Shown in pieces: positions 1 to 39,283 of a stretch of DNA of 39,283 nucleotides (the stretch's first letter is position 1; each line of letters opens with the position of its first letter). The stretch covers positions 1 through 39,283 of the forward strand of contig DAHXOU010000048.1 of the NCBI GenBank assembly GCA_027364705.1. The letters are read 5' to 3'. Source of the DNA: Nanobdellota archaeon (GTDB lineage: Archaea; Nanobdellota; Nanobdellia; Pacearchaeales; GW2011-AR1). The position numbers were made by a program, and so were the translations under genes. Under the pieces are notes generated by a model. The model made no database searches, had not been told where the DNA came from, and saw only the letters and a list, made by a program, of their open reading frames with translations.

Positions 1-166
1 GTTATAGTCCAGTCGTCATATTAATAGTGAACACTTGACATAGGCCGCTATGATAACATCCTTTTCAGGACAACTGATTTATCCGTACCAGCTTAACATA
101 TATAAGAAAATATATATATTTAAATTGTTATATTCACTTAAGAATGTCAATAGATTACTATTCAGC

Positions 167-463
167 TCAATAATTTGGCATTAATTCATTGTGCCCAAAC
201 TGAATTACCAAATCTATTTTTGGTTTTAAATCCTCAATTCCCGTCGGAGAATCGCATGCACCATAACAAGTTCCAATCCAAATTAAAAATTCAGAGTTAG
301 TTTTCTCGCGCAAAAAATCCACAACAGAAGTCGCATAAGGTTTCAGTCCGTCTGGAAATTGCAGCAAAACAAGTTTTGCTTTTTTGGTTTTAATTTCAGA
401 AATTATTCTGTCCAGTTCCAGATCATATTTTTCTCGAAGTTCTTCAATTGTTTTCTGTTTCAT
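167..463 (-). pseudogene. dph2: N-terminal fragment (98 aa) of diphthamide synthesis protein Dph2 (2-(3-amino-3-carboxypropyl)histidine synthase); truncated or split
   Basis: 'KAKLVLLQFPDGLKPYA' and 'CYGACD...DLVIQFGHN' match the N-terminal domain of archaeal Dph2. The ORF stops at about residue 98 of an expected ~330. I hand-translated the remaining 166 nt downstream (minus strand) in all three frames and found no Dph2-like continuation. Confidence 0.5.
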
Positions 464-620
464 TTTAATTTAATCTTCTTGTATTTTTTATAACTTTGTA
501 TTCCAAAAAATTTAAATAATTTGGAACTATAGAATATTCAAGGAAAAGAGGCGAAAGAATCAGTTCAAAGCGATCTTAGGATCCAACTTTGCTGCTTTTG
601 TTGCCTACTTTTCTATTATT

Positions 621-1046
621 CTAAAATATTAAATGTTCCCGAACATAGAAATAAATTAATTCCGCGAACAGTCCTCCAAAGAACCAAAATGGAGCAAGCT
701 CTAATCGAATAATTCCTTTGAAGTTATATTTTGTAAGACGAGAATAATCCCAAGGAATTGCATGAAATCTTTTTAGAATAAAACCTGAACTAAATTCAAG
801 AAGATAAAATAATACCATGTAGATTAATCCTCTTAAAAGAAAGTGATATTGAGAAAAATAAGTCGTAACAAACAATACAATAAAATAAACAAAGCCATAA
901 ATAAAAAACATCCACAGCGACGATGTTCCTCTAAGACATTTATCTTTTTTATTTTTTAAACCATTAATGGAAGTAAATAAAATTTCCAAGAAAACACCCA
1001 ATACTCCGAAGAATACAAAAAATAAAACATCCTCCACTAAGTTCAT
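621..1046 (-). CDS. small polytopic membrane protein, CmpB-like ('putative ABC-transporter type IV', PF06541-like)
   Basis: 141-aa ORF with about 4 hydrophobic helices. The N-terminal 'FFGVLGVFLEILFTS' and the C-terminal 'IPWDYS...FKGIIRLELAPFWFFGG' resemble the family signature. Its ATG overlaps the upstream gene's stop (ATGA at 1043-1046). Confidence 0.55.
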   Translation of the reverse strand: MNLVEDVLFFVFFGVLGVFLEILFTSINGLKNKKDKCLRGTSSLWMFFIYGFVYFIVLFVTTYFSQYHFLLRGLIYMVLFYLLEFSSGFILKRFHAIPWDYSRLTKYNFKGIIRLELAPFWFFGGLFAELIYFYVREHLIF

Positions 1047-2185
1047 ATTCTAAATATTCTCCTTACAAACGTGAAAAATTTATTCATCTTGAATTCCTTA
1101 AGTTTAATTGCACCAACAGGACAAATTGGAACACAGGAATAACAGGAGATACATTTAGATTTATCAAATTTCAATTTTTTATTTTCGATTTTGTAAGCTC
1201 CTGTCGGACATCGGGAAATACATTTTTTGCAAAGGTTGCATTTTGAAGTTACTCTTGGCACAGCATAGGTTTTTGTAATTAACGCCGATTCTTTTTTTAT
1301 GTCGACAATAGGTCCATTTTGCAGTTTGTCAAAAATAACTTTATTGAACTTTCCAAAAACCTGGACATCTTTCACATTGATTAATTTTCTTTTTTCTGCG
1401 AGAGTTATCGTCGGTAAATCTTCAGGAGAATAACCAATAATCTGACAGGCAACCACATCAAGAGCGAGAGGATTCATCGATGCAAGAATGTAGCCGACTT
1501 TTTTTGGTTTACCGAGAACTGCTGCAGGTCCTCCGTCTAGTCCAACAACGCCATCCATCACAGATAAAATTTTTGGTTTAATACTCTGATAAATATCCAG
1601 CAAAATTTCAGCAAATTCATTTATGTTTTTAGTTTTCAAATGAAGCAACTGTTTGTATCCGCCAGGAGGAATTCCATAAAGATTTTTCAAAGCTCCTGAA
1701 AATCTCATTAACATATGTGTCTTCAGTTTCGGCACATCGACGATTAAATCAAAATCATTTATCATTTCAGGAAGATAAAGTTCATCAAGAAATTTGAGAT
1801 TTTTCTGGGGAACAGAAACTATTTTCTCATTTTCAAATGCAACAAGAGGAATAGAATATTTCTTTGCAACGTCAGCAATCTTTGAAGTTTTGTAAGCTAG
1901 TTGAGTATATCCTTTAATGTAGAAAGAAGAAGATTCTCCAATTACAACCTCACAATTTTTTCTCTGAAAATATCTGCACAAAAAATCAATCAAGGTGTAA
2001 TGAGTTACTGAACCTTGTTCGGGCGTGTTCTGACTGACAAGATTTGGTTTTATCAAAATCTTTGAACGTGGTTTTATTTCAAAATTAATTTTCCCAAGTG
2101 CTTTTTCGATTGCATCATCTATCTCATTTTGCTTGTAAGAATCGCACGGAACAATCGAAACGTTATTGTCTGAATCTCCTCTCAT
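1043..2185 (-). CDS. DUF362-domain protein with C-terminal 2x[4Fe-4S] ferredoxin domain
   Basis: Core motifs are 'ILIKPNLV' and 'DVPKLKTHMLMRFSGALKNLYG'. There are two CxxCxxCxxxCP motifs (CNLCKKCISRCP, CISCYSCVPICP). I moved the start to the ATG at 2185 (MRGDSDNNVSIVPCDSY...) because the track start at 2242 is a TTG that overlaps infB. Confidence 0.8.
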   Translation of the reverse strand: MRGDSDNNVSIVPCDSYKQNEIDDAIEKALGKINFEIKPRSKILIKPNLVSQNTPEQGSVTHYTLIDFLCRYFQRKNCEVVIGESSSFYIKGYTQLAYKTSKIADVAKKYSIPLVAFENEKIVSVPQKNLKFLDELYLPEMINDFDLIVDVPKLKTHMLMRFSGALKNLYGIPPGGYKQLLHLKTKNINEFAEILLDIYQSIKPKILSVMDGVVGLDGGPAAVLGKPKKVGYILASMNPLALDVVACQIIGYSPEDLPTITLAEKRKLINVKDVQVFGKFNKVIFDKLQNGPIVDIKKESALITKTYAVPRVTSKCNLCKKCISRCPTGAYKIENKKLKFDKSKCISCYSCVPICPVGAIKLKEFKMNKFFTFVRRIFRI

Positions 2186-2206
2186 AATAAAAATAATTTG
2201 ATTAAG

Positions 2207-2214
2207 TTTATAAG
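2207..2214. promoter_or_regulatory. single near-palindromic TATA box (TTTATAAG) shared by divergent DUF362 gene and infB
   Basis: The element centre (~2210) lies 25 nt from the ATG at 2185 (minus) and 26 nt from the ATG at 2236 (plus). That is the archaeal TATA-to-TSS distance, so it implies leaderless mRNAs in both directions. Confidence 0.4.
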
Positions 2215-2235
2215 TATTTTCTCCATCTATTTTGC

Positions 2236-3987
2236 ATGACAATCAGACAGCCAATCGTTACAATTTGCGGACATGTTGACCATGGAAAAACCAGTATTCT
2301 TGATTTTTTTAGGAAGACATCTCTTCAGGGAATGGAAGCGGGTGGAATAACGCAGAAAATTTCTTTCACATCTTATCCAAAAAGTCAGATAGAAAAAGCT
2401 TTCCCGTTTATAGTAAAAAAAGGAATAAAATTAGAAATCCCTGGTTTCTTATTCATTGACACGCCAGGTCACGCGGCGTTCACAAATTTAAGAAAGCGTG
2501 GTGGAAGTCTTGCAGATCTAGCAATTTTAGTAATCGATATCAATGAAGGAATAAAACCGCAAACCGCGGAAGTAATCCAGATTTTGAAACACAACAAAAC
2601 TCCTTTTCTAATCGCGCTGAATAAAATTGATAACATTGGAGGCTGGAGAACAAATAAAGATTCAAATATCGGTTTGCAAAGAAGTATTGAAACTCAGCCG
2701 ATAAATGTCAAGCCGATTTTCGACGAGAGATATATGACAATTGCTGGCGCATTAAGTTCTTACGGATTTGATGCAGATTTATTTTACAATATTGAAGATT
2801 TCACAAAAAAGATTACACTGGTTCCCTGCTCAGCAAGAACAGGAGAAGGAATGAATGAACTGATGATGATGCTTTGTGGTTTATCTCAAAAATATTTGAC
2901 TGAAAAATTAAAGCTAAGCAAAGAAGCAAAAGGAGTAATTCTCGAAGTAAAAAAAGAAAAGTCAAATGATTATGCTGAGGCAGTTCTTTACGACGGAGAA
3001 TTGCAAAAAGGAGATGAAATTGCTGTCGCAAATATTGAAGGAAATCCGACAATAACAAGAGTTCGTGTCGTCGAAGAAATAGAACCGTTGAGTGTCAGAT
3101 TCAAAATGAAAGAAAAAGTTCACGCAGCGACAGGATTGAGATTGCAGTTCAGTGAAAGAATTGATGTTCTTCCAGGAATGCCTTTCCTTGCTTACGATGG
3201 AGATAAAGAAAAGGTGAAAGAAATTTTCAAAAAAGAATTAACAGAAAATATTAAGACAGATAAAAAAGGAATCATTGCAAAAGCAGATTCTCTTGGAAGT
3301 CTTGAAGCACTTTTAGTTTTACTTAGACAAGCGAACGTTCCTGTTTTGAAAGCAGGAATTGGAAACATAAACAAAGCAGATTTCTCAAACGCGAAAGCAA
3401 ATTTAGAGATAGATGAATTGGACGCAATAATTTTGGGTTTCAATGTTTCAACTAACGAAGATGCAAAAGAACTCTTAACAGAAAATAAATCAATAAAAGT
3501 CATCGTAGATGAAGTTGTCTATAAATTAATTGATAATATTGTTGAGTTCAGAAATACAAGAAGAAAAGAAATAGAGAAAGCAAAACTTATGGAACTCGCG
3601 ACTTTGTGCAAATTAAAAATTCTGCACCAATATGTTTTCAGAAATAGCAATCCTGCTGTCTTTGGAGTTAAGGTCGAAGCAGGTAAGTTAACACCGACGA
3701 CAAATTTCATGAATGAAGAAAATGAAGATGTCGGCAGAATAAAAAATATTCAGGAAAATAAAGAATCAGTCCAGGAAGCATCAGAAGGAATGGAAGTTGC
3801 AATTTCAATTCCAGGAGTTAATTTTGAAAGAGAACTAAAAGACAGGCAATTTTTATATTCCAATATCGGAGAAAAACAATTCAAAGCGTTCAAGAAAAAT
3901 AGAGAATTACTTTCTGGAAGCGAAATGAAAATCTTGAGCGAAATTGCCGAGATAAAACGGAAAAAGAAAGAAGAGTGGGGGAAATAA
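2236..3987 (+). CDS. infB: translation initiation factor aIF5B (IF-2 family GTPase)
   Basis: 583 aa with GTPase motifs 'GHVDHGKTSILD', 'DTPGH' and 'NKID'. Length and C-terminal domain layout are typical of archaeal aIF5B. Confidence 0.95.
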   Translation: MTIRQPIVTICGHVDHGKTSILDFFRKTSLQGMEAGGITQKISFTSYPKSQIEKAFPFIVKKGIKLEIPGFLFIDTPGHAAFTNLRKRGGSLADLAILVIDINEGIKPQTAEVIQILKHNKTPFLIALNKIDNIGGWRTNKDSNIGLQRSIETQPINVKPIFDERYMTIAGALSSYGFDADLFYNIEDFTKKITLVPCSARTGEGMNELMMMLCGLSQKYLTEKLKLSKEAKGVILEVKKEKSNDYAEAVLYDGELQKGDEIAVANIEGNPTITRVRVVEEIEPLSVRFKMKEKVHAATGLRLQFSERIDVLPGMPFLAYDGDKEKVKEIFKKELTENIKTDKKGIIAKADSLGSLEALLVLLRQANVPVLKAGIGNINKADFSNAKANLEIDELDAIILGFNVSTNEDAKELLTENKSIKVIVDEVVYKLIDNIVEFRNTRRKEIEKAKLMELATLCKLKILHQYVFRNSNPAVFGVKVEAGKLTPTTNFMNEENEDVGRIKNIQENKESVQEASEGMEVAISIPGVNFERELKDRQFLYSNIGEKQFKAFKKNRELLSGSEMKILSEIAEIKRKKKEEWGK

Positions 3988-4032
3988 ATTAGTATAACAA
4001 TTCTTAAAAATGATAAAAGTTTATCAATTAAA

Positions 4033-4347
4033 ATGTCAAATATAGGAAGCCCAATAAAAGGATTTATAGAACAAACAAAAAATCAAGCTATTGCAGGGTT
4101 GGGAGATTGGGAACTTAAAGCCCCAATTGAATTAGAATTAAATGCTATTGTTTCTGGGAAAGTTGGGGGAGAGATGGATATTCAAGTTATTAATTTTGGT
4201 GCAAAAGTTGAAGCAAAACAACGACAAAAAATTAAGATTTCTATTGGGCCTAAAGATGAAGCAGAACAAGAAGAAAGAAAAGCGAGAATAGCAAAAGCAA
4301 AAGTAATTCAGAGTAGAGCTTACGAAGCAGTTTTTGGGAATAATTAA
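4033..4347 (+). CDS. small protein with trypco2-like (trypsin-co-occurring domain 2-like) beta-rich core and a charged helical tail
   Basis: 104 aa. An N-terminal helix is followed by 'WELKAPIELELNAIVSGKVGGEMDIQVINFGAKVEAKQRQKIKISIGP'. This follows the alternating hydrophobic E-x-E-x / GG / GAK / x-h-x-h-x-P pattern I associate with trypco2 domains of conflict systems. The assignment is from memory, not from an HMM. Confidence 0.4.
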   Translation: MSNIGSPIKGFIEQTKNQAIAGLGDWELKAPIELELNAIVSGKVGGEMDIQVINFGAKVEAKQRQKIKISIGPKDEAEQEERKARIAKAKVIQSRAYEAVFGNN

Positions 4348-4354
4348 TTTTTAA

Positions 4355-4798
4355 TCAGTATTCAATATCCCATTTTTTAAATAACCAACGAATAGAAGGA
4401 TAATCTTTTCTTGCAGCATAATTTCCTTTGAATAAAACACTAGTTTCATAAAAATGTTCTTTAACAGAGATAAGTAATTTTTTGAAATATAATTTTACAT
4501 TTTCTTCATTAAGTAATTTTTGATGAATACAAACTGCTAAATATTCATAATAATCAAACAATAAAGTATCATAATTTATTGCAATAAATTCAAAATCATT
4601 TTCATTCTCATCCATTTTTTCTTTATATTCATTTAATTTTATTCCTATTTCTCGCTGTTGTTTTACTAGCTCATTAAATAAATTATCTTGATTTAAAATT
4701 TTATCATTTTGAATAGTTTTGTATAAGACTCCGGCAGTTCCAAGAGCTATGAATGTAGAAATAAGTTGAATTATTACAATTAAAATATTAGTATCCAT
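4355..4798 (-). CDS. single-pass membrane protein with helical cytoplasmic/extracytoplasmic domain (possibly DUF4760-like)
   Basis: I set the start at the ATG at 4798 (MDTNILIVIIQLISTFIALGTAGVLY...), which is preceded by the SD-like GGTGGGG. The track start at 4885 is a TTG that adds a K/R-rich non-hydrophobic leader. 'FDYYEYLAVCIHQKLLNEENVKLYF' resembles the DUF4760 core. The gene is convergent with 4033-4347, with only 7 nt between the stop codons. Confidence 0.45.
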   Translation of the reverse strand: MDTNILIVIIQLISTFIALGTAGVLYKTIQNDKILNQDNLFNELVKQQREIGIKLNEYKEKMDENENDFEFIAINYDTLLFDYYEYLAVCIHQKLLNEENVKLYFKKLLISVKEHFYETSVLFKGNYAARKDYPSIRWLFKKWDIEY

Positions 4799-4923
4799 AT
4801 GAGCGTCCCCACCCTTTTTTTGATTTGGGTACTCTCTTTTTTTCGCACTTTTTTTTTGAAGAAGAACAACGTTTCTTTTTCTCAACCATATGAAATATAA
4901 TTTTATGTTATTTAAAATCTTTT

Positions 4924-5610
4924 CTAATCATCCTTCCATCCAATTTTCAAATGTTCGCCGTCACAAAATGGTTTATTCTTTGATTTCCCACATCTGCATA
5001 ATGTAACCCTATTTCTTATTTCATATTTTTTTCCAGTGTGCGATTGTATTGGAATTTTTCCTTTAACCCAAATAGGTCCACTGCATTTTCCGCCTGTATC
5101 TTCTATAAAACTTATTGACGGCTTGAATTTCGGTTCAAACTTTTTTCCTTTCTTGTCGCACGCAATTAATCTTCCCGACGGACAATTACACGCTTCCTCA
5201 ATTGCAAGTTTCCTGAATTTAGGATTGTCAGAATTTTGAGTAAGGTCCCACACGCCTTGTTTCCTATGACAAAATCTCGCGCTAGAACAAAAACTCGGCG
5301 CGTCAAGCAAATCCAATTTTTTCCCTGAAAGTTTTCCTGCCTGTTCAATATATTTTTTATCAACAGCAGTTTCCTTTCCGTTGAATTTTATCTTCATATG
5401 AGTTCCGTCGCAAAACGGCTTGTGCCCCGAATGCCCGCATCGACATAAAGAACAACTTCCTATGTAAGAATAATTCTTTCCCTTTTTCCATTTCATCGGG
5501 TTACCTTCCGCGTCGTCAACCGAAACCTCTTTCATCATCGGAATTTTCCCCGAGACAAGATACGGCCCGTTCTCAGAAACAACTATCTTCCCCTTTTTCA
5601 TATAGGACAT
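4924..5610 (-). CDS. CDGSH-type iron-sulfur protein (two CDGSH-like motifs flanking a Cys-rich mono-cluster-like centre)
   Basis: Motifs are 'CRCGHSGHKPFCDGTH' and 'CRCGKSKNKPFCDGEH', with a central 'FCSSARFCHRK...ACNCPSGRL'. The true start may be the 4th codon (ATG at 5601), given the TATA box TTTATATAAA at 5623-5632. Confidence 0.8.
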   Translation of the reverse strand: MSYMKKGKIVVSENGPYLVSGKIPMMKEVSVDDAEGNPMKWKKGKNYSYIGSCSLCRCGHSGHKPFCDGTHMKIKFNGKETAVDKKYIEQAGKLSGKKLDLLDAPSFCSSARFCHRKQGVWDLTQNSDNPKFRKLAIEEACNCPSGRLIACDKKGKKFEPKFKPSISFIEDTGGKCSGPIWVKGKIPIQSHTGKKYEIRNRVTLCRCGKSKNKPFCDGEHLKIGWKDD

Positions 5611-5676
5611 TACTCATGGTTGTTTATATAAATTGCGAACCAAATAATTTAAAAAATCCAAACCCTTAACCAAAAT

Positions 5677-6522
5677 ATGAAAAGAGGTGGGGTATTAGGA
5701 ATTTTATTTGTAATAATATTATCGGGAGTTGTGACAGCAGCATCAAATTGTATTTTGAATGTTTCTATGATTAATCAAGACCCTTACCCAGCAACACCAG
5801 GCGAATCAGTTAAAGTCGTGTTCAAAATCGACGGAATATCGTCGCCAGGGTGCCAAGATGTAACTTTCGAAGTCGAGGAAAATTTCCCATTCACAGTAGA
5901 CCCAGAAACAACAAACCCTGTAAAAATAACAGCGGGAACATATTCAACAGATTACAATTCTTTTTACATCGCGCCATATAAATTAAGAGTGGACAAAGCT
6001 GCATTAAAAGGGGACACACCAATAGAAGTTATGTATTACTCAAGCACATCAACAAAAACAACTGAAAAGTTCAATATTTACGTCGAGGATACAAAAACAG
6101 ATTTTGAAATTTTCATAAAAGATTACGATTCAGTCGCTAAGACATTGACATTCGAAATATTAAACACAGGCGAAGTGGATATTGAAGCACTCACATTAGA
6201 AATTCCAAAACAAGATAATATTGAAGTGAAAAAAACAAATAAAGTAGTTGTTGGAGATTTAGATTCAAACGAATACACAACTGCAGATTTCGAAGCAATC
6301 CCCAAAGATGGAGAGATAAAGATAAAAATAATTTATACCGATTCTACAAACACAAGAAGAGAAATTGAAAAAATAGTTAATTTCGATTCTTCTTATTTTG
6401 AAGGATTAACAAGAAATCAAACTTCATTGCCGATTTATTTTTTCATAATAATTTTTGCAGTAATTGCTTTTGTTGGTTGGAGAATTTATAAGAAATACAA
6501 AAAGAAAAGATTACATCATTAA
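5677..6522 (+). CDS. secreted, C-terminally TM-anchored beta-sandwich surface protein (COG1361 / CARDB-like), partner of the adjacent ABC exporter
   Basis: It has a signal peptide (GILFVIILSGVVTAAS) and the COG1361-type motif 'QDPYPATPGESVKVVFKI', then two beta-rich domains, a C-terminal TM (LPIYFFIIIFAVIAFVGW) and a basic tail. A-rich TATA at about 5647-5656. Confidence 0.65.
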   Translation: MKRGGVLGILFVIILSGVVTAASNCILNVSMINQDPYPATPGESVKVVFKIDGISSPGCQDVTFEVEENFPFTVDPETTNPVKITAGTYSTDYNSFYIAPYKLRVDKAALKGDTPIEVMYYSSTSTKTTEKFNIYVEDTKTDFEIFIKDYDSVAKTLTFEILNTGEVDIEALTLEIPKQDNIEVKKTNKVVVGDLDSNEYTTADFEAIPKDGEIKIKIIYTDSTNTRREIEKIVNFDSSYFEGLTRNQTSLPIYFFIIIFAVIAFVGWRIYKKYKKKRLHH

Positions 6523-6524
6523 TT

Positions 6525-7727
6525 CTATTCGTATCTTAATGCATTTATTGGTCTGACTTTTGTTGCTTTAATTGCAGGAGCAACTCCTGAAATCGCGCCA
6601 GTCACGACGGCAAAAGCCACACAGCCGAAGAATAACCAGAAAGAGTAATAAGGAGAAAGAAAATTATATCCAACGATTTCTAAAATTCTCGCGCCAATAG
6701 AAGTTAATCCAAATCCGAAAAGAACTCCGATAACACCGCCAACAAAACCCAAGAACGCGCTTTCGAAAAGGAAAATTCCAAAAATTTCTGCATTCGTTCC
6801 GCCGACTGATTTAATGATTCCAATTTCTTTTGTTCTTTCTAAAACCGAAGTCCCCATAGTATTTGCAGTATTAACTGCAGAAACGAAAATAGAAATTAAC
6901 GCGATTAAAATAATAAAACCAACTACAATTTGCAAAATACTTGAATAAGATGCAATCATATCTTCGTAAGTTTGCGCGAAAAAATCTTCCTTGCCTTCTT
7001 CAATACCTCTTTCTCGTCGAAGATTTTTGGTTATATCATCAACAACTTTATCAATTTTAGAAATGTCTGCGTCAGCAACAATCCAATTATAAGAAATATT
7101 TTCTCCGAAAATTTCTTTCATCATATCATTGGAAATGTAAATCTGCGAGTCATCTGTCGGATTTCCAATTGACTCATAAAAACCAACAATCTTAAATTTC
7201 TGCCCATTGATTTCAATATTTTGATTTACAGAATAAGGTTTAGGAAAAATTTTATCGCTAACAAGATAATTATAACCCAAAACAACTCCTCTATCGCCAG
7301 GTTTTAATTCTCTGCCCTTAAAAATTCCGAGGTTAAATAATTCAATAAGAAGTGGTTTCACAGGGTCGTAAGCAATCAGATAAGTATAAGATAATTTTTT
7401 ATCCTGTTTAACTTCAACTGTCTTAAAATAAATCCCGCTCGCATCATAAACTCCAGAAGTTCTTTGAACAGCTTTCAAATCATCTTCGCTAAAAGAGAAA
7501 GTTGTATCTAATCCTATCCCTCCGATTCCTTTTGGTTGAATGAAAATTTTATTTGCAGAAGAACTCGTTGAAATATTTTCTATATAGTTGTAAAGCCCCA
7601 ACCCAAAACTTACAAAAACAAAAATCATCATTATTCCCATCATTATCGAGAATAAAGTTAGAAAACTACGCGTTTTTCTGTTCTTCAAATTTCTCAAAGA
7701 GTACATTACACTTTCTTTCTTAATCAT
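6525..7727 (-). CDS. ABC transporter permease, FtsX/MacB-like
   Basis: 400 aa. The N-terminal 'LRNLKNRKTRSFLT' TM is followed by a large extracytoplasmic domain and a C-terminal FtsX 3-TM bundle ('ERTKEIGIIKSVGGT'). The start overlaps the upstream stop. Confidence 0.9.
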   Translation of the reverse strand: MIKKESVMYSLRNLKNRKTRSFLTLFSIMMGIMMIFVFVSFGLGLYNYIENISTSSSANKIFIQPKGIGGIGLDTTFSFSEDDLKAVQRTSGVYDASGIYFKTVEVKQDKKLSYTYLIAYDPVKPLLIELFNLGIFKGRELKPGDRGVVLGYNYLVSDKIFPKPYSVNQNIEINGQKFKIVGFYESIGNPTDDSQIYISNDMMKEIFGENISYNWIVADADISKIDKVVDDITKNLRRERGIEEGKEDFFAQTYEDMIASYSSILQIVVGFIILIALISIFVSAVNTANTMGTSVLERTKEIGIIKSVGGTNAEIFGIFLFESAFLGFVGGVIGVLFGFGLTSIGARILEIVGYNFLSPYYSFWLFFGCVAFAVVTGAISGVAPAIKATKVRPINALRYE

Positions 7728-8938
7728 GATTCCTCCCTCAACGCATGAATTGGATTCTGTCGCGCAGCTTTCATCGCTGGAAAAATCCCTGCTGCCGAAC
7801 CGATGACAAAACTCCCTAATAAAGAAAAAAAGATTAAAGAAAAATTAATCCTTGGAAGTGTCGTCGCGCCAAAAAAATTATTTATTGTCAAAGTTCCAAA
7901 ATATCCAATTAAAGTTCCGAAGATAATTCCAACTGCCCCGCCAATAATTCCGAGAAAACCCGATTCAATAAAAAATTGTAAAAAAATCTGCGAATTTCTA
8001 GCCCCGATGGATTTCATAATTCCAATCTCGCGTCGCCTCTCTAAAACAGAAGTTGTCATCGTGTTAATAATTCCAACTGCACCGATAAGAATAGAAATCG
8101 AAGCGATAATAATAACAAAAATCTGAATCGCATCTAAAACCTGATTGACTTGCGACAAAGTCGATTCTGGCGTAGAAACAACAAAATCTTCACTACCAAC
8201 ATCAACATTTCTTCTCTCTCTAAGTAACTTCTCAATATCTTCCTTCGCCTTAGAGATAAAATCTTTATTATGAACCTTGATCGAAATTATATCAACATTT
8301 TCCCCGTAACCAGCAAGTTCTTCCAAATCTTTATCAAAAATCATTACACTCGCATCATAAATAAAACTGCCCTTTTTATTTAAAATACCGACGACATTAA
8401 AACTCTCGCCATTAACTAAAATTTCTTTTCCAGCAGTAAGTGTCTTATCAAAACCATTTGTATCTGCATTATAAAAATTATTTCCTAAAAGAACTTTTTT
8501 CGAATCTCCCGGTTTCAGCAATCGCCCGAACTCAGCGTCAATGTCCATAATAGAATAAAGTTCTTTTTCATATTCTTCATCAATCGAAACTGCAGAGGTA
8601 ATTTGCACAACATCATTATATTCCAGTTTAATTGTTTCAATGGTTCTCCCGACGGCAAACTCGACTGAACTCAATTCATTAATCGCTCGAACATCAGATT
8701 TAGTTAATGGTTTTACAACATCTGAACCTGGGGCAGAAAATGACGAACCGCCAGCCTGAACACTTATAATTTCCGTTGATTCAATACCAAACTGTGAAGT
8801 AACTGCAATCTTTAATCCATCACCTAAACTCATCAATGAAACAACTGCAGCAATTCCAATAAAAATTCCAATAAGAGTAAGCCAACTTCTAATTCCTTTT
8901 CGTTTTAAATTTCTCAATGCAAATAAAAAATAGTTCAT
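7724..8938 (-). CDS. ABC transporter permease, FtsX/MacB-like (second paralog)
   Basis: 404 aa with 'ALRNLKRKGIRSWLT' and 'ERRREIGIMKSIGAR'. It has the same architecture as its neighbour and overlaps the genes on both sides. Confidence 0.9.
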   Translation of the reverse strand: MNYFLFALRNLKRKGIRSWLTLIGIFIGIAAVVSLMSLGDGLKIAVTSQFGIESTEIISVQAGGSSFSAPGSDVVKPLTKSDVRAINELSSVEFAVGRTIETIKLEYNDVVQITSAVSIDEEYEKELYSIMDIDAEFGRLLKPGDSKKVLLGNNFYNADTNGFDKTLTAGKEILVNGESFNVVGILNKKGSFIYDASVMIFDKDLEELAGYGENVDIISIKVHNKDFISKAKEDIEKLLRERRNVDVGSEDFVVSTPESTLSQVNQVLDAIQIFVIIIASISILIGAVGIINTMTTSVLERRREIGIMKSIGARNSQIFLQFFIESGFLGIIGGAVGIIFGTLIGYFGTLTINNFFGATTLPRINFSLIFFSLLGSFVIGSAAGIFPAMKAARQNPIHALREES

Positions 8939-9633
8939 TTTCTCTTCGATACTTTTTCAATTTTTCCGTCTTTCAGCCAATAAACTATATCAGCATATTG
9001 ATAAGCCAAATCATGGTCGTGCGTAACCATCACAATAGTTTTTCCTTCTTTGTTTAATTTTTTCAGAACATCCATAACTCTTTCTCCTGTTTTGCTGTCT
9101 AAGTTTCCAGTAGGTTCGTCGGCAAGAATTACTTCAGGGTCATTCGCAAGCGCTCGCGCAATTGCAACTCTCTGTTGCTGCCCGCCAGAAATTTGATTAG
9201 GATAATGTTCTGCTCGGTCAGTTAATTCAAGTTTCTCGAGAATCTTTTTAGCCCGCTCTTCCATAACTTCTTTAGAAATTCCCTGTAATGACATCGGCAA
9301 AGTAATATTTTCTTTAACCGTTAAAGTCGGAATAAGATTAAATTGTTGAAAAATAAAACCAATATTTCTCCCGCGAATTTGCGCAAGGTCAGATTCACCC
9401 AAAACAGAAATATCATAACCGTCAAGAAAAATATGCCCGTGTGTTGGAATATCCAAACTGCCTATCAAATACATCGCAGTACTTTTCCCAGAACCAGAAG
9501 GCCCCATCACCGCGACAAAATCCCCACGATTAACAGTTATATTAATTCTGTCGACAGCCCGCACAATATTTTCTCCAATGTGATAATGCCTTTCGACATT
9601 TTTCAATTGGATAATCACACCCTCTTTTTTCAT
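8935..9633 (-). CDS. ABC transporter ATP-binding protein (MacB/LolD-type)
   Basis: Walker A 'GPSGSGKST', signature '[15 protein letters not shown]', Walker B '[11 protein letters not shown]'. I set the start at the ATG at 9633 ([10 protein letters not shown]...) because the track start at 9648 is a TTG. TATA-like ATTAATAA at about 9654-9661. Confidence 0.92.
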
Positions 9634-9683
9634 AAATAACCTAAACAAAAATGATTAATAAGATTTTCTAAGGCTCCAAAATC

Positions 9684-9691
9684 TTTAAAAA
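9684..9691 (+). promoter_or_regulatory. TATA box (TTTAAAAA) for the rps6e / unknown / eif2g operon
   Basis: It is centred about 25 nt upstream of the rps6e ATG (9713), consistent with a leaderless archaeal transcript. Confidence 0.45.
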
Positions 9692-9712
9692 GCAATTTTC
9701 CAATTAATTCTC

Positions 9713-10159
9713 ATGGTATTCAAGATAAACATAGCAGAAAAGAACGGAAAAACATATCATTTAGAAGCTGAAAGTGAAGAACTCAACGGTAAAGAACTTC
9801 ATGATAAAGTTGAAGGAAAAGACATATCAGGAGATTTAAGCGGATATGAGTTCGAGATAACAGGAGCAAGCGACACTTCAGGTTTCACTTCAATGGAAAA
9901 CGTTGAAGGAACAGGATTGAAAAGAGTTCTATTAACCTATGGAAAAGGTATGCACAGAAGATCAAGAAGAGAAGGAAAAAAGAAAGTATCAAACTTCAAA
10001 CCAAATGGATTAAGACTTAGAAAGACAGTTAGAGGAAAAGTCATTTCTCCAGCAATAGTCCAAATTAATCTTAAAATTCTTAAAGAAGGCGGAAAAAAAC
10101 TTTCAGAGATTTTCCCTGACCAAAACCAGCCAAAAGCCGAAGCTCCTAAATCTGAATAA
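9713..10159 (+). CDS. rps6e: 30S ribosomal protein S6e
   Basis: 'MVFKINIAEKNGKTYHLE...ISGDLSGYEFEITGASDTSGF' is the S6e signature. It has a basic C-terminal half. Confidence 0.9.
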   Translation: MVFKINIAEKNGKTYHLEAESEELNGKELHDKVEGKDISGDLSGYEFEITGASDTSGFTSMENVEGTGLKRVLLTYGKGMHRRSRREGKKKVSNFKPNGLRLRKTVRGKVISPAIVQINLKILKEGGKKLSEIFPDQNQPKAEAPKSE

Positions 10160-10659
10160 TGCTTCCAAAAAATTTCAAACTTGAAAGGTTGGATAACGGA
10201 ATAAAAAATTTAGTAATAACATTAAATAAAATTCCAGAAGTCCATACTGCAACAACCTGTGAAGGACATGTTTGGAGAGATTGCCCAGCTTATCCGACAA
10301 AAGATGGATGGGTATATTTTTCTAAGGATAAAAATGGCCTAACAAAAACAATAGAAAATTTCTGCATCGATTATCCTGCTTTTATTTTGGACTATAATCC
10401 TATTGTAGATTTTTACATAATTAACGGAACCTTTGGAGATGAACTTGGGGACCCACACAAAAATTCAGCAGGAATACATTTTGAAAAGTGGAGTAAAGAT
10501 GAACAAGAGAAATTTTTTGAAAAAGCAGATATTAGAAAAAAAGAAATTCTCTTGGGATGGAACGAATTAGATTCAAGACTAAAAGATTACATAATCAAAA
10601 ATATAACAAGAGATATAGAATCACTTTCTTATTTTGAACTTAACCCAAACCTTTTTTAA
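10159..10659 (+). CDS. hypothetical protein embedded in the translation-factor operon
   Basis: 166-aa ORF whose ATG shares a nucleotide with the rps6e stop (TAATG). It ends 22 nt before eif2g. I recognise no family. It contains 'TTCEGHVWRDCP'. Confidence 0.6.
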   Translation: MLPKNFKLERLDNGIKNLVITLNKIPEVHTATTCEGHVWRDCPAYPTKDGWVYFSKDKNGLTKTIENFCIDYPAFILDYNPIVDFYIINGTFGDELGDPHKNSAGIHFEKWSKDEQEKFFEKADIRKKEILLGWNELDSRLKDYIIKNITRDIESLSYFELNPNLF

Positions 10660-10681
10660 TTGATTTCTTCAATCTATTTCA

Positions 10682-11875
10682 ATGACTAAAACCGAAAATA
10701 TCCCCGAATTAATTGTTGGTGTTGTAGGACACATTGACCACGGAAAAACAACTCTTTTAGCAAAGCTGACAGGAAAATTCCCAGACACACATTCAGAAGA
10801 ATTGAAAAGAGGAATCACAATAAAACTCGGCTACGCCGATATGGTTATTTCTAAAGAAGGAGATAATTATAATAATAAAGGAAAAGGAACTCCTCTAAGA
10901 TACATAAGTTTCATCGACGCACCAGGCCACGAAATGCTGATGGCTACAATGCTTTCTGGAGCCGCTATTATCGACGCTGCAATTCTCGTAGTCGCTGCAA
11001 ACGAAGGAATTAAACCCCAAACAAGAGAACACTTTATCGCACTTCAGGCAAAGAAAATAAAAAATTTGATAATAGTCCAGAACAAAATAGATTTAGTTAC
11101 AAAAGAGCAGGCAATTAAAAATTTCAACGACATAAAAAACTTCGTCAAAGGAACGATTGCAGAAAATGCCCCTATAATTCCAATATCCGCACAACAGGAA
11201 ATAAATCTTGACAAAATAATCTCAGAACTTGCAGAAGTTGAAATCCCAAAAAGAGATTTAGAATCAGACCCTGTTTTTTTAATTGCAAGAAGTTTCGACA
11301 TAAATCGTCCAGGAACTTCTGCAGAAAAACTTCACGGCGGTGTCCTTGGAGGGATATTGAAAAAAGGAAAACTTGCTGTCGGAGATGAAATTGAAATCAA
11401 ACCAGGACTAAGTATAAAAAAAGCAAATCAGCAGTCATATCAAACTCTTACAACAAAAATTCTATCTCTTTACCGAGGGAATAAATCAATGGAAGAAGTT
11501 CTGCCAGGAGCAAGCATCGCAATAGAAACCGAACTTGATCCTTTCTTTACAAAAGCAGATTCTCTTTCAGGTTGTGTCGCAGGATTAAAAGGGAAACTTC
11601 CTGAGATAAGTTACAAAATAAAAGTAAAGACGCAAATGTTCAAAGAAATTTTAGGAATTAACGAACACAAAGAAGTCGCCCCACTGAAAACAAAAGAAAT
11701 GCTTATGCTAAGTGTAAACACAACTATAACCGTCGGCACAACTGAAAAAATAAACAAAGATGAAATTGAACTTTTCCTTAACATTCCAATAGTTGCAATC
11801 AAAGGAGACAATGTAGGAATTGCAAGAAATATTGACGGACACTGGAGATTAATCGGATTCGGCGAGATAATTTGA
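10682..11875 (+). CDS. eif2g: translation initiation factor aIF2 gamma subunit
   Basis: 'VGHIDHGKTTL', 'HSEELKRGITIKLGYA', 'FIDAPGHE' and 'QNKIDL', with EF-Tu-like domains II and III. 397 aa. Confidence 0.93.
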   Translation: MTKTENIPELIVGVVGHIDHGKTTLLAKLTGKFPDTHSEELKRGITIKLGYADMVISKEGDNYNNKGKGTPLRYISFIDAPGHEMLMATMLSGAAIIDAAILVVAANEGIKPQTREHFIALQAKKIKNLIIVQNKIDLVTKEQAIKNFNDIKNFVKGTIAENAPIIPISAQQEINLDKIISELAEVEIPKRDLESDPVFLIARSFDINRPGTSAEKLHGGVLGGILKKGKLAVGDEIEIKPGLSIKKANQQSYQTLTTKILSLYRGNKSMEEVLPGASIAIETELDPFFTKADSLSGCVAGLKGKLPEISYKIKVKTQMFKEILGINEHKEVAPLKTKEMLMLSVNTTITVGTTEKINKDEIELFLNIPIVAIKGDNVGIARNIDGHWRLIGFGEII

Positions 11876-11876
11876 A

Positions 11877-12032
11877 ATGAAAACAATAAAAGAATCAATA
11901 GATGATGCGATGAAAGAAATTGCTATCTGGCCAAAATGGAAAAGAGATTTTATCGGGCTTGAAAATGATAATACTTTCAATGAAAAAGTCAGAAAGAATG
12001 TTGGAGATTATATAAAAAATAATTATTTCTAA
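11877..12032 (+). CDS. 51-aa micro-ORF immediately after eif2g (hypothetical)
   Basis: Hand translation gives MKTIKESIDDAMKEIAIWPKWKRDFIGLENDNTFNEKVRKNVGDYIKNNYF*. The ATG lies 1 nt after the eif2g stop. It is below the ORF-track length cutoff and I see no homology. Confidence 0.3.
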   Translation: MKTIKESIDDAMKEIAIWPKWKRDFIGLENDNTFNEKVRKNVGDYIKNNYF

Positions 12033-12039
12033 AGTTCTC

Positions 12040-12801
12040 TTAATATCTTAATACATTTCTAATTATTCTGATATTTTCCCCGCCGTATAGTTCTCTCAAA
12101 ACATTTCTAATTATTTCAACATCTTTTTTTGTCTTCTCAATATCAACTTCTGTTTCCAAAGTTATTTCTGCATTGTAAGGATAATAACTTAAAATCTTTT
12201 TCAAATCTAATTCGGAATCTTCAAGACAAATGTGGTCATTCGATTTAGAAAGTCTCTGTCCGCCAATATGATAATGCTTGGGATTTAATCGCAGATAATT
12301 TTTAATAAAACTGTAATCTCCGTTAACGTTTTTTAATTCCCCAGCGTGATTGATATCAAAACAGAATTTTTTCTTTGTCTCATAAAGAAAAGTTTCTAAA
12401 TCTGAAGGACAGACACATAATCTTGTTCTGGTTTTTCTCTCAGATAAATTTTCTATACAAATTCTATCATCATTTATTTCATTAAAAAAATCAATTGAAT
12501 TTTTCAAAGAGCATTTAGAATCATATAAATCTCCTGGATGAACAATAATTTTCTCAGCATTAACTTTATCTGCAAGTCTTCTTGCAAAATTTACCGATTT
12601 CAAATTAGATTTCTTCTTCGAAATATCTGCAGGATTAGAACCATACACCTGATGCTCGGCATGAATCACCATCGGCAAACAAAAATTTTTCAGAAAAGAA
12701 TAATCATTTTCCTGCACTGCCATTATTTCAAAAAAATCAACTTTATCCTCAAAAGGTTTTAAGAAATTTTCATCACCATAAGTTTTAACGCCAATCTTCA
12801 T
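12040..12801 (-). CDS. xylose isomerase-like / AP-endonuclease-2 family TIM-barrel protein
   Basis: 253 aa. The metal-ligand-like pattern is 'VIHAEH', 'IVHPGD', 'IENL', 'FDINH', 'HYHIGG', which is typical of PF01261-type TIM barrels. I cannot assign a specific activity. Confidence 0.55.
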   Translation of the reverse strand: MKIGVKTYGDENFLKPFEDKVDFFEIMAVQENDYSFLKNFCLPMVIHAEHQVYGSNPADISKKKSNLKSVNFARRLADKVNAEKIIVHPGDLYDSKCSLKNSIDFFNEINDDRICIENLSERKTRTRLCVCPSDLETFLYETKKKFCFDINHAGELKNVNGDYSFIKNYLRLNPKHYHIGGQRLSKSNDHICLEDSELDLKKILSYYPYNAEITLETEVDIEKTKKDVEIIRNVLRELYGGENIRIIRNVLRY

Positions 12802-12852
12802 AAAATTCCCAAGAAGAATCAGATTTATAAAGATTAGTTCACAAAGATATAT

Positions 12853-13656
12853 ATGAAGGGGTTGACTATATTCGTTGTAATTTCTTTATTACTAATTAGT
12901 TTTGTATGTGCAAAAGAAATGGCAAGTAATGCTTATAGTGATTCAGAACAAACAGCAACAAGAGATTCTTATTCTGCTCCCGAAGATTCATTAAGAGAAA
13001 GGATACAAAATAAATTAAATGATTCTCAAATAAAAGAAATATTCAGAGAAAAAAATAGAATAAGAATAAAAAATCAAACAGAAAATTGCACTGAACATTG
13101 TAATTGCACAGGAAGTGTGACAAAATGCTGGCTTGCAAACGGAACAAGAGAGATGACAATTATCGCAGGAAAATCAGGAAATATAATTATTCAGATTAAA
13201 GGGATGAATGCTTCTACAAATGTCACATTATACAAATCTGAAGACGGAAAATTATATGCTGTCTTAAAAAATAACGAGACAAAAATTGTCAAACTTCTTC
13301 CAGATCAAGCAAGAGAACAGATAAGAGCAAGATTTGCAAGGAACTTCGATAATGAATCAATAAATTTAAATGAAGACGGAACTTACACTTATATCGGTGA
13401 AAAGAAAGCAAAATTATTTTTATTATTTCCAGTAAAGTCTTATGTAAAAGCAGAATTTGATCCAGAAACAGGAAAGCTGATACAGATAAAAAATCCTTGG
13501 TGGGGATTCTTGTCAAGAGATGAAAATGCAGACACAATCATCGGGGCAAGTTGCGGGACAGTAACTCCTGGAGAAAATAATAACTGTTGTAAGAGCAGAG
13601 GATTCGACGCATGGAACGAAACAACAACAGAATGCCAGTTTTCTAAAGATAATTAA
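12853..13656 (+). CDS. secreted Cys-rich hypothetical protein
   Basis: Signal peptide 'LTIFVVISLLLISFVCA'. There are Cys clusters at both ends (CTEHCNCTGSVTKC; CGTVTPGENNNCCKSRG...ECQ) and several N-x-S/T sequons. TATA ATTTATAAAG lies upstream. Confidence 0.6.
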   Translation: MKGLTIFVVISLLLISFVCAKEMASNAYSDSEQTATRDSYSAPEDSLRERIQNKLNDSQIKEIFREKNRIRIKNQTENCTEHCNCTGSVTKCWLANGTREMTIIAGKSGNIIIQIKGMNASTNVTLYKSEDGKLYAVLKNNETKIVKLLPDQAREQIRARFARNFDNESINLNEDGTYTYIGEKKAKLFLLFPVKSYVKAEFDPETGKLIQIKNPWWGFLSRDENADTIIGASCGTVTPGENNNCCKSRGFDAWNETTTECQFSKDN

Positions 13657-13686
13657 TTTTATATAGAGAATTTCTTATAATAAATT

Positions 13687-14625
13687 ATGTCAATAAATGA
13701 TTTACAGAACATAATAAAAAGTAATGAAGAAATCCCCAAATGGGATGACTTTTCAGATTATGAAGGTTATGACTACACATTGAGAAATGGAAAAGTAATC
13801 TTAGTAAGACCTTGGGAAAATGAAACAGATATATGTAAGCTTTCAACAAAAAAAGAAATCCAAAAACCCAAAGAACCTTTCTGTTACAAATCCATTAAAG
13901 ATTTCAATGAGAGAAAATCAAATAAAATTCCTATGAAAATCTGGAATATTAAAAACAATTTTTTCCTAGGAAAGAAAACTCTGAACGAAACAAAAGAAAA
14001 AATAAAACAAGATTTCGATTTATATTTATATTTTAATTCAGCAGAAAATGTAAAAGGAAAAACCTATCTTCCTTATGATTCTTTTTTAACCTATATAAGC
14101 AGACAGGAAAATTCCTCAGAGTTCAATGTTTTTAATTTGAGGGATAAGATTTACAAAACCGCAAAAAATATCTGTCAAAAAAATAAAAATCTCGACGGCA
14201 AAGTTCACGAAATTACAACTGCCCTTTTCTATAATGATTTGTTAAGAAAAATATTAATCGGAGAAAATGAATTAAAAGACTCAAAGAATAAAATGCAGGC
14301 AATTTCAGAAGCCAGCAAACTTTCTGCAAAACAAGTAAGACACTGGACAGCAAAATTGAAAAAAGAATATATCAAAGAATTTATCGAATATAAACAGAAA
14401 AATAATTTACTGACTTACAGCGATTTGAAACAAGGAGAGAATATTTATGGAATAATAATTAAAGACAGAATAAAAGAAGAATGTGGGAACAAAGAGATAA
14501 ACTATTCGGCAATCGCAAAAAAATATGGATTGAAAAACGGCAGAGTCGTCAGCAAGATAATTCGAGATAGCTATCAATGCCAAAAAAGCGATTTATATGA
14601 ACCAATAAAACTTTTGACTGCCTAA
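13687..14625 (+). CDS. hypothetical protein with two HTH-like segments
   Basis: 312 aa. 'ISEASKLSAKQVRHWTAKL' and 'INYSAIAKKYGLKNGRVVSKIIRD' look like helix-turn-helix units. I recognise no family. Confidence 0.5.
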   Translation: MSINDLQNIIKSNEEIPKWDDFSDYEGYDYTLRNGKVILVRPWENETDICKLSTKKEIQKPKEPFCYKSIKDFNERKSNKIPMKIWNIKNNFFLGKKTLNETKEKIKQDFDLYLYFNSAENVKGKTYLPYDSFLTYISRQENSSEFNVFNLRDKIYKTAKNICQKNKNLDGKVHEITTALFYNDLLRKILIGENELKDSKNKMQAISEASKLSAKQVRHWTAKLKKEYIKEFIEYKQKNNLLTYSDLKQGENIYGIIIKDRIKEECGNKEINYSAIAKKYGLKNGRVVSKIIRDSYQCQKSDLYEPIKLLTA

Positions 14626-14657
14626 ATATTTATAATTAATAATTATTTTTGCTAGCA

Positions 14658-15521
14658 ATGGCAGAATCTTATTCTCATTCAAGAATTGAAACATTTGAAC
14701 AGTGCAGACTTAAGTTCAAATACAGATATATTGACAAAATAATTCCTGAAATTGCAAAAAGCATTGAAGCGCATCTCGGAAGCATGGTTCACGAAACTCT
14801 TGAATGGCTCTACACGCAAGTAATGGAAAAGAAAATACCAACAATAAGCGATGTCGTAGATTTCTATTCCGCAAGATGGCAGGAAAATTATACCAAAGAC
14901 ATGAAGATTGTAAACCAATCAATGAAAGCAGAAGATTATTTTCAAAGAGGAGTTGAATTCCTAATTAATTATTTCATGAAACATCACCCGTTTAAAGACA
15001 ACACAATCGCGATAGAAAAGAAAATAGAACTAAATCTCGACGGAAAAGGAGAAAAAAGATTAGTCGGATATATAGACCGTCTTGTGCATAATCTTGAAAC
15101 AGACGAGGTTGAAATTCACGATTACAAAACCAGCAACAGCATGTGGTCAAAAGAAAAATTAGAAAGTAACAGACAGTTAGCATTATATTCCCTCGCAATA
15201 AAAGAATCATTCGGAAAAGAAAAAAAAGTCTGCATGGTTTGGCATTTCCTCGCACACGATATGAAAGTCTGTTTAAGAAAAACAAATGAACAGCTTGAAC
15301 TTCTCAGAGAAGAAGTTATTGCAATAATTGATGAAATAGAAAACACAAAACATTTTCCAGGAACAAAATCTCGTTTATGTGATTGGTGTGAATACAGAAA
15401 TACATGTGAAGCTTGGGGAAAATTGCCTCCTTCATTGACGGTAAAAGATGTTCCTACAAATATTCATCCAGCAGAACAAACTATTGAACATAAAGACGAA
15501 GAATTATTAGATATTTGGTAA
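14658..15521 (+). CDS. Cas4-like PD-(D/E)XK nuclease with 4-Cys Fe-S cluster (solo, no CRISPR context)
   Basis: N-terminal 'SHSRIETFEQCRLKFKYRY'. Motif II/III is 'GYIDRL...VEIHDYKTS', and the Q-x3-Y motif is 'NRQLALYSL'. The C-terminal 'CDWCEYRNTC' (C-x2-C-x5-C) together with the N-terminal Cys gives the Cas4/AddB cluster pattern. I set the start at the ATG at 14658; the track start at 14649 is a TTG. Confidence 0.75.
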   Translation: MAESYSHSRIETFEQCRLKFKYRYIDKIIPEIAKSIEAHLGSMVHETLEWLYTQVMEKKIPTISDVVDFYSARWQENYTKDMKIVNQSMKAEDYFQRGVEFLINYFMKHHPFKDNTIAIEKKIELNLDGKGEKRLVGYIDRLVHNLETDEVEIHDYKTSNSMWSKEKLESNRQLALYSLAIKESFGKEKKVCMVWHFLAHDMKVCLRKTNEQLELLREEVIAIIDEIENTKHFPGTKSRLCDWCEYRNTCEAWGKLPPSLTVKDVPTNIHPAEQTIEHKDEELLDIW

Positions 15522-15587
15522 GAAACAACGACACGAGTACAAATTTTTCCGCAATGGGCGGGATTAACTCGTAGAATTGTGATTTAT

Positions 15588-15815
15588 TTAATGAGAACGA
15601 CTTTTTGCAAAGACTTCAATATCTCCAATGCCAATTCTTTCTTTTGCTTTTCCTATCTTTTTTGTATAATAAAGAATATTATAAACTTCAAACTCATCTC
15701 CAGCGTAACGAATTCTTTCACCAACTCGGGGCAATACACCTTCAATAATCGTCGCTGGTCCCATTAGAATACCCAATTTATTCTCCGGAAAAAGTTTGTA
15801 TTCAATTGTTTCCAT
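15588..15815 (-). CDS. small hypothetical protein (75 aa)
   Basis: The ORF has an ATG at 15815; the track start at 15818 is a TTG. It is convergent with the nuclease gene. No family recognised. Confidence 0.4.
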   Translation of the reverse strand: METIEYKLFPENKLGILMGPATIIEGVLPRVGERIRYAGDEFEVYNILYYTKKIGKAKERIGIGDIEVFAKSRSH

Positions 15816-15865
15816 CAATTAGAAAAAGATTTTTACTTTTTAAGGTTAATTATGTTAGAAAATAA

Positions 15866-18487
15866 TTATTCCCCTGTTTCTCCAATTCCTTCACTAACTT
15901 TTATCATGTCAGTTACAGAATCACCTTCATGAAGCTTGACAATTCTAACTCCTTGTGCAGCTCTTCCCATTACTCGAATATTTTCAAGTGAAGTTCTTAT
16001 TACCATTCCCTTTGCTGTTGTAATAATTATACTATCTTTATCGTCGACAGAAATTGTAGCGACAACATCTGCTGTCTTATCACTAACTTTCAGATTAATA
16101 ACTCCTTTTCCTGCTCTCGCAGTTTTTCTGTAATCAGCAACAGCAGTTCTCTTACCAAATCCGTTTCTAGTGATTGTTAAGATTGCTTCAGTGTTCAAAA
16201 TTCCTGAACTAACAACTTCATCGTCATCATCAAGTTTAATTCCTGTAACACCATAACTCGCTCTTCCTGTTTCTCTGACATCATTGCTGTTAAATCTAAT
16301 TGCCTTTCCCTTCTTAGTTGCAAGAGAAACTTCCTGTCCTTTCTTTACAACATCAACGCCAATAAGAGAGTCAGAATTATCTTCAGGTAAATTAATCGCT
16401 TTAATTCCAGATGCACGAGGTTTAGAAAATTCTTCAAGAGGAATTTTCTTGACAATTCCTTTTTTCGTCGCCATGAATAAATCATCTTCAAATATCTTAA
16501 CAGAAATTACATTAGCAACATTCTCATCTTTAAGTCCAAGAAGATTAATCAAAGCTTTTCCTTTACTGTATTTCTCTGCTTCAGGAATATCATAAGCTTT
16601 CAGCCACAAAACTCTTCCTCTCGTCGTGAAAAACATAAGATAATCATGAGTTGAACAAACAATTAACTGTTTAACAAAATCTCCTGTTGCAAGATTACTT
16701 CCAATAACTCCCTTACCTCCTCTTTTCTGTTCTTTGTAAGCTTTAGTATCCATTCTCTTGCAGTATCCTTTGTCAGTAATTGTTACAACAACTTCTTTTT
16801 CCTGAACCAAATCCTTTTCAGAAATTTCAGTTATTCTCTTAAGAACATTCGTATTTCTTGTATCTCCGTATTTCTCTTTAAGACCATTAACTTCCTTAAC
16901 AATTATTTTCAAAACTTCCTTTATGTCTGCAAGAATTTTCTCATACTCTGCAATTTTTTCAATTAATTCCTGTTGTTCTTTTTTCAACTTTTCCTGTTCA
17001 AGAGAAGTTAATTGCTGTAACTTAGTTTCTAAAACTGCCTGTGCCTGTTTTTTGCTAAGCTGGAATTTTTTCATAAGACCTTCAAGAGCTTCTGCAGTTC
17101 CCTTAGATTTCTTAATCAAGTCAATAACAGCGTCGATATTCTTCAAAGCGATTATAAGTCCGTCAACAATCTCAAGTCTGTCTTTAGATTTCTTAAGTTC
17201 GAATTTTGTTCTGTTAGTGATAATTATTTTTCTGTGCTTTACATATTCTTCAAGAACATTTCTAAGATTGAGAATTCTCGGTCTTCCTCCGACGAGAGCA
17301 AGGAAGTTCACATTAAAAGAATCCTGAAGTCGCGTGTATTTGTAAAGAGAATTAATTACAAAATCTGCACTCGCGCCTTTTCTAAGTTCAAGAACTATTC
17401 TGATTTTCCCTTTAGAACTTTCATCCCTTAAATCAGAAATATCTTTCAGTTTCTTGCTCTGAATTAATTCAGCTATCTGTTCAACAAGAGAAGTTTTGTT
17501 AAGCATGTAAGGAATTTCAGTAATTACAATTGCCTCTTTAGTTTTCAGTTGTTCAACAGAAACTTTTCCACGAACAATCAATTTCCCCTTTCCTGTTTTA
17601 TACAATTCAAGCATATTTCCTGAAACACTTCCGCCAGTAGGAAAGTCAGGACCAGTAACAATATTACAAAGTTCTTCAATAGTTATTCCTTCATTTTTAA
17701 CATAAGCAATAATTGCATCACAAATTTCTCTAAGATTATGAGGAGGAATATTTGTAGCCATACCGACGGCAATTCCTGTTGCTCCATTAATTACAAGAGA
17801 AGGTAATTTCCCTGGAAGTAAATCTGGTTCCTTAAGTGAATTATCAAAATTAGGAGTGAACTTAACAGTTTCCTTATCTATATCTTCAAGTAATTCCGTC
17901 GCAATATGCATCAGTCTTGCTTCAGTATAACGATAAGCAGCAGGAGGGTCTCCGTCGATGCTACCAAAATTACCCTGGCCATAAACTAAAGGATATCTCA
18001 GTGAAAAATTCTGAGCCATTCTTACCATCGCATCATAAACCGCAGTATCACCATGAGGGTGGAATTTACCGATAACATCTCCCACAACTCTTGCCGATTT
18101 TTTTGTCTGACTTCCAGGCTTCAGTCCCATCAAATGCATCGAATATAAAATTCTTCTCTGAACAGGTTTAAGTCCGTCTTCAATTGCAGGAATCGCTCTC
18201 GAAACAATTACTGACATCGCATAATCAAGATATGCCTTCTTCATTTCTTCAGAAACTTCAACAGGAATTACCCGCTTAGGATCTTCGTCAGGACTAATTC
18301 CACTCTTAGCAATTTCTTTTTTTGTTTCATCTTTTTCTTCTTCATCTTCTTCTAATTCGCCAATTTCATGTTCTTCATTATCTTCCTCTACGTTCTCTTC
18401 GGCATCTTCAACTTCGTCTTCGACTTTATTTTCTTCAGTTTCTTCTTCCATCTCTTCACGGTTATTTATTTCTTCTTCGTCTTCCAT
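15866..18487 (-). CDS. gyrA: DNA gyrase subunit A with poly-acidic N-terminal extension
   Basis: '[15 protein letters not shown]', active-site region '[10 protein letters not shown]', GyrA-box 'QKRGGKGV', and a C-terminal beta-pinwheel. The first ~58 residues are almost all E/D. Its ATG shares a base with the upstream gene's stop. Confidence 0.95.
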
Positions 18488-18819
18488 TAAGCAACTTCCT
18501 CTCCTTTTTCATCTAAATATTTCATAAATTCATCCTCAGTCAATTCATCTTCTTCAACATCTTTTCCATGCCATTTACACTCTTTGCACTCCCATTCTCC
18601 TGTAGATTTTGAAATTGATTCTTCATCTTCATCATCACTTCCTTCCTGTTCACTTAAAACAACATTAACATCATAACTTCCACAATCAGGACATTTCTTA
18701 ACTTTGAAAGTTTTACCTTCGGCCTTCTTACTTTTCTTGTTTAATCCGTGCGACTTTTCCCAATCTGCTTTTGAATCAAATCCTTCTTTAATCCAGTCTG
18801 GTGTTGCTAATTTTCCCAT
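18487..18819 (-). CDS. acidic zinc-ribbon protein
   Basis: 110 aa with a 'CPDCGS...CKECKWHG' four-Cys ribbon and acidic runs 'SDDEDEES' and '[10 protein letters not shown]...EKGEEVA'. It is translationally coupled to gyrA (TAATG). Confidence 0.7.
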
Positions 18820-18820
18820 T

Positions 18821-19108
18821 TTAACTTAATTTATTTTCTAAATTTACTTTAGTGAATCTTTTTACTTTTTCTCCTTTCTTGAATTCTTTTCCGTCTTCAT
18901 TTGTATAATTTCGGTCAAATTCTTTGTATCCAATAAATTCTATTAGTGGACGAGAAAATGGCTCGTTAACATAAACTTTTTCATCGTTGTATAAACTTTT
19001 GTAATATACAAACTGTTTTCCATTAACTTTTGCTACAGTTACAATTTCATAAATATGATTTTTTCCTTTCCAATGTTTGTATTGTTCTCCTTGTTTTGGT
19101 TTTATCAT
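18821..19108 (-). CDS. DUF1653-like small protein
   Basis: 95 aa. 'YKHWKGKNHIYEIVTVAK...FVYYKSLYND...VNEPFSRPLIEF' matches the DUF1653 pattern (Y-x-H-Y-K-G...Y-x-V...VVY..L...W-x-RP) as I remember it. Confidence 0.5.
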   Translation of the reverse strand: MIKPKQGEQYKHWKGKNHIYEIVTVAKVNGKQFVYYKSLYNDEKVYVNEPFSRPLIEFIGYKEFDRNYTNEDGKEFKKGEKVKRFTKVNLENKLS

Positions 19109-19692
19109 TGTTTATCTTCTCCAAATAATTTTTTCTCAACTAAATCACAAACGATATGATAAATTAATTCATGAGCTTCCTGAATTCTTGGTGTATCTCT
19201 CGACGGAACATCAAAACAAATATCACTTAAACCTTTTAATTCTCCGCCATCTTTTCCTGTTAATGAAATATTATAAGTTCCAATTTGATATTTTCCTTTC
19301 TGAAATGCTCTTATGACATTTTTAGAATTTCCAGAAGTTGAAAGACCAAGTAAAATATCTCCAGGTTTTGCATAAGCTTCAACTTGTCTGTTGAAAATAT
19401 CATCAAAATTATAATCATTACTCCAAGCAGTTATAATAGAACTATCTGTAGATAAGGCAAGAGCAGATAAAGCTCTTCTTTCTTTTTTGAATCTTCCGAC
19501 GAGCTCTCCTGCAATATGTTGCGCATCAGCAGCACTTCCCCCGTTTCCCATTACCAATACTTTATCTCCTTTAAGATAACACTGCACAATAGAATTAGCA
19601 ATGTTCTCAATCTCATCAGCTCGGTAAACTAACTCTTTCTTTATTCCGTTGTTTTCCCTTATGCAATTTTCTATGTAATTTTTGTAATTCAT
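19105..19692 (-). CDS. gmhA: SIS-domain protein, phosphoheptose (sedoheptulose-7-phosphate) isomerase GmhA-like
   Basis: 'VMGNGGSAADAQHIAGELVGRF', 'NDYNFDDIFNRQVEA', 'LGLSTSGNS', 'LTGKDGG' and 'RIQEAHELIYH' align closely with my recollection of E. coli GmhA. It overlaps the gyrB stop by 1 nt and the next gene by ATGA. Confidence 0.75.
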   Translation of the reverse strand: MNYKNYIENCIRENNGIKKELVYRADEIENIANSIVQCYLKGDKVLVMGNGGSAADAQHIAGELVGRFKKERRALSALALSTDSSIITAWSNDYNFDDIFNRQVEAYAKPGDILLGLSTSGNSKNVIRAFQKGKYQIGTYNISLTGKDGGELKGLSDICFDVPSRDTPRIQEAHELIYHIVCDLVEKKLFGEDKQ

Positions 19693-21578
19693 TATATGTC
19701 TAAGTTTGCCTCGTGCGCATTTTCTTGAATGAATTCTTTTCTCGCCTGAACATCATCGCCCATCAGCATTGAAAAAGTCGTATCAGCTTCAACAGCATCG
19801 TCGACAAATATCCTTTTAATTTTTCTCGTCTTAGGATTCATAGTAGTTTCCCATAACTGTGTCGCACTCATTTCTCCAAGACCCTTGAAACGTGTAACAT
19901 TTCCTTCTTTAGTATCAAGTTTCTCAAGAGTTTTTTTCAATTCCTCTTCGGTGTAAACATAATAATCTTTATTTTTTCTTATTCTGAATAACGGAGGAAG
20001 AGCTGCATAAATATTTCCATTCTCAATTAATTTGGGCATGAATCTAAAAAATAAAGTAAGCAATAAAGTTTTGATGTGTTCTCCGTCAACATCTGCATCA
20101 CTCATGATAATTATTTTCCTGTATCTTAATTTTTCCAAATCAAACTGGTCGCCAACACCTGTTCCTATTGCAGTAATTAAATTTGCAATTTCCTCGCTGG
20201 ATAAACTCTTGATAGGATTAGATTTCTCAACGTTCAAAATTTTTCCCCTAAGAGGCAGTATTGCCTGATTTTCTTTATCCCTCGCCATCTTAGCAGAACC
20301 TCCAGCTGATTCCCCCTCTACAATATATAATTCAGTATCTTCTGATTTATTACTTGAACAATCTGCTAATTTTCCAGGAAGACCACCGAGAGAGAAAACA
20401 TTTTTTCTTCTGACAAGTTCTTTTGCCCTTTTAGCAGCCATTCTTGCTTTAGCAGCAGCTTCTGCCTTAGAAACAATTTTCTTTGCAACAGCAGGATTCT
20501 CTTCGAAAAATTCAGCCAATGCAGCAGTAACAATTGAATCAACCCATCCTTTAACTTCGGAATTTCCAAGTTTAGTTTTAGTCTGTCCTTCAAATTGCGG
20601 GTCGGGAATTTTAATACTGATAATTGCAGTCAAACCTTCTCTCACATCTTCTCCTGAAAAATTCTCGCTCTTGATAATTCCTTTTCTCTTTCCATAATCA
20701 TTTATCACTCTTGTCAAAGCAGTCTTGAATCCAAAAACATGAGTTCCCCCTTCGACAGTATTAATTGTATTTACAAAACCGAAAATATTTTCCTGATAAC
20801 CAGTGTTATATTGAATTGAAACCTCAATAACAGTGTGGTCCATTTCTCTCTTGAAATAAACTGGCTTGTGAAGAACTTCTTTAGACTTGTTCATCCATTT
20901 AACAAATTCTATCAAACCACCAGTAGCCAAAAATTCTTCTGTCTTATTTTTCTCCTCATCTCTTAATATAATTTTAAGACCAGAATTAAGAAAAGCAATT
21001 TCCCTGAATCTTGTTTCAAGAACCTTATAATCAAAATCTACTGTAGAAAAAATTTCTTCATCAGGCCAGAAAGTTATCTTTGTCCCTGTTTCATTAGGAG
21101 AACATTTGCCTACAATTTCTAATTTTGTCTTCGGGTCTCCTCGTGAATATTCTTGTCGATAAATGTTTCCGTTTCTTTTTATTTCAACAATGAGCTTTTT
21201 TGAAAGAGCATTTACACAAGAAACTCCGACGCCATGAAGTCCTCCTGAAATCATATAGGATTTTTTGTCAAATTTTCCTCCTGCATGAAGTTTAGTCAAA
21301 GCAACTTGAACAGCAGGAACTTTCAGAATAGGATGCATATCTACAGGAATTCCTCTTCCATCGTCGTCAATAGTAGCAGAACCATCTTTGTTTAATGAAA
21401 CAAAAATGACCTTACAGAAACCACCAAGAGCTTCATCAACAGAATTATCGACTGTTTCATAGACTAAATGGTGCAAACCATCCTTTCCTGTGCTTCCGAT
21501 GTACATCGCCGGTCTTTTTCTTACTCCTTCAAGACCTTCGAGCACTTTTATTGATTCTGCGGTATATTGTTCTGACAT
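19692..21578 (-). CDS. gyrB: DNA gyrase subunit B
   Basis: 'LEGLEGVRKRPAMYIGST', 'EVDNSVDEA'-type motif (VDNSVDEAL), 'GGLHGVG', 'PLRGKILNVEK' and Toprim 'IMSDADVDGEHI'. 628 aa. Confidence 0.96.
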   Translation of the reverse strand: MSEQYTAESIKVLEGLEGVRKRPAMYIGSTGKDGLHHLVYETVDNSVDEALGGFCKVIFVSLNKDGSATIDDDGRGIPVDMHPILKVPAVQVALTKLHAGGKFDKKSYMISGGLHGVGVSCVNALSKKLIVEIKRNGNIYRQEYSRGDPKTKLEIVGKCSPNETGTKITFWPDEEIFSTVDFDYKVLETRFREIAFLNSGLKIILRDEEKNKTEEFLATGGLIEFVKWMNKSKEVLHKPVYFKREMDHTVIEVSIQYNTGYQENIFGFVNTINTVEGGTHVFGFKTALTRVINDYGKRKGIIKSENFSGEDVREGLTAIISIKIPDPQFEGQTKTKLGNSEVKGWVDSIVTAALAEFFEENPAVAKKIVSKAEAAAKARMAAKRAKELVRRKNVFSLGGLPGKLADCSSNKSEDTELYIVEGESAGGSAKMARDKENQAILPLRGKILNVEKSNPIKSLSSEEIANLITAIGTGVGDQFDLEKLRYRKIIIMSDADVDGEHIKTLLLTLFFRFMPKLIENGNIYAALPPLFRIRKNKDYYVYTEEELKKTLEKLDTKEGNVTRFKGLGEMSATQLWETTMNPKTRKIKRIFVDDAVEADTTFSMLMGDDVQARKEFIQENAHEANLDI

Positions 21579-21694
21579 TTTTAGGTAGAATCTACAGAAG
21601 AAAAAGTCCGTAATTATTTATAAACCTTTCTGCACAAAAATAGTGATTTATCGACGGAGAAATTAATTATAGAACCAGATAAATAGATTATAAT

Positions 21695-22558
21695 TTATTT
21701 TTTTACTTCCTTAATTCTTCCTTCTTTCTCTATCATTTTTATGTACTTAATTATTTCATTTTTACTCTTTTTCACACCCATTTTTCCAAGTCTTTTCTGA
21801 ATTTCATTAAGACCTAATGCTTTCTTATGAGTCAAAATTTTTATAATTTTACCCTTTATTTCAGAATTAGAAATTTTTCCAGATTGCTTAACTATTTTCT
21901 TGGTCTTAGCAGGAGAATGTTTTCTTCTTGCTCTTTTTTTCTTAACTACTGCAGTTTTTGCAGGAACAACTTTTTTAGATTTTGTTTTTTTAACAACTTT
22001 AATTGGTTTCTCATGAGAAATTTTCATTTTCTTTCTTCTGACTTTGTTTTTCCTATTCTTTCTTTTTTTTCTCATTTCACTTTTAATTTTTACAATTTTC
22101 TTTTTTGCTCTTCTCTTCCTGTTCTTTCTTAATTTTCTTTTCAGATTTACCGGAATTATTTTAAGAGATAAATCCTGTCCTTTGTCTTTAAAATCCTCAA
22201 CTTTCTTTCCAAGTTTTTTAATTGCAGATTTTATTTCAGGAAGATTTTGTTCAAGATCTTTTTTAATATCTTTAATATCATCAGAAATACCGCTAACCGC
22301 TCCAGAACTTCCTCTGCTTCTTCTTTTTTTAGTAGTTGGATGATATTTATTAGAAATTTTTAATTTTAATATTTTAATTCCTCTTTCTATATTTGGAATT
22401 TCAGAAACATTTTTCAGTTTTGCTCTTATTGCATCAGCATCACTCTTAAATTTTTTTGTATCTAAAGAATTAAGTTCACGTTGCAATTCTTTCAGTCTCT
22501 CGACACCAATCTTAAATGCTTCAAAATCTTCACGGCTTATTTTTCCCTCTTTTGCCAT
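21695..22558 (-). CDS. extremely basic (K/R-rich) protein: N-terminal coiled coil, poly-basic linker, C-terminal winged-helix-like domain
   Basis: 287 aa. The central stretch 'KRKLRKNRKRRAKKKIVKIKSEMRKKRKNRKNKVRRKKMK...KKKRARRKHSPAKTKK' is more than half K/R by eye. The C-terminal 'IIKILTHKKALGLNEIQKRLG...IIKYIKMIEKEGRIKE' looks like a wHTH. SD-like GAGGA lies 6 nt upstream of the ATG. Confidence 0.6.
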   Translation of the reverse strand: MAKEGKISREDFEAFKIGVERLKELQRELNSLDTKKFKSDADAIRAKLKNVSEIPNIERGIKILKLKISNKYHPTTKKRRSRGSSGAVSGISDDIKDIKKDLEQNLPEIKSAIKKLGKKVEDFKDKGQDLSLKIIPVNLKRKLRKNRKRRAKKKIVKIKSEMRKKRKNRKNKVRRKKMKISHEKPIKVVKKTKSKKVVPAKTAVVKKKRARRKHSPAKTKKIVKQSGKISNSEIKGKIIKILTHKKALGLNEIQKRLGKMGVKKSKNEIIKYIKMIEKEGRIKEVKK

Positions 22559-22608
22559 ACATCATCCTCTTTAATATTAATATTGAATTTTGTTTTTATA
22601 TCTTTCCT

Positions 22609-23796
22609 TTACTTAAGGAAGCCAATTCGGTATCCTTGTTTTTTAAAATCAGAAAGTTGTTTGTTGATATTGCTTCCTGAAACTTTTTTCATTTCTTTTT
22701 CTGCTTCAACCATTTTGAATCCGTGTTTCTTCCAAGAGTTAAGTTTTCTACTGACTTCATTTTTCTTTCCGTGTTTCTTCAAATTTTGTAATTGTATTCT
22801 CTGAATTTTATGTTTGTGTCTTATTCCTTTAATAATTTTTTTACGAGCAAGTTTCCATTCACGTATTTTCTTTTTATTTCTAAAAGTTCTAACTTTAGCT
22901 CGGCAGGAATTAAGAAGATTAATATTATTTTGAAGTTCATTATTCTGTTGTTTCTGAAGTTTAATCAACAAGTCATCACTTCGTTTAATAAAATAAAATA
23001 ATAAAGCAAGACTCCCGACGACAAAAATCAAAATTATTACAATGAAAAAATTGGAACTCTCATAAGCAAGTTTATCCTTTTTTACTACATTGAATAAATA
23101 ACTGGATACACTTTGAGTTTCAGCATAATCGATAGTCGTTATGAACACGTAATCCCCAAGAGGAACATTAGGAAGATTGATTATTTTATTCATAGATTCT
23201 CCAAGAGTTAAATCTTCTTCATCAGACCAGATTATTTCATTGTTAAAATTTTTAATGGAATATTTGACGTGGACATTTGGAAGAGAAACATAATCTAAAT
23301 CAAAGACTTTTATTTCAACGCCCAATTTTCCATTAGGATACACATTTTCATATTTTGGAATGGTAGACTGGATAATTGCAAAAGGAGGATTTGAACCTTC
23401 AACAGTTAAGATTATTGGAATTTTTTTAACAGCATCAAAAGTTTCAATTATTAACTGCCCCGTATAAACACCAACTTCCCGAATATTATCTTTGAAAAAT
23501 ACTTTTATTTCTTTTGATTCTCCAGGACCGAGACTGAATGTTTTCTCGTCGATAGAAGCAAGATTATCCAGTTTATTGAAATAAACACTAAAATCTCTTT
23601 GAATCATTTCAGTATTTGTTATCCGGATATTATCCGTAGCTTCACCGCCAGTTTCCATATTCAGTTTAATAAGAATTATATTTGTCGCAAGTCCTGCTTC
23701 CCCAGAAAAATAATTCATTTTTACAAAGACAAATCCTGCAATAGCTAAGAAGATTATCAATACAGAAATAAATATCCACTTCTTTTTTACCATCAT
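22609..23796 (-). CDS. bitopic membrane protein, paralog of the giant protein's C-terminal anchor module, with basic cytoplasmic tail
   Basis: 395 aa. The order is N-terminal TM (WIFISVLIIFLAIAGFVFV), two beta-rich domains, a second TM (FFIVIILIFVVGSLALLFYFI) and a roughly 125-aa K/R-rich tail. It aligns by eye with giant-protein residues encoded at 23930-24570. Its ATG overlaps the giant gene's stop (ATGA). Confidence 0.75.
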   Translation of the reverse strand: MMVKKKWIFISVLIIFLAIAGFVFVKMNYFSGEAGLATNIILIKLNMETGGEATDNIRITNTEMIQRDFSVYFNKLDNLASIDEKTFSLGPGESKEIKVFFKDNIREVGVYTGQLIIETFDAVKKIPIILTVEGSNPPFAIIQSTIPKYENVYPNGKLGVEIKVFDLDYVSLPNVHVKYSIKNFNNEIIWSDEEDLTLGESMNKIINLPNVPLGDYVFITTIDYAETQSVSSYLFNVVKKDKLAYESSNFFIVIILIFVVGSLALLFYFIKRSDDLLIKLQKQQNNELQNNINLLNSCRAKVRTFRNKKKIREWKLARKKIIKGIRHKHKIQRIQLQNLKKHGKKNEVSRKLNSWKKHGFKMVEAEKEMKKVSGSNINKQLSDFKKQGYRIGFLK

Positions 23797-26700
23797 CTCT
23801 TTATCTTTTCTTTTATATAGTTCCGTATTCTTTTATACCTTTTGATTACGATAAAGAGTATTGCAGAAATAATAATTAAAGCAGAAATTATTGAAAGGAT
23901 TACTATCTTTCTATAATCTCTTTCTGCTTTGTCCATAATTGCAAATTGCGAACTTGCAACAGCAACTCCTCCAGGATAGATTAATTCAACACCGACGACA
24001 TAATCTCCATTTACAAAATCTTTGGTATTAAATTGTTTTGTAAAACTTTTCTGATTATAAACTGCAATAGTTTCTGATTCAGTAAGATAAACTTTTCCGT
24101 TGAAATCTTTAATGAGATAATTAAGCTGAACGTCCATATTTTCTTTGACTCCCATCTGAAGAAGATTAATTTGCATTTTCAAATCTTCTCCCGAATTTAC
24201 AATTTTGTCAGATTTTGGAATTGACAAAGTGATATCAAATAAACTTTTTTCAGTTCTCACATTAATGATAACAGGAATTTCTCTTCTAGTAGCTCCAGCA
24301 GTTACAATAATCTTTCCCGTATAAATTCCTGTGCTCGTCGGAGAATCAATTCTGAATTTAGCTTTTTTGGTTTCCCCCGGATTTAATCTGATTGTTGAGT
24401 TAAGGATAGAGATTATATTTCCGACACTCTCTACACCGATGCTAAAAGTAGTTTCGGTATTTCTCTCGTTATAAATTTCTATTTCTCCGAACTCAATTCT
24501 GTTTAAGATAATTGTTCTTTGGTATATCTTTGGTGAAAGAGTAAAATTATTCTGTTCAATAAAAGTTGAACCTCCTCCGCCTCCTCCAGAAGGTGTTGTT
24601 ACTGGCGTTACAGGAGTTTCTTCTGAACTATAAATTGAAAATCCAGTTACATCATAAACAAAAGTTCCTCCGGAATAACTAACTTCAGTACAAGTTGTGC
24701 AGACCACACCATTTTTTAATGGACGAGGATTGCTGAAACTTAATCCATAAAAATATAATCTTGCAGTTTTATTTAATTCAGGCAATATTGTAGTGTTAAC
24801 TTCAATTCTATTAAAACTAATATTAACACTCGCATCAATGTCAGTTCCATTTTCTAAATTAATATCCTGAGAAAAGTTTATTTCTCCATAAGTAGGAGCC
24901 TGTAAAACTAAATTAGTAATATTAGTCACATTCAAATCAGATAGATTCGTTGTAGTTCCTGAAAAATAATTTGTAATGACAACACTAAATATTCTTTGTT
25001 CACCTTCAATAACAGTATTATTATTCTGTGTACAATTAACGCTCCAATTATATCTTCCAGGAGGCAGATTATTGAGATAAAAATTCATATTCTCTGCTTT
25101 TGTGATTGTTAGATTAGTCTGGTTAATTGAATTATTAAACATCAAAGAACAGTTTGAAACTATTCCTGTTCCGTCGATAGAATAGACGAAGCTAATATTT
25201 CCGTCGTTATCTCCCGAATTATTTATCGGAGCAATTAAAGTTATTTCTAGAGTTGTATTAATTATTATAGTTCTTGTTTGTGTTGAATTTTTATTATTAA
25301 GAGTATCATTTACAGTTACATTGTAATAATAAGTTCCGTCGGATAATCCTGTCCAGTTTATCGTTCGAGTAGAATCCGTATAAGAAGTTGAGTTAAATTC
25401 CCCTGAAGTATTGTAAAGTAAAAAAGTAATCGTGTCTTCATTTATTTCATCAACACTCACGTTAACATAAATCCAGTCATTTTTGCTTGTTGTTCCGTTT
25501 GCTAATGTTCCAGTTCCGTAAGAAATGACTGAATTAATACTATCCTTAAAGAAAGTTACTGAAGAGGAATTTTTATTTCCCGCAGAGTCATTGATGTAAA
25601 CAATCCATGTATTGCTTCCTTCATTACTTGTTAATCCTGTCCAGTTTGTTCCGCAACTAACAGGTGTAGAATTTGCTCCGCCATTTAATGAATACCAACA
25701 TAAAACAGGATTTATTTCTGTATAAGTATAATTCAAGGTTGAAACATTAGAATTGTAACTTGTATTTTGGGGGTAACTCATGTTAATTTCAGGATAAACA
25801 GAATCAATAAAGAATGAAACATATTCGCTGTTGTTAATATTATTACTGGTATCATTACACCAAAATCTTGCAATATAACTTCCCTGCCCCATTGTTGAAT
25901 TTGTATAATTAGTTCCAGTCAAACTTGCATTAAGATCCATTGTATAATTCGTTGCCCAATTATTTATACTGAATAAACAAGAACTCAAATTCTCATTTGA
26001 AGAAAGGTTAAATGAAATCGTCGTAGTTGCATAAGTCGTATTCACAGGAGATAAAATATTTATCAAAGGATTAACCAAATCAGCAGCTACTGAAACATTA
26101 AGAGTAATAACACTGGAATTCAAATTTCCTAAAGTATCATTTACTGAAACATTGATGTCATATAACCCAAGTGCAAGAGCAGAAGAATTTGTCAAAATTC
26201 CTGTTGAAGAAACAATAGTAAACTTGGTTGTCCAGTTAATTGCAAAACTTCCTAATCCAACACCAGTATCATTCGCATTAATATCATAATTTAATGACTG
26301 TCCTTCGATTAAAGTTTGATTTGCTAGATTTGTAAAGTAAGGAGGTAAAGAATCGATTGTAAAATTAACACCAGTCTGGTTAAAATTATTAACAGTATCA
26401 TTTACCCAGATGGTAACATTATGTCTTCCCTGACTCCAAACTACTGTTGTTATGTTTGTTCCACAATTTGCAAGAGTAATATTCAAACTCATTGAATCAT
26501 TTGAATACCAGCAAGTTGAAAGATGTACGTCGGAAACAGTGTAGTTTATATTTAATCCAGTATTAGATGAATTTGTATTATTCGTCGTAGGATAAGTTAT
26601 GCTAATAGCGGGTTTAGTTGTATCAATGCTAAATGACACTGATGATGAATTTTCATTACCGGCACTATCATTTGCCCAGATAGTTACATTATGATAACCT

Positions 26701-29700
26701 TGAGACCAAACAATAGAGGTTAGATTTGCACAATTAGATAATGTTGTGTTTACTGAATATGAATCATTAGAATACCAACACCCTGTTAGATGAAGGTCGG
26801 AAACAGTGTAGTTTATATCAAGATTAACATTCGAAGAATTAGTGCCATTGACTAAAGAAGTAATATTAATTTCTGGATTAATTGTATCAATTGTAAAATT
26901 AACCGACGCAGAACCGAGATTATTAGTTGTATCATTTGCCCAAATAGTTATATTATGCGGTCCTTCTGCCCAGGTTACAGTAGTTATATTTGCACAGTTT
27001 GCCAAAGGAATGTTCAAACTCATTGAGTCATTTGAATACCAGCAAGCAGAAATTGCAACATTATCTGAAGCAGTGTAGTTTATATTTAATCCAGTATTAG
27101 AAGAATTAAATTTAGGAACAGGGTAAATAATATTCACAATTGGGTTGGTTGAATCAGCAATAGCTGTAACATTAACATACCAAGTTTCAGAACTTCCAGA
27201 ATAATTTGTATTCGACGGATAAATTGCAGTGATGTTGTAAAGTCCTGTTCCGTTGAAAGAAGTTAAATTACTTAAAGGAGAATTTCCTGAATTGATTAAA
27301 GTGTTATTCTTGTAAAGATAAATCGTTCCTGTAACATTGAATAAAGTTGCATTCAACCAGATTGCAGTATTGTTGTAAATTGTGATATTATTTCTTGAAT
27401 TATTTAAGTAAGTGTAAATTTTAGATGAAGTATTTTGTGCAACAGTTAATATTGATGAAGTAGTCATAATAGAATAATTTTCATTCCCTGTTGAATTGTA
27501 AGTGTAATTATAAACTCCGACTCCGAGAGTTATTACATGAGGATTAGCAACTATCCCCGAAGTGTTCAAAGATAAATTACAAATTAATTCTGAAGGACAT
27601 CCAGAACCTGTTGCTGTTGTTTCTGTAGGATAAGTTACTATTGTCGATGGAGTAATTGCTAAAGATAAAACATAAGTTGTATTCTGTGTTATGTTAAAAA
27701 TAGTTGTGTTTGAACTTTCCGTATAATTTTGCGAAGATGCTAAACTACAATTAAATGTCCAATTTCCAACACCCAAAACAATTTGTGAACCCGATGTTCC
27801 ATTTGTTAACGTTGTCGTTCCTTGTCCAGATATTACAGAACAAGTCGGCGTAATTGCATTCGGATAACTCTGAGGATTTGTTTTATCAAAAGTCAATGAA
27901 GTCTGTGAAGCAATCTTGGAAACATTAACTTGATAAATTGTTGAATTCAAATTATTGGAAGAATCATTTATTGTGATGTTGATTAAGTAAAGTGCAACTC
28001 CGAGAATAGTATTATTTTTTAATCCACCAGAAGAATTTATTGTAAATCTTGTGTCGTTGACAGAGTAAAAACCAAAAGCAGTTTCATCTGAAGCGTTGAA
28101 GTCAACATCTAATGCTTGTAAATAATTCAATGAAGCATTTGCAGGAATTGCTGTGAAGTAAGGAGGAGTTGTGTCTGCTGTTGATGTAACATTTACATAC
28201 CAAGTTTCAGAACTCCCAGAATAATTTGTATTCGAAGGATAAATTGCAGTGATATTGTAAAGTCCTGTTCCGTTGAAAGAAGTTAAGTTACTAAGAGGAG
28301 AATTTCCTGAATTAATTAAAGTGTTATTCTTGTAAAGATAAATTGTTCCTGTAGAATTGAATAAAGTTGCGTTTAACCAGATTGCAGTATTATTGTAAAT
28401 AGTAATATTGTTTCTCGAGTTATTAAGATAAGTGTAAATTTTAGACGAAGTGTTTTGAGAAATATTTATTGTCATTGTTACTGAAGCAATATTAGAATAG
28501 TTTTGATTTCCTGTAACATTGAAAATGTAAGTGTAATTTGTAACACCTAGAGTTTGATTTAATCCGTTTTCTGTTGTTACATCGACGTCATTTCTGTAAA
28601 GTTTAACTGTTCCGCCTGTTGTAGATGCTGAAGCATTAACTTGTTGTGGATAAGTTATTGAAATATTATTCAGTTGAGAATTAATTGAGTAAGTTAATGT
28701 TGGTGCAATCTTTGAAACATTTACTTGATAAATTGTTGAATTCAAATTATTAGAAGAATCATTTATTGTGATGTTGATTAAATAAAGTGCAACTCCAAGA
28801 ATAGTATTATTTTTTAATCCACCAGAAGAATTTATTGTAAATCTTGTGTCGTTGACTGCATAAGTTCCAAAGGCAGTTTCATCTGCTGCAGAGAATATTA
28901 CATTTAATGCTTGAAGATAATTTAATGAAGCATTTGCGGGAATTGTTGTGAAATAAGGAGGAGTTGTATCTGCGGTTGATGTAACAGATATTTGTAACAC
29001 ACTTGAATTCAAATTTCCCAAGGTATCATTTACTGAAACGTTTATGTAATAAGTTCCTGCGGATAAATGAGTTGAATTTGATAGAACTCCTGTCGATGCA
29101 ACAATTGAAAAGTTTGTTGTCCAGTTAATTGCAAAACTTCCTAATCCCACACCATCATCTACAGCGTTTATGTCATAGTTGAGTGTTTGATTATCTGCTA
29201 TTGTTTGTGTTTGTAAATTTGTAAAGTAAGGAGGTAAAGAATCAATTCTGAAACTCACACTTGATTTATTTACATTATTTACTGTATCATTTGCCCAAAT
29301 AGTTACATTGTGGTAACCGTCACTCCAAACAATAGTAGTTAAATTTACACAATTAGATAAGGTGGTATTTACAGAATATGAATCATTAGAGTACCAACAA
29401 GAACTTATTGAAGAAGTTATATCACTCAAAGTATAATTCACGTCTAGATTAACATTCGATGAATTAGAATTATTCAACGGAGTTGTTATTGAAATTGCAG
29501 GTTGAGTATTATCAATTGTAAAATTTCTATCTGTTATTCTTGATTTAACATCTGCAGAATTGTCTCCAGAATATGCAGTAATATTTGTTCTGTATTTTCC
29601 ATCAGGAACTAAAGAAGTATTGAAATTAATCCACAAGTCAAGATCATTTGGGCATAAGAAACTTCCATTAATTGTATAGTTCCAAGTTCCATCTGTGTTT

Positions 29701-32700
29701 CTCAAAGTTAAATTATGTGTTACATTACCGACGCTATCAGGGTCTTTTGCACAACCAATTTTTATCTGCATTATTCCTTTGTGTGTCCCATTTAAATTAA
29801 TATCATAATTCAATGCAGAATTATTATATTCTAAAACAATAGGATAAGATATTGGATGATTTGTTGGAGTTATCTCGTCTCGAACTAAACTAAAATTATA
29901 ACCTGCATTTCCATACATATCTGTTGCATAGTAACCAAAATCAAATTCATCATTTGCACTTCTTGTAGAAGTAGTAAAGACATCTGGTGTGAAATTTGCT
30001 TGAACCCAAGTTGTTCCTCCATTAGTTGTAATCCAAGCAACATTTGTTTGATTGAAAGGAACATCTGTATTAGTTGTTCCATTTGCATATCTTAACTCAT
30101 AACTTTTTCCTGCAGCTGTTTCTGGTGATTCATATTCGATATAGAATTCTGCAGTTGCTTTTATTCCACCAAAATGTCCGTTGATAATTCCATAAGTTCC
30201 TTTGGAGTAAGAAGAATTTCTATCAGTAAATATTCTGTTATTTATTTCTGTTGAAGTCAATGAATTAATCAATGCACAATTTGGAGAATTAATTACCTGA
30301 ACAGAACCAGCAGGATTGTAAGAACTATTACAATAAAATGCCCTAAATGTCTTTGATGGAGCACCAGTAACTGCAAGATTTCTAAATGAATTCATAGTAT
30401 AATTTTGTGTATTTCTATATGCTTCAGCATCAAATCTTTTCATCAACAAATAATTATTATTCCTTATTGTATAATTTTTCTTGCTCTCTTTTACCATAGA
30501 TTCATAACTTAAGTAAACACTTTGTCTAAATGCGGCAACATCTACTGCAGGATGAGTGTAATTTATTATAACACTTGTGTTTGCAGTATTCTCCGCAGTG
30601 ATTGTAAAATGTCCGTATTCTCCATCTTCAATTGCGTAAGAAAATGTATCATTCAAAATATTATAGCAAGGATTAATTCCTTCACAAGTTTTGTTTAAAG
30701 TGGTAATTGAGTCATACCAGTATCCTTCATTTCTTCCAAGAGCTCTCCAAATTTTATAAGGAGGAGTTAAATTTCCGACAACACCCAATGAATTATTTGG
30801 ATACCTATTTGACCAATAATTAGGAATTCCTGCAGCCAAAACAAATGCATCAACAGTTCTTGTGATAAAGAAAGCATAATGGTCCCCAAGTTTAGTTAGA
30901 TTAACGCCATTTATATCTGTACAATTCATTATTACAGTTAATACTCCGGTAGAATTATCAACAAGATTTGATGGTGTTCTGTTTAATAAAGTACAAACTG
31001 GCCCAATTGAATCTATATTAAATGAAACAAATGAGGAGTTTAAATTATTTGAAGTATCATTTGTCCAGATTGTAACATTATGCTTTCCTTGAGACCAAAC
31101 TATTGTAGTTAAGTTAGCACAATTAGATAATGTTGTATTTACAGAATAAGAATCATTAGAATACCAGCAAGAGGAAATTGCAATATTATCTGAAACTGTG
31201 TAGTTAACATTTAAGTTAATATTGGAGGAATTTGTTCCATTAACAGGATAAGTTATATTGATGTTTGGTTTAATTGTATCTGGCGGTGTAACATTTACAT
31301 ACCAAGTTTCAGAACTTCCAGAGTAATTTGTATTCGAAGGATAAATCGCAGTGATGTTGTAAAGTCCTGTTCCGTTGAAAGAAGTTAAGTTACTAAGAGG
31401 AGAATTTCCTGAATTGATTAAAGTTCCATTTTTGTAAAGATAAATTGTTCCTGTAGCATTGAATAAAGTTGCGTTTAACCAAATTGCAGTATTATTGTAA
31501 ATTGTTATGTTATTCCTTGAATTATTTAAGTAAGTGTAAATTTTAGATGAAGTATTTTGAGAAACATTTATTGTCATTGTTACTAAAGCAATATTAGAAT
31601 AGTTTTGATTTCCTGTAACATTGAAAATGTAAGTGTAATTTGCAGCACCGAGAGTTTGATTTAATCCGTTTTCTGTTGTTACATCGACGTCATTTCTGTA
31701 AAGTTTAACTGTTCCTCCTGTTGTTGATGCTGATGCGTTAACTTGCTGTGGATAAGTTATTGAAATATTATTCAGTTGAGAATTTATGGAGTAAGTTAGC
31801 GTTGGTGCAATCTTTGAAACATTAACTTGATAAATTGTTGAATTCAAATTATTTGAAGAATCATTTATTGTGATGTTGATTAAGTAAACTGCAACTCCCA
31901 AGATTGTATTATTTTTTAATCCGCCAGAAGAATTTATTGTAAATCTTGTGTCGTTGACTGCGTAAAAACCAAAAGCAGTTTCATCTGAAGCGTTGAAGTC
32001 AACATCTAATGCTTGTAAATAATTCAATGAAGCATTTGCAGGAATTGCTGTGAAGTAAGGAGGAGTTGTGTCTGAAGTAATACCAACTGTTACAATTCTA
32101 GTTTCTGTCTTGTTTAAATTTCCTGAAGAATCAATTGCATAAGCAGTAAAATTATAATTAGCATTTGTTAAATTTGTAAAGTTATTACGATATTGATATG
32201 CTGAAGTATTATACAAAGAGGAAATTTCCGAAGAAGATAATGCTCTAGAGAAAATTAAAACATCATCTAAGCTTCCATTAAAATAAGCACAAGGAGCAGG
32301 ACCACGATTATCTACACCAAGGGTTAAACTTGCCGAGGGGAATAAAGAACCTACACCATTTGCACTTGCTAAAAGATTTCCATCCCTGTAACTTATTAAA
32401 TTAGTAATGTTCCAAATAAGAGTATACATGTGCCAAGAGTTATCTGTTAATCTCCCCGCATCAACAGGTAGAAAAGCGCTACCATTTGCAGTATACCAAT
32501 TTCCATCACAATAAATACCATAACCTCCGCTTGTACCGCTAAAATCTGCTATTGGAACATCATTAGTAGTGTTAGATTTTATCCATAAACTTACTGTAAG
32601 TCCATTAGTAAAACCAGATAAAGATGAATCAGGAACACTAATAGAATTATTAACTCCGTTAAACTGCATTCCTTTTCCTCTTATCCCCGTAACGATATTG

Positions 32701-35700
32701 CTTGTGCTTGTTCCCTGAAAAGTTCCAAAATTATTATAACTTGAATTGTCATAAACACCAGTTGTATTATAAAAATCAAAACTCCACCACCCCATTAAAG
32801 TTCTGTTGAAATCAAGAAATGTTGAATGATCGCTTGCATCACTTGTTGAAACATTTACATAAATTGAATTTCCAGATTGAGTGCTCCCATTCGACGGAGT
32901 TGGATTTGTGAAATTAATATTTGGACTTACATCTGTTACATTTACAATATAACTTCTTTCATCACTTTTATTATAATTATGCAATGTTCCATTACTATAA
33001 GCCCACCATCGATAAGCATAAGTCCCCCCAACAGTAAAAGTATGTGAAGCGTTGTAGACATTTGCAGTTAAATTTTTCGCAGTAATATTTGTTCCATCAA
33101 TTTCCAACCATACAGTTCCATTTGTATTTACAACAGTTACATTGAATAAACCAATTCCAGAATCTAATATAGAAGCATTATTGTCATAATAATTTGAGAA
33201 AAGAGGATAAATAGAATCAATATTAAAAGTTACTGAAGATGAATTTATATTTCCAGCAGAATCATTCGCCCAAATTGTTACATTGTGATTTCCTTGTGCC
33301 CAAATTATTGTTGTAATATTCGTCTGACAATTTGCTAAAGTTGTATTTGCGGAATAAGAATCATTAGAATACCAGCAAGATTGAAGATTTAAGTCAGATG
33401 CAGTATAATTAATATTTAATCCTGCATTTGAAGAATTAGTTCCATTTGTTGGAGAAGTGATGTTAATATTTGGAGCAGTTGTATCTGCAACATAATTAAT
33501 TGCTCCTGTTTCTGTATCTGTTCTTGTATAACTGCTGTAAGTTGCATTTACAAATAAATCCTGCAATCCAGTTAATCCAGTAGGAACAGTTACATTAGCT
33601 TCCCATCCTTTTCCAATTACATATCCATATTGATTAGTAGTTTCTGCAACGACACTAAAATTAATATCATCATCATCCCCAAAAGTACCATTATAACATT
33701 GATTAGATCCGTTTAAAGTTCCAAAAGTTACTTGTCCTCTTATGTATTGTGTTGCATTAGAAGAAGTTATATTCACGTTAATGGAATAGTTCCCAACGGT
33801 ACCCGGATAATCACAGGTTGCATCATAAAATTCTTCATTCCATACACTTCCATTATAATACCAAATTTTTACTTCATCACCAACACCATCACATCTAACG
33901 GCCATAGTAACATTTATTTTATCTGTAGGATGAAAAGATGTTCCATTTAACCATAAATCTACAACAGCATCTGTTCCATCACATGAACTTGCACCAGTAC
34001 AACTATCTGCCAAAATATTATTTGTACAATAAAGAGGACTTCCTTGATTACAACTAACTCCGCAAGATTTTTCAGTATAATTTAAATTTTTTGCTGTCGT
34101 AACCAAATTAGCAAATATTCCTCCAATGGTCAAATTATTCAATGTAACTCCAGAAGTTATATTTGCACTATTTTGTAAGAAATTAAAATAAACAGAAATA
34201 TTCTCATTTGAAGTAACACTTAATGGACTTGATGTAGTGGGTGAAGTTATTTGAACTGAGTAAACTGTCGGAGCAGAAATATTCAAACTACGATTAGTTC
34301 CCCAAGCATTTTGACTTGCATTATCATAAACTAAACAGTTCCATTTAGTTGAATTATAAAAACTGAAATTATAAGTAAAGGTAGTAGAGTTAGTTGTTCC
34401 TGTCCAAGATGTAAAATTAGTTGTTATTATTCCACCAGAGGAATTCCAAACATAAAGAGTCACATTCTTAAGATTATTATCGTCGGTGGCATTACATTCA
34501 AAGGTTACAACTCCTAAATCAGTTACATTATTATTTGCTGGTCTGCTTAAAATTGAAGCGGGAGGATTATCCACTGCTCCGCCACATATTCCATCCCAAG
34601 CAGTTCCATCCGAATGATAAGAAGCCCAATCAGCTCCTGTTGCATTTACATCATAAGCGTGAATAAAATTTTGACTACAGAAACCAATATTTGTTGCAGC
34701 AGAGTATGACGCAACCGCATTGTATTGATAGCCAGTAATAGCATTATTAGTGCTGTTTATTGGTCCTGCTAATAATGTCCCCCCAGAAGTGTATACTGCA
34801 AAAGTATCGGCAGGTAGATTAAACCAACTAATTGCAAAAGCAGTTGAATTCAAAGCTGCAACAGATACAGTACTATAACCCCCATATAAATTGTCAATAG
34901 CATTAATATCCCCCGTTAGATTATTTCCTGCAGAATCATATATTTTAAATGCTACATCATCTTGTGGAAAATTTTGCCAACCAAGTACGAAAGCAGTTGA
35001 ATTAAAAGCAGAAGTTGTGACTGTATAAGAACCTGTTCCTGGTTCTACAGCATTGATAATATTAGTTAAATTATTTCCTGCAAAATCATATATTGCAAGA
35101 TCAATAGAAGAACCATTATACCAGCTAAATACAAAGGAAGTAGAATTAAAAGCTGAAATAGAAACAGATTGAGAAGCAACGACATTAGTATCTGCATCAA
35201 TTGGTGCAACTAATTGGTTTCCTGCAGAATCATATATCGCGAAAGTTGAATCTCCATCTGCTTTATCCCACCAACCGATTGCAAAAGCAGTTGAATTAAA
35301 AGCTGAAACAGCAACAACCGAATTGTAACTAATTGCAGTATCTGCAGAAATTGGTGCAACTAATTGGTTTCCTGCAGAATCATATATCGCAAACATAGCA
35401 TCTTCAGCATCATTATCTGCATAACCAACAACAAAGGAAGTAGAATTAAAAGCAGAGACAGATAATTGATTTAGAGCACAGTCATAAACACTATTATCGA
35501 CAGTAATATCTCCAGTAATATTAGTTCCATTAGTATCATAAATCTTGAAAATAATATCATTAACTGATTTGTCACACCATGCTAAAGCAAATTTATTAGT
35601 AGTTAAGGGAGCTAAAGCAACTGGTCGGGCATCAGTAATAGAAAAAGTGGGGTCAATAATATAATCAAACTCAGTATTATTTGAAACTTTCAAATCAAAA

Positions 35701-36752
35701 GTATCTTGAGAATGAGTTAAATTAGTTAAATAAATCTTAGACCAATTTTCAGAATTAATAACAGGGAAAGTCGCAATTAAATTAGTTCCATCTTTTTCAT
35801 AAACTTCAATAGTAGAATTGTTTCCCCTTGCATAAATTGTTATATCATTTTTATTAGTCAAATTTTTTTCAAAACTAACTCTAACATATTCATTTTGTTT
35901 TATCGTCTCACTCCAATTACTATCATTATATTTAACAGAATCATAAATATCCGAGATAAATTCTCTGCTCGAATTTAAATGAACGGCAGAAGAAATTTCA
36001 ATATAAAATTCAAAGATAATTGTATTGTATCCAACTTTGATTTTCTCGCCTATAAATTTGGAAAAATTTTTCTTGTCATAATCTGACAAATCAATATTAA
36101 AAACTCCTTCTTTAGATAAATCAACCTTATCATTTATTTTTGTTTTAGAACTTGTATTAACAGGATAGTCCTTAATATTATTGGCTGAATTTTTAAAAGA
36201 GTCTATCTTAGTTTGATTTTTTTCATCTTTAATATATTTTTCAATTACTTTGTCTAAACATTTATCATCTTTCTTTTTCTCGGTTTCAGGACAATCATTT
36301 ATATCTTTCAGCAAGGTTTCGTTTAATTTATATCTTACTTCAAATCTTGTTTCATTTATTTTGTTTATAGTATAAATAATGTAATTCTCAAATCCTTCTT
36401 GTTCTATTATTTTTAAATTCAAAATCCCCTGTTTATCTTTTATTTTATCTTCAAGAGATTTTGCATCAGTTAAACCAAAACTTGTTTTTCCTTCGAGAAT
36501 CTCATTTCCAAATTCATCAATTGCAAATCCTGAAATAGTCGGCTTGAAATAAAAAAATCCCGCAAGCAAAGATAAAACCAAAAACAAAATAACAAAGACA
36601 GATATTATCTTCGGAGAAATAATTTTTTTTCCTTTTACACTACTCTCTTTTCCAATATATTCTGTTACAACTTTTCCTTTTTCTTTATGATTAGAATAAG
36701 AATACGGACCGTAAACTTTTCCACCTTTTTTTATGTACCGATTGTAAACCAT
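23793..36752 (-). CDS. giant (4,319 aa) modular surface glycoprotein-like protein with N- and C-terminal TM anchors
   Basis: A single uninterrupted 12,960-nt ORF. Module order:
- a roughly 45-aa cytoplasmic N-terminus (YIKKGGKVYGPYSYSN...GKVVTEYIGK) and a TM (36550-36610)
- a K-rich unique domain
- 6-7 propeller-like repeats of about 48 aa
- a Cys-rich domain
- at least 7 'CWYSNDS' beta-sandwich modules
- a LamG/ConA-like domain
- three long near-identical repeats
- a unique region of about 490 aa
- a poly-Gly linker, an anchor module, a TM and the basic tail KRYKRIRNYIKEKIKR
N-x-S/T sequons occur throughout. Confidence 0.9.
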   Translation of the reverse strand: MVYNRYIKKGGKVYGPYSYSNHKEKGKVVTEYIGKESSVKGKKIISPKIISVFVILFLVLSLLAGFFYFKPTISGFAIDEFGNEILEGKTSFGLTDAKSLEDKIKDKQGILNLKIIEQEGFENYIIYTINKINETRFEVRYKLNETLLKDINDCPETEKKKDDKCLDKVIEKYIKDEKNQTKIDSFKNSANNIKDYPVNTSSKTKINDKVDLSKEGVFNIDLSDYDKKNFSKFIGEKIKVGYNTIIFEFYIEISSAVHLNSSREFISDIYDSVKYNDSNWSETIKQNEYVRVSFEKNLTNKNDITIYARGNNSTIEVYEKDGTNLIATFPVINSENWSKIYLTNLTHSQDTFDLKVSNNTEFDYIIDPTFSITDARPVALAPLTTNKFALAWCDKSVNDIIFKIYDTNGTNITGDITVDNSVYDCALNQLSVSAFNSTSFVVGYADNDAEDAMFAIYDSAGNQLVAPISADTAISYNSVVAVSAFNSTAFAIGWWDKADGDSTFAIYDSAGNQLVAPIDADTNVVASQSVSISAFNSTSFVFSWYNGSSIDLAIYDFAGNNLTNIINAVEPGTGSYTVTTSAFNSTAFVLGWQNFPQDDVAFKIYDSAGNNLTGDINAIDNLYGGYSTVSVAALNSTAFAISWFNLPADTFAVYTSGGTLLAGPINSTNNAITGYQYNAVASYSAATNIGFCSQNFIHAYDVNATGADWASYHSDGTAWDGICGGAVDNPPASILSRPANNNVTDLGVVTFECNATDDNNLKNVTLYVWNSSGGIITTNFTSWTGTTNSTTFTYNFSFYNSTKWNCLVYDNASQNAWGTNRSLNISAPTVYSVQITSPTTSSPLSVTSNENISVYFNFLQNSANITSGVTLNNLTIGGIFANLVTTAKNLNYTEKSCGVSCNQGSPLYCTNNILADSCTGASSCDGTDAVVDLWLNGTSFHPTDKINVTMAVRCDGVGDEVKIWYYNGSVWNEEFYDATCDYPGTVGNYSINVNITSSNATQYIRGQVTFGTLNGSNQCYNGTFGDDDDINFSVVAETTNQYGYVIGKGWEANVTVPTGLTGLQDLFVNATYSSYTRTDTETGAINYVADTTAPNINITSPTNGTNSSNAGLNINYTASDLNLQSCWYSNDSYSANTTLANCQTNITTIIWAQGNHNVTIWANDSAGNINSSSVTFNIDSIYPLFSNYYDNNASILDSGIGLFNVTVVNTNGTVWLEIDGTNITAKNLTANVYNASHTFTVGGTYAYRWWAYSNGTLHNYNKSDERSYIVNVTDVSPNINFTNPTPSNGSTQSGNSIYVNVSTSDASDHSTFLDFNRTLMGWWSFDFYNTTGVYDNSSYNNFGTFQGTSTSNIVTGIRGKGMQFNGVNNSISVPDSSLSGFTNGLTVSLWIKSNTTNDVPIADFSGTSGGYGIYCDGNWYTANGSAFLPVDAGRLTDNSWHMYTLIWNITNLISYRDGNLLASANGVGSLFPSASLTLGVDNRGPAPCAYFNGSLDDVLIFSRALSSSEISSLYNTSAYQYRNNFTNLTNANYNFTAYAIDSSGNLNKTETRIVTVGITSDTTPPYFTAIPANASLNYLQALDVDFNASDETAFGFYAVNDTRFTINSSGGLKNNTILGVAVYLINITINDSSNNLNSTIYQVNVSKIAPTLTYSINSQLNNISITYPQQVNASASTTGGTVKLYRNDVDVTTENGLNQTLGAANYTYIFNVTGNQNYSNIALVTMTINVSQNTSSKIYTYLNNSRNNITIYNNTAIWLNATLFNATGTIYLYKNGTLINSGNSPLSNLTSFNGTGLYNITAIYPSNTNYSGSSETWYVNVTPPDTIKPNINITYPVNGTNSSNINLNVNYTVSDNIAISSCWYSNDSYSVNTTLSNCANLTTIVWSQGKHNVTIWTNDTSNNLNSSFVSFNIDSIGPVCTLLNRTPSNLVDNSTGVLTVIMNCTDINGVNLTKLGDHYAFFITRTVDAFVLAAGIPNYWSNRYPNNSLGVVGNLTPPYKIWRALGRNEGYWYDSITTLNKTCEGINPCYNILNDTFSYAIEDGEYGHFTITAENTANTSVIINYTHPAVDVAAFRQSVYLSYESMVKESKKNYTIRNNNYLLMKRFDAEAYRNTQNYTMNSFRNLAVTGAPSKTFRAFYCNSSYNPAGSVQVINSPNCALINSLTSTEINNRIFTDRNSSYSKGTYGIINGHFGGIKATAEFYIEYESPETAAGKSYELRYANGTTNTDVPFNQTNVAWITTNGGTTWVQANFTPDVFTTSTRSANDEFDFGYYATDMYGNAGYNFSLVRDEITPTNHPISYPIVLEYNNSALNYDINLNGTHKGIMQIKIGCAKDPDSVGNVTHNLTLRNTDGTWNYTINGSFLCPNDLDLWINFNTSLVPDGKYRTNITAYSGDNSADVKSRITDRNFTIDNTQPAISITTPLNNSNSSNVNLDVNYTLSDITSSISSCWYSNDSYSVNTTLSNCVNLTTIVWSDGYHNVTIWANDTVNNVNKSSVSFRIDSLPPYFTNLQTQTIADNQTLNYDINAVDDGVGLGSFAINWTTNFSIVASTGVLSNSTHLSAGTYYINVSVNDTLGNLNSSVLQISVTSTADTTPPYFTTIPANASLNYLQALNVIFSAADETAFGTYAVNDTRFTINSSGGLKNNTILGVALYLINITINDSSNNLNSTIYQVNVSKIAPTLTYSINSQLNNISITYPQQVNASASTTGGTVKLYRNDVDVTTENGLNQTLGVTNYTYIFNVTGNQNYSNIASVTMTINISQNTSSKIYTYLNNSRNNITIYNNTAIWLNATLFNSTGTIYLYKNNTLINSGNSPLSNLTSFNGTGLYNITAIYPSNTNYSGSSETWYVNVTSTADTTPPYFTAIPANASLNYLQALDVDFNASDETAFGFYSVNDTRFTINSSGGLKNNTILGVALYLINITINDSSNNLNSTIYQVNVSKIASQTSLTFDKTNPQSYPNAITPTCSVISGQGTTTLTNGTSGSQIVLGVGNWTFNCSLASSQNYTESSNTTIFNITQNTTYVLSLAITPSTIVTYPTETTATGSGCPSELICNLSLNTSGIVANPHVITLGVGVYNYTYNSTGNENYSIMTTSSILTVAQNTSSKIYTYLNNSRNNITIYNNTAIWLNATLFNVTGTIYLYKNNTLINSGNSPLSNLTSFNGTGLYNITAIYPSNTNYSGSSETWYVNVTAIADSTNPIVNIIYPVPKFNSSNTGLNINYTASDNVAISACWYSNDSMSLNIPLANCANITTVTWAEGPHNITIWANDTTNNLGSASVNFTIDTINPEINITSLVNGTNSSNVNLDINYTVSDLHLTGCWYSNDSYSVNTTLSNCANLTSIVWSQGYHNVTIWANDSAGNENSSSVSFSIDTTKPAISITYPTTNNTNSSNTGLNINYTVSDVHLSTCWYSNDSMSLNITLANCGTNITTVVWSQGRHNVTIWVNDTVNNFNQTGVNFTIDSLPPYFTNLANQTLIEGQSLNYDINANDTGVGLGSFAINWTTKFTIVSSTGILTNSSALALGLYDINVSVNDTLGNLNSSVITLNVSVAADLVNPLINILSPVNTTYATTTISFNLSSNENLSSCLFSINNWATNYTMDLNASLTGTNYTNSTMGQGSYIARFWCNDTSNNINNSEYVSFFIDSVYPEINMSYPQNTSYNSNVSTLNYTYTEINPVLCWYSLNGGANSTPVSCGTNWTGLTSNEGSNTWIVYINDSAGNKNSSSVTFFKDSINSVISYGTGTLANGTTSKNDWIYVNVSVDEINEDTITFLLYNTSGEFNSTSYTDSTRTINWTGLSDGTYYYNVTVNDTLNNKNSTQTRTIIINTTLEITLIAPINNSGDNDGNISFVYSIDGTGIVSNCSLMFNNSINQTNLTITKAENMNFYLNNLPPGRYNWSVNCTQNNNTVIEGEQRIFSVVITNYFSGTTTNLSDLNVTNITNLVLQAPTYGEINFSQDINLENGTDIDASVNISFNRIEVNTTILPELNKTARLYFYGLSFSNPRPLKNGVVCTTCTEVSYSGGTFVYDVTGFSIYSSEETPVTPVTTPSGGGGGGSTFIEQNNFTLSPKIYQRTIILNRIEFGEIEIYNERNTETTFSIGVESVGNIISILNSTIRLNPGETKKAKFRIDSPTSTGIYTGKIIVTAGATRREIPVIINVRTEKSLFDITLSIPKSDKIVNSGEDLKMQINLLQMGVKENMDVQLNYLIKDFNGKVYLTESETIAVYNQKSFTKQFNTKDFVNGDYVVGVELIYPGGVAVASSQFAIMDKAERDYRKIVILSIISALIIISAILFIVIKRYKRIRNYIKEKIKR
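26350..27165 (-). repeat. three tandem ~85-90-aa 'CWYSNDS' beta-sandwich modules (further copies at ~33200-33480, ~31000-31285, ~29250-29520, ~25540-25800)
   Basis: Each module reads 'NI(T/S)..P.NGTNSSN..LN(I/V)NYT(A/V)SD....(S/A/G/T)CWYSNDS(Y/M)S.N(T/I).L(A/S)NC.N(I/L)T(T/S)..W.(Q/E)G.HN(V/I)TIWAND(S/T)..N.....V.F.ID(S/T)'. I located the copies by the recurring antisense DNA string tcat(t/ta)gaatacca(g/a)ca. Confidence 0.8.
27166..28177 (-). repeat. long intragenic repeat copy R3 (mosaic: R1-like first ~270 nt, divergent ~465-nt centre, R1/R2-like last ~275 nt)
   Basis: 28081-28177 is essentially identical to 31978-32074 of R1, closer than R2 is to either. The centre (about 27440-27905) encodes different sequence (SQTSLTFDK...TVAQNTS). 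27166-27440 again matches the R1/R2 C-terminal part. Confidence 0.8.
28186..28972 (-). repeat. long intragenic repeat copy R2 (787 nt)
   Basis: It has the same module as R1, and both ends match at offset 3,102. It is directly followed in protein order by R3, so R2 and R3 are tandem. Confidence 0.85.
31288..32074 (-). repeat. long intragenic repeat copy R1 (787 nt, ~262 aa: DTTPPYFT...SKIAPT...SKIYTYLNNS...WYVNVT)
   Basis: It aligns without indels to 28186-28972 at a constant offset of 3,102 nt. I estimate about 90% nt identity by eye. Confidence 0.85.
32200..32800 (-). other. LamG / concanavalin-A-like lectin (Laminin_G_3-like) domain of the giant protein
   Basis: 'LMGWWSFDF...YDNSSYNNFGTFQGT...GIRGKGMQFNGVNNSISVPDS...GLTVSLWIK...WHMYTLIW...LISYRDGNL...YFNGSLDDVLIFSRALSSSEISSLY' is the classic Laminin_G_3 pattern. 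Confidence 0.75.
34600..35640 (-). repeat. 6-7 tandem ~48-aa repeats (possible beta-propeller) inside the giant gene
   Basis: The recurring unit is 'S-x-SAFNST(S/A)F-x-x-x-W...(F/A)-x-IYDS(A)GN-x-L-x-x-x-I'. At the DNA level, the string ggtgcaactaattggtttcctgcagaatcatatatcgc occurs twice (about 35205-35242 and 35352-35390). Confidence 0.6.
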
Positions 36753-36791
36753 TCAACCCCTCTAAATTAAAAAAATAATGGTAGTGTAACT

Positions 36792-36799
36792 ATTTAAAT
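36792..36799 (-). promoter_or_regulatory. TATA box (ATTTAAAT) and downstream SD-like GAGGGG (36757-36762) for the giant gene
   Basis: The TATA lies about 43 nt upstream of the ATG (36752), which predicts a short leader containing GAGGGG 4 nt before the ATG. It sits in the 68-nt gap after the upstream gene's stop. Confidence 0.35.
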
Positions 36800-36820
36800 G
36801 TTTTTTACCGAGGAGAACTA

Positions 36821-39283
36821 TTAATGAAATTCATACGCACCAATGTCCCAAGCAGAACCTTGTGGACGAGAAATTCCATCTGCATCAGAATCAACAACAC
36901 CCGCAAGATTTGATCCTGCATTAATTGCTGGACTACTTGAAATTAAATGATAATTTGCAGTTCCAAAAATTGAAGTAGGATTAACAAAAATACTTCCTAA
37001 ATTAAGCACCTGACTTTCTCCAGTTTTAAGAGTGTAGATTCCCAATCCAGAAGTATAAATATTATTTGAAGTAACATATTTTGAATCTGATTCTTGATGA
37101 GGAGTTGACATAATATTATTTCTTAAAATAGCAGAAGTCGCTACTTTTGAAAGATGAGGTAATGTCAAAAGACTAGAACCCTGAGCATAAGTACTTAACA
37201 AAACATTGTTATAAGCTTCAAAAGTATAAATTGTAGTCCAGAAAGATAAAGGAGCTGAATCCTCTAAACCGTATAATACATTATTTTTTATTTCTACATT
37301 ATTGACGTAATTAAAAGCCATTGGTCTTACATTAAATATTATATTTCTGTTAGCATAAACATTATTGATATAACTGGTAGCATCTCCATAAAATGCAACG
37401 CCATTGGTATGAACTCCTTCAAATCCATAAATCTTATTATCATCAAAAGTAATGTCTCCACCCCAAGTATTAATTAAAATACCTGAATTTGACCTAGTCA
37501 TAGTATTATTTCTTATTATTCCGGATCCAGAGGATAAATAAATAACTCGAGTATCCTTTACACTACTGATATAATTATTTTCGACTAATGAGTCACCATC
37601 CAGAAAAATCATACCAGAAAGTCCGCCACCTATACTTTGAATAAGATTATTTTTTATTTCAATTCCTGTTCCCATACGAAATCCGTTCCCCCAATAATTC
37701 TGAATTTTAAATCCATCAATAACAACATCGTGACTCGTTGGAGAATAAAATGCATCTTCTAAAGAAGCAATACTAATTGGAAAAGTAGAAATATCTTTCT
37801 TTGGCCAGATATAAACACGTCTGGTTGATTCATCATAATAGAATTCCCCTGCTCTCTCAAAGATAGAACTTAGATTGCTATTCATTATTGAATAATTGGT
37901 AGTCGGATAAAGAATACTGCAAACACTTGAAGGGAAAGTTATAGTATTTGGAGCAGTGTATCCAGAAATTTTTATGTGATTAACAACATTATTATCACAC
38001 CATAATGCAACATAACTTCCGATTAAATTAGCTCCGCCAAGAGCAGATAAAGCAGGATCAGTTAATTGAATAGTTGTAGTATTACTTACAACATTACTCG
38101 TCGATAAATAATGAGTTATATCTCCGTAATAAAAAGGGTCAATCATATTTGGATGTTGAGACATAAATAAAAAATCACCGTCTTGGTAAAGACTAAGATC
38201 CCACGCAGAACTAATTCCATAAGAAGATAAATCCATGTACCAAAGATTATTGTAATTCGGATTATTCAAACAACCAGATTGACTTGTACATCTAACAAAT
38301 CCAGAAAGTTGTTGAGAGCCATCAAGAATTGCTCCTTGTCTGACCAAAGATTGGATTTTTATTTTATTACTTGCTGTTCCGGAATTAATACCATTAATCG
38401 CCTCTCGGTATATTCCTGGTTGAACAAGAATAGTATCTCCTGCAGCAGCAAGACCAACTGCATTTCTTATACTACACCAAGGACGTGTTAAATTATTTTG
38501 TGCTTTGGTATAACTATCACTGCAGGTTCCAGATAAATTATTTTTATCGACGTAATAAGAATTTGTTATTTGCATAACACAAGTTCTTGCAACACAGTTA
38601 TAACCCGCTTGACATCCTCCTCCGTAATTTCCACAATTAACAGTTCCACAAGTTCCATTTGATGCAGTTCCACAATTGAAAGAACCACAAGGATTTGCCG
38701 TCGGTGTACAACTTGCAGAGAAGCATTGGCCTGTTGCATTACAAGTTTGTCCTCCAGAACAAGTTCCACAACTCATTGTTCCACAAGTTCCATTATTCCA
38801 AGTTCCACAATTCTTTCCTAATGCTATACAAGTTGTTGGTGTACAACTTCCAACAGGAGGAATTTCAATTCTTTTCCCAGTTCTTACATTAAAGCTGTCT
38901 GCAATATTTCCAAGATTCTCTTCACCATTGTTTGAACTAAAAATCGGAACAATTGAAATTGTAACTAAAGTTGAAACATTCATCGACAAATGAAAAACAA
39001 ATCTTCTCTCACCAAGTTGAACCAAATTAACATCTTCAGTAACAATTTCAGTATTTGAATTGTTATAGAAAACAAATTTCATTCCAACCAAATTTCCTTC
39101 GCCGACATTTCTCTTTACAGACATGGTAACATTGTTGGAGGAGTTATCTATATTCACTCCTTTAATTTCTGTGCTCAAAGTTAATTTTTCTAATCCAATA
39201 TTCTGCGAACTGTTCTGAATTAAATTATTTATAACAACCCAGAAGATTCCGATAGCAACTAAAGAAATCAAAATTATAATCAG
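36821..39283 (-). CDS. 5'-truncated secreted protein: pilin-like hydrophobic N-terminus, beta domain, two Cys-knot repeats and a right-handed parallel beta-helix (DUF1565/pectate-lyase-like)
   Basis: The ORF is open to the window edge: the codons upstream of the track's TTG read L-I-I-I-L. Domains in order:
- 'LISLVAIGIFWVVINNLIQNS' hydrophobic helix
- Cys repeats 'CGTWNNGTCGTMSCGTCSGGQTCNATGQC' and 'CGSFNCGTASNGTCGTVNCGNYGGGCQAGYNC'
- beta-helix N-cap 'YYVDKNN...RPWCSIRNAVGLAAAGDTILVQPGIYRE'
- repeated 'I(R/K/E)NN' rungs
- C-terminal 'DSDADGISRPQGSAWDIGAYEF'. Confidence 0.75.
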   Translation of the reverse strand: MIIILISLVAIGIFWVVINNLIQNSSQNIGLEKLTLSTEIKGVNIDNSSNNVTMSVKRNVGEGNLVGMKFVFYNNSNTEIVTEDVNLVQLGERRFVFHLSMNVSTLVTISIVPIFSSNNGEENLGNIADSFNVRTGKRIEIPPVGSCTPTTCIALGKNCGTWNNGTCGTMSCGTCSGGQTCNATGQCFSASCTPTANPCGSFNCGTASNGTCGTVNCGNYGGGCQAGYNCVARTCVMQITNSYYVDKNNLSGTCSDSYTKAQNNLTRPWCSIRNAVGLAAAGDTILVQPGIYREAINGINSGTASNKIKIQSLVRQGAILDGSQQLSGFVRCTSQSGCLNNPNYNNLWYMDLSSYGISSAWDLSLYQDGDFLFMSQHPNMIDPFYYGDITHYLSTSNVVSNTTTIQLTDPALSALGGANLIGSYVALWCDNNVVNHIKISGYTAPNTITFPSSVCSILYPTTNYSIMNSNLSSIFERAGEFYYDESTRRVYIWPKKDISTFPISIASLEDAFYSPTSHDVVIDGFKIQNYWGNGFRMGTGIEIKNNLIQSIGGGLSGMIFLDGDSLVENNYISSVKDTRVIYLSSGSGIIRNNTMTRSNSGILINTWGGDITFDDNKIYGFEGVHTNGVAFYGDATSYINNVYANRNIIFNVRPMAFNYVNNVEIKNNVLYGLEDSAPLSFWTTIYTFEAYNNVLLSTYAQGSSLLTLPHLSKVATSAILRNNIMSTPHQESDSKYVTSNNIYTSGLGIYTLKTGESQVLNLGSIFVNPTSIFGTANYHLISSSPAINAGSNLAGVVDSDADGISRPQGSAWDIGAYEFH
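38570..38860 (-). repeat. two tandem Cys/Gly/Thr-rich knot-like repeats in the beta-helix protein
   Basis: 'SCTPTTCIALGKNCGTWNNGTCGTMSCGTCSGGQTCNATGQC' and 'SCTPTANPCGSFNCGTASNGTCGTVNCGNYGGGCQAGYNCVARTC' share the spacing CTPT...CG(T/S)(W/F)N.GT(A)..GTCGT(M/V).CG. Confidence 0.7.

Follow-up and report, generated by a model that had tools for sequence, protein, structure and literature searches.

The analysed window, a 39,283-nt stretch of DNA from a DPANN archaeon, carries its two gyrase genes split by three closely packed genes. On the minus strand the order is gyrB, a SIS/GmhA-type gene (SIS), DUF1653, a zinc-ribbon gene (ZnR) and gyrA, with successive junctions of -1, -4, +1 and -1 nt, i.e., a 1-nt TAATG overlap at gyrB/SIS, a 4-nt ATGA overlap at SIS/DUF1653, a 1-nt spacer at DUF1653/ZnR and a further 1-nt TAATG overlap at ZnR/gyrA. 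The ORF listing and the sequence itself reproduce exactly the five-gene order and the four junctions given in a first-pass annotation of this DNA. The sole sizeable intergenic space at the head of the block, 116 nt, holds a BRE/TATA-like element (gaaagg TTTATAAATA; 21615..21630, minus strand), a putative archaeal promoter recognized by direct reading, with the gyrB ATG about 40 nt downstream. Past the gyrA stop lies a T-rich stretch (TTATTTTCT ... CTTTTTCT; 15821..15865, minus strand), read in the same manner as a possible archaeal terminator. The promoter-like element and the T-rich runs after gyrA are consistent with a single transcription unit; the sequence runs that contain the window sequence are DNA metagenomes only. 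Of the other same-strand junctions in the window, about 13 in number, 5 overlap as well, and unrelated genes are joined in this way as the norm. Since overlaps are this common in the genome, the tight junctions are weak evidence of a functional link.

The gyrB gene (19692..21578, minus strand) encodes a full-length, 628-aa GyrB with the Pfam domains HATPase_c, DNA_gyraseB, Toprim and DNA_gyraseB_C, and covers the NCBIfam model TIGR01059 end to end (910 bits, cut-off 882). The 873-aa product of gyrA (15866..18487, minus strand) contains DNA_topoisoIV and six DNA_gyraseA_C blades, its residues 73-865 spanning the whole of TIGR01063 (1075 bits, cut-off 877). With both equivalog cut-offs passed and the six repeats of the C-terminal beta-pinwheel present, the two proteins are identified as the subunits of a DNA gyrase. 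The 72 N-terminal residues of GyrA (18272..18487, minus strand) fall outside the model and form an acidic low-complexity extension (53% D/E), the joint-longest among 113 loci scored, tied with one other locus of the ZnR clade (L033); the median extension is 18 aa in that clade and 8 aa in outgroups. A pI of 9.2 is obtained for the GyrA core and of 5.7 for the whole protein.

ZnR, a small protein fixed between gyrB and gyrA

ZnR (18487..18819, minus strand) is a 110-aa, charge-bipolar zinc-ribbon protein with no family match above cut-off. A basic N-terminus bearing an invariant TPxW motif precedes a four-cysteine CPxC...WxCxxCxWxG ribbon with two invariant tryptophans, and a conserved acidic C-terminal tail follows as an amphipathic helix; the median net charge is +7 for the N-terminal part and -7 for the tail. 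Ten residues are invariant (T6, P7, W9, C43, C46, W76, C78, C81, W83 and G85), and this degree of conservation indicates purifying selection. The structure model is moderate (pLDDT 65) and shows a generic zinc-ribbon fold, for which the PDB offers no relative by sequence or by fold. None of the family's 542 clusters at 90% identity bears a Pfam domain, and weak matches point to transposase, TFIIB and NrdR-type ribbons. Among 1.84 billion representatives the family comprises 67 clusters (50% identity) limited to its clade, with no fusion to GyrA or GyrB among them, and no copy was found in viral contigs. No curated family covers ZnR, the literature searched does not mention it, and we regard it as an undescribed candidate gyrase partner. 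Sources annotate it automatically as L37ae, Elf1 or TFIIS-like.

ZnR sits between gyrB and gyrA at 95 of 95 unique loci that carry it (three of them cut on one side by a contig end), all from one clade, so that this positional conservation is phylogenetically non-independent. A forward survey found ZnR between the gyrase genes at all gyrB loci of at least about 70% GyrB identity, and a reverse survey with ZnR as query recovered gyrB upstream and gyrA downstream in 70 of 73 cases, the other three being cut by contig ends, with no copy outside the gyrB-gyrA gap. On the gyrase tree, ZnR is present in all 73 species-level genomes of a monophyletic clade labelled Woese/Pace/Nanoarchaeota. Its neighbours on either side turn over freely while ZnR stays: cargo lies upstream of it in 71 of 93 loci and downstream in 51 of 91, and the minimal gyrB-ZnR-gyrA arrangement is found in only 12 of 95. 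As background synteny, the downstream neighbour is kept in 64% of cases (29/45) and the window's upstream genes in 9-15% (4/46 and 7/46). No clade-specific gyrase indel accompanies ZnR and only one signature substitution does, GyrA I292M, so that no obvious docking surface for ZnR was detected.

A second acidic protein, AcP, recurs in the gap at 26 of the 102 loci surveyed, directly preceded by ZnR in most of these; in a sister clade AcP stands alone between gyrB and gyrA, and an AcP-ZnR fusion occurs once (P0136). Otherwise the gap houses dozens of unrelated families, with small enzymes of the types HD, MazG, Maf, MutT-like Nudix, HAD nucleotidase-like, NDT-like, cupin, RfaE-II-like nucleotidyltransferase, AdoHcyase and others. 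One gap (L035) combines an RfaE-domain-II-like nucleotidyltransferase with SIS.

Candidate roles of ZnR

On balance, the five genes probably make up a single compact gyrase operon whose inserts fall into two classes: ZnR, a probable gyrase-associated factor, and SIS and DUF1653, dispensable genes co-transcribed as cargo. ZnR would be a fixed member of the gyrBA operon in a large DPANN clade, carried on the same mRNA as the gyrase subunits. Its conserved position is an observation, whereas physical interaction and effect are inferred; ZnR is most likely a gyrase-associated factor. It might dock on gyrase and modulate DNA binding or wrapping, or assembly, as the unrelated YacG does. A stronger form of this reading, tentative and somewhat doubtful, makes ZnR, in many lineages together with AcP, a true third constituent of archaeal DNA gyrase that is specific to this lineage, be it subunit or regulator. 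The acidic ZnR tail could then act on the DNA gate or on the C-terminal domain of GyrA, which is basic. DPANN archaea would have gained ZnR once they possessed gyrase, and a clade numbering hundreds of species would have kept it ever since.

An unlikely explanation, though one to be taken seriously, is that all three inserts, ZnR included, are unrelated to gyrase, a strong constitutive operon having collected small genes in these tiny, promoter-poor genomes. ZnR would be the oldest hitchhiker, for instance a zinc-ribbon micro-protein that binds nucleic acids generically or serves translation or transcription, and the overlap of its start and stop codons with those of its neighbours would keep it in place. 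The frequent overlaps between unrelated genes in the window, the many families housed in the gap, the lack of any ZnR-gyrase fusion among the 1.84 billion representatives or of a gyrase signature co-varying with ZnR, and the generic fold with its L37ae, Elf1 and TFIIS-like annotations all agree with such an origin. A hitchhiker, however, should have been lost or relocated as the other cargo was, yet ZnR is kept at 100% amid turnover on both sides and is never seen outside the gap. Locking by overlap cannot account for this retention, because ZnR abuts different genes at different loci.

It is less probable still that ZnR is a small DNA-binding autoregulator that tunes gyrBA expression, e.g., in response to supercoiling, and no partner of the enzyme. 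A basic N-terminal half and a zinc ribbon, both present in ZnR, are widespread among small DNA-binding proteins of archaea, its weak matches are to transposase, TFIIB and NrdR-type ribbons, and it is encoded within the very operon to be regulated. Nevertheless, its most conserved parts, the acidic C-terminal helix and TPxW, resemble protein-docking rather than DNA-reading elements, and a regulator does not require placement between the structural genes.

SIS and DUF1653 as probable variable cargo

The SIS insert (19105..19692, minus strand) encodes a 195-aa SIS-fold protein of the GmhA-type sedoheptulose-7-phosphate isomerases, with a SIS_2 match at E 1e-24 (87 bits, cut-off 27). Its best NCBIfam models are phosphoheptose isomerases that score slightly below their equivalog cut-offs (TIGR00441, 197.4 against 209.45; PRK13936, 201.7 against 276), and PDB GmhA chains are matched at about E 1e-50, including B. 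pseudomallei GmhA 2xbl (E 4.5e-50). Identity to bacterial GmhA, 50-61%, is about equal to that with DPANN relatives. The GmhA catalytic triad E-Q-H, as defined in PMC4697000, corresponds to E63, Q171 and H179. These residues and the STSGNS motif (S120-G121-N122-S123) can be aligned with 2xbl and do not vary among six gyrase-linked copies. As an intact GmhA-type enzyme, SIS presumably has a metabolic role in heptose or nucleotide-sugar synthesis. A natural SIS-cupin fusion (P0217) also points to sugar metabolism; a related nanoarchaeon carries a canonical gmhA-hldE operon, and more distant SIS homologues are located in AglB/glycosyltransferase clusters. Of the remaining heptose-pathway genes (hldE/hddA, gmhB and hldD), none lies within the 39-kb window.

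DUF1653 (18821..19108, minus strand) encodes a 95-aa small beta-barrel protein that passes PF07866 marginally (24.3 bits, cut-off 23.5). Its AF2 model is all-beta (pLDDT 87) and has no significant PDB fold match, with only a weak Tudor/SH3-like resemblance. DUF1653 is found in about 5 of about 100 GTDB species loci, as patchy on the gyrase tree as SIS (5 of about 100), and its nine occurrences all lie inside the gap. Two homologues (L237 and L246) bear a precomputed PF07866 match, and the second of these loci, ordered gyrB-SIS-DUF1653-DUF1653-ZnR, shares the SIS-DUF1653-ZnR arrangement, which is consequently not confined to this contig.

Gyrase-linked SIS copies form one clade, and the six closest SIS homologues, sampled regardless of context, are all in gyrase operons, at positions that differ between the gap and the space just after gyrA. 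Identity among SIS copies declines in step with GyrB identity. These two observations speak against SIS being a pure passenger and imply that it has resided there since ancient times, perhaps under selection for co-expression; the parallel divergence points to vertical descent with loss more than to exchange. The SIS and DUF1653 subfamilies are both long residents of the gyrase operon that have been lost repeatedly, and neither gene is found in the closest relatives. At three loci with 93-94% GyrB identity (L004, L244 and L245) SIS is missing, and the gyrase there must work without it. SIS and DUF1653 would accordingly be variable cargo, drawn from a changing pool of small gap genes, most of them for enzymes, that are co-expressed with gyrase and not needed by it. 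In a second tentative reading, compatible with ZnR as a third gyrase component, gyrB and gyrA would frame a cassette hotspot through which small housekeeping genes come and go.

The first-pass annotation had suggested that one or more of the three inserts may be stoichiometric gyrase accessory factors and had likened SIS to DiaA. The proposal survives for ZnR, in view of its 95/95 loci and 73/73 genomes, and not for the patchy SIS and DUF1653; the suggested survey of related neighbourhoods found ZnR kept throughout and the other two at about 5% each. DiaA itself was rejected as an identity for SIS: its score with the DiaA model PRK10886 is 143 (cut-off 352), and the GmhA triad is retained, while in DiaA two of the three triad positions are occupied by Ser and Asn (PMC4697000). 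The corresponding segments read HIAGELVGRF and RIQEAHELIYH in SIS, and HFAASMINRF and RIQEMHMLTVN in E. coli DiaA. That SIS, as a recruited DiaA-like GmhA paralogue, and/or DUF1653 serve as stoichiometric gyrase subunits in this lineage is thus very improbable: the tight overlapping junctions, the gyrB-SIS-DUF1653 order shared with one other locus, the single SIS clade with 6/6 blind-sampled homologues in gyrase operons and the 9/9 DUF1653 occurrences in the gap speak for it, but SIS occurs in no more than about 5% of the clade's operons and is absent from close relatives, keeps its triad and phosphate motif intact unlike DiaA, and has DPANN relatives beside hldE or glycosylation genes as well as fused to a cupin.

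Comparison with known systems

YacG, a 65-aa zinc finger, is the endogenous gyrase inhibitor/protector of proteobacteria. An inserted Trp brings its zinc finger into contact with GyrB, and the C-terminal region bridges GyrB and GyrA, blocking DNA binding (PMC10886550). Both YacG and ZnR are small four-cysteine zinc proteins with a C-terminal tail; the Trp of YacG is functionally important, and ZnR likewise has invariant Trp residues in or next to its ribbon and is genetically tied to gyrase. Gyrase binding by ZnR is putative. A YacG-type inhibitor by homology was considered and set aside: Pfam comparison of 45 ZnR members (E up to 0.1) gave no match to the YacG family, and no YacG chain is among ZnR's PDB matches by sequence or by fold. 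The cysteines of ZnR are spaced CPxC-x20-40-CxxC, unlike those of YacG, which we take to be C-x2-C-x15-C-x3-C. ZnR further differs in its extra basic N-terminal TPxW module, its archaeal host and its location inside the gyrBA operon, where yacG is not encoded.

Phage T4 topoisomerase II (gp39, gp60 and gp52) is likewise a type IIA gene set with a third, small gene. In T4, gp60 is a portion of the GyrB-like subunit that became separate. ZnR, by contrast, is an addition and not a gyrase fragment, because neither GyrB nor GyrA leaves either end of its family model uncovered.

SIS resembles GmhA in its E-Q-H residues and STSGNS phosphate loop and departs from it in residing in a gyrase operon instead of beside hldE/gmhB. 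It resembles DiaA in adjoining DNA-replication-related genes, but retains the catalytic Glu and His that DiaA does not. To our knowledge, Archaea lack DnaA, so there would be no DnaA for SIS to bind. The gap as a whole recalls O-antigen and capsule loci, in which variable small genes, some of sugar or nucleotide metabolism, lie between conserved genes and are patchy on the species tree. Unlike those cassettes, the gyrase cargo is embedded in an essential operon, and the divergence of SIS in step with GyrB favours vertical descent with loss.

Organization of the gyrase operon and its flanks

The five minus-strand genes at this locus are gyrB (19692-21578), a gene encoding a SIS-fold, GmhA-type protein (SIS, 19105-19692), a DUF1653 gene (18821-19108), a gene encoding a 110-aa four-cysteine zinc-ribbon protein (ZnR, 18487-18819) and gyrA (15866-18487). 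The best reading of the five is a single gyrase operon composed of a fixed, lineage-specific ZnR and variable, dispensable cargo that includes SIS and DUF1653. GyrB and GyrA each pass the curated equivalog cut-off and span the whole of the respective model, which shows that neither is a fragment. The junctions, as read from the sequence, are those recorded in the first-pass annotation, namely TAATG, ATGA, a single spacer base and TAATG. A BRE/TATA-like element is located ~40 nt ahead of the gyrB start and T-runs are found downstream of gyrA, and the five genes are probably co-transcribed; when RNA evidence was sought, the window sequence was matched in DNA metagenomes only (mine drainage). As other junctions in the window also often overlap, tight packing alone says little here, and it is poor evidence of a physical complex.

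The window encodes ribosomal protein S6e, aIF2-gamma and aIF5B, showing its archaeal origin, and its genome looks like that of a DPANN archaeon, given a G+C content of ~32%, a surface-type ORF of 4319 aa and the labels of its closest relatives (Nano-, Woese- or Pacearchaeota). This ORF (23793-36752, minus strand), whose sole family match is a bacterial Ig-like domain, is preceded upstream by a gene for an 816-aa beta-helix protein (36821-39271, minus strand) that nearly reaches the window end; giant surface proteins such as these two are typical of DPANN archaea. The giant surface-protein genes share a 4-nt overlap with the gene that follows and stand at the head of the run of minus-strand genes continuing into gyrB. 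Immediately ahead of the gyrB promoter region, 21695-22558 (minus strand) encodes a protein of 287 aa that is extremely rich in lysine (pI 10.8), has no family match and is kept in the closest relatives only (L004, L036 and L246; L-numbers denote related gyrase loci from other genomes). A 76-aa ORF (15588-15818, minus strand), situated 47 nt 3' of gyrA, matches no family, lacks homologues in all related loci surveyed and is possibly not a real gene. The best-conserved flank of the operon is a PD-(D/E)XK/Cas4-like nuclease gene (14649-15521, plus strand) convergent with gyrA, which is kept in 29 of 45 related loci and adjoins gyrA in 15. The window also encodes a CDGSH iron-sulfur protein that has an additional, divergent 4Fe-4S module (4924-5610, minus strand) and a DUF362 protein containing a 2x[4Fe-4S] ferredoxin domain (1043-2242, minus strand), neither of them related to the gyrase operon.

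A zinc-ribbon protein between the gyrase subunit genes

In a forward survey, the window proteins were mapped onto 80 gyrB loci from species-representative genomes, and essentially all loci with a GyrB identity of ~70% or more were found to carry ZnR between gyrB and gyrA. A reverse survey with the ZnR alignment as query yielded 73 further loci, 70 of which have gyrB upstream and gyrA downstream of ZnR, the remaining three being cut by a contig end. With duplicates removed, the two surveys together give 95 unique ZnR loci. ZnR-bearing genomes form one clade in a neighbour-joining tree of GyrB and GyrA, with ZnR present in 73/73. The minimal gyrB-ZnR-gyrA arrangement is seen in only 12 of the 95 loci; extra genes lie between gyrB and ZnR in 71/93 loci and between ZnR and gyrA in 51/91. 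Flanking synteny decays, with the window's two upstream genes retained in 4/46 and 7/46 related loci. The first-pass annotation had proposed that at least some of the three inserts may be gyrase accessory factors; the survey of related gyrB-gyrA neighbourhoods speaks for ZnR, which is positionally conserved, and against SIS and DUF1653, which are patchy.

ZnR consists of a basic N-terminus with an invariant T-P-x-W, a Lys-rich linker, a ribbon (CPxC...WxCxxCxWxG) with a loop of variable length, and a conserved, acidic C-terminal helix. The protein is charge-bipolar: its N-terminal part has a median net charge of +7 and its tail one of -7. The copy in the window, whose ribbon loop is long and very acidic, is the most acidic of all (pI 4.6). 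An AF2 model of moderate confidence (pLDDT 65) predicts the ribbon and the C-terminal helix. Comparisons with solved structures, by sequence and by fold, and with Pfam and NCBIfam returned generic zinc-ribbon noise only and no specific relative. The family comprises 542 clusters at 90% identity, none of which contains a Pfam domain, and only 67 clusters among 1.84 billion representatives; none was found in viral contigs. Short zinc-ribbon proteins (~50-60 aa, CPxCGS...Y.CxxCGY..LFPKF) occur alongside ZnR in the gap between gyrB and gyrA, and a basic-tailed ribbon variant directly follows gyrB in more distant DPANN loci without ZnR (examples of the two forms: L011:12352-12531, L028:11884-12117, L039:6731-6991 and L051:5854-6096). 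Iterative searches link both forms to the ZnR ribbon, of which they may represent the ancestral form.

A second recurrent gap protein, here termed AcP, is very acidic, measures 60-145 aa and is present in 26/102 gaps (for example L036:9415-9618, L050:3309-3539, L022:12449-12757 and L046:11948-12166). It shares the core EFSLxxxEIDEWIxKLxELK...EIDxENxLxINY and usually follows ZnR directly, with overlapping stop and start codons. In a ZnR-less sister clade (L046-L048), AcP alone separates gyrB from gyrA, and one database protein, P0136, recovered in the search for ZnR-gyrase fusions, is a ZnR-AcP fusion. The AcP family is uncharacterized, and it is absent from the window. GyrA of the window carries a low-complexity N-terminal extension of 72 residues, 53% of them Asp/Glu (18272-18487, minus strand), the joint-longest of 113 loci scored (tied with L033); within the ZnR clade the extension ranges from 8 to 72 aa. 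We rejected the idea that it is a fused AcP remnant, because the hydrophobic core of AcP is missing from it and because it is free to vary in length from one clade member to another.

Variable cargo of the gap

At least one cargo gene is present in 83/102 loci, and some loci carry up to seven; cargo was counted at the family level only, since ORFs starting inside the conserved gyrB 3' end inflate clustering. Apart from SIS and DUF1653, the cargo includes a membrane-anchored Cys-rich protein, an HD phosphohydrolase, MazG-like, Maf and MutT-like Nudix proteins, YjjG/CTE7-like HAD phosphatases, nucleoside-deoxyribosyltransferase-like proteins, a cupin, an RfaE-domain-II-like nucleotidyltransferase, PNPOx, ACT, DUF498, GrpB, S51 peptidase and SnoaL proteins, a tRNA-binding domain protein and S-adenosylhomocysteine hydrolase. 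Many of these are nucleotide-pool housekeeping enzymes, a theme that may or may not be meaningful. The HAD proteins were also considered as GmhB and rejected, their best models being CTE7, REG-2 and YjjG-type nucleotidases. In many related loci, 1-2 kb of sequence interrupts the GyrB match or the match begins only at residue 150-190 (L063, L089, L094, L114, L119, L129 and others), and the GyrA match is likewise interrupted or late-starting in L037, L040, L051, L090, L096 and others, consistent with inteins; gyrB and gyrA of the window are uninterrupted. In L239 (5916-8435), gyrA is called as two adjoining ORFs of 396 and 442 aa, which could reflect a frameshift, an assembly error or a pseudogene.

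SIS had been likened to DiaA, a comparison that its active site does not bear out. SIS matches solved phosphoheptose isomerases with an E value of 1e-50, and its catalytic Glu-Gln-His triad and phosphate loop are intact and invariant in six gyrase-linked copies, whereas in E. coli DiaA two of the three triad positions are occupied by Ser and Asn (PMC4697000). Judged by these residues, SIS is probably a GmhA enzyme rather than a DiaA analogue. An epimerase-gmhA-hldE operon is found on a Nanoarchaeales contig, and a SIS homologue of 59% identity lies among AglB/STT3 and glycosyltransferase genes. The 313-aa database protein P0217 is a natural fusion of a SIS/GmhA domain with a cupin/mannose-6-phosphate-isomerase-type domain; free-standing cupins of this type are also gap cargo (L008, L011, L089, L132 and L133).

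In the forward survey, SIS occupies the gap of L010, L035 and L036 only, the L001 copy being downstream of gyrA. This copy was the first hint from a single-protein SIS search of the genome collection, which was too insensitive (3 loci only). In a control search with the SIS alignment, gyrase lay within 8 kb at 0/80 loci; the matches listed were bacterial GmhA, and known DPANN copies were missed. The six closest SIS homologues (62-77% identity), sampled blind to context, are all in gyrase operons, either directly after gyrB, behind another cargo gene or directly after gyrA, and homologues at 61% identity and lower are in differing contexts. The copies linked to gyrase group in a single clade, distinct from bacterial GmhA and the hldE-linked copy, SIS identity declines in step with GyrB identity, and the near relatives L004, L244 and L245 (GyrB 93-94%) lack SIS. 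Collectively, these patterns suggest that SIS would be an old operon resident lost in most lineages. The arrangement extends beyond this contig, as L246 (GyrB 93%) reads gyrB-SIS-DUF1653-DUF1653-ZnR and thus keeps the gyrB-SIS-DUF1653 order of the window.

DUF1653 was detected in L004, L032 and L054 only in the forward survey. All nine copies seen are inside the gap and upstream of ZnR, in most loci directly before it; in L237 one small gene intervenes, and in L096 the two are ~260 nt apart. Its model (pLDDT 87) confidently predicts a small beta-barrel with no significant structural relative, only a faint Tudor/SH3-like resemblance, and a search of the literature on DUF1653 found nothing relevant.

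A candidate gyrase component in Archaea

From its strict, neighbour-independent position, its restricted phyletic range and its docking-motif-like conservation, we infer a candidate role for ZnR in acting on gyrase. No ZnR-gyrase fusion was found among the 1.84 billion representatives, and no gyrase indel or signature residue co-varies with ZnR presence apart from GyrA I292M, both of which count against a tight structural role. The accessory-factor proposal is thus partly supported: its spirit holds for the zinc ribbon, and it is unsupported for DUF1653 and, with its DiaA analogy, for SIS. The main survey of archaeal gyrase covers gyrBA operons without mention of a ZnR gene (PMC9348778), and our literature search on DPANN gyrase plus zinc ribbon found nothing relevant. 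The variable cargo provides a clear, quantifiable case of gene hitchhiking inside an essential operon of ultra-small genomes.

Gyrase is usually described as an A2B2 enzyme, and the small protein partners known for it are bacterial, plasmid-borne or phage-encoded. Always encoded between the subunit genes in a large archaeal clade, ZnR would, as a candidate lineage-specific component of gyrase, be the first of its kind in Archaea, and it bears on the domestication of a bacterial enzyme after horizontal transfer. Its closest functional analogy, although not a homologue, is bacterial YacG.

What the first reader, a model, noticed from the sequence alone, without database searches (positions are those of the whole stretch)
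22609..39283. 16.7-kb co-directional surface locus centred on a 4,319-aa doubly anchored giant protein: candidate cell-cell attachment system
**Seen:**
- Three consecutive minus-strand genes occupy 43% of the window: a pilin-like/Cys-knot/beta-helix protein, then (after a 68-nt gap with its own TATA and SD) a 12,960-nt uninterrupted ORF, then (ATGA overlap) a 395-aa paralog of the giant's own membrane anchor.
- The giant protein starts with a short cytoplasmic motif (YIKKGGKVYGPYSYSN..GKVVTEYIGK) and a TM.
- It ends with a TM and a basic tail, so about 4,200 aa of ectodomain would be tethered at both ends unless the N-terminal TM is cleaved.
- The ectodomain is a chain of modules: propeller-like repeats, a Cys-rich domain, at least 7 'CWYSNDS' modules, LamG, PPYFT-type modules and a unique domain of about 490 aa.

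**Established:** LamG/ConA-like and parallel beta-helix folds are typical glycan- or protein-binding and glycan-cleaving folds. Very large surface proteins are a recurrent feature of small-genome episymbiotic archaea and bacteria.

**Inference:**
- The three genes form one functional unit for attaching to, and perhaps locally degrading, a partner cell's envelope.
- Apart from LamG and the beta-helix, I cannot map any module to a named family, so most of this 5,500-aa ensemble is effectively undescribed.
Basis: partly seen in the sequence, partly recalled or inferred. Interest (0 to 1): 0.88.

Follow-up and report, generated by a model that had tools for sequence, protein, structure and literature searches.

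The report
Giant modular surface protein cassette, DPANN archaeon
A small-genome (DPANN, Pacearchaeota-like) archaeon encodes a 4,319-residue sugar-coated surface fibre next to a small membrane partner related to its own anchor; the pair is conserved at this genomic spot in related archaea, and most of its conserved parts have never been described.

Summary
Three co-directional minus-strand genes fill 22609-39283:
- **B**: 816+ aa, cut by the contig end.
- **G**: 4,319 aa.
- **A**: 395 aa.

G carries two predicted transmembrane (TM) helices, a LamG domain, a 7-bladed propeller, 7+1 'CWYS' and 5 'PPYF' Ig-like modules. Its C-terminal anchor is paralogous to A.

New findings:
- G's ends are conserved in Pacearchaeota, Woesearchaeota and Nanoarchaeota genomes; the middle is swapped out. 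The conserved ends are an N-terminal YGPY motif plus TM, a 122-aa beta-sandwich 'X', and the anchor.
- The order big protein -> A -> basic protein D -> gyrB recurs in every relative examined.
- B is linked only in the closest relatives. It is a type-IV-pilin-like protein with a beta-helix head.
- The 'unique' domain is not unique. It occurs in 142 other protein clusters and has no close PDB fold.
- N-glycosylation sequons are 2.4-fold enriched in G.
- In some relatives the gene is split inside X, so double anchoring is not obligatory.

The best reading is a C-terminally anchored, glycosylated, lectin-bearing adhesin or envelope fibre with A as its membrane base. A host-attachment role is plausible but untested. 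It is a new variant of a known kind.

The parts
36821..39283 (-). Gene B (5' end cut by the contig end). Order of parts: type-IV-pilin-like N-terminal helix (39215-39283), about 115-aa pilin-type domain (38867-39214), Cys-rich repeats (38537-38854), right-handed beta-helix (36962-38494), choice-of-anchor-Q cap (36827-36961).
   Evidence: -: the ORF runs off the window.
- orthologues start '..KRGLSTIIVTLILILISLVAIGIFWVV'.
- Beta_helix 25.5 bits, against a cutoff of 25.9.
- orthologue P0117 scores 55.8 bits.
- NF041518, 51.2 bits.
- Pel9A-like beta-helix on P0117 and P0118.
36753..36820 (-). 68-nt B-G spacer with a TTTAAATA box, a T7 run and GAGGGG before the ATG.
   Evidence: read directly from the sequence. 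Promoter and terminator function were not tested.
36639..36752 (-). G aa 1-38: conserved basic N-terminal 'YGPY' motif. Consensus: MVYKRYIKK.GK.YGPY.Y.S.K..GKV.S.YLGK.
   Evidence: -: conserved in at least 24 homologues and in the positional orthologues L008, L011 and L014 (41-63% identity).
- no Pfam or NCBIfam hit.
36543..36614 (-). G aa ~47-70: first hydrophobic segment, either a signal anchor or the H-region of an extended signal peptide. It is followed by 'TISG|FA'.
   Evidence: -: hydropathy.
- conserved T/S-G after the helix in homologues.
35646..36014 (-). G aa 247-369: module X, a conserved ~122-aa beta-sandwich ending in FDYI(I/V)DP.
   Evidence: -: 50-60% identity in about 75 DPANN proteins.
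- pLDDT 95-98.
- no Pfam or PDB sequence match.
34608..35645 (-). G aa 370-715: 7-bladed beta-propeller with ~50-aa blades and a weak DUF7244 match.
   Evidence: -: internal repeats.
- DUF7244, 29.5 bits.
- seven 4-stranded blades, pLDDT ~70.
- Foldseek matches prolyl-oligopeptidase (POP) propellers and the fucose lectins AFL, AOL, FleA and CV39L.
33513..34607 (-). G aa 716-1080: Ig-like (Big_7-like) domains plus a Cys-rich domain with 8 Cys at aa 897-1019.
   Evidence: Big_7, E=1.2e-4, below the cutoff; Cys positions.
32220..32657 (-). G aa 1366-1511: LamG / concanavalin-A-like domain.
   Evidence: Laminin_G_3, E=3.8e-21, 76.3 bits against a cutoff of 27.6.
29718..31031 (-). G aa 1908-2345: module U, a ~440-aa conserved beta-rich domain containing an Asp-box-like WxSTxxGxxW motif.
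   Evidence: -: 143 cluster representatives including G itself, 130 at E<1e-10.
- AF2 pLDDT 82, pTM 0.83.
- best PDB TM-score <0.2.
- about 190 residues resemble phage tail-fibre or minor-tail domains.
- no PDB sequence hit.
24603..33512 (-). Ig-like stalk arrays interleaved with LamG and U.
- CWYS modules at aa 1081-1172, 1815-1907, 2406-2497, 3191-3281, 3281-3370, 3368-3459, 3551-3642 (variant) and 3641-3730.
- PPYF blocks with long internal duplications: aa 1554-1840, 2595-2880 and 2860-3175.
   Evidence: -: Big_13, 44 bits.
- module positions and internal repeats.
- the copies are 86-92% identical at the nucleotide level.
23796..24563 (-). G aa 4064-4319: membrane-proximal anchor after a GGGGGG linker. 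It has a tandem beta-sandwich region (4064-4280), a TM (4283-4305) and a basic tail (4306-4319).
   Evidence: -.
- 49% identity to the AR19 orthologue.
- 41-51% identity to L008 and L011.
- weak Ig-like hits (FixG_C).
- CARDB on a close relative.
- almost no sequons.
22609..23796 (-). Gene A (395 aa). Order of parts: signal or TM segment (aa 7-29), two beta-sandwich domains paralogous to G's anchor (30-245), a TM (249-271), and a conserved basic cytoplasmic tail with two 'WKKxGY' motifs (272-395).
   Evidence: (33 full-length orthologues, 33-68% identity; conserved tail).
21695..22558 (-). Gene D (287 aa). Lys/Arg-rich and predicted cytoplasmic, always found between A and gyrB. It is a possible but unproven fourth member of the unit.
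   Evidence: -: orthologues in L001, L004-L006, L009-L015 with 30-62% identity in the N-terminal ~115 aa.
- no family or PDB hit.

Best explanation
**What it is.** G is the local version of a positionally conserved, fast-diversifying cell-surface fibre of Pacearchaeota/Woesearchaeota-type DPANN archaea.

**Proposed mechanism**
1. G is exported through an N-terminal basic YGPY motif plus hydrophobic segment.
2. It is held in the membrane by a C-terminal TM. That TM is preceded by a tandem beta-sandwich 'foot'.
3. A long, heavily N-glycosylated stalk of Ig-like modules projects from the cell. The stalk carries lectin-type modules: the 7-bladed propeller, LamG and U. These would bind glycans or proteins on other cells or particles.
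4. A is co-translated from the overlapping downstream gene. It is a small type-I membrane protein with a foot paralogous to G's.
5. A most likely packs beside G's foot to form the membrane base. Its long conserved cytoplasmic tail, which G lacks, links that base to the cell interior.
6. B is a separate, lineage-restricted accessory. It is a type-IV-pilin-like protein that presents a polysaccharide-binding or -cleaving beta-helix head.

**Shown:** the gene structure, the domain identities, the conserved-ends/variable-middle pattern, the synteny and the sequon enrichment.

**Inferred:** surface location, glycosylation, G-A pairing, ligand binding and any role in host attachment.
For: **Organism.** The window is archaeal (aIF2-gamma, aIF5B, S6e). 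The homologues come from Pacearchaeota, Woesearchaeota and Nanoarchaeota MAGs.

**Topology.** G has basic ends and two hydrophobic segments, and its 50 Cys are spaced in module-wise pairs.

**Domains**
- LamG.
- Big_13-type Ig arrays.
- Propeller resembling fucose lectins and POP propellers.
- U resembling phage receptor-binding-type domains over about 190 residues, with no enzyme match.

**Sequons.** G has 308 N-X-S/T sites against 127 +/- 9.5 expected (z=19). There are about none in the foot and none in A's ectodomain.

**Conserved ends, variable middle.** In the positional orthologues of 2,207-2,281 aa (L008, L011), NT is 41-63% identical, X 52-56% and the foot 41-51%. Linker and propeller have no match there. 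A close relative has a 4,973-aa version.

**Synteny.** Big protein with foot -> A -> D -> gyrB occurs in L001, L004-L006, L008-L015 and sample 3300075153. L008 lacks a detected D and L012 lacks upstream DNA.

**G-A link.** The ATGA overlap, the paralogy of A to the foot, and a conserved cytoplasmic tail in 31 aligned A-family sequences.

**B.** Class-III-type signal peptide in orthologues. Its N-terminal 230 aa are shared by paralogues with LamG or other heads.
Against: - There are no expression, localisation or binding data.
- The whole block down to gyrA and PD-(D/E)XK is syntenic in these relatives. Gene order alone therefore does not prove a functional link.
- No structure or interaction prediction was made for the foot or for a G-A complex.
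- No oligosaccharyltransferase gene lies in the window, so glycosylation is inferred from sequons only.
- Lectin-like folds are also used for non-adhesive purposes.
- The number of repeat modules could be an assembly artefact.
- Curated archaeal pilin N-terminal models do not hit B's orthologues.
Confidence: 0.6

Rival explanations
1. G (with A as base) is the organism's main envelope or S-layer-type protein. It would form a structural canopy anchored by C-terminal TMs, like tetrabrachion or SlaA/SlaB, rather than a dedicated host adhesin.
For: - One positional orthologue per genome sits at a fixed site beside gyrB in all relatives.
- It has a C-terminal TM anchor and extreme sequon enrichment, as in archaeal S-layer glycoproteins.
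- It has a small partner with a related membrane-proximal part.
- The termini are conserved.
Against: - Length varies from about 1,300 to 4,973 aa, and the middle is replaced wholesale among close relatives. That is unusual for lattice-forming proteins.
- The architecture is that of a stalk of tandem Ig modules with lectin domains.
- There are no hits to known S-layer families.
- Several NT/X paralogues occur per genome.
Confidence: 0.2
2. One reading: both TMs are retained, so about 4,200 aa form a loop tethered at both ends. The conserved cytoplasmic YGPY motif would act as an intracellular docking site.
For: - NT motif and C-terminal foot/TM co-occur in the same protein in the window, L008 and L011.
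- The 38-aa motif is far more conserved than an ordinary signal-peptide n-region.
- The charge distribution fits an N-in/C-in topology.
Against: - A conserved T/S-G follows the first helix, which is compatible with signal-peptidase cleavage.
- Relatives place X directly after a plain signal peptide.
- In AR19 and L006 the ectodomain is a separate gene with its own signal peptide and only the C-terminal anchor.
Confidence: 0.3
3. The 12,960-nt ORF is partly an assembly artefact. In-register collapse, expansion or chimeric joining within the 86-92%-identical repeat modules would give a wrong module count, or fuse two genes.
For: - There are long internal duplications.
- Independent short-read contigs of the same organism stop at window 26256, where the repeats begin.
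- The exact protein is on no other record.
- The relatives' contigs also break inside the gene.
Against: - The repeats differ by 8-14% at the nucleotide level, which is enough for unique assembly paths.
- The frame stays open for 12,960 nt in 31% GC DNA.
- Orthologues of 2,207-4,973 aa with the same end architecture exist.
- Both ends of G have the expected conserved modules.
Confidence: 0.15

Closest known systems
Bacterial fibrillar adhesins: a stalk of tandem Ig-like repeats plus adhesive domains plus a cell anchor. Examples are SiiE, LapA and the 1.5-MDa ice-binding adhesin MpIBP (my own knowledge; a MpIBP fragment, 5irb, appeared as a weak Foldseek hit).
   Same: - Very long stalk of ~90-aa Ig-like modules with near-identical internal duplications.
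- Lectin-type modules (LamG, propeller) are embedded in the stalk.
- The protein is cell-anchored at one end.
- Length varies rapidly between relatives.
   Different: - The host is archaeal.
- The anchor is a C-terminal TM preceded by a conserved two-domain foot, not LPXTG, T1SS retention or an outer-membrane plug.
- It has a conserved YGPY N-terminal motif and module X.
- It has a dedicated paralogous partner, A.
- It shows massive N-glycosylation sequon enrichment.
SPEARE proteins of Nanohaloarchaeota (PMC6642349) and other large DPANN surface proteins with LamG or Ig domains (PMC7414124). Also the large extracellular proteins of Pacearchaeota and Woesearchaeota (PMC8204110).
   Same: They are giant or large predicted extracellular proteins of DPANN archaea, and are proposed to mediate contact with host cells. 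LamG/concanavalin-like and Ig-like domains recur.
   Different: - No serine protease, restriction endonuclease or lytic transglycosylase domain was detected in G.
- In the papers I read, I found no description of the NT-X-...-foot architecture or of the G-A-D-gyrB cassette.
Archaeal S-layer systems with a membrane-anchored stalk: tetrabrachion and SlaA/SlaB (PMC5744192; details from my own knowledge).
   Same: A C-terminal TM anchor, heavy N-glycosylation potential, and a two-gene arrangement of a large outer protein and a smaller membrane-anchored one.
   Different: - Both G and A carry their own TM.
- There is no sequence or family match.
- The variable modular middle argues against a lattice protein.
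Extended or specialised signal peptides of giant bacterial surface proteins: KxYKxGKxW (TIGR03715), YSIRK and ESPR (my own knowledge).
   Same: A conserved basic motif lies upstream of the hydrophobic core at the N-terminus of very large, repetitive, glycosylated surface proteins. 'YIKKGGKVYGPY' even resembles KxYKxGKxW superficially.
   Different: - There is no homology evidence, and NCBIfam gave no hit.
- The archaeal motif is longer (~38 aa).
- It is separated from the helix by a variable linker.
- Its function is unknown.
Giant 'Dockerin-type' and other giant proteins of Omnitrophota (bioRxiv 10.1101/2023.11.21.568195).
   Same: Very large, mostly unannotated extracellular proteins of ultra-small cells. 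They have C-terminal TM and intracellular regions, and are proposed to act in attachment to host or prey.
   Different: - Those are bacterial and 10,000-85,000 aa long.
- They have different domains (dockerin, discoidin, SecA_DEAD).
- They share no modules with G.

Membership tests
Laminin_G_3 / concanavalin-A-like lectin (PF13385) | Profile match above Pfam's gathering score | tested here: met
   76.3 bits against 27.6, E=3.8e-21, G aa 1366-1511, profile positions 2-151 of 151.
Bacterial Ig-like domain Big_13 (PF19077) | Profile match above the gathering score | tested here: met
   44 bits against 27, best stretch aa 1103-1179 (a CWYS module). Other modules are related by self-comparison.
Beta-propeller (lectin-like) | Circular array of 4-stranded blades; structural match to solved propellers | tested here: met
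   seven 4-strand blades at pLDDT ~70, which is moderate; 251 PDB matches at E<=1e-3. The top hits are POP propellers and the fucose lectins AFL, AOL, FleA and CV39L, with TM-score 0.55-0.63 normalised by target. Sugar binding was not tested.
Right-handed parallel beta-helix / Pel9A-like (PF13229, PF22842), gene B | Profile match above the gathering score | tested here: inconclusive
   The window protein scores 25.5 bits against a cutoff of 25.9. Orthologue P0117 (62% identity) scores 55.8 bits and carries a precomputed PF22842. The C-terminal NF041518 choice-of-anchor-Q domain scores 51.2 against 25. The fold is very likely; catalytic residues were not examined.
Archaeal type IV pilin-like protein (class III signal peptide), gene B | Short basic n-region and a [KR]G|[LIA][ST] prepilin-peptidase site | tested here: inconclusive
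   The site lies beyond the window end. Orthologues show 'KRGLSTIIVTL..', 'KKGLSTIIVTL..' and similar sequences.
Archaeal type IV pilin-like protein (class III signal peptide), gene B | ~20-residue hydrophobic helix directly after the cleavage site | tested here: met
   Window: LIIILISLVAIGIFWVVINNL. It aligns with the orthologues.
Archaeal type IV pilin-like protein (class III signal peptide), gene B | Match to curated pilin or archaellin N-terminal models (Pfam Pilin_N, TIGR02537) | tested here: not met
   no such hit at E<=0.1 for the full-length orthologues P0117, P0120 and P0126. Short hydrophobic models are easily filtered out.
Archaeal type IV pilin-like protein (class III signal peptide), gene B | Prepilin peptidase and a pilus assembly ATPase/platform in the genome | not testable with these tools
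   None are in the 39-kb window. The rest of the genome is not available.
Fibrillar adhesin (operational class) | Stalk of tandem repeat domains + putative adhesive domain + cell anchor | tested here: met
   Stalk. LamG, propeller and U. C-terminal TM. Adhesion itself was not tested.
Archaeal S-layer protein | Match to known S-layer families; lattice formation; high abundance | tested here: not met
   There are no S-layer family hits. Lattice formation and abundance cannot be tested here. Sequon richness and the C-terminal TM are shared features.
SPEARE proteins (Nanohaloarchaeota) | Serine protease, adhesion and restriction-endonuclease domains in one giant protein | tested here: not met
   No protease or endonuclease domain appeared in the Pfam or NCBIfam scans of G or its segments.
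NT-X-foot family (defined here) | N-terminal YGPY motif + TM, module X, C-terminal two-domain foot + TM, followed by an A-family gene | tested here: met
   the window, L008 and L011 have all elements. L014 has them across an N-masked gap. L013 and L006 have them split over two genes.

The most novel reading that the evidence does not exclude
Module X is a separable 'clasp'. This would work like the SEA and GAIN domains of animal mucins and adhesion GPCRs.
- The giant ectodomain would be held non-covalently, through complementation of the two halves of the X beta-sandwich, to a separately membrane-anchored N-terminal module that carries the cytoplasmic YGPY motif.
- The foot and A, with its conserved cytoplasmic tail, would anchor the other end.
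- Pulling on the fibre, for example on contact with a host cell, could then be sensed or released at X.
- That would make the cassette a DPANN-specific adhesion-and-signalling device.
- The naturally split genes, cut at the same hairpin loop of X in AR19, L006, P0072 and P0079, would be the two-polypeptide version.
Probability: 0.1. Interest if true: 0.8.

Novelty: new variant of a known kind. Interest (0 to 1): 0.5.

Why it matters
**The gap.** Pacearchaeota and Woesearchaeota are abundant, uncultivated, small-genome archaea. Their partners and attachment machinery are unknown.

**What this locus offers.**
- It defines a conserved, easily recognisable cassette: NT motif, X, a variable lectin/Ig stalk, a foot, then partner A, beside gyrB.
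- Four of its conserved modules are unannotated (NT, X, U and foot/A). These could be turned into family models.
- The conserved ends could be used to find and compare the hypervariable, presumably ligand-binding middles across genomes. That is a practical handle on host range or particle attachment.
- The split-gene variants give a natural experiment on how the protein is assembled.

**The limit.** The general idea that giant lectin-bearing surface proteins mediate DPANN contacts is already in the literature. No function is demonstrated here.

Tried and rejected
- **Whole-G homologue search.** It timed out, so G aa 1-720 was used instead.
- **PDB sequence searches.** Whole G gave nothing. B gave only a marginal xylosidase hit. 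Profiles of U, X, A and the protein D gave nothing significant.
- **Family scans.** Pfam and NCBIfam on the NT motif, X and relatives said to carry PF20586 or DUF2341 gave no hit on these modules. DUF2341 in P0018 lies elsewhere in that protein.
- **Independent copy of G.** The hoped-for second 4,319-aa copy (P0148) proved to be the window's own protein. The exact look-up of G found no record.
- **Contaminated X profile.** My first X profile was contaminated by misaligned propeller rows, giving spurious 'X' hits at G 399-519. It was rebuilt and all loci were rescanned. Only one search is used for X and NT claims.
- **Names for U-domain proteins.** None are on record.
- **Foldseek on X.** Foldseek with the X+propeller model was dominated by the propeller, so the fold class of X beyond 'beta-sandwich' is undetermined.
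- **Pilin models.** Curated pilin N-terminal models did not hit B's orthologues.
- **RNA genes.** Rfam and tRNA scans of the window found nothing.
- **Ideas rejected.** 'U is an enzyme' was rejected because it has no catalytic-fold match. 'B-G-A is a conserved triad' was rejected because B is absent upstream in the distant relatives.

Full report
**1. Observation**

The ORF scan shows three consecutive minus-strand genes:
- A at 22609-23796 (395 aa).
- G at 23793-36752 (4,319 aa, 12,960 nt without a stop).
- B at 36821-39271.

G and A overlap by ATGA. The B-G spacer is 68 nt and contains TTTAAATA, a T7 run and GAGGGG. B has no stop upstream and runs off the window, which is also the contig end. 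Orthologues show that about 22 residues are missing.

The rest of the window encodes ordinary genes. These include aIF5B, aIF2-gamma, S6e, gyrase A/B, a MacB-type ABC transporter and a PD-(D/E)XK nuclease. GC content is about 31%. No tRNA or Rfam RNA was found. Homologues come from Pacearchaeota, Woesearchaeota and Nanoarchaeota MAGs. The organism is therefore a DPANN archaeon of that group.

**2. Anatomy of G**

*Termini.* Hydropathy gives two segments, aa 42-73 and 4280-4307. The N-terminus is basic (+8 over 45 aa) and so is the C-terminal tail (+6).

*Curated matches.* These are few:
- Big_13.
- Laminin_G_3 at aa 1366-1511, E=3.8e-21.
- Weak DUF7244 and Big_7.
- No PDB chain matches by sequence.

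*Repeat structure.* Self-comparison shows that most of aa 1050-3900 is a chain of ~90-aa Ig-like units with long duplications of up to 97% amino-acid identity. The copies are 86-92% identical at the DNA level. A profile of the 'CWYS' unit finds seven copies plus one variant. 'PPYF' occurs five times. The 50 cysteines are spaced as pairs within modules.

*Predicted structures.*
- AlphaFold2 on aa 236-720 with 47 homologues gives a very confident ~122-aa beta-sandwich, module X (aa 247-369, pLDDT 95-98).
- It is followed by a seven-bladed propeller at pLDDT ~70.
- Foldseek matches the propeller to prolyl-oligopeptidase propellers and to the fucose lectins AFL, AOL, FleA and CV39L.

*The 'unique' domain (U, aa 1908-2345).*
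- It recurs in 142 other 50%-identity cluster representatives, 130 of them at E<1e-10. All are in large multidomain proteins.
- It folds confidently (pLDDT 82, pTM 0.83).
- It has no real PDB neighbour; the best TM-score is below 0.2.
- About 190 residues resemble domains of phage tail-fibre and minor-tail proteins.
- No enzyme-like match was seen.

*Sequons.* N-X-S/T sites number 308, against 127 +/- 9.5 in shuffles (z=19). They are nearly absent from the last 320 residues and absent from A's ectodomain.

**3. Conserved ends, variable middle**

A search with aa 1-720 found 81 proteins. Mapping them back shows two strongly conserved pieces:
- The first ~40-68 residues. The consensus is MVYKRYIKK.GK.YGPY.Y.S.K..GKV.S.YLGK, followed by a variable linker, a hydrophobic helix and a conserved T/S-G.
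- Module X, at 50-60% identity in about 75 proteins.

Neither piece matches Pfam, NCBIfam or PDB.

The C-terminal ~250 residues form a 'foot' plus TM plus basic tail. They are 41-53% identical in the large proteins of relatives.

In the positional orthologues L008 and L011 the scores are NT 41-63%, X 52-56% and foot 41-51%. The linker and propeller have no counterpart there. The middle shares only individual modules. Orthologue sizes range from about 1,324 aa to 4,973 aa.

**4. Gene A**

A aligns with G aa 4064-4280 at 28% identity, E=4e-17. It has 33 full-length orthologues at 33-68% identity.

The family shares these features:
- An N-terminal signal-like helix.
- Two beta-sandwich domains, supported only by weak Ig-like hits.
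- A TM.
- A conserved juxtamembrane YFIK.RD.LL.QLRKQQ motif.
- A basic coiled segment.
- Two WKKxGY motifs.

G has only a 14-residue tail, so A supplies a cytoplasmic part that G lacks.

**5. Synteny**

Contigs carrying A orthologues always show a large foot-bearing protein immediately upstream. Where downstream sequence is present, a basic protein D and then gyrB follow, D being undetected only in L008. The window's D lies at 21695-22558.

A scan of one genome per species with the A profile returned eight MAG loci. Rescanning with clean local profiles gave the following:
- L008 and L011 have NT-X-...-foot proteins of 2,281 and 2,207 aa upstream of A.
- L014 has the same across an N-masked gap.
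- L009, L010, L015 and L004 have the C-terminal part, cut by contig ends.

The whole block down to gyrA and PD-(D/E)XK is also syntenic. Order alone therefore does not prove function. The paralogy, the overlap and the tight spacing add weight.

**6. Gene B**

Orthologues begin with a textbook class-III-type signal sequence, for example MKKEGIISKRG|LSTVIVTLIIILISLVAIGIFWVV. After it come:
- A ~115-aa domain.
- Cys-rich repeats.
- A beta-helix. The window protein scores 25.5 bits, just under the cutoff. The orthologue scores 55.8 bits. A Pel9A-like family is precomputed on the orthologues.
- A choice-of-anchor-Q cap.

The N-terminal 230 aa are shared by paralogues whose heads are LamG or other domains. 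Curated pilin N-terminal models do not hit.

B's linkage to the locus is limited:
- A B orthologue precedes a 4,973-aa giant in sample 3300075153.
- In L004 it lies between the large protein and A.
- It is absent upstream in L008, L013 and L014.
- L011 has a different Cys-rich secreted protein there, with TSP1, DUF4215 and a weak pilin-domain match.

The triad is therefore lineage-restricted, while the G-A(-D) core is conserved.

**7. Double anchoring**

The topology prediction is sound and recurs in L008 and L011. Three observations weaken it as a necessity:
- A conserved small-residue pair follows the first helix.
- Several family members have X directly after an ordinary signal peptide.
- In AR19 (L013) and L006 the gene is split inside X.
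  - Gene 1 has NT, TM, the first half of X and a conserved Cys-containing tail.
  - Gene 2 has its own signal peptide, the second half of X, the stalk and the foot.
  - Unrelated genes lie between the two halves.
  - P0072 and P0079 are further gene-1-type proteins.

**8. Assembly**

Independent Logan contigs reproduce window 21262-26256 at 99.98% and stop where the repeats begin. No other record holds the whole protein. The gene is credible, because its ends are correct and large orthologues exist. The module count is unverified.

**9. Interpretation**

The most economical reading is a C-terminally anchored, heavily glycosylated fibre of the fibrillar-adhesin type. It bears lectin-like modules, and A forms its membrane base. 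B is an accessory pilin-fusion protein with a polysaccharide-directed beta-helix.

An S-layer-like structural role is the main rival. It is not excluded, and in an episymbiont the two roles may coincide.

The literature already proposes that large LamG/Ig or other extracellular proteins mediate DPANN-host contact (PMC7414124, PMC8204110, PMC6642349). This is therefore a new variant of a known kind. Its value lies in the conserved cassette, four unannotated conserved modules and the split-gene variants.

Noticed in passing
L013:1-6329 (archaeon GW2011_AR19), L006:3-6256; also proteins P0072 and P0079: The orthologue of G is split inside module X at the same hairpin loop, between 'DITIYAR' and 'IEVYEKD'.
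- Gene 1 ends with a conserved Cys-containing tail (..VPC.IY.KK.R.D.[LI]R..).
- Gene 2 starts with its own signal peptide and a conserved NEL[ND]S..GY.WL motif.
- Different cargo sits between the halves: a Schlafen/AlbA_2-HATPase_c_4-HTH gene in AR19, and an NTP_transf_2 + HEPN pair in L006.
   Followed up: partly
window 23796-36752 (G) against 23062-23709 (A ectodomain): N-X-S/T sequons are 2.4-fold over expectation in G (308 against 127, z=19). They are virtually absent from G's last 320 residues and from A's ectodomain. B is not enriched.
   Followed up: yes
window 21695-22558 (-): Gene D is a 287-aa Lys/Arg-rich protein with a conserved ~115-aa N-terminal part and a C-terminal stretch that looks like a winged helix. 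It is always located between A and gyrB in relatives (296-534 aa there). It has no family or PDB match. It could be a nucleoid protein or a cytoplasmic partner of A's tail.
   Followed up: partly
window 22612-22983 (A aa 272-395): A's cytoplasmic tail carries two copies of a conserved 'WKKxGY' motif and an invariant juxtamembrane YFIK.RD.LL.QLRKQQ segment across 31 aligned family sequences. No known family matches.
   Followed up: partly
L011:9941-15022: In this Nanoarchaeota MAG the A orthologue is 488 aa with a duplicated foot region. A second, 779-aa protein with an NT motif and foot follows D.
   Followed up: no
L001/L013:13047-16247 against window 19692-21578: gyrB of AR19 carries an intein (Intein_splicing, 1,065 aa). 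The window's gyrB (628 aa) does not. A ParE-type toxin pair is inserted between the big protein and A in AR19.
   Followed up: no
window 167-463 (-): A 98-aa ORF matches only the first 59 of 302 positions of Diphthamide_syn and then stops. It may be a truncated or frameshifted dph2, close to the contig end.
   Followed up: no
window 38537-38854 (B aa 140-245): The Cys-rich ~45-aa repeat of B (C..T.C...G.NCG.W..GTCG...CG.C) recurs in multiple copies in otherwise unrelated secreted proteins, including P0133, P0140, P0142 and P0146 (polysaccharide deacetylase and others). It is a mobile Cys-rich module of unknown fold.
   Followed up: no
window 24603-24760 (G aa ~3920-4050): A ~130-aa module lies just before the Gly6 linker and foot (..GEINFSQDINLENGTDIDASVNISFNRIEVN..CTTC..). 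It has no family match apart from a faint Nup98 autopeptidase-like hit (E=0.059).
   Followed up: no

Follow-up and report, generated by a model that had tools for sequence, protein, structure and literature searches.

For the attachment of DPANN archaea to their hosts, the leading candidates are giant surface proteins, about whose evolution little is known. Concerted evolution and gene conversion among paralogous repeats are known phenomena, for instance in the repeat-bearing surface proteins of streptococci. Among described systems, the Periscope Proteins (SasG, Aap, Rib, and Sgo_0707) carry long tandem arrays of highly similar repeats whose number varies between strains; they have been described in bacteria only, in a paper that makes no mention of archaea (PMC8201768). 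The SPEARE proteins of Nanohaloarchaeota combine serine protease, adhesion, and intracellular restriction-endonuclease domains (PMC6642349). Here we describe a giant archaeal gene in which, unlike in the Periscope Proteins, the repeats are three cassettes at 91% DNA identity, two in tandem and one dispersed; we consider it probable that these A-B-C stalk cassettes of a giant surface protein were duplicated by domain and then partly homogenized by gene conversion.

The gene lies in a 39,283-nt stretch of DNA (the whole of the sequence analyzed, hereafter the window) from a DPANN archaeon of the Woesearchaeota/Pacearchaeota type in mine drainage. All relatives of the cassette are found in Woesearchaeota/Pacearchaeota genomes assembled from metagenomes (MAGs), and the window also encodes eIF2-gamma and aIF5B-like factors.

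Architecture of the giant protein and its cassettes

All three repeats (R1, R2, and R3) fall inside one open reading frame, the only one of at least 80 aa to overlap 27000-32200. The features of the gene, in window coordinates, are as follows:

23793-36752, minus strand: single ORF of 4,319 aa (ORF list and translation)
32220-32657, minus strand: Laminin_G_3 (concanavalin-like lectin) domain, aa ~1366-1511 (Pfam PF13385, E = 8.6e-21)
31287-32075, minus strand: R1 cassette, which in the protein follows directly on the LamG-type domain; A1 31809-32072, B1 31560-31808, C1 31287-31559
29508-31004, minus strand: unique region of ~500 aa (aa 1917-2415) between R1 and R2, bordered by P-type Ig-like domains
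28185-28973, minus strand: R2 cassette; A2 28707-28970, B2 28458-28706, C2 28185-28457
27165-28178, minus strand: R3 cassette, in tandem after R2; A3 27912-28175, B′ 27687-27911, B″ 27438-27686, C3 27165-27437
27438-27910, minus strand: B′-B″ middle of R3, two B-type Ig-like domains where R1 and R2 have a single B
26355-27164, minus strand: three P-type Ig-like domains after R3 (self-comparison, domain families)
26091-26354, minus strand: one A*-type domain after R3 (self-comparison, domain families)

The protein has two hydrophobic segments, one N-terminal (aa 44-70) and one C-terminal (aa 4281-4305, beyond which the cytoplasmic tail would span ~14 residues), and contains 308 N-x-S/T sequons where shuffled sequences have 127 +/- 9, a 2.4-fold excess. 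Pfam places Big_13 above its cut-off, and the Laminin_G_3 domain, a candidate ligand-binding module, sits immediately before R1. The two hydrophobic anchors, the sequon excess, and the Big_13 and Laminin_G_3 matches support the description of the product in the initial annotation as a surface protein; from these sequence features we infer a membrane-anchored and heavily N-glycosylated protein at the cell surface, in which the cassettes may have an adhesive or spacer role. Self-comparison detected no internal repeat in the unique region, for which Pfam returned no family beyond a sub-threshold DIPSY hit. The P-type and A*-type domains that follow R3 (26091-27164) are more diverged paralogues (34-79% aa identity) of those bordering R1 and R2.

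R1 and R2 align without a gap at a constant offset of 3,102 nt, differing at 69 of 789 positions (91.3% identity), such that the ~90% estimated earlier by eye is confirmed and the repeats are real; the wording “near-identical” is nevertheless too strong for copies with ~1 difference per 11 nt. Alignment likewise confirms the tandem position of R3 after R2. The 5′ part of R3 (27912-28177; ~267 nt) lies 795 nt from its counterpart in R2 and 3,897 nt from that in R1; for the 3′ part (27165-27437; 273 nt) the offsets are 1,020 and 4,122, respectively, with 91-93% identity, in keeping with the annotated return to R1/R2-like sequence over the last ~275 nt. The longest exact runs common to copies measure 113, 65, and 59 nt, and the protein-level identity among copies is 95-97%. 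Between these two parts lies the non-matching middle (473 nt in place of the 249 nt of R1/R2), which lengthens R3 by a net 225 nt (75 aa).

R1 and R2 each comprise three beta-sandwich domains, A-B-C (~262 aa), and R3 comprises A-B′-B″-C; an AlphaFold2 model of R3 contains four beta-sandwich domains (mean pLDDT 88.5). Foldseek searches with this model recover stalks of giant adhesins, cadherins, and the GhpA grappling hook; a sequence search of solved structures gave no hit. B′ and B″ are 26-31% identical to the B and C domains, rising to 61-70% between the B″ and B tails, and at the DNA level the similarity of the middle to B is weak, amounting to 66 nt (27466-27531) that align with the final part of B at 73-74% identity. 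The earlier reading of the R3 middle as a replacement by unrelated sequence thus holds for the DNA but not for the protein, where the middle shares the fold and family of B and belongs to an older layout. The breakpoints coincide with domain boundaries (marked by a slash: VSKIA/PTLTY versus VSKIA/SQTSL, and INVS/QNTSS versus LTVA/QNTSS). No donor for the middle was found within the 39-kb window.

The age of this layout is informed by homologues. L011, on another metagenome contig, is colinear over C-A-B′-B″-C at 63% aa identity (80% for B′), and further homologues show B′-B″-C (P0001, 62-66% aa), A-B″-C (P0002), and B′-B-C (P0004). The A and C copies of the window are 88-96% identical in nucleotides among themselves versus 75-79% to L011. 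With L011 colinear and more distant from the window copies than these are from one another, the A-B′ and C-A junctions predate the high similarity of the flanks; going by these comparisons, the flanks were more likely homogenized than the middle recently replaced. L011 lacks synteny with the window and its protein ends shortly after the cassette, so that its relation to the window gene may be paralogous, not orthologous; paralogues in the window are more alike than they are to L011, as concerted evolution would predict of a comparison with an orthologue. With R3 as query no homologue above ~60% identity was retrieved, look-ups of the giant protein and both neighboring proteins gave no exact matches, a 26-mer common to all three copies was absent from the metagenome and genome collections searched, and those collections contain no close orthologues.

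Probable gene conversion among the cassettes

One segment of the A domain, tract a1, departs from the overall relationship of the copies:

31962-32074, minus strand: tract a1, R1 side, 113/113 identical to 28065-28177
28065-28177, minus strand: tract a1, R3 side, 113/113 identical to 31962-32074
28860-28972, minus strand: tract a1, R2 counterpart, ~20% divergent from R1/R3 (dS 0.63, dN 0.13-0.15)

The observation that the first ~100 nt of R3 (28081-28177) are essentially identical to R1, with R2 further off, therefore stands and extends to 113 nt, R2 being ~80% identical to either. Within the tract, 22 consecutive informative sites group R1 with R3, a run length reached in 0 of 200,000 permutations (p < 5e-6), and R1 and R3 show 0 differences over 113 nt where ~8 would be expected at their 93% identity elsewhere. 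The closest pair changes repeatedly along the alignment: R2 matches R3 in the linker, R1 matches R3 at the 22 sites, R2 again matches R3 at five of the next seven variable sites (the other two differ in all three copies), and the pattern is mixed thereafter. In the rest of the alignment, beyond tract a1, none of the three site patterns predominates (15/14/13), and sites of one pattern still tend to group together (runs test p = 0.04). Such switching of the closest pair is the signature of gene conversion, and the discordant pairs and permutation result bear out the suggestion of conversion between modules in the initial annotation.

The R2 counterpart of a1 is either older sequence that escaped homogenization or a patch imported from elsewhere; no donor for it was found within the 39-kb window. 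At the a1 sites the outgroup L011 sides with R1/R3 8 times, with R2 10 times, and 6 times with neither, an ambiguous split that favors no direction or order of events. Mutagenesis of the DGR type was ruled out, the 22 sites separating R2 from R1/R3 involving all four bases rather than adenine specifically; no reverse transcriptase was detected among the window ORFs of at least 150 aa scanned with Pfam. The a1 patch is the only part of the cassette with raised dN; the copies otherwise have dS of 0.2-0.44 and dN of ~0.02 (dN/dS ~0.05-0.1). Given this dS the copies are not fresh, unlike the near-100% DNA identity of rapidly length-varying arrays.

From the repeats, mosaic pattern, domain folds, and junctions observed above, we infer the following order of events. 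R3 would represent the older layout A-B′-B″-C. The copies would have arisen through segmental duplications that followed the domain boundaries, with one placed in tandem and another 3.1 kb off, on the far side of the unique central region. Later intragenic gene conversion would then have partly homogenized the copies, leaving segments of unequal age (no difference between R1 and R3 in a1, 5-9% divergence over most of the cassette, 20% in one R2 tract) beside B′ and B″ domains that presumably diverged anciently, with purifying selection (dN/dS ~0.05-0.1) holding the protein copies at 95-97% identity. The locus is a clean example of new stalk architecture produced by duplicating and exchanging whole Ig-like domains at their boundaries, with gene conversion then keeping distant cassette copies similar; cassette conversion is a real but ordinary evolutionary route for giant adhesin-like genes.

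Assembly, population variation, and alternative histories

Both the assembly and possible variants were checked against Logan contigs (k=31) from four public runs (including X1, X2, and X3), which are contigs rather than reads and do not phase through identical stretches longer than 31 nt. In X1 and X2, exact contigs cover the R2-R3 tandem junction (28148-28284), both edges of the R3 middle (27408-27948), the 3′ exit of R3 (27072-27255), the entry to R2 (28830-29145), and both R1 flanks. The first of these, a unitig, runs from the R3-specific linker into the first two sites of R1 type, and the R2 entry contig joins the R2-type A patch to unique upstream sequence; two X3 contigs of 504 and 595 nt reproduce the R1 sequence exactly. 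A shared 143-nt R1-type a1 unitig has a depth of 62.8 in X1 against a base of ~29 (~2.2 times) and ~3 times base depth in X2, and the R2-type tract has single-copy depth (31.4 in X1, 8.4 in X2); these values are those expected of two tracts of R1 type and one of R2 type. Over 26538-27948, X1 coverage shows an anomalous dip, to ~20 versus ~29 elsewhere (~0.7 times base across the unique part of R3).

Candidate variants from these contigs were rejected. A 2.6-kb gap over R2/R3 in X3 resembled a deletion variant but was rejected as such, X3 also being gapped for ~2 kb in single-copy DNA (4668-6668). The joint 26514->31244 (depth 2.3, 21 nt on one side) is out of register with the P-domain repeats and was treated as a chance or paralogous match. 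Loose ends at 24254, 26494, 31268, 31766, 33085, 33115, and 33147 lead into sequences absent from the window, which hence come from paralogous genes or other organisms.

Could the copy number, or the R1-like patch of R3, be the product of short reads mis-threaded through the repeat graph? The k=31 contigs do end at repeats, the private R3 differences at 28062 and 28064 are not represented in them, and no exact contig from X1 or X2 spans the interior of C3 (27256-27407), a part of the mosaic taken from the original assembly. Yet the junctions listed above, with the R1-type sites at the tandem joint, are exact in independent contigs of two samples, R1 is reproduced in X3, the depths match the assembled patches, and the C-to-A and A-to-B′ junctions recur in L011, which comes from a separate contig; we judge an artefact very unlikely. 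The assembly hazard raised earlier is thus real at k=31 but moderate overall, since two samples reproduce the unique junctions exactly and no identical run exceeds 113 nt. Dispensing with recombination altogether, through one or two duplications and independent divergence with a1 as a local burst in R2 under relaxed or positive selection, is made conceivable by the raised dN in the R2 tract; dS is raised there as well (0.63 vs 0.2-0.4), R1 and R3 lack the ~8 differences expected over the tract, and the R2=R3 clusters on either side of a1 contradict any single tree, making this history extremely improbable.

The same repeats might alternatively form an actively length- or sequence-variable array, Periscope-like or cassette-switching, with cells carrying two, three, or four cassettes or other patchworks. 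The substrate is there, in repeats both tandem and dispersed that share exact runs of up to 113 nt, and one conversion tract is demonstrably recent. Also in its favor are the relative depth of the R1-type a1 unitig, higher in X2 (~3 times base) than in X1 (~2.2 times), the reduced X1 depth across the unique part of R3, and the internal repeats of related giant genes (for example, a 253-nt pair at 100% identity in L005). Against this, dS of 0.2-0.44 between copies speaks against rapid turnover, there are three copies only (two of them in tandem), the loose ends are expected paralogous continuations or foreign to the window, and the R2/R3 gap of low-coverage X3 has its parallel in single-copy DNA; we consider such an array unlikely. 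The suggestion of length or sequence variants within the population is not supported, no alternative junction of meaningful depth appearing in the contigs of the four runs. That recombination among R1, R2, and R3 serves as a working variation system, altering stalk length or the exposed A-domain patch and so tuning host attachment, seems to us distinctly unlikely; if true, it would be an archaeal counterpart of the bacterial Periscope Proteins or of cassette-based antigenic variation. Duplication by domain followed by partial conversion remains our preferred account. All junctions checked proved sound, showing that short-read metagenome assemblies can render such genes correctly, with the caution that contigs alone cannot reveal copy-number variation.

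Comparison with known surface-protein systems

The stalk fragments of bacterial fibrillar and giant repeat adhesins (RTX adhesins with Big-type extender repeats, GhpA) are the best match to the four-domain string, and the giant protein shares with fibrillar adhesins a lectin-like module (Laminin_G_3), an Ig-like stalk, and a cell anchor, an architecture of stalk plus putative binding domain. Unlike RTX adhesins and GhpA, it is archaeal, and predicted transmembrane anchors take the place of a sortase or a type I secretion retention module; RTX and calcium-binding motifs were not detected in it, and its extreme sequon density also sets it apart from bacterial fibrillar adhesins.

Like the SPEARE proteins (PMC6642349) and the variable surface proteins of Nanoarchaeota (PMC6142677), the protein is very long and mostly extracytoplasmic by prediction, with laminin-G, several adhesion-type domains, and a C-terminal anchor; all three belong to small-genome archaea whose cultured or well-studied members are attached to host cells. 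Pfam detected neither a serine-protease nor a restriction-endonuclease domain, and with neither domain and so short a cytoplasmic tail the protein is not a SPEARE. As in the concerted evolution of paralogous repeats, similarity varies sharply along the copies, with a long identical tract in a diverged background; unlike in those examples, conversion here is patchy and mostly old, with no silent donor cassettes or dedicated switching machinery evident.

With the Periscope Proteins (PMC8201768), the giant protein has in common a stalk of repeated folded domains in which DNA identity between repeats is a substrate for intragenic recombination, and it would likewise be a surface protein anchored at one end, to judge by its predicted location. 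In place of a tandem array of highly similar adjacent domains, its neighboring domains differ in type (A, B, C) and are at most ~30% identical within and across cassettes. Should variation in length or patch prove true of this locus, archaea as well as bacteria would come within the Periscope Protein concept.

The giant gene, its product and its neighbours

The cassette copies R1, R2 and R3 are all enclosed by a single ORF for a giant surface protein, and no second ORF of at least 80 residues overlaps the repeat region. The window (GC ~32%) encodes eIF2-gamma and an aIF5B-like factor, both archaeal, alongside gyrase A and B; cassette relatives in reference genomes all come from Woesearchaeota/Pacearchaeota (DPANN) MAGs, at no more than 51% amino acid identity, and window DNA is contained in mine-drainage metagenome runs.

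Features of the window discussed here
23793–36752, minus strand: giant surface-protein ORF, 4,319 aa
36821–39271, minus strand: upstream neighbour, 816 aa; Cys-rich G-T-C-G-type repeats (family D13), then a right-handed beta-helix region
22609–23796, minus strand: downstream ORF, 395-aa membrane protein; ATGA overlap with the stop codon of the giant gene
21695–22558, minus strand: 287-aa, extremely Lys/Arg-rich ORF between the surface-protein genes and gyrB
14649–15521, plus strand: PD-(D/E)XK/Cas4-like nuclease (PDDEXK_1, E = 3e-34)

The giant protein has hydrophobic segments at its N-terminal (aa 44–70) and C-terminal (aa 4281–4305) ends, with a tail of ~14 residues, and carries 308 N-x-S/T sequons (127 ± 9 in shuffles). 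Pfam places a Laminin_G_3 domain at aa ~1366–1511 (E = 8.6e-21) and also matches Big-type Ig-like domains. Self-comparison (A, B and C being the beta-sandwich domains of a cassette, P and A* other Ig-like types) gives the order LamG, R1 (A1-B1-C1), P, a unique stretch of ~500 residues, P and A*, continuing with R2 (A2-B2-C2), R3 (A3-B'-B''-C3), P-P-P and A*; further Ig-like domains, a Pro/Thr/Gly linker, a membrane-proximal domain and a transmembrane segment form the C-terminal end. An AlphaFold2 model of R3 (mean pLDDT 88.5) comprises four beta-sandwich domains in succession, its closest structural matches being GhpA grappling-hook stalk fragments, protocadherins and RTX-adhesin extender repeats. 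These features suggest a putative adhesin-like or stalk role for a protein that would be heavily glycosylated.

The unique ~500-residue region between R1 and R2 (29508–31004, aa 1917–2415), which has P-type Ig domains on both sides, is non-repeated, matches no Pfam family and may form a functional head domain. The 395-aa protein aligns over 225 aa with the membrane-proximal region of the giant protein, aa 4064–4280 (28% identity, E = 4e-17), and may be a co-transcribed paralogue of the anchor module. The 816-aa product of the gene adjoining the giant gene also appears to be secreted or exposed on the surface (Pfam Beta_helix, E = 1.1e-5, just under the cut-off). Pfam scans of the large ORFs of the window found no other Cas-family proteins, and the Lys/Arg-rich protein has no Pfam match.

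Mosaic structure of the cassettes

R1 (31287–32075) and R2 (28185–28973) can be aligned gap-free throughout, always 3,102 nt apart, and differ at 69 of 789 positions (91.3% identity); R3 stands in tandem behind R2 across a three-codon linker. The 5' 267 nt of R3 are offset by 795 nt to R2 and 3,897 nt to R1; its 3' 273 nt are offset by 1,020 and 4,122 nt, respectively, at 91–93% identity. Between these flanks, a 473-nt middle (27438–27910) substitutes for the 249 nt of R1 and R2, making R3 longer by 225 nt (75 aa). The layout described in the initial annotation (R1 and R2 gapless at this offset, R3 in tandem with a differing middle) was thus accurate; the repeats are real, although "near-identical" was generous for copies that differ about once per 11 nt and whose longest common exact runs are 113, 65 and 59 nt. 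The repeat edges sit exactly at domain boundaries (VSKIA|PTLTY versus VSKIA|SQTSL; INVS|QNTSS versus LTVA|QNTSS).

Reading the informative sites in coding-strand order, R2 and R3 agree at the linker, after which R3 shares 22 consecutive sites with R1 against R2 (32070–31962). This run falls in a tract of the A domain, a1, where R3 (28065–28177) and R1 (31962–32074) are identical at 113/113 positions; the R2 counterpart lies at 28860–28972. Two sites private to R3 follow, and then a stretch (31923–31889) in which R2 and R3 agree at five of seven variable sites, the other two differing in all three copies. R1 and R3 mostly agree over the first 55 nt of the C domain, the remainder of which is interleaved. 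Among 68 variable sites, a 22-site run was reached in 0 of 200,000 permutations; outside it, the three site patterns are equally common (15/14/13) and cluster with a runs-test p of 0.04. The run and the discordant site patterns bear out the proposal of a mosaic third copy.

Divergence varies in parallel. Outside a1, the copies differ by dS 0.19–0.44 and dN ~0.02; within it, R1 and R3 show dS 0 and dN ~0.01, whereas R2 stands apart from either at dS 0.63 and dN 0.13–0.15. Since dS and dN change along the cassette in this way, its segments are of very different age, which is a hallmark of gene conversion or concerted evolution as opposed to a single duplication followed by divergence. A diversity-generating retroelement (DGR) is excluded as the source of the changes, because these are not confined to adenines and Pfam scans of the window's ORFs of 150 aa or more turned up no reverse transcriptase. 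The window contains no donor for the a1 version of R2, and an outgroup metagenome contig, L011 (GC 29.5%), does not reveal which version is ancestral: 8 of its sites match R1/R3, 10 match R2 and 6 match neither.

The middle of R3, previously described as unrelated coding sequence, is made up of two domains of B type, B' and B''. In protein, the tail of B'' shares 61–70% identity with that of B, and in DNA 73–74% over 66 nt. Proteins of other organisms combine the same domains in the orders B'-B''-C (P0001, 62–66% amino acid identity to the R3 "insert"), A-B''-C (P0002) and B'-B-C (P0004). The L011 protein is colinear with C2-A3-B'-B''-C3 at 63% identity across 439 aa, and the C-to-A and A-to-B' junctions of the R3 region recur in it. 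At the DNA level, L011 is 75–79% identical to each A and C copy of the window and 75.6% to B', whereas these A and C copies are 88–96% identical among themselves; the C-A-B'-B'' order is therefore older than the similarity that these copies now show. After that split, most likely, the R3 flanks were homogenised with R1 and R2, or R1 and R2 derived from the R3 flanks, as these identities suggest. A recent foreign insertion into an R2 copy is less likely as the origin of R3, given the colinear order in L011. L011 itself may be a paralogue instead of an orthologue, as it lacks synteny to the window and its protein stops shortly past the cassette. The feature is best read as duplication of a domain cassette within a giant surface protein of a DPANN archaeon, accompanied by patchy gene conversion.

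Junctions and depth in metagenome runs

Assembly and variation were checked on Logan k = 31 contigs of four public metagenome runs (X1–X3 among them), which break inside the repeats, as expected. The following segments are each covered by exact contigs in both X1 and X2.

Segments confirmed by exact contigs
28830–29145: entry into R2, with the R2-type tract
28148–28284: R2-to-R3 tandem junction, including the first two R1-type sites
27408–27948: both edges of the R3 middle
27072–27255: R3 exit, with its interleaved site pattern
29118–31377 and 32045–35228: both flanks of R1

Neither X1 nor X2 yields an exact independent contig for the interior of C3 (27256–27407), and in low-coverage X3 two contigs, 504 and 595 nt long, match R1 exactly. 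The depths of the R1-type a1 unitig and the R2-type tract (62.8 and 31.4 over a base of ~29 in X1; 26.2 and 8.4 over ~8–10 in X2) fit two R1-type copies and one R2-type copy; the R1-type ratio in X2, at ~3 times base depth, departs from this.

No junction other than those of the assembly reaches meaningful depth among the Logan contigs, loose contig ends being expected paralogous continuations or sequences not in the window. A 2.6-kb gap over R2/R3 in X3 is uninformative as a variant, since a comparable gap interrupts single-copy DNA in the same run. That the cassettes are a working variation system has a low probability, and nothing in the present data supports it. Over 26538–27948 (the R3 middle and following P domains), k-mer depth in X1 is ~19–21 (~0.7 times base) versus ~28–33 elsewhere in the gene; X2 shows no such drop, and no variant contig explaining it was found. 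Elsewhere in the protein, an N-terminal array of ~50-aa repeats spans aa ~380–700, and one X3 contig (depth 3.1) skips exactly 150 nt, one 50-aa unit, at 35198–35349, with 42 nt common at the joint; this could be a true array length variant or a k = 31 shortcut via the 42-nt exact repeat at low coverage.

Relation to known systems

Internal repeats occur also in related Woesearchaeota genes; one such giant gene (L005) carries a 253-nt direct repeat (9940–10192 and 11446–11698, 1,506 nt apart) at 100% identity, so high-identity internal repeats recur in this class of giant genes. In architecture and fold, the protein resembles fibrillar and giant adhesins, and its setting is that of giant laminin-G-bearing DPANN surface proteins (PMC6642349, PMC6142677); unlike SPEARE proteins, it has no protease or nuclease domains. 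The nearest concept to the R1–R3 locus is the bacterial Periscope Protein, in which near-identical tandem domains permit recombination and length variation (PMC8201768). The locus offers the same recombination substrate, but it has no long tandem array, its neighbouring domains are of different types, its DNA is 91% rather than ~100% identical, and no length variation of it was seen among the Logan contigs.
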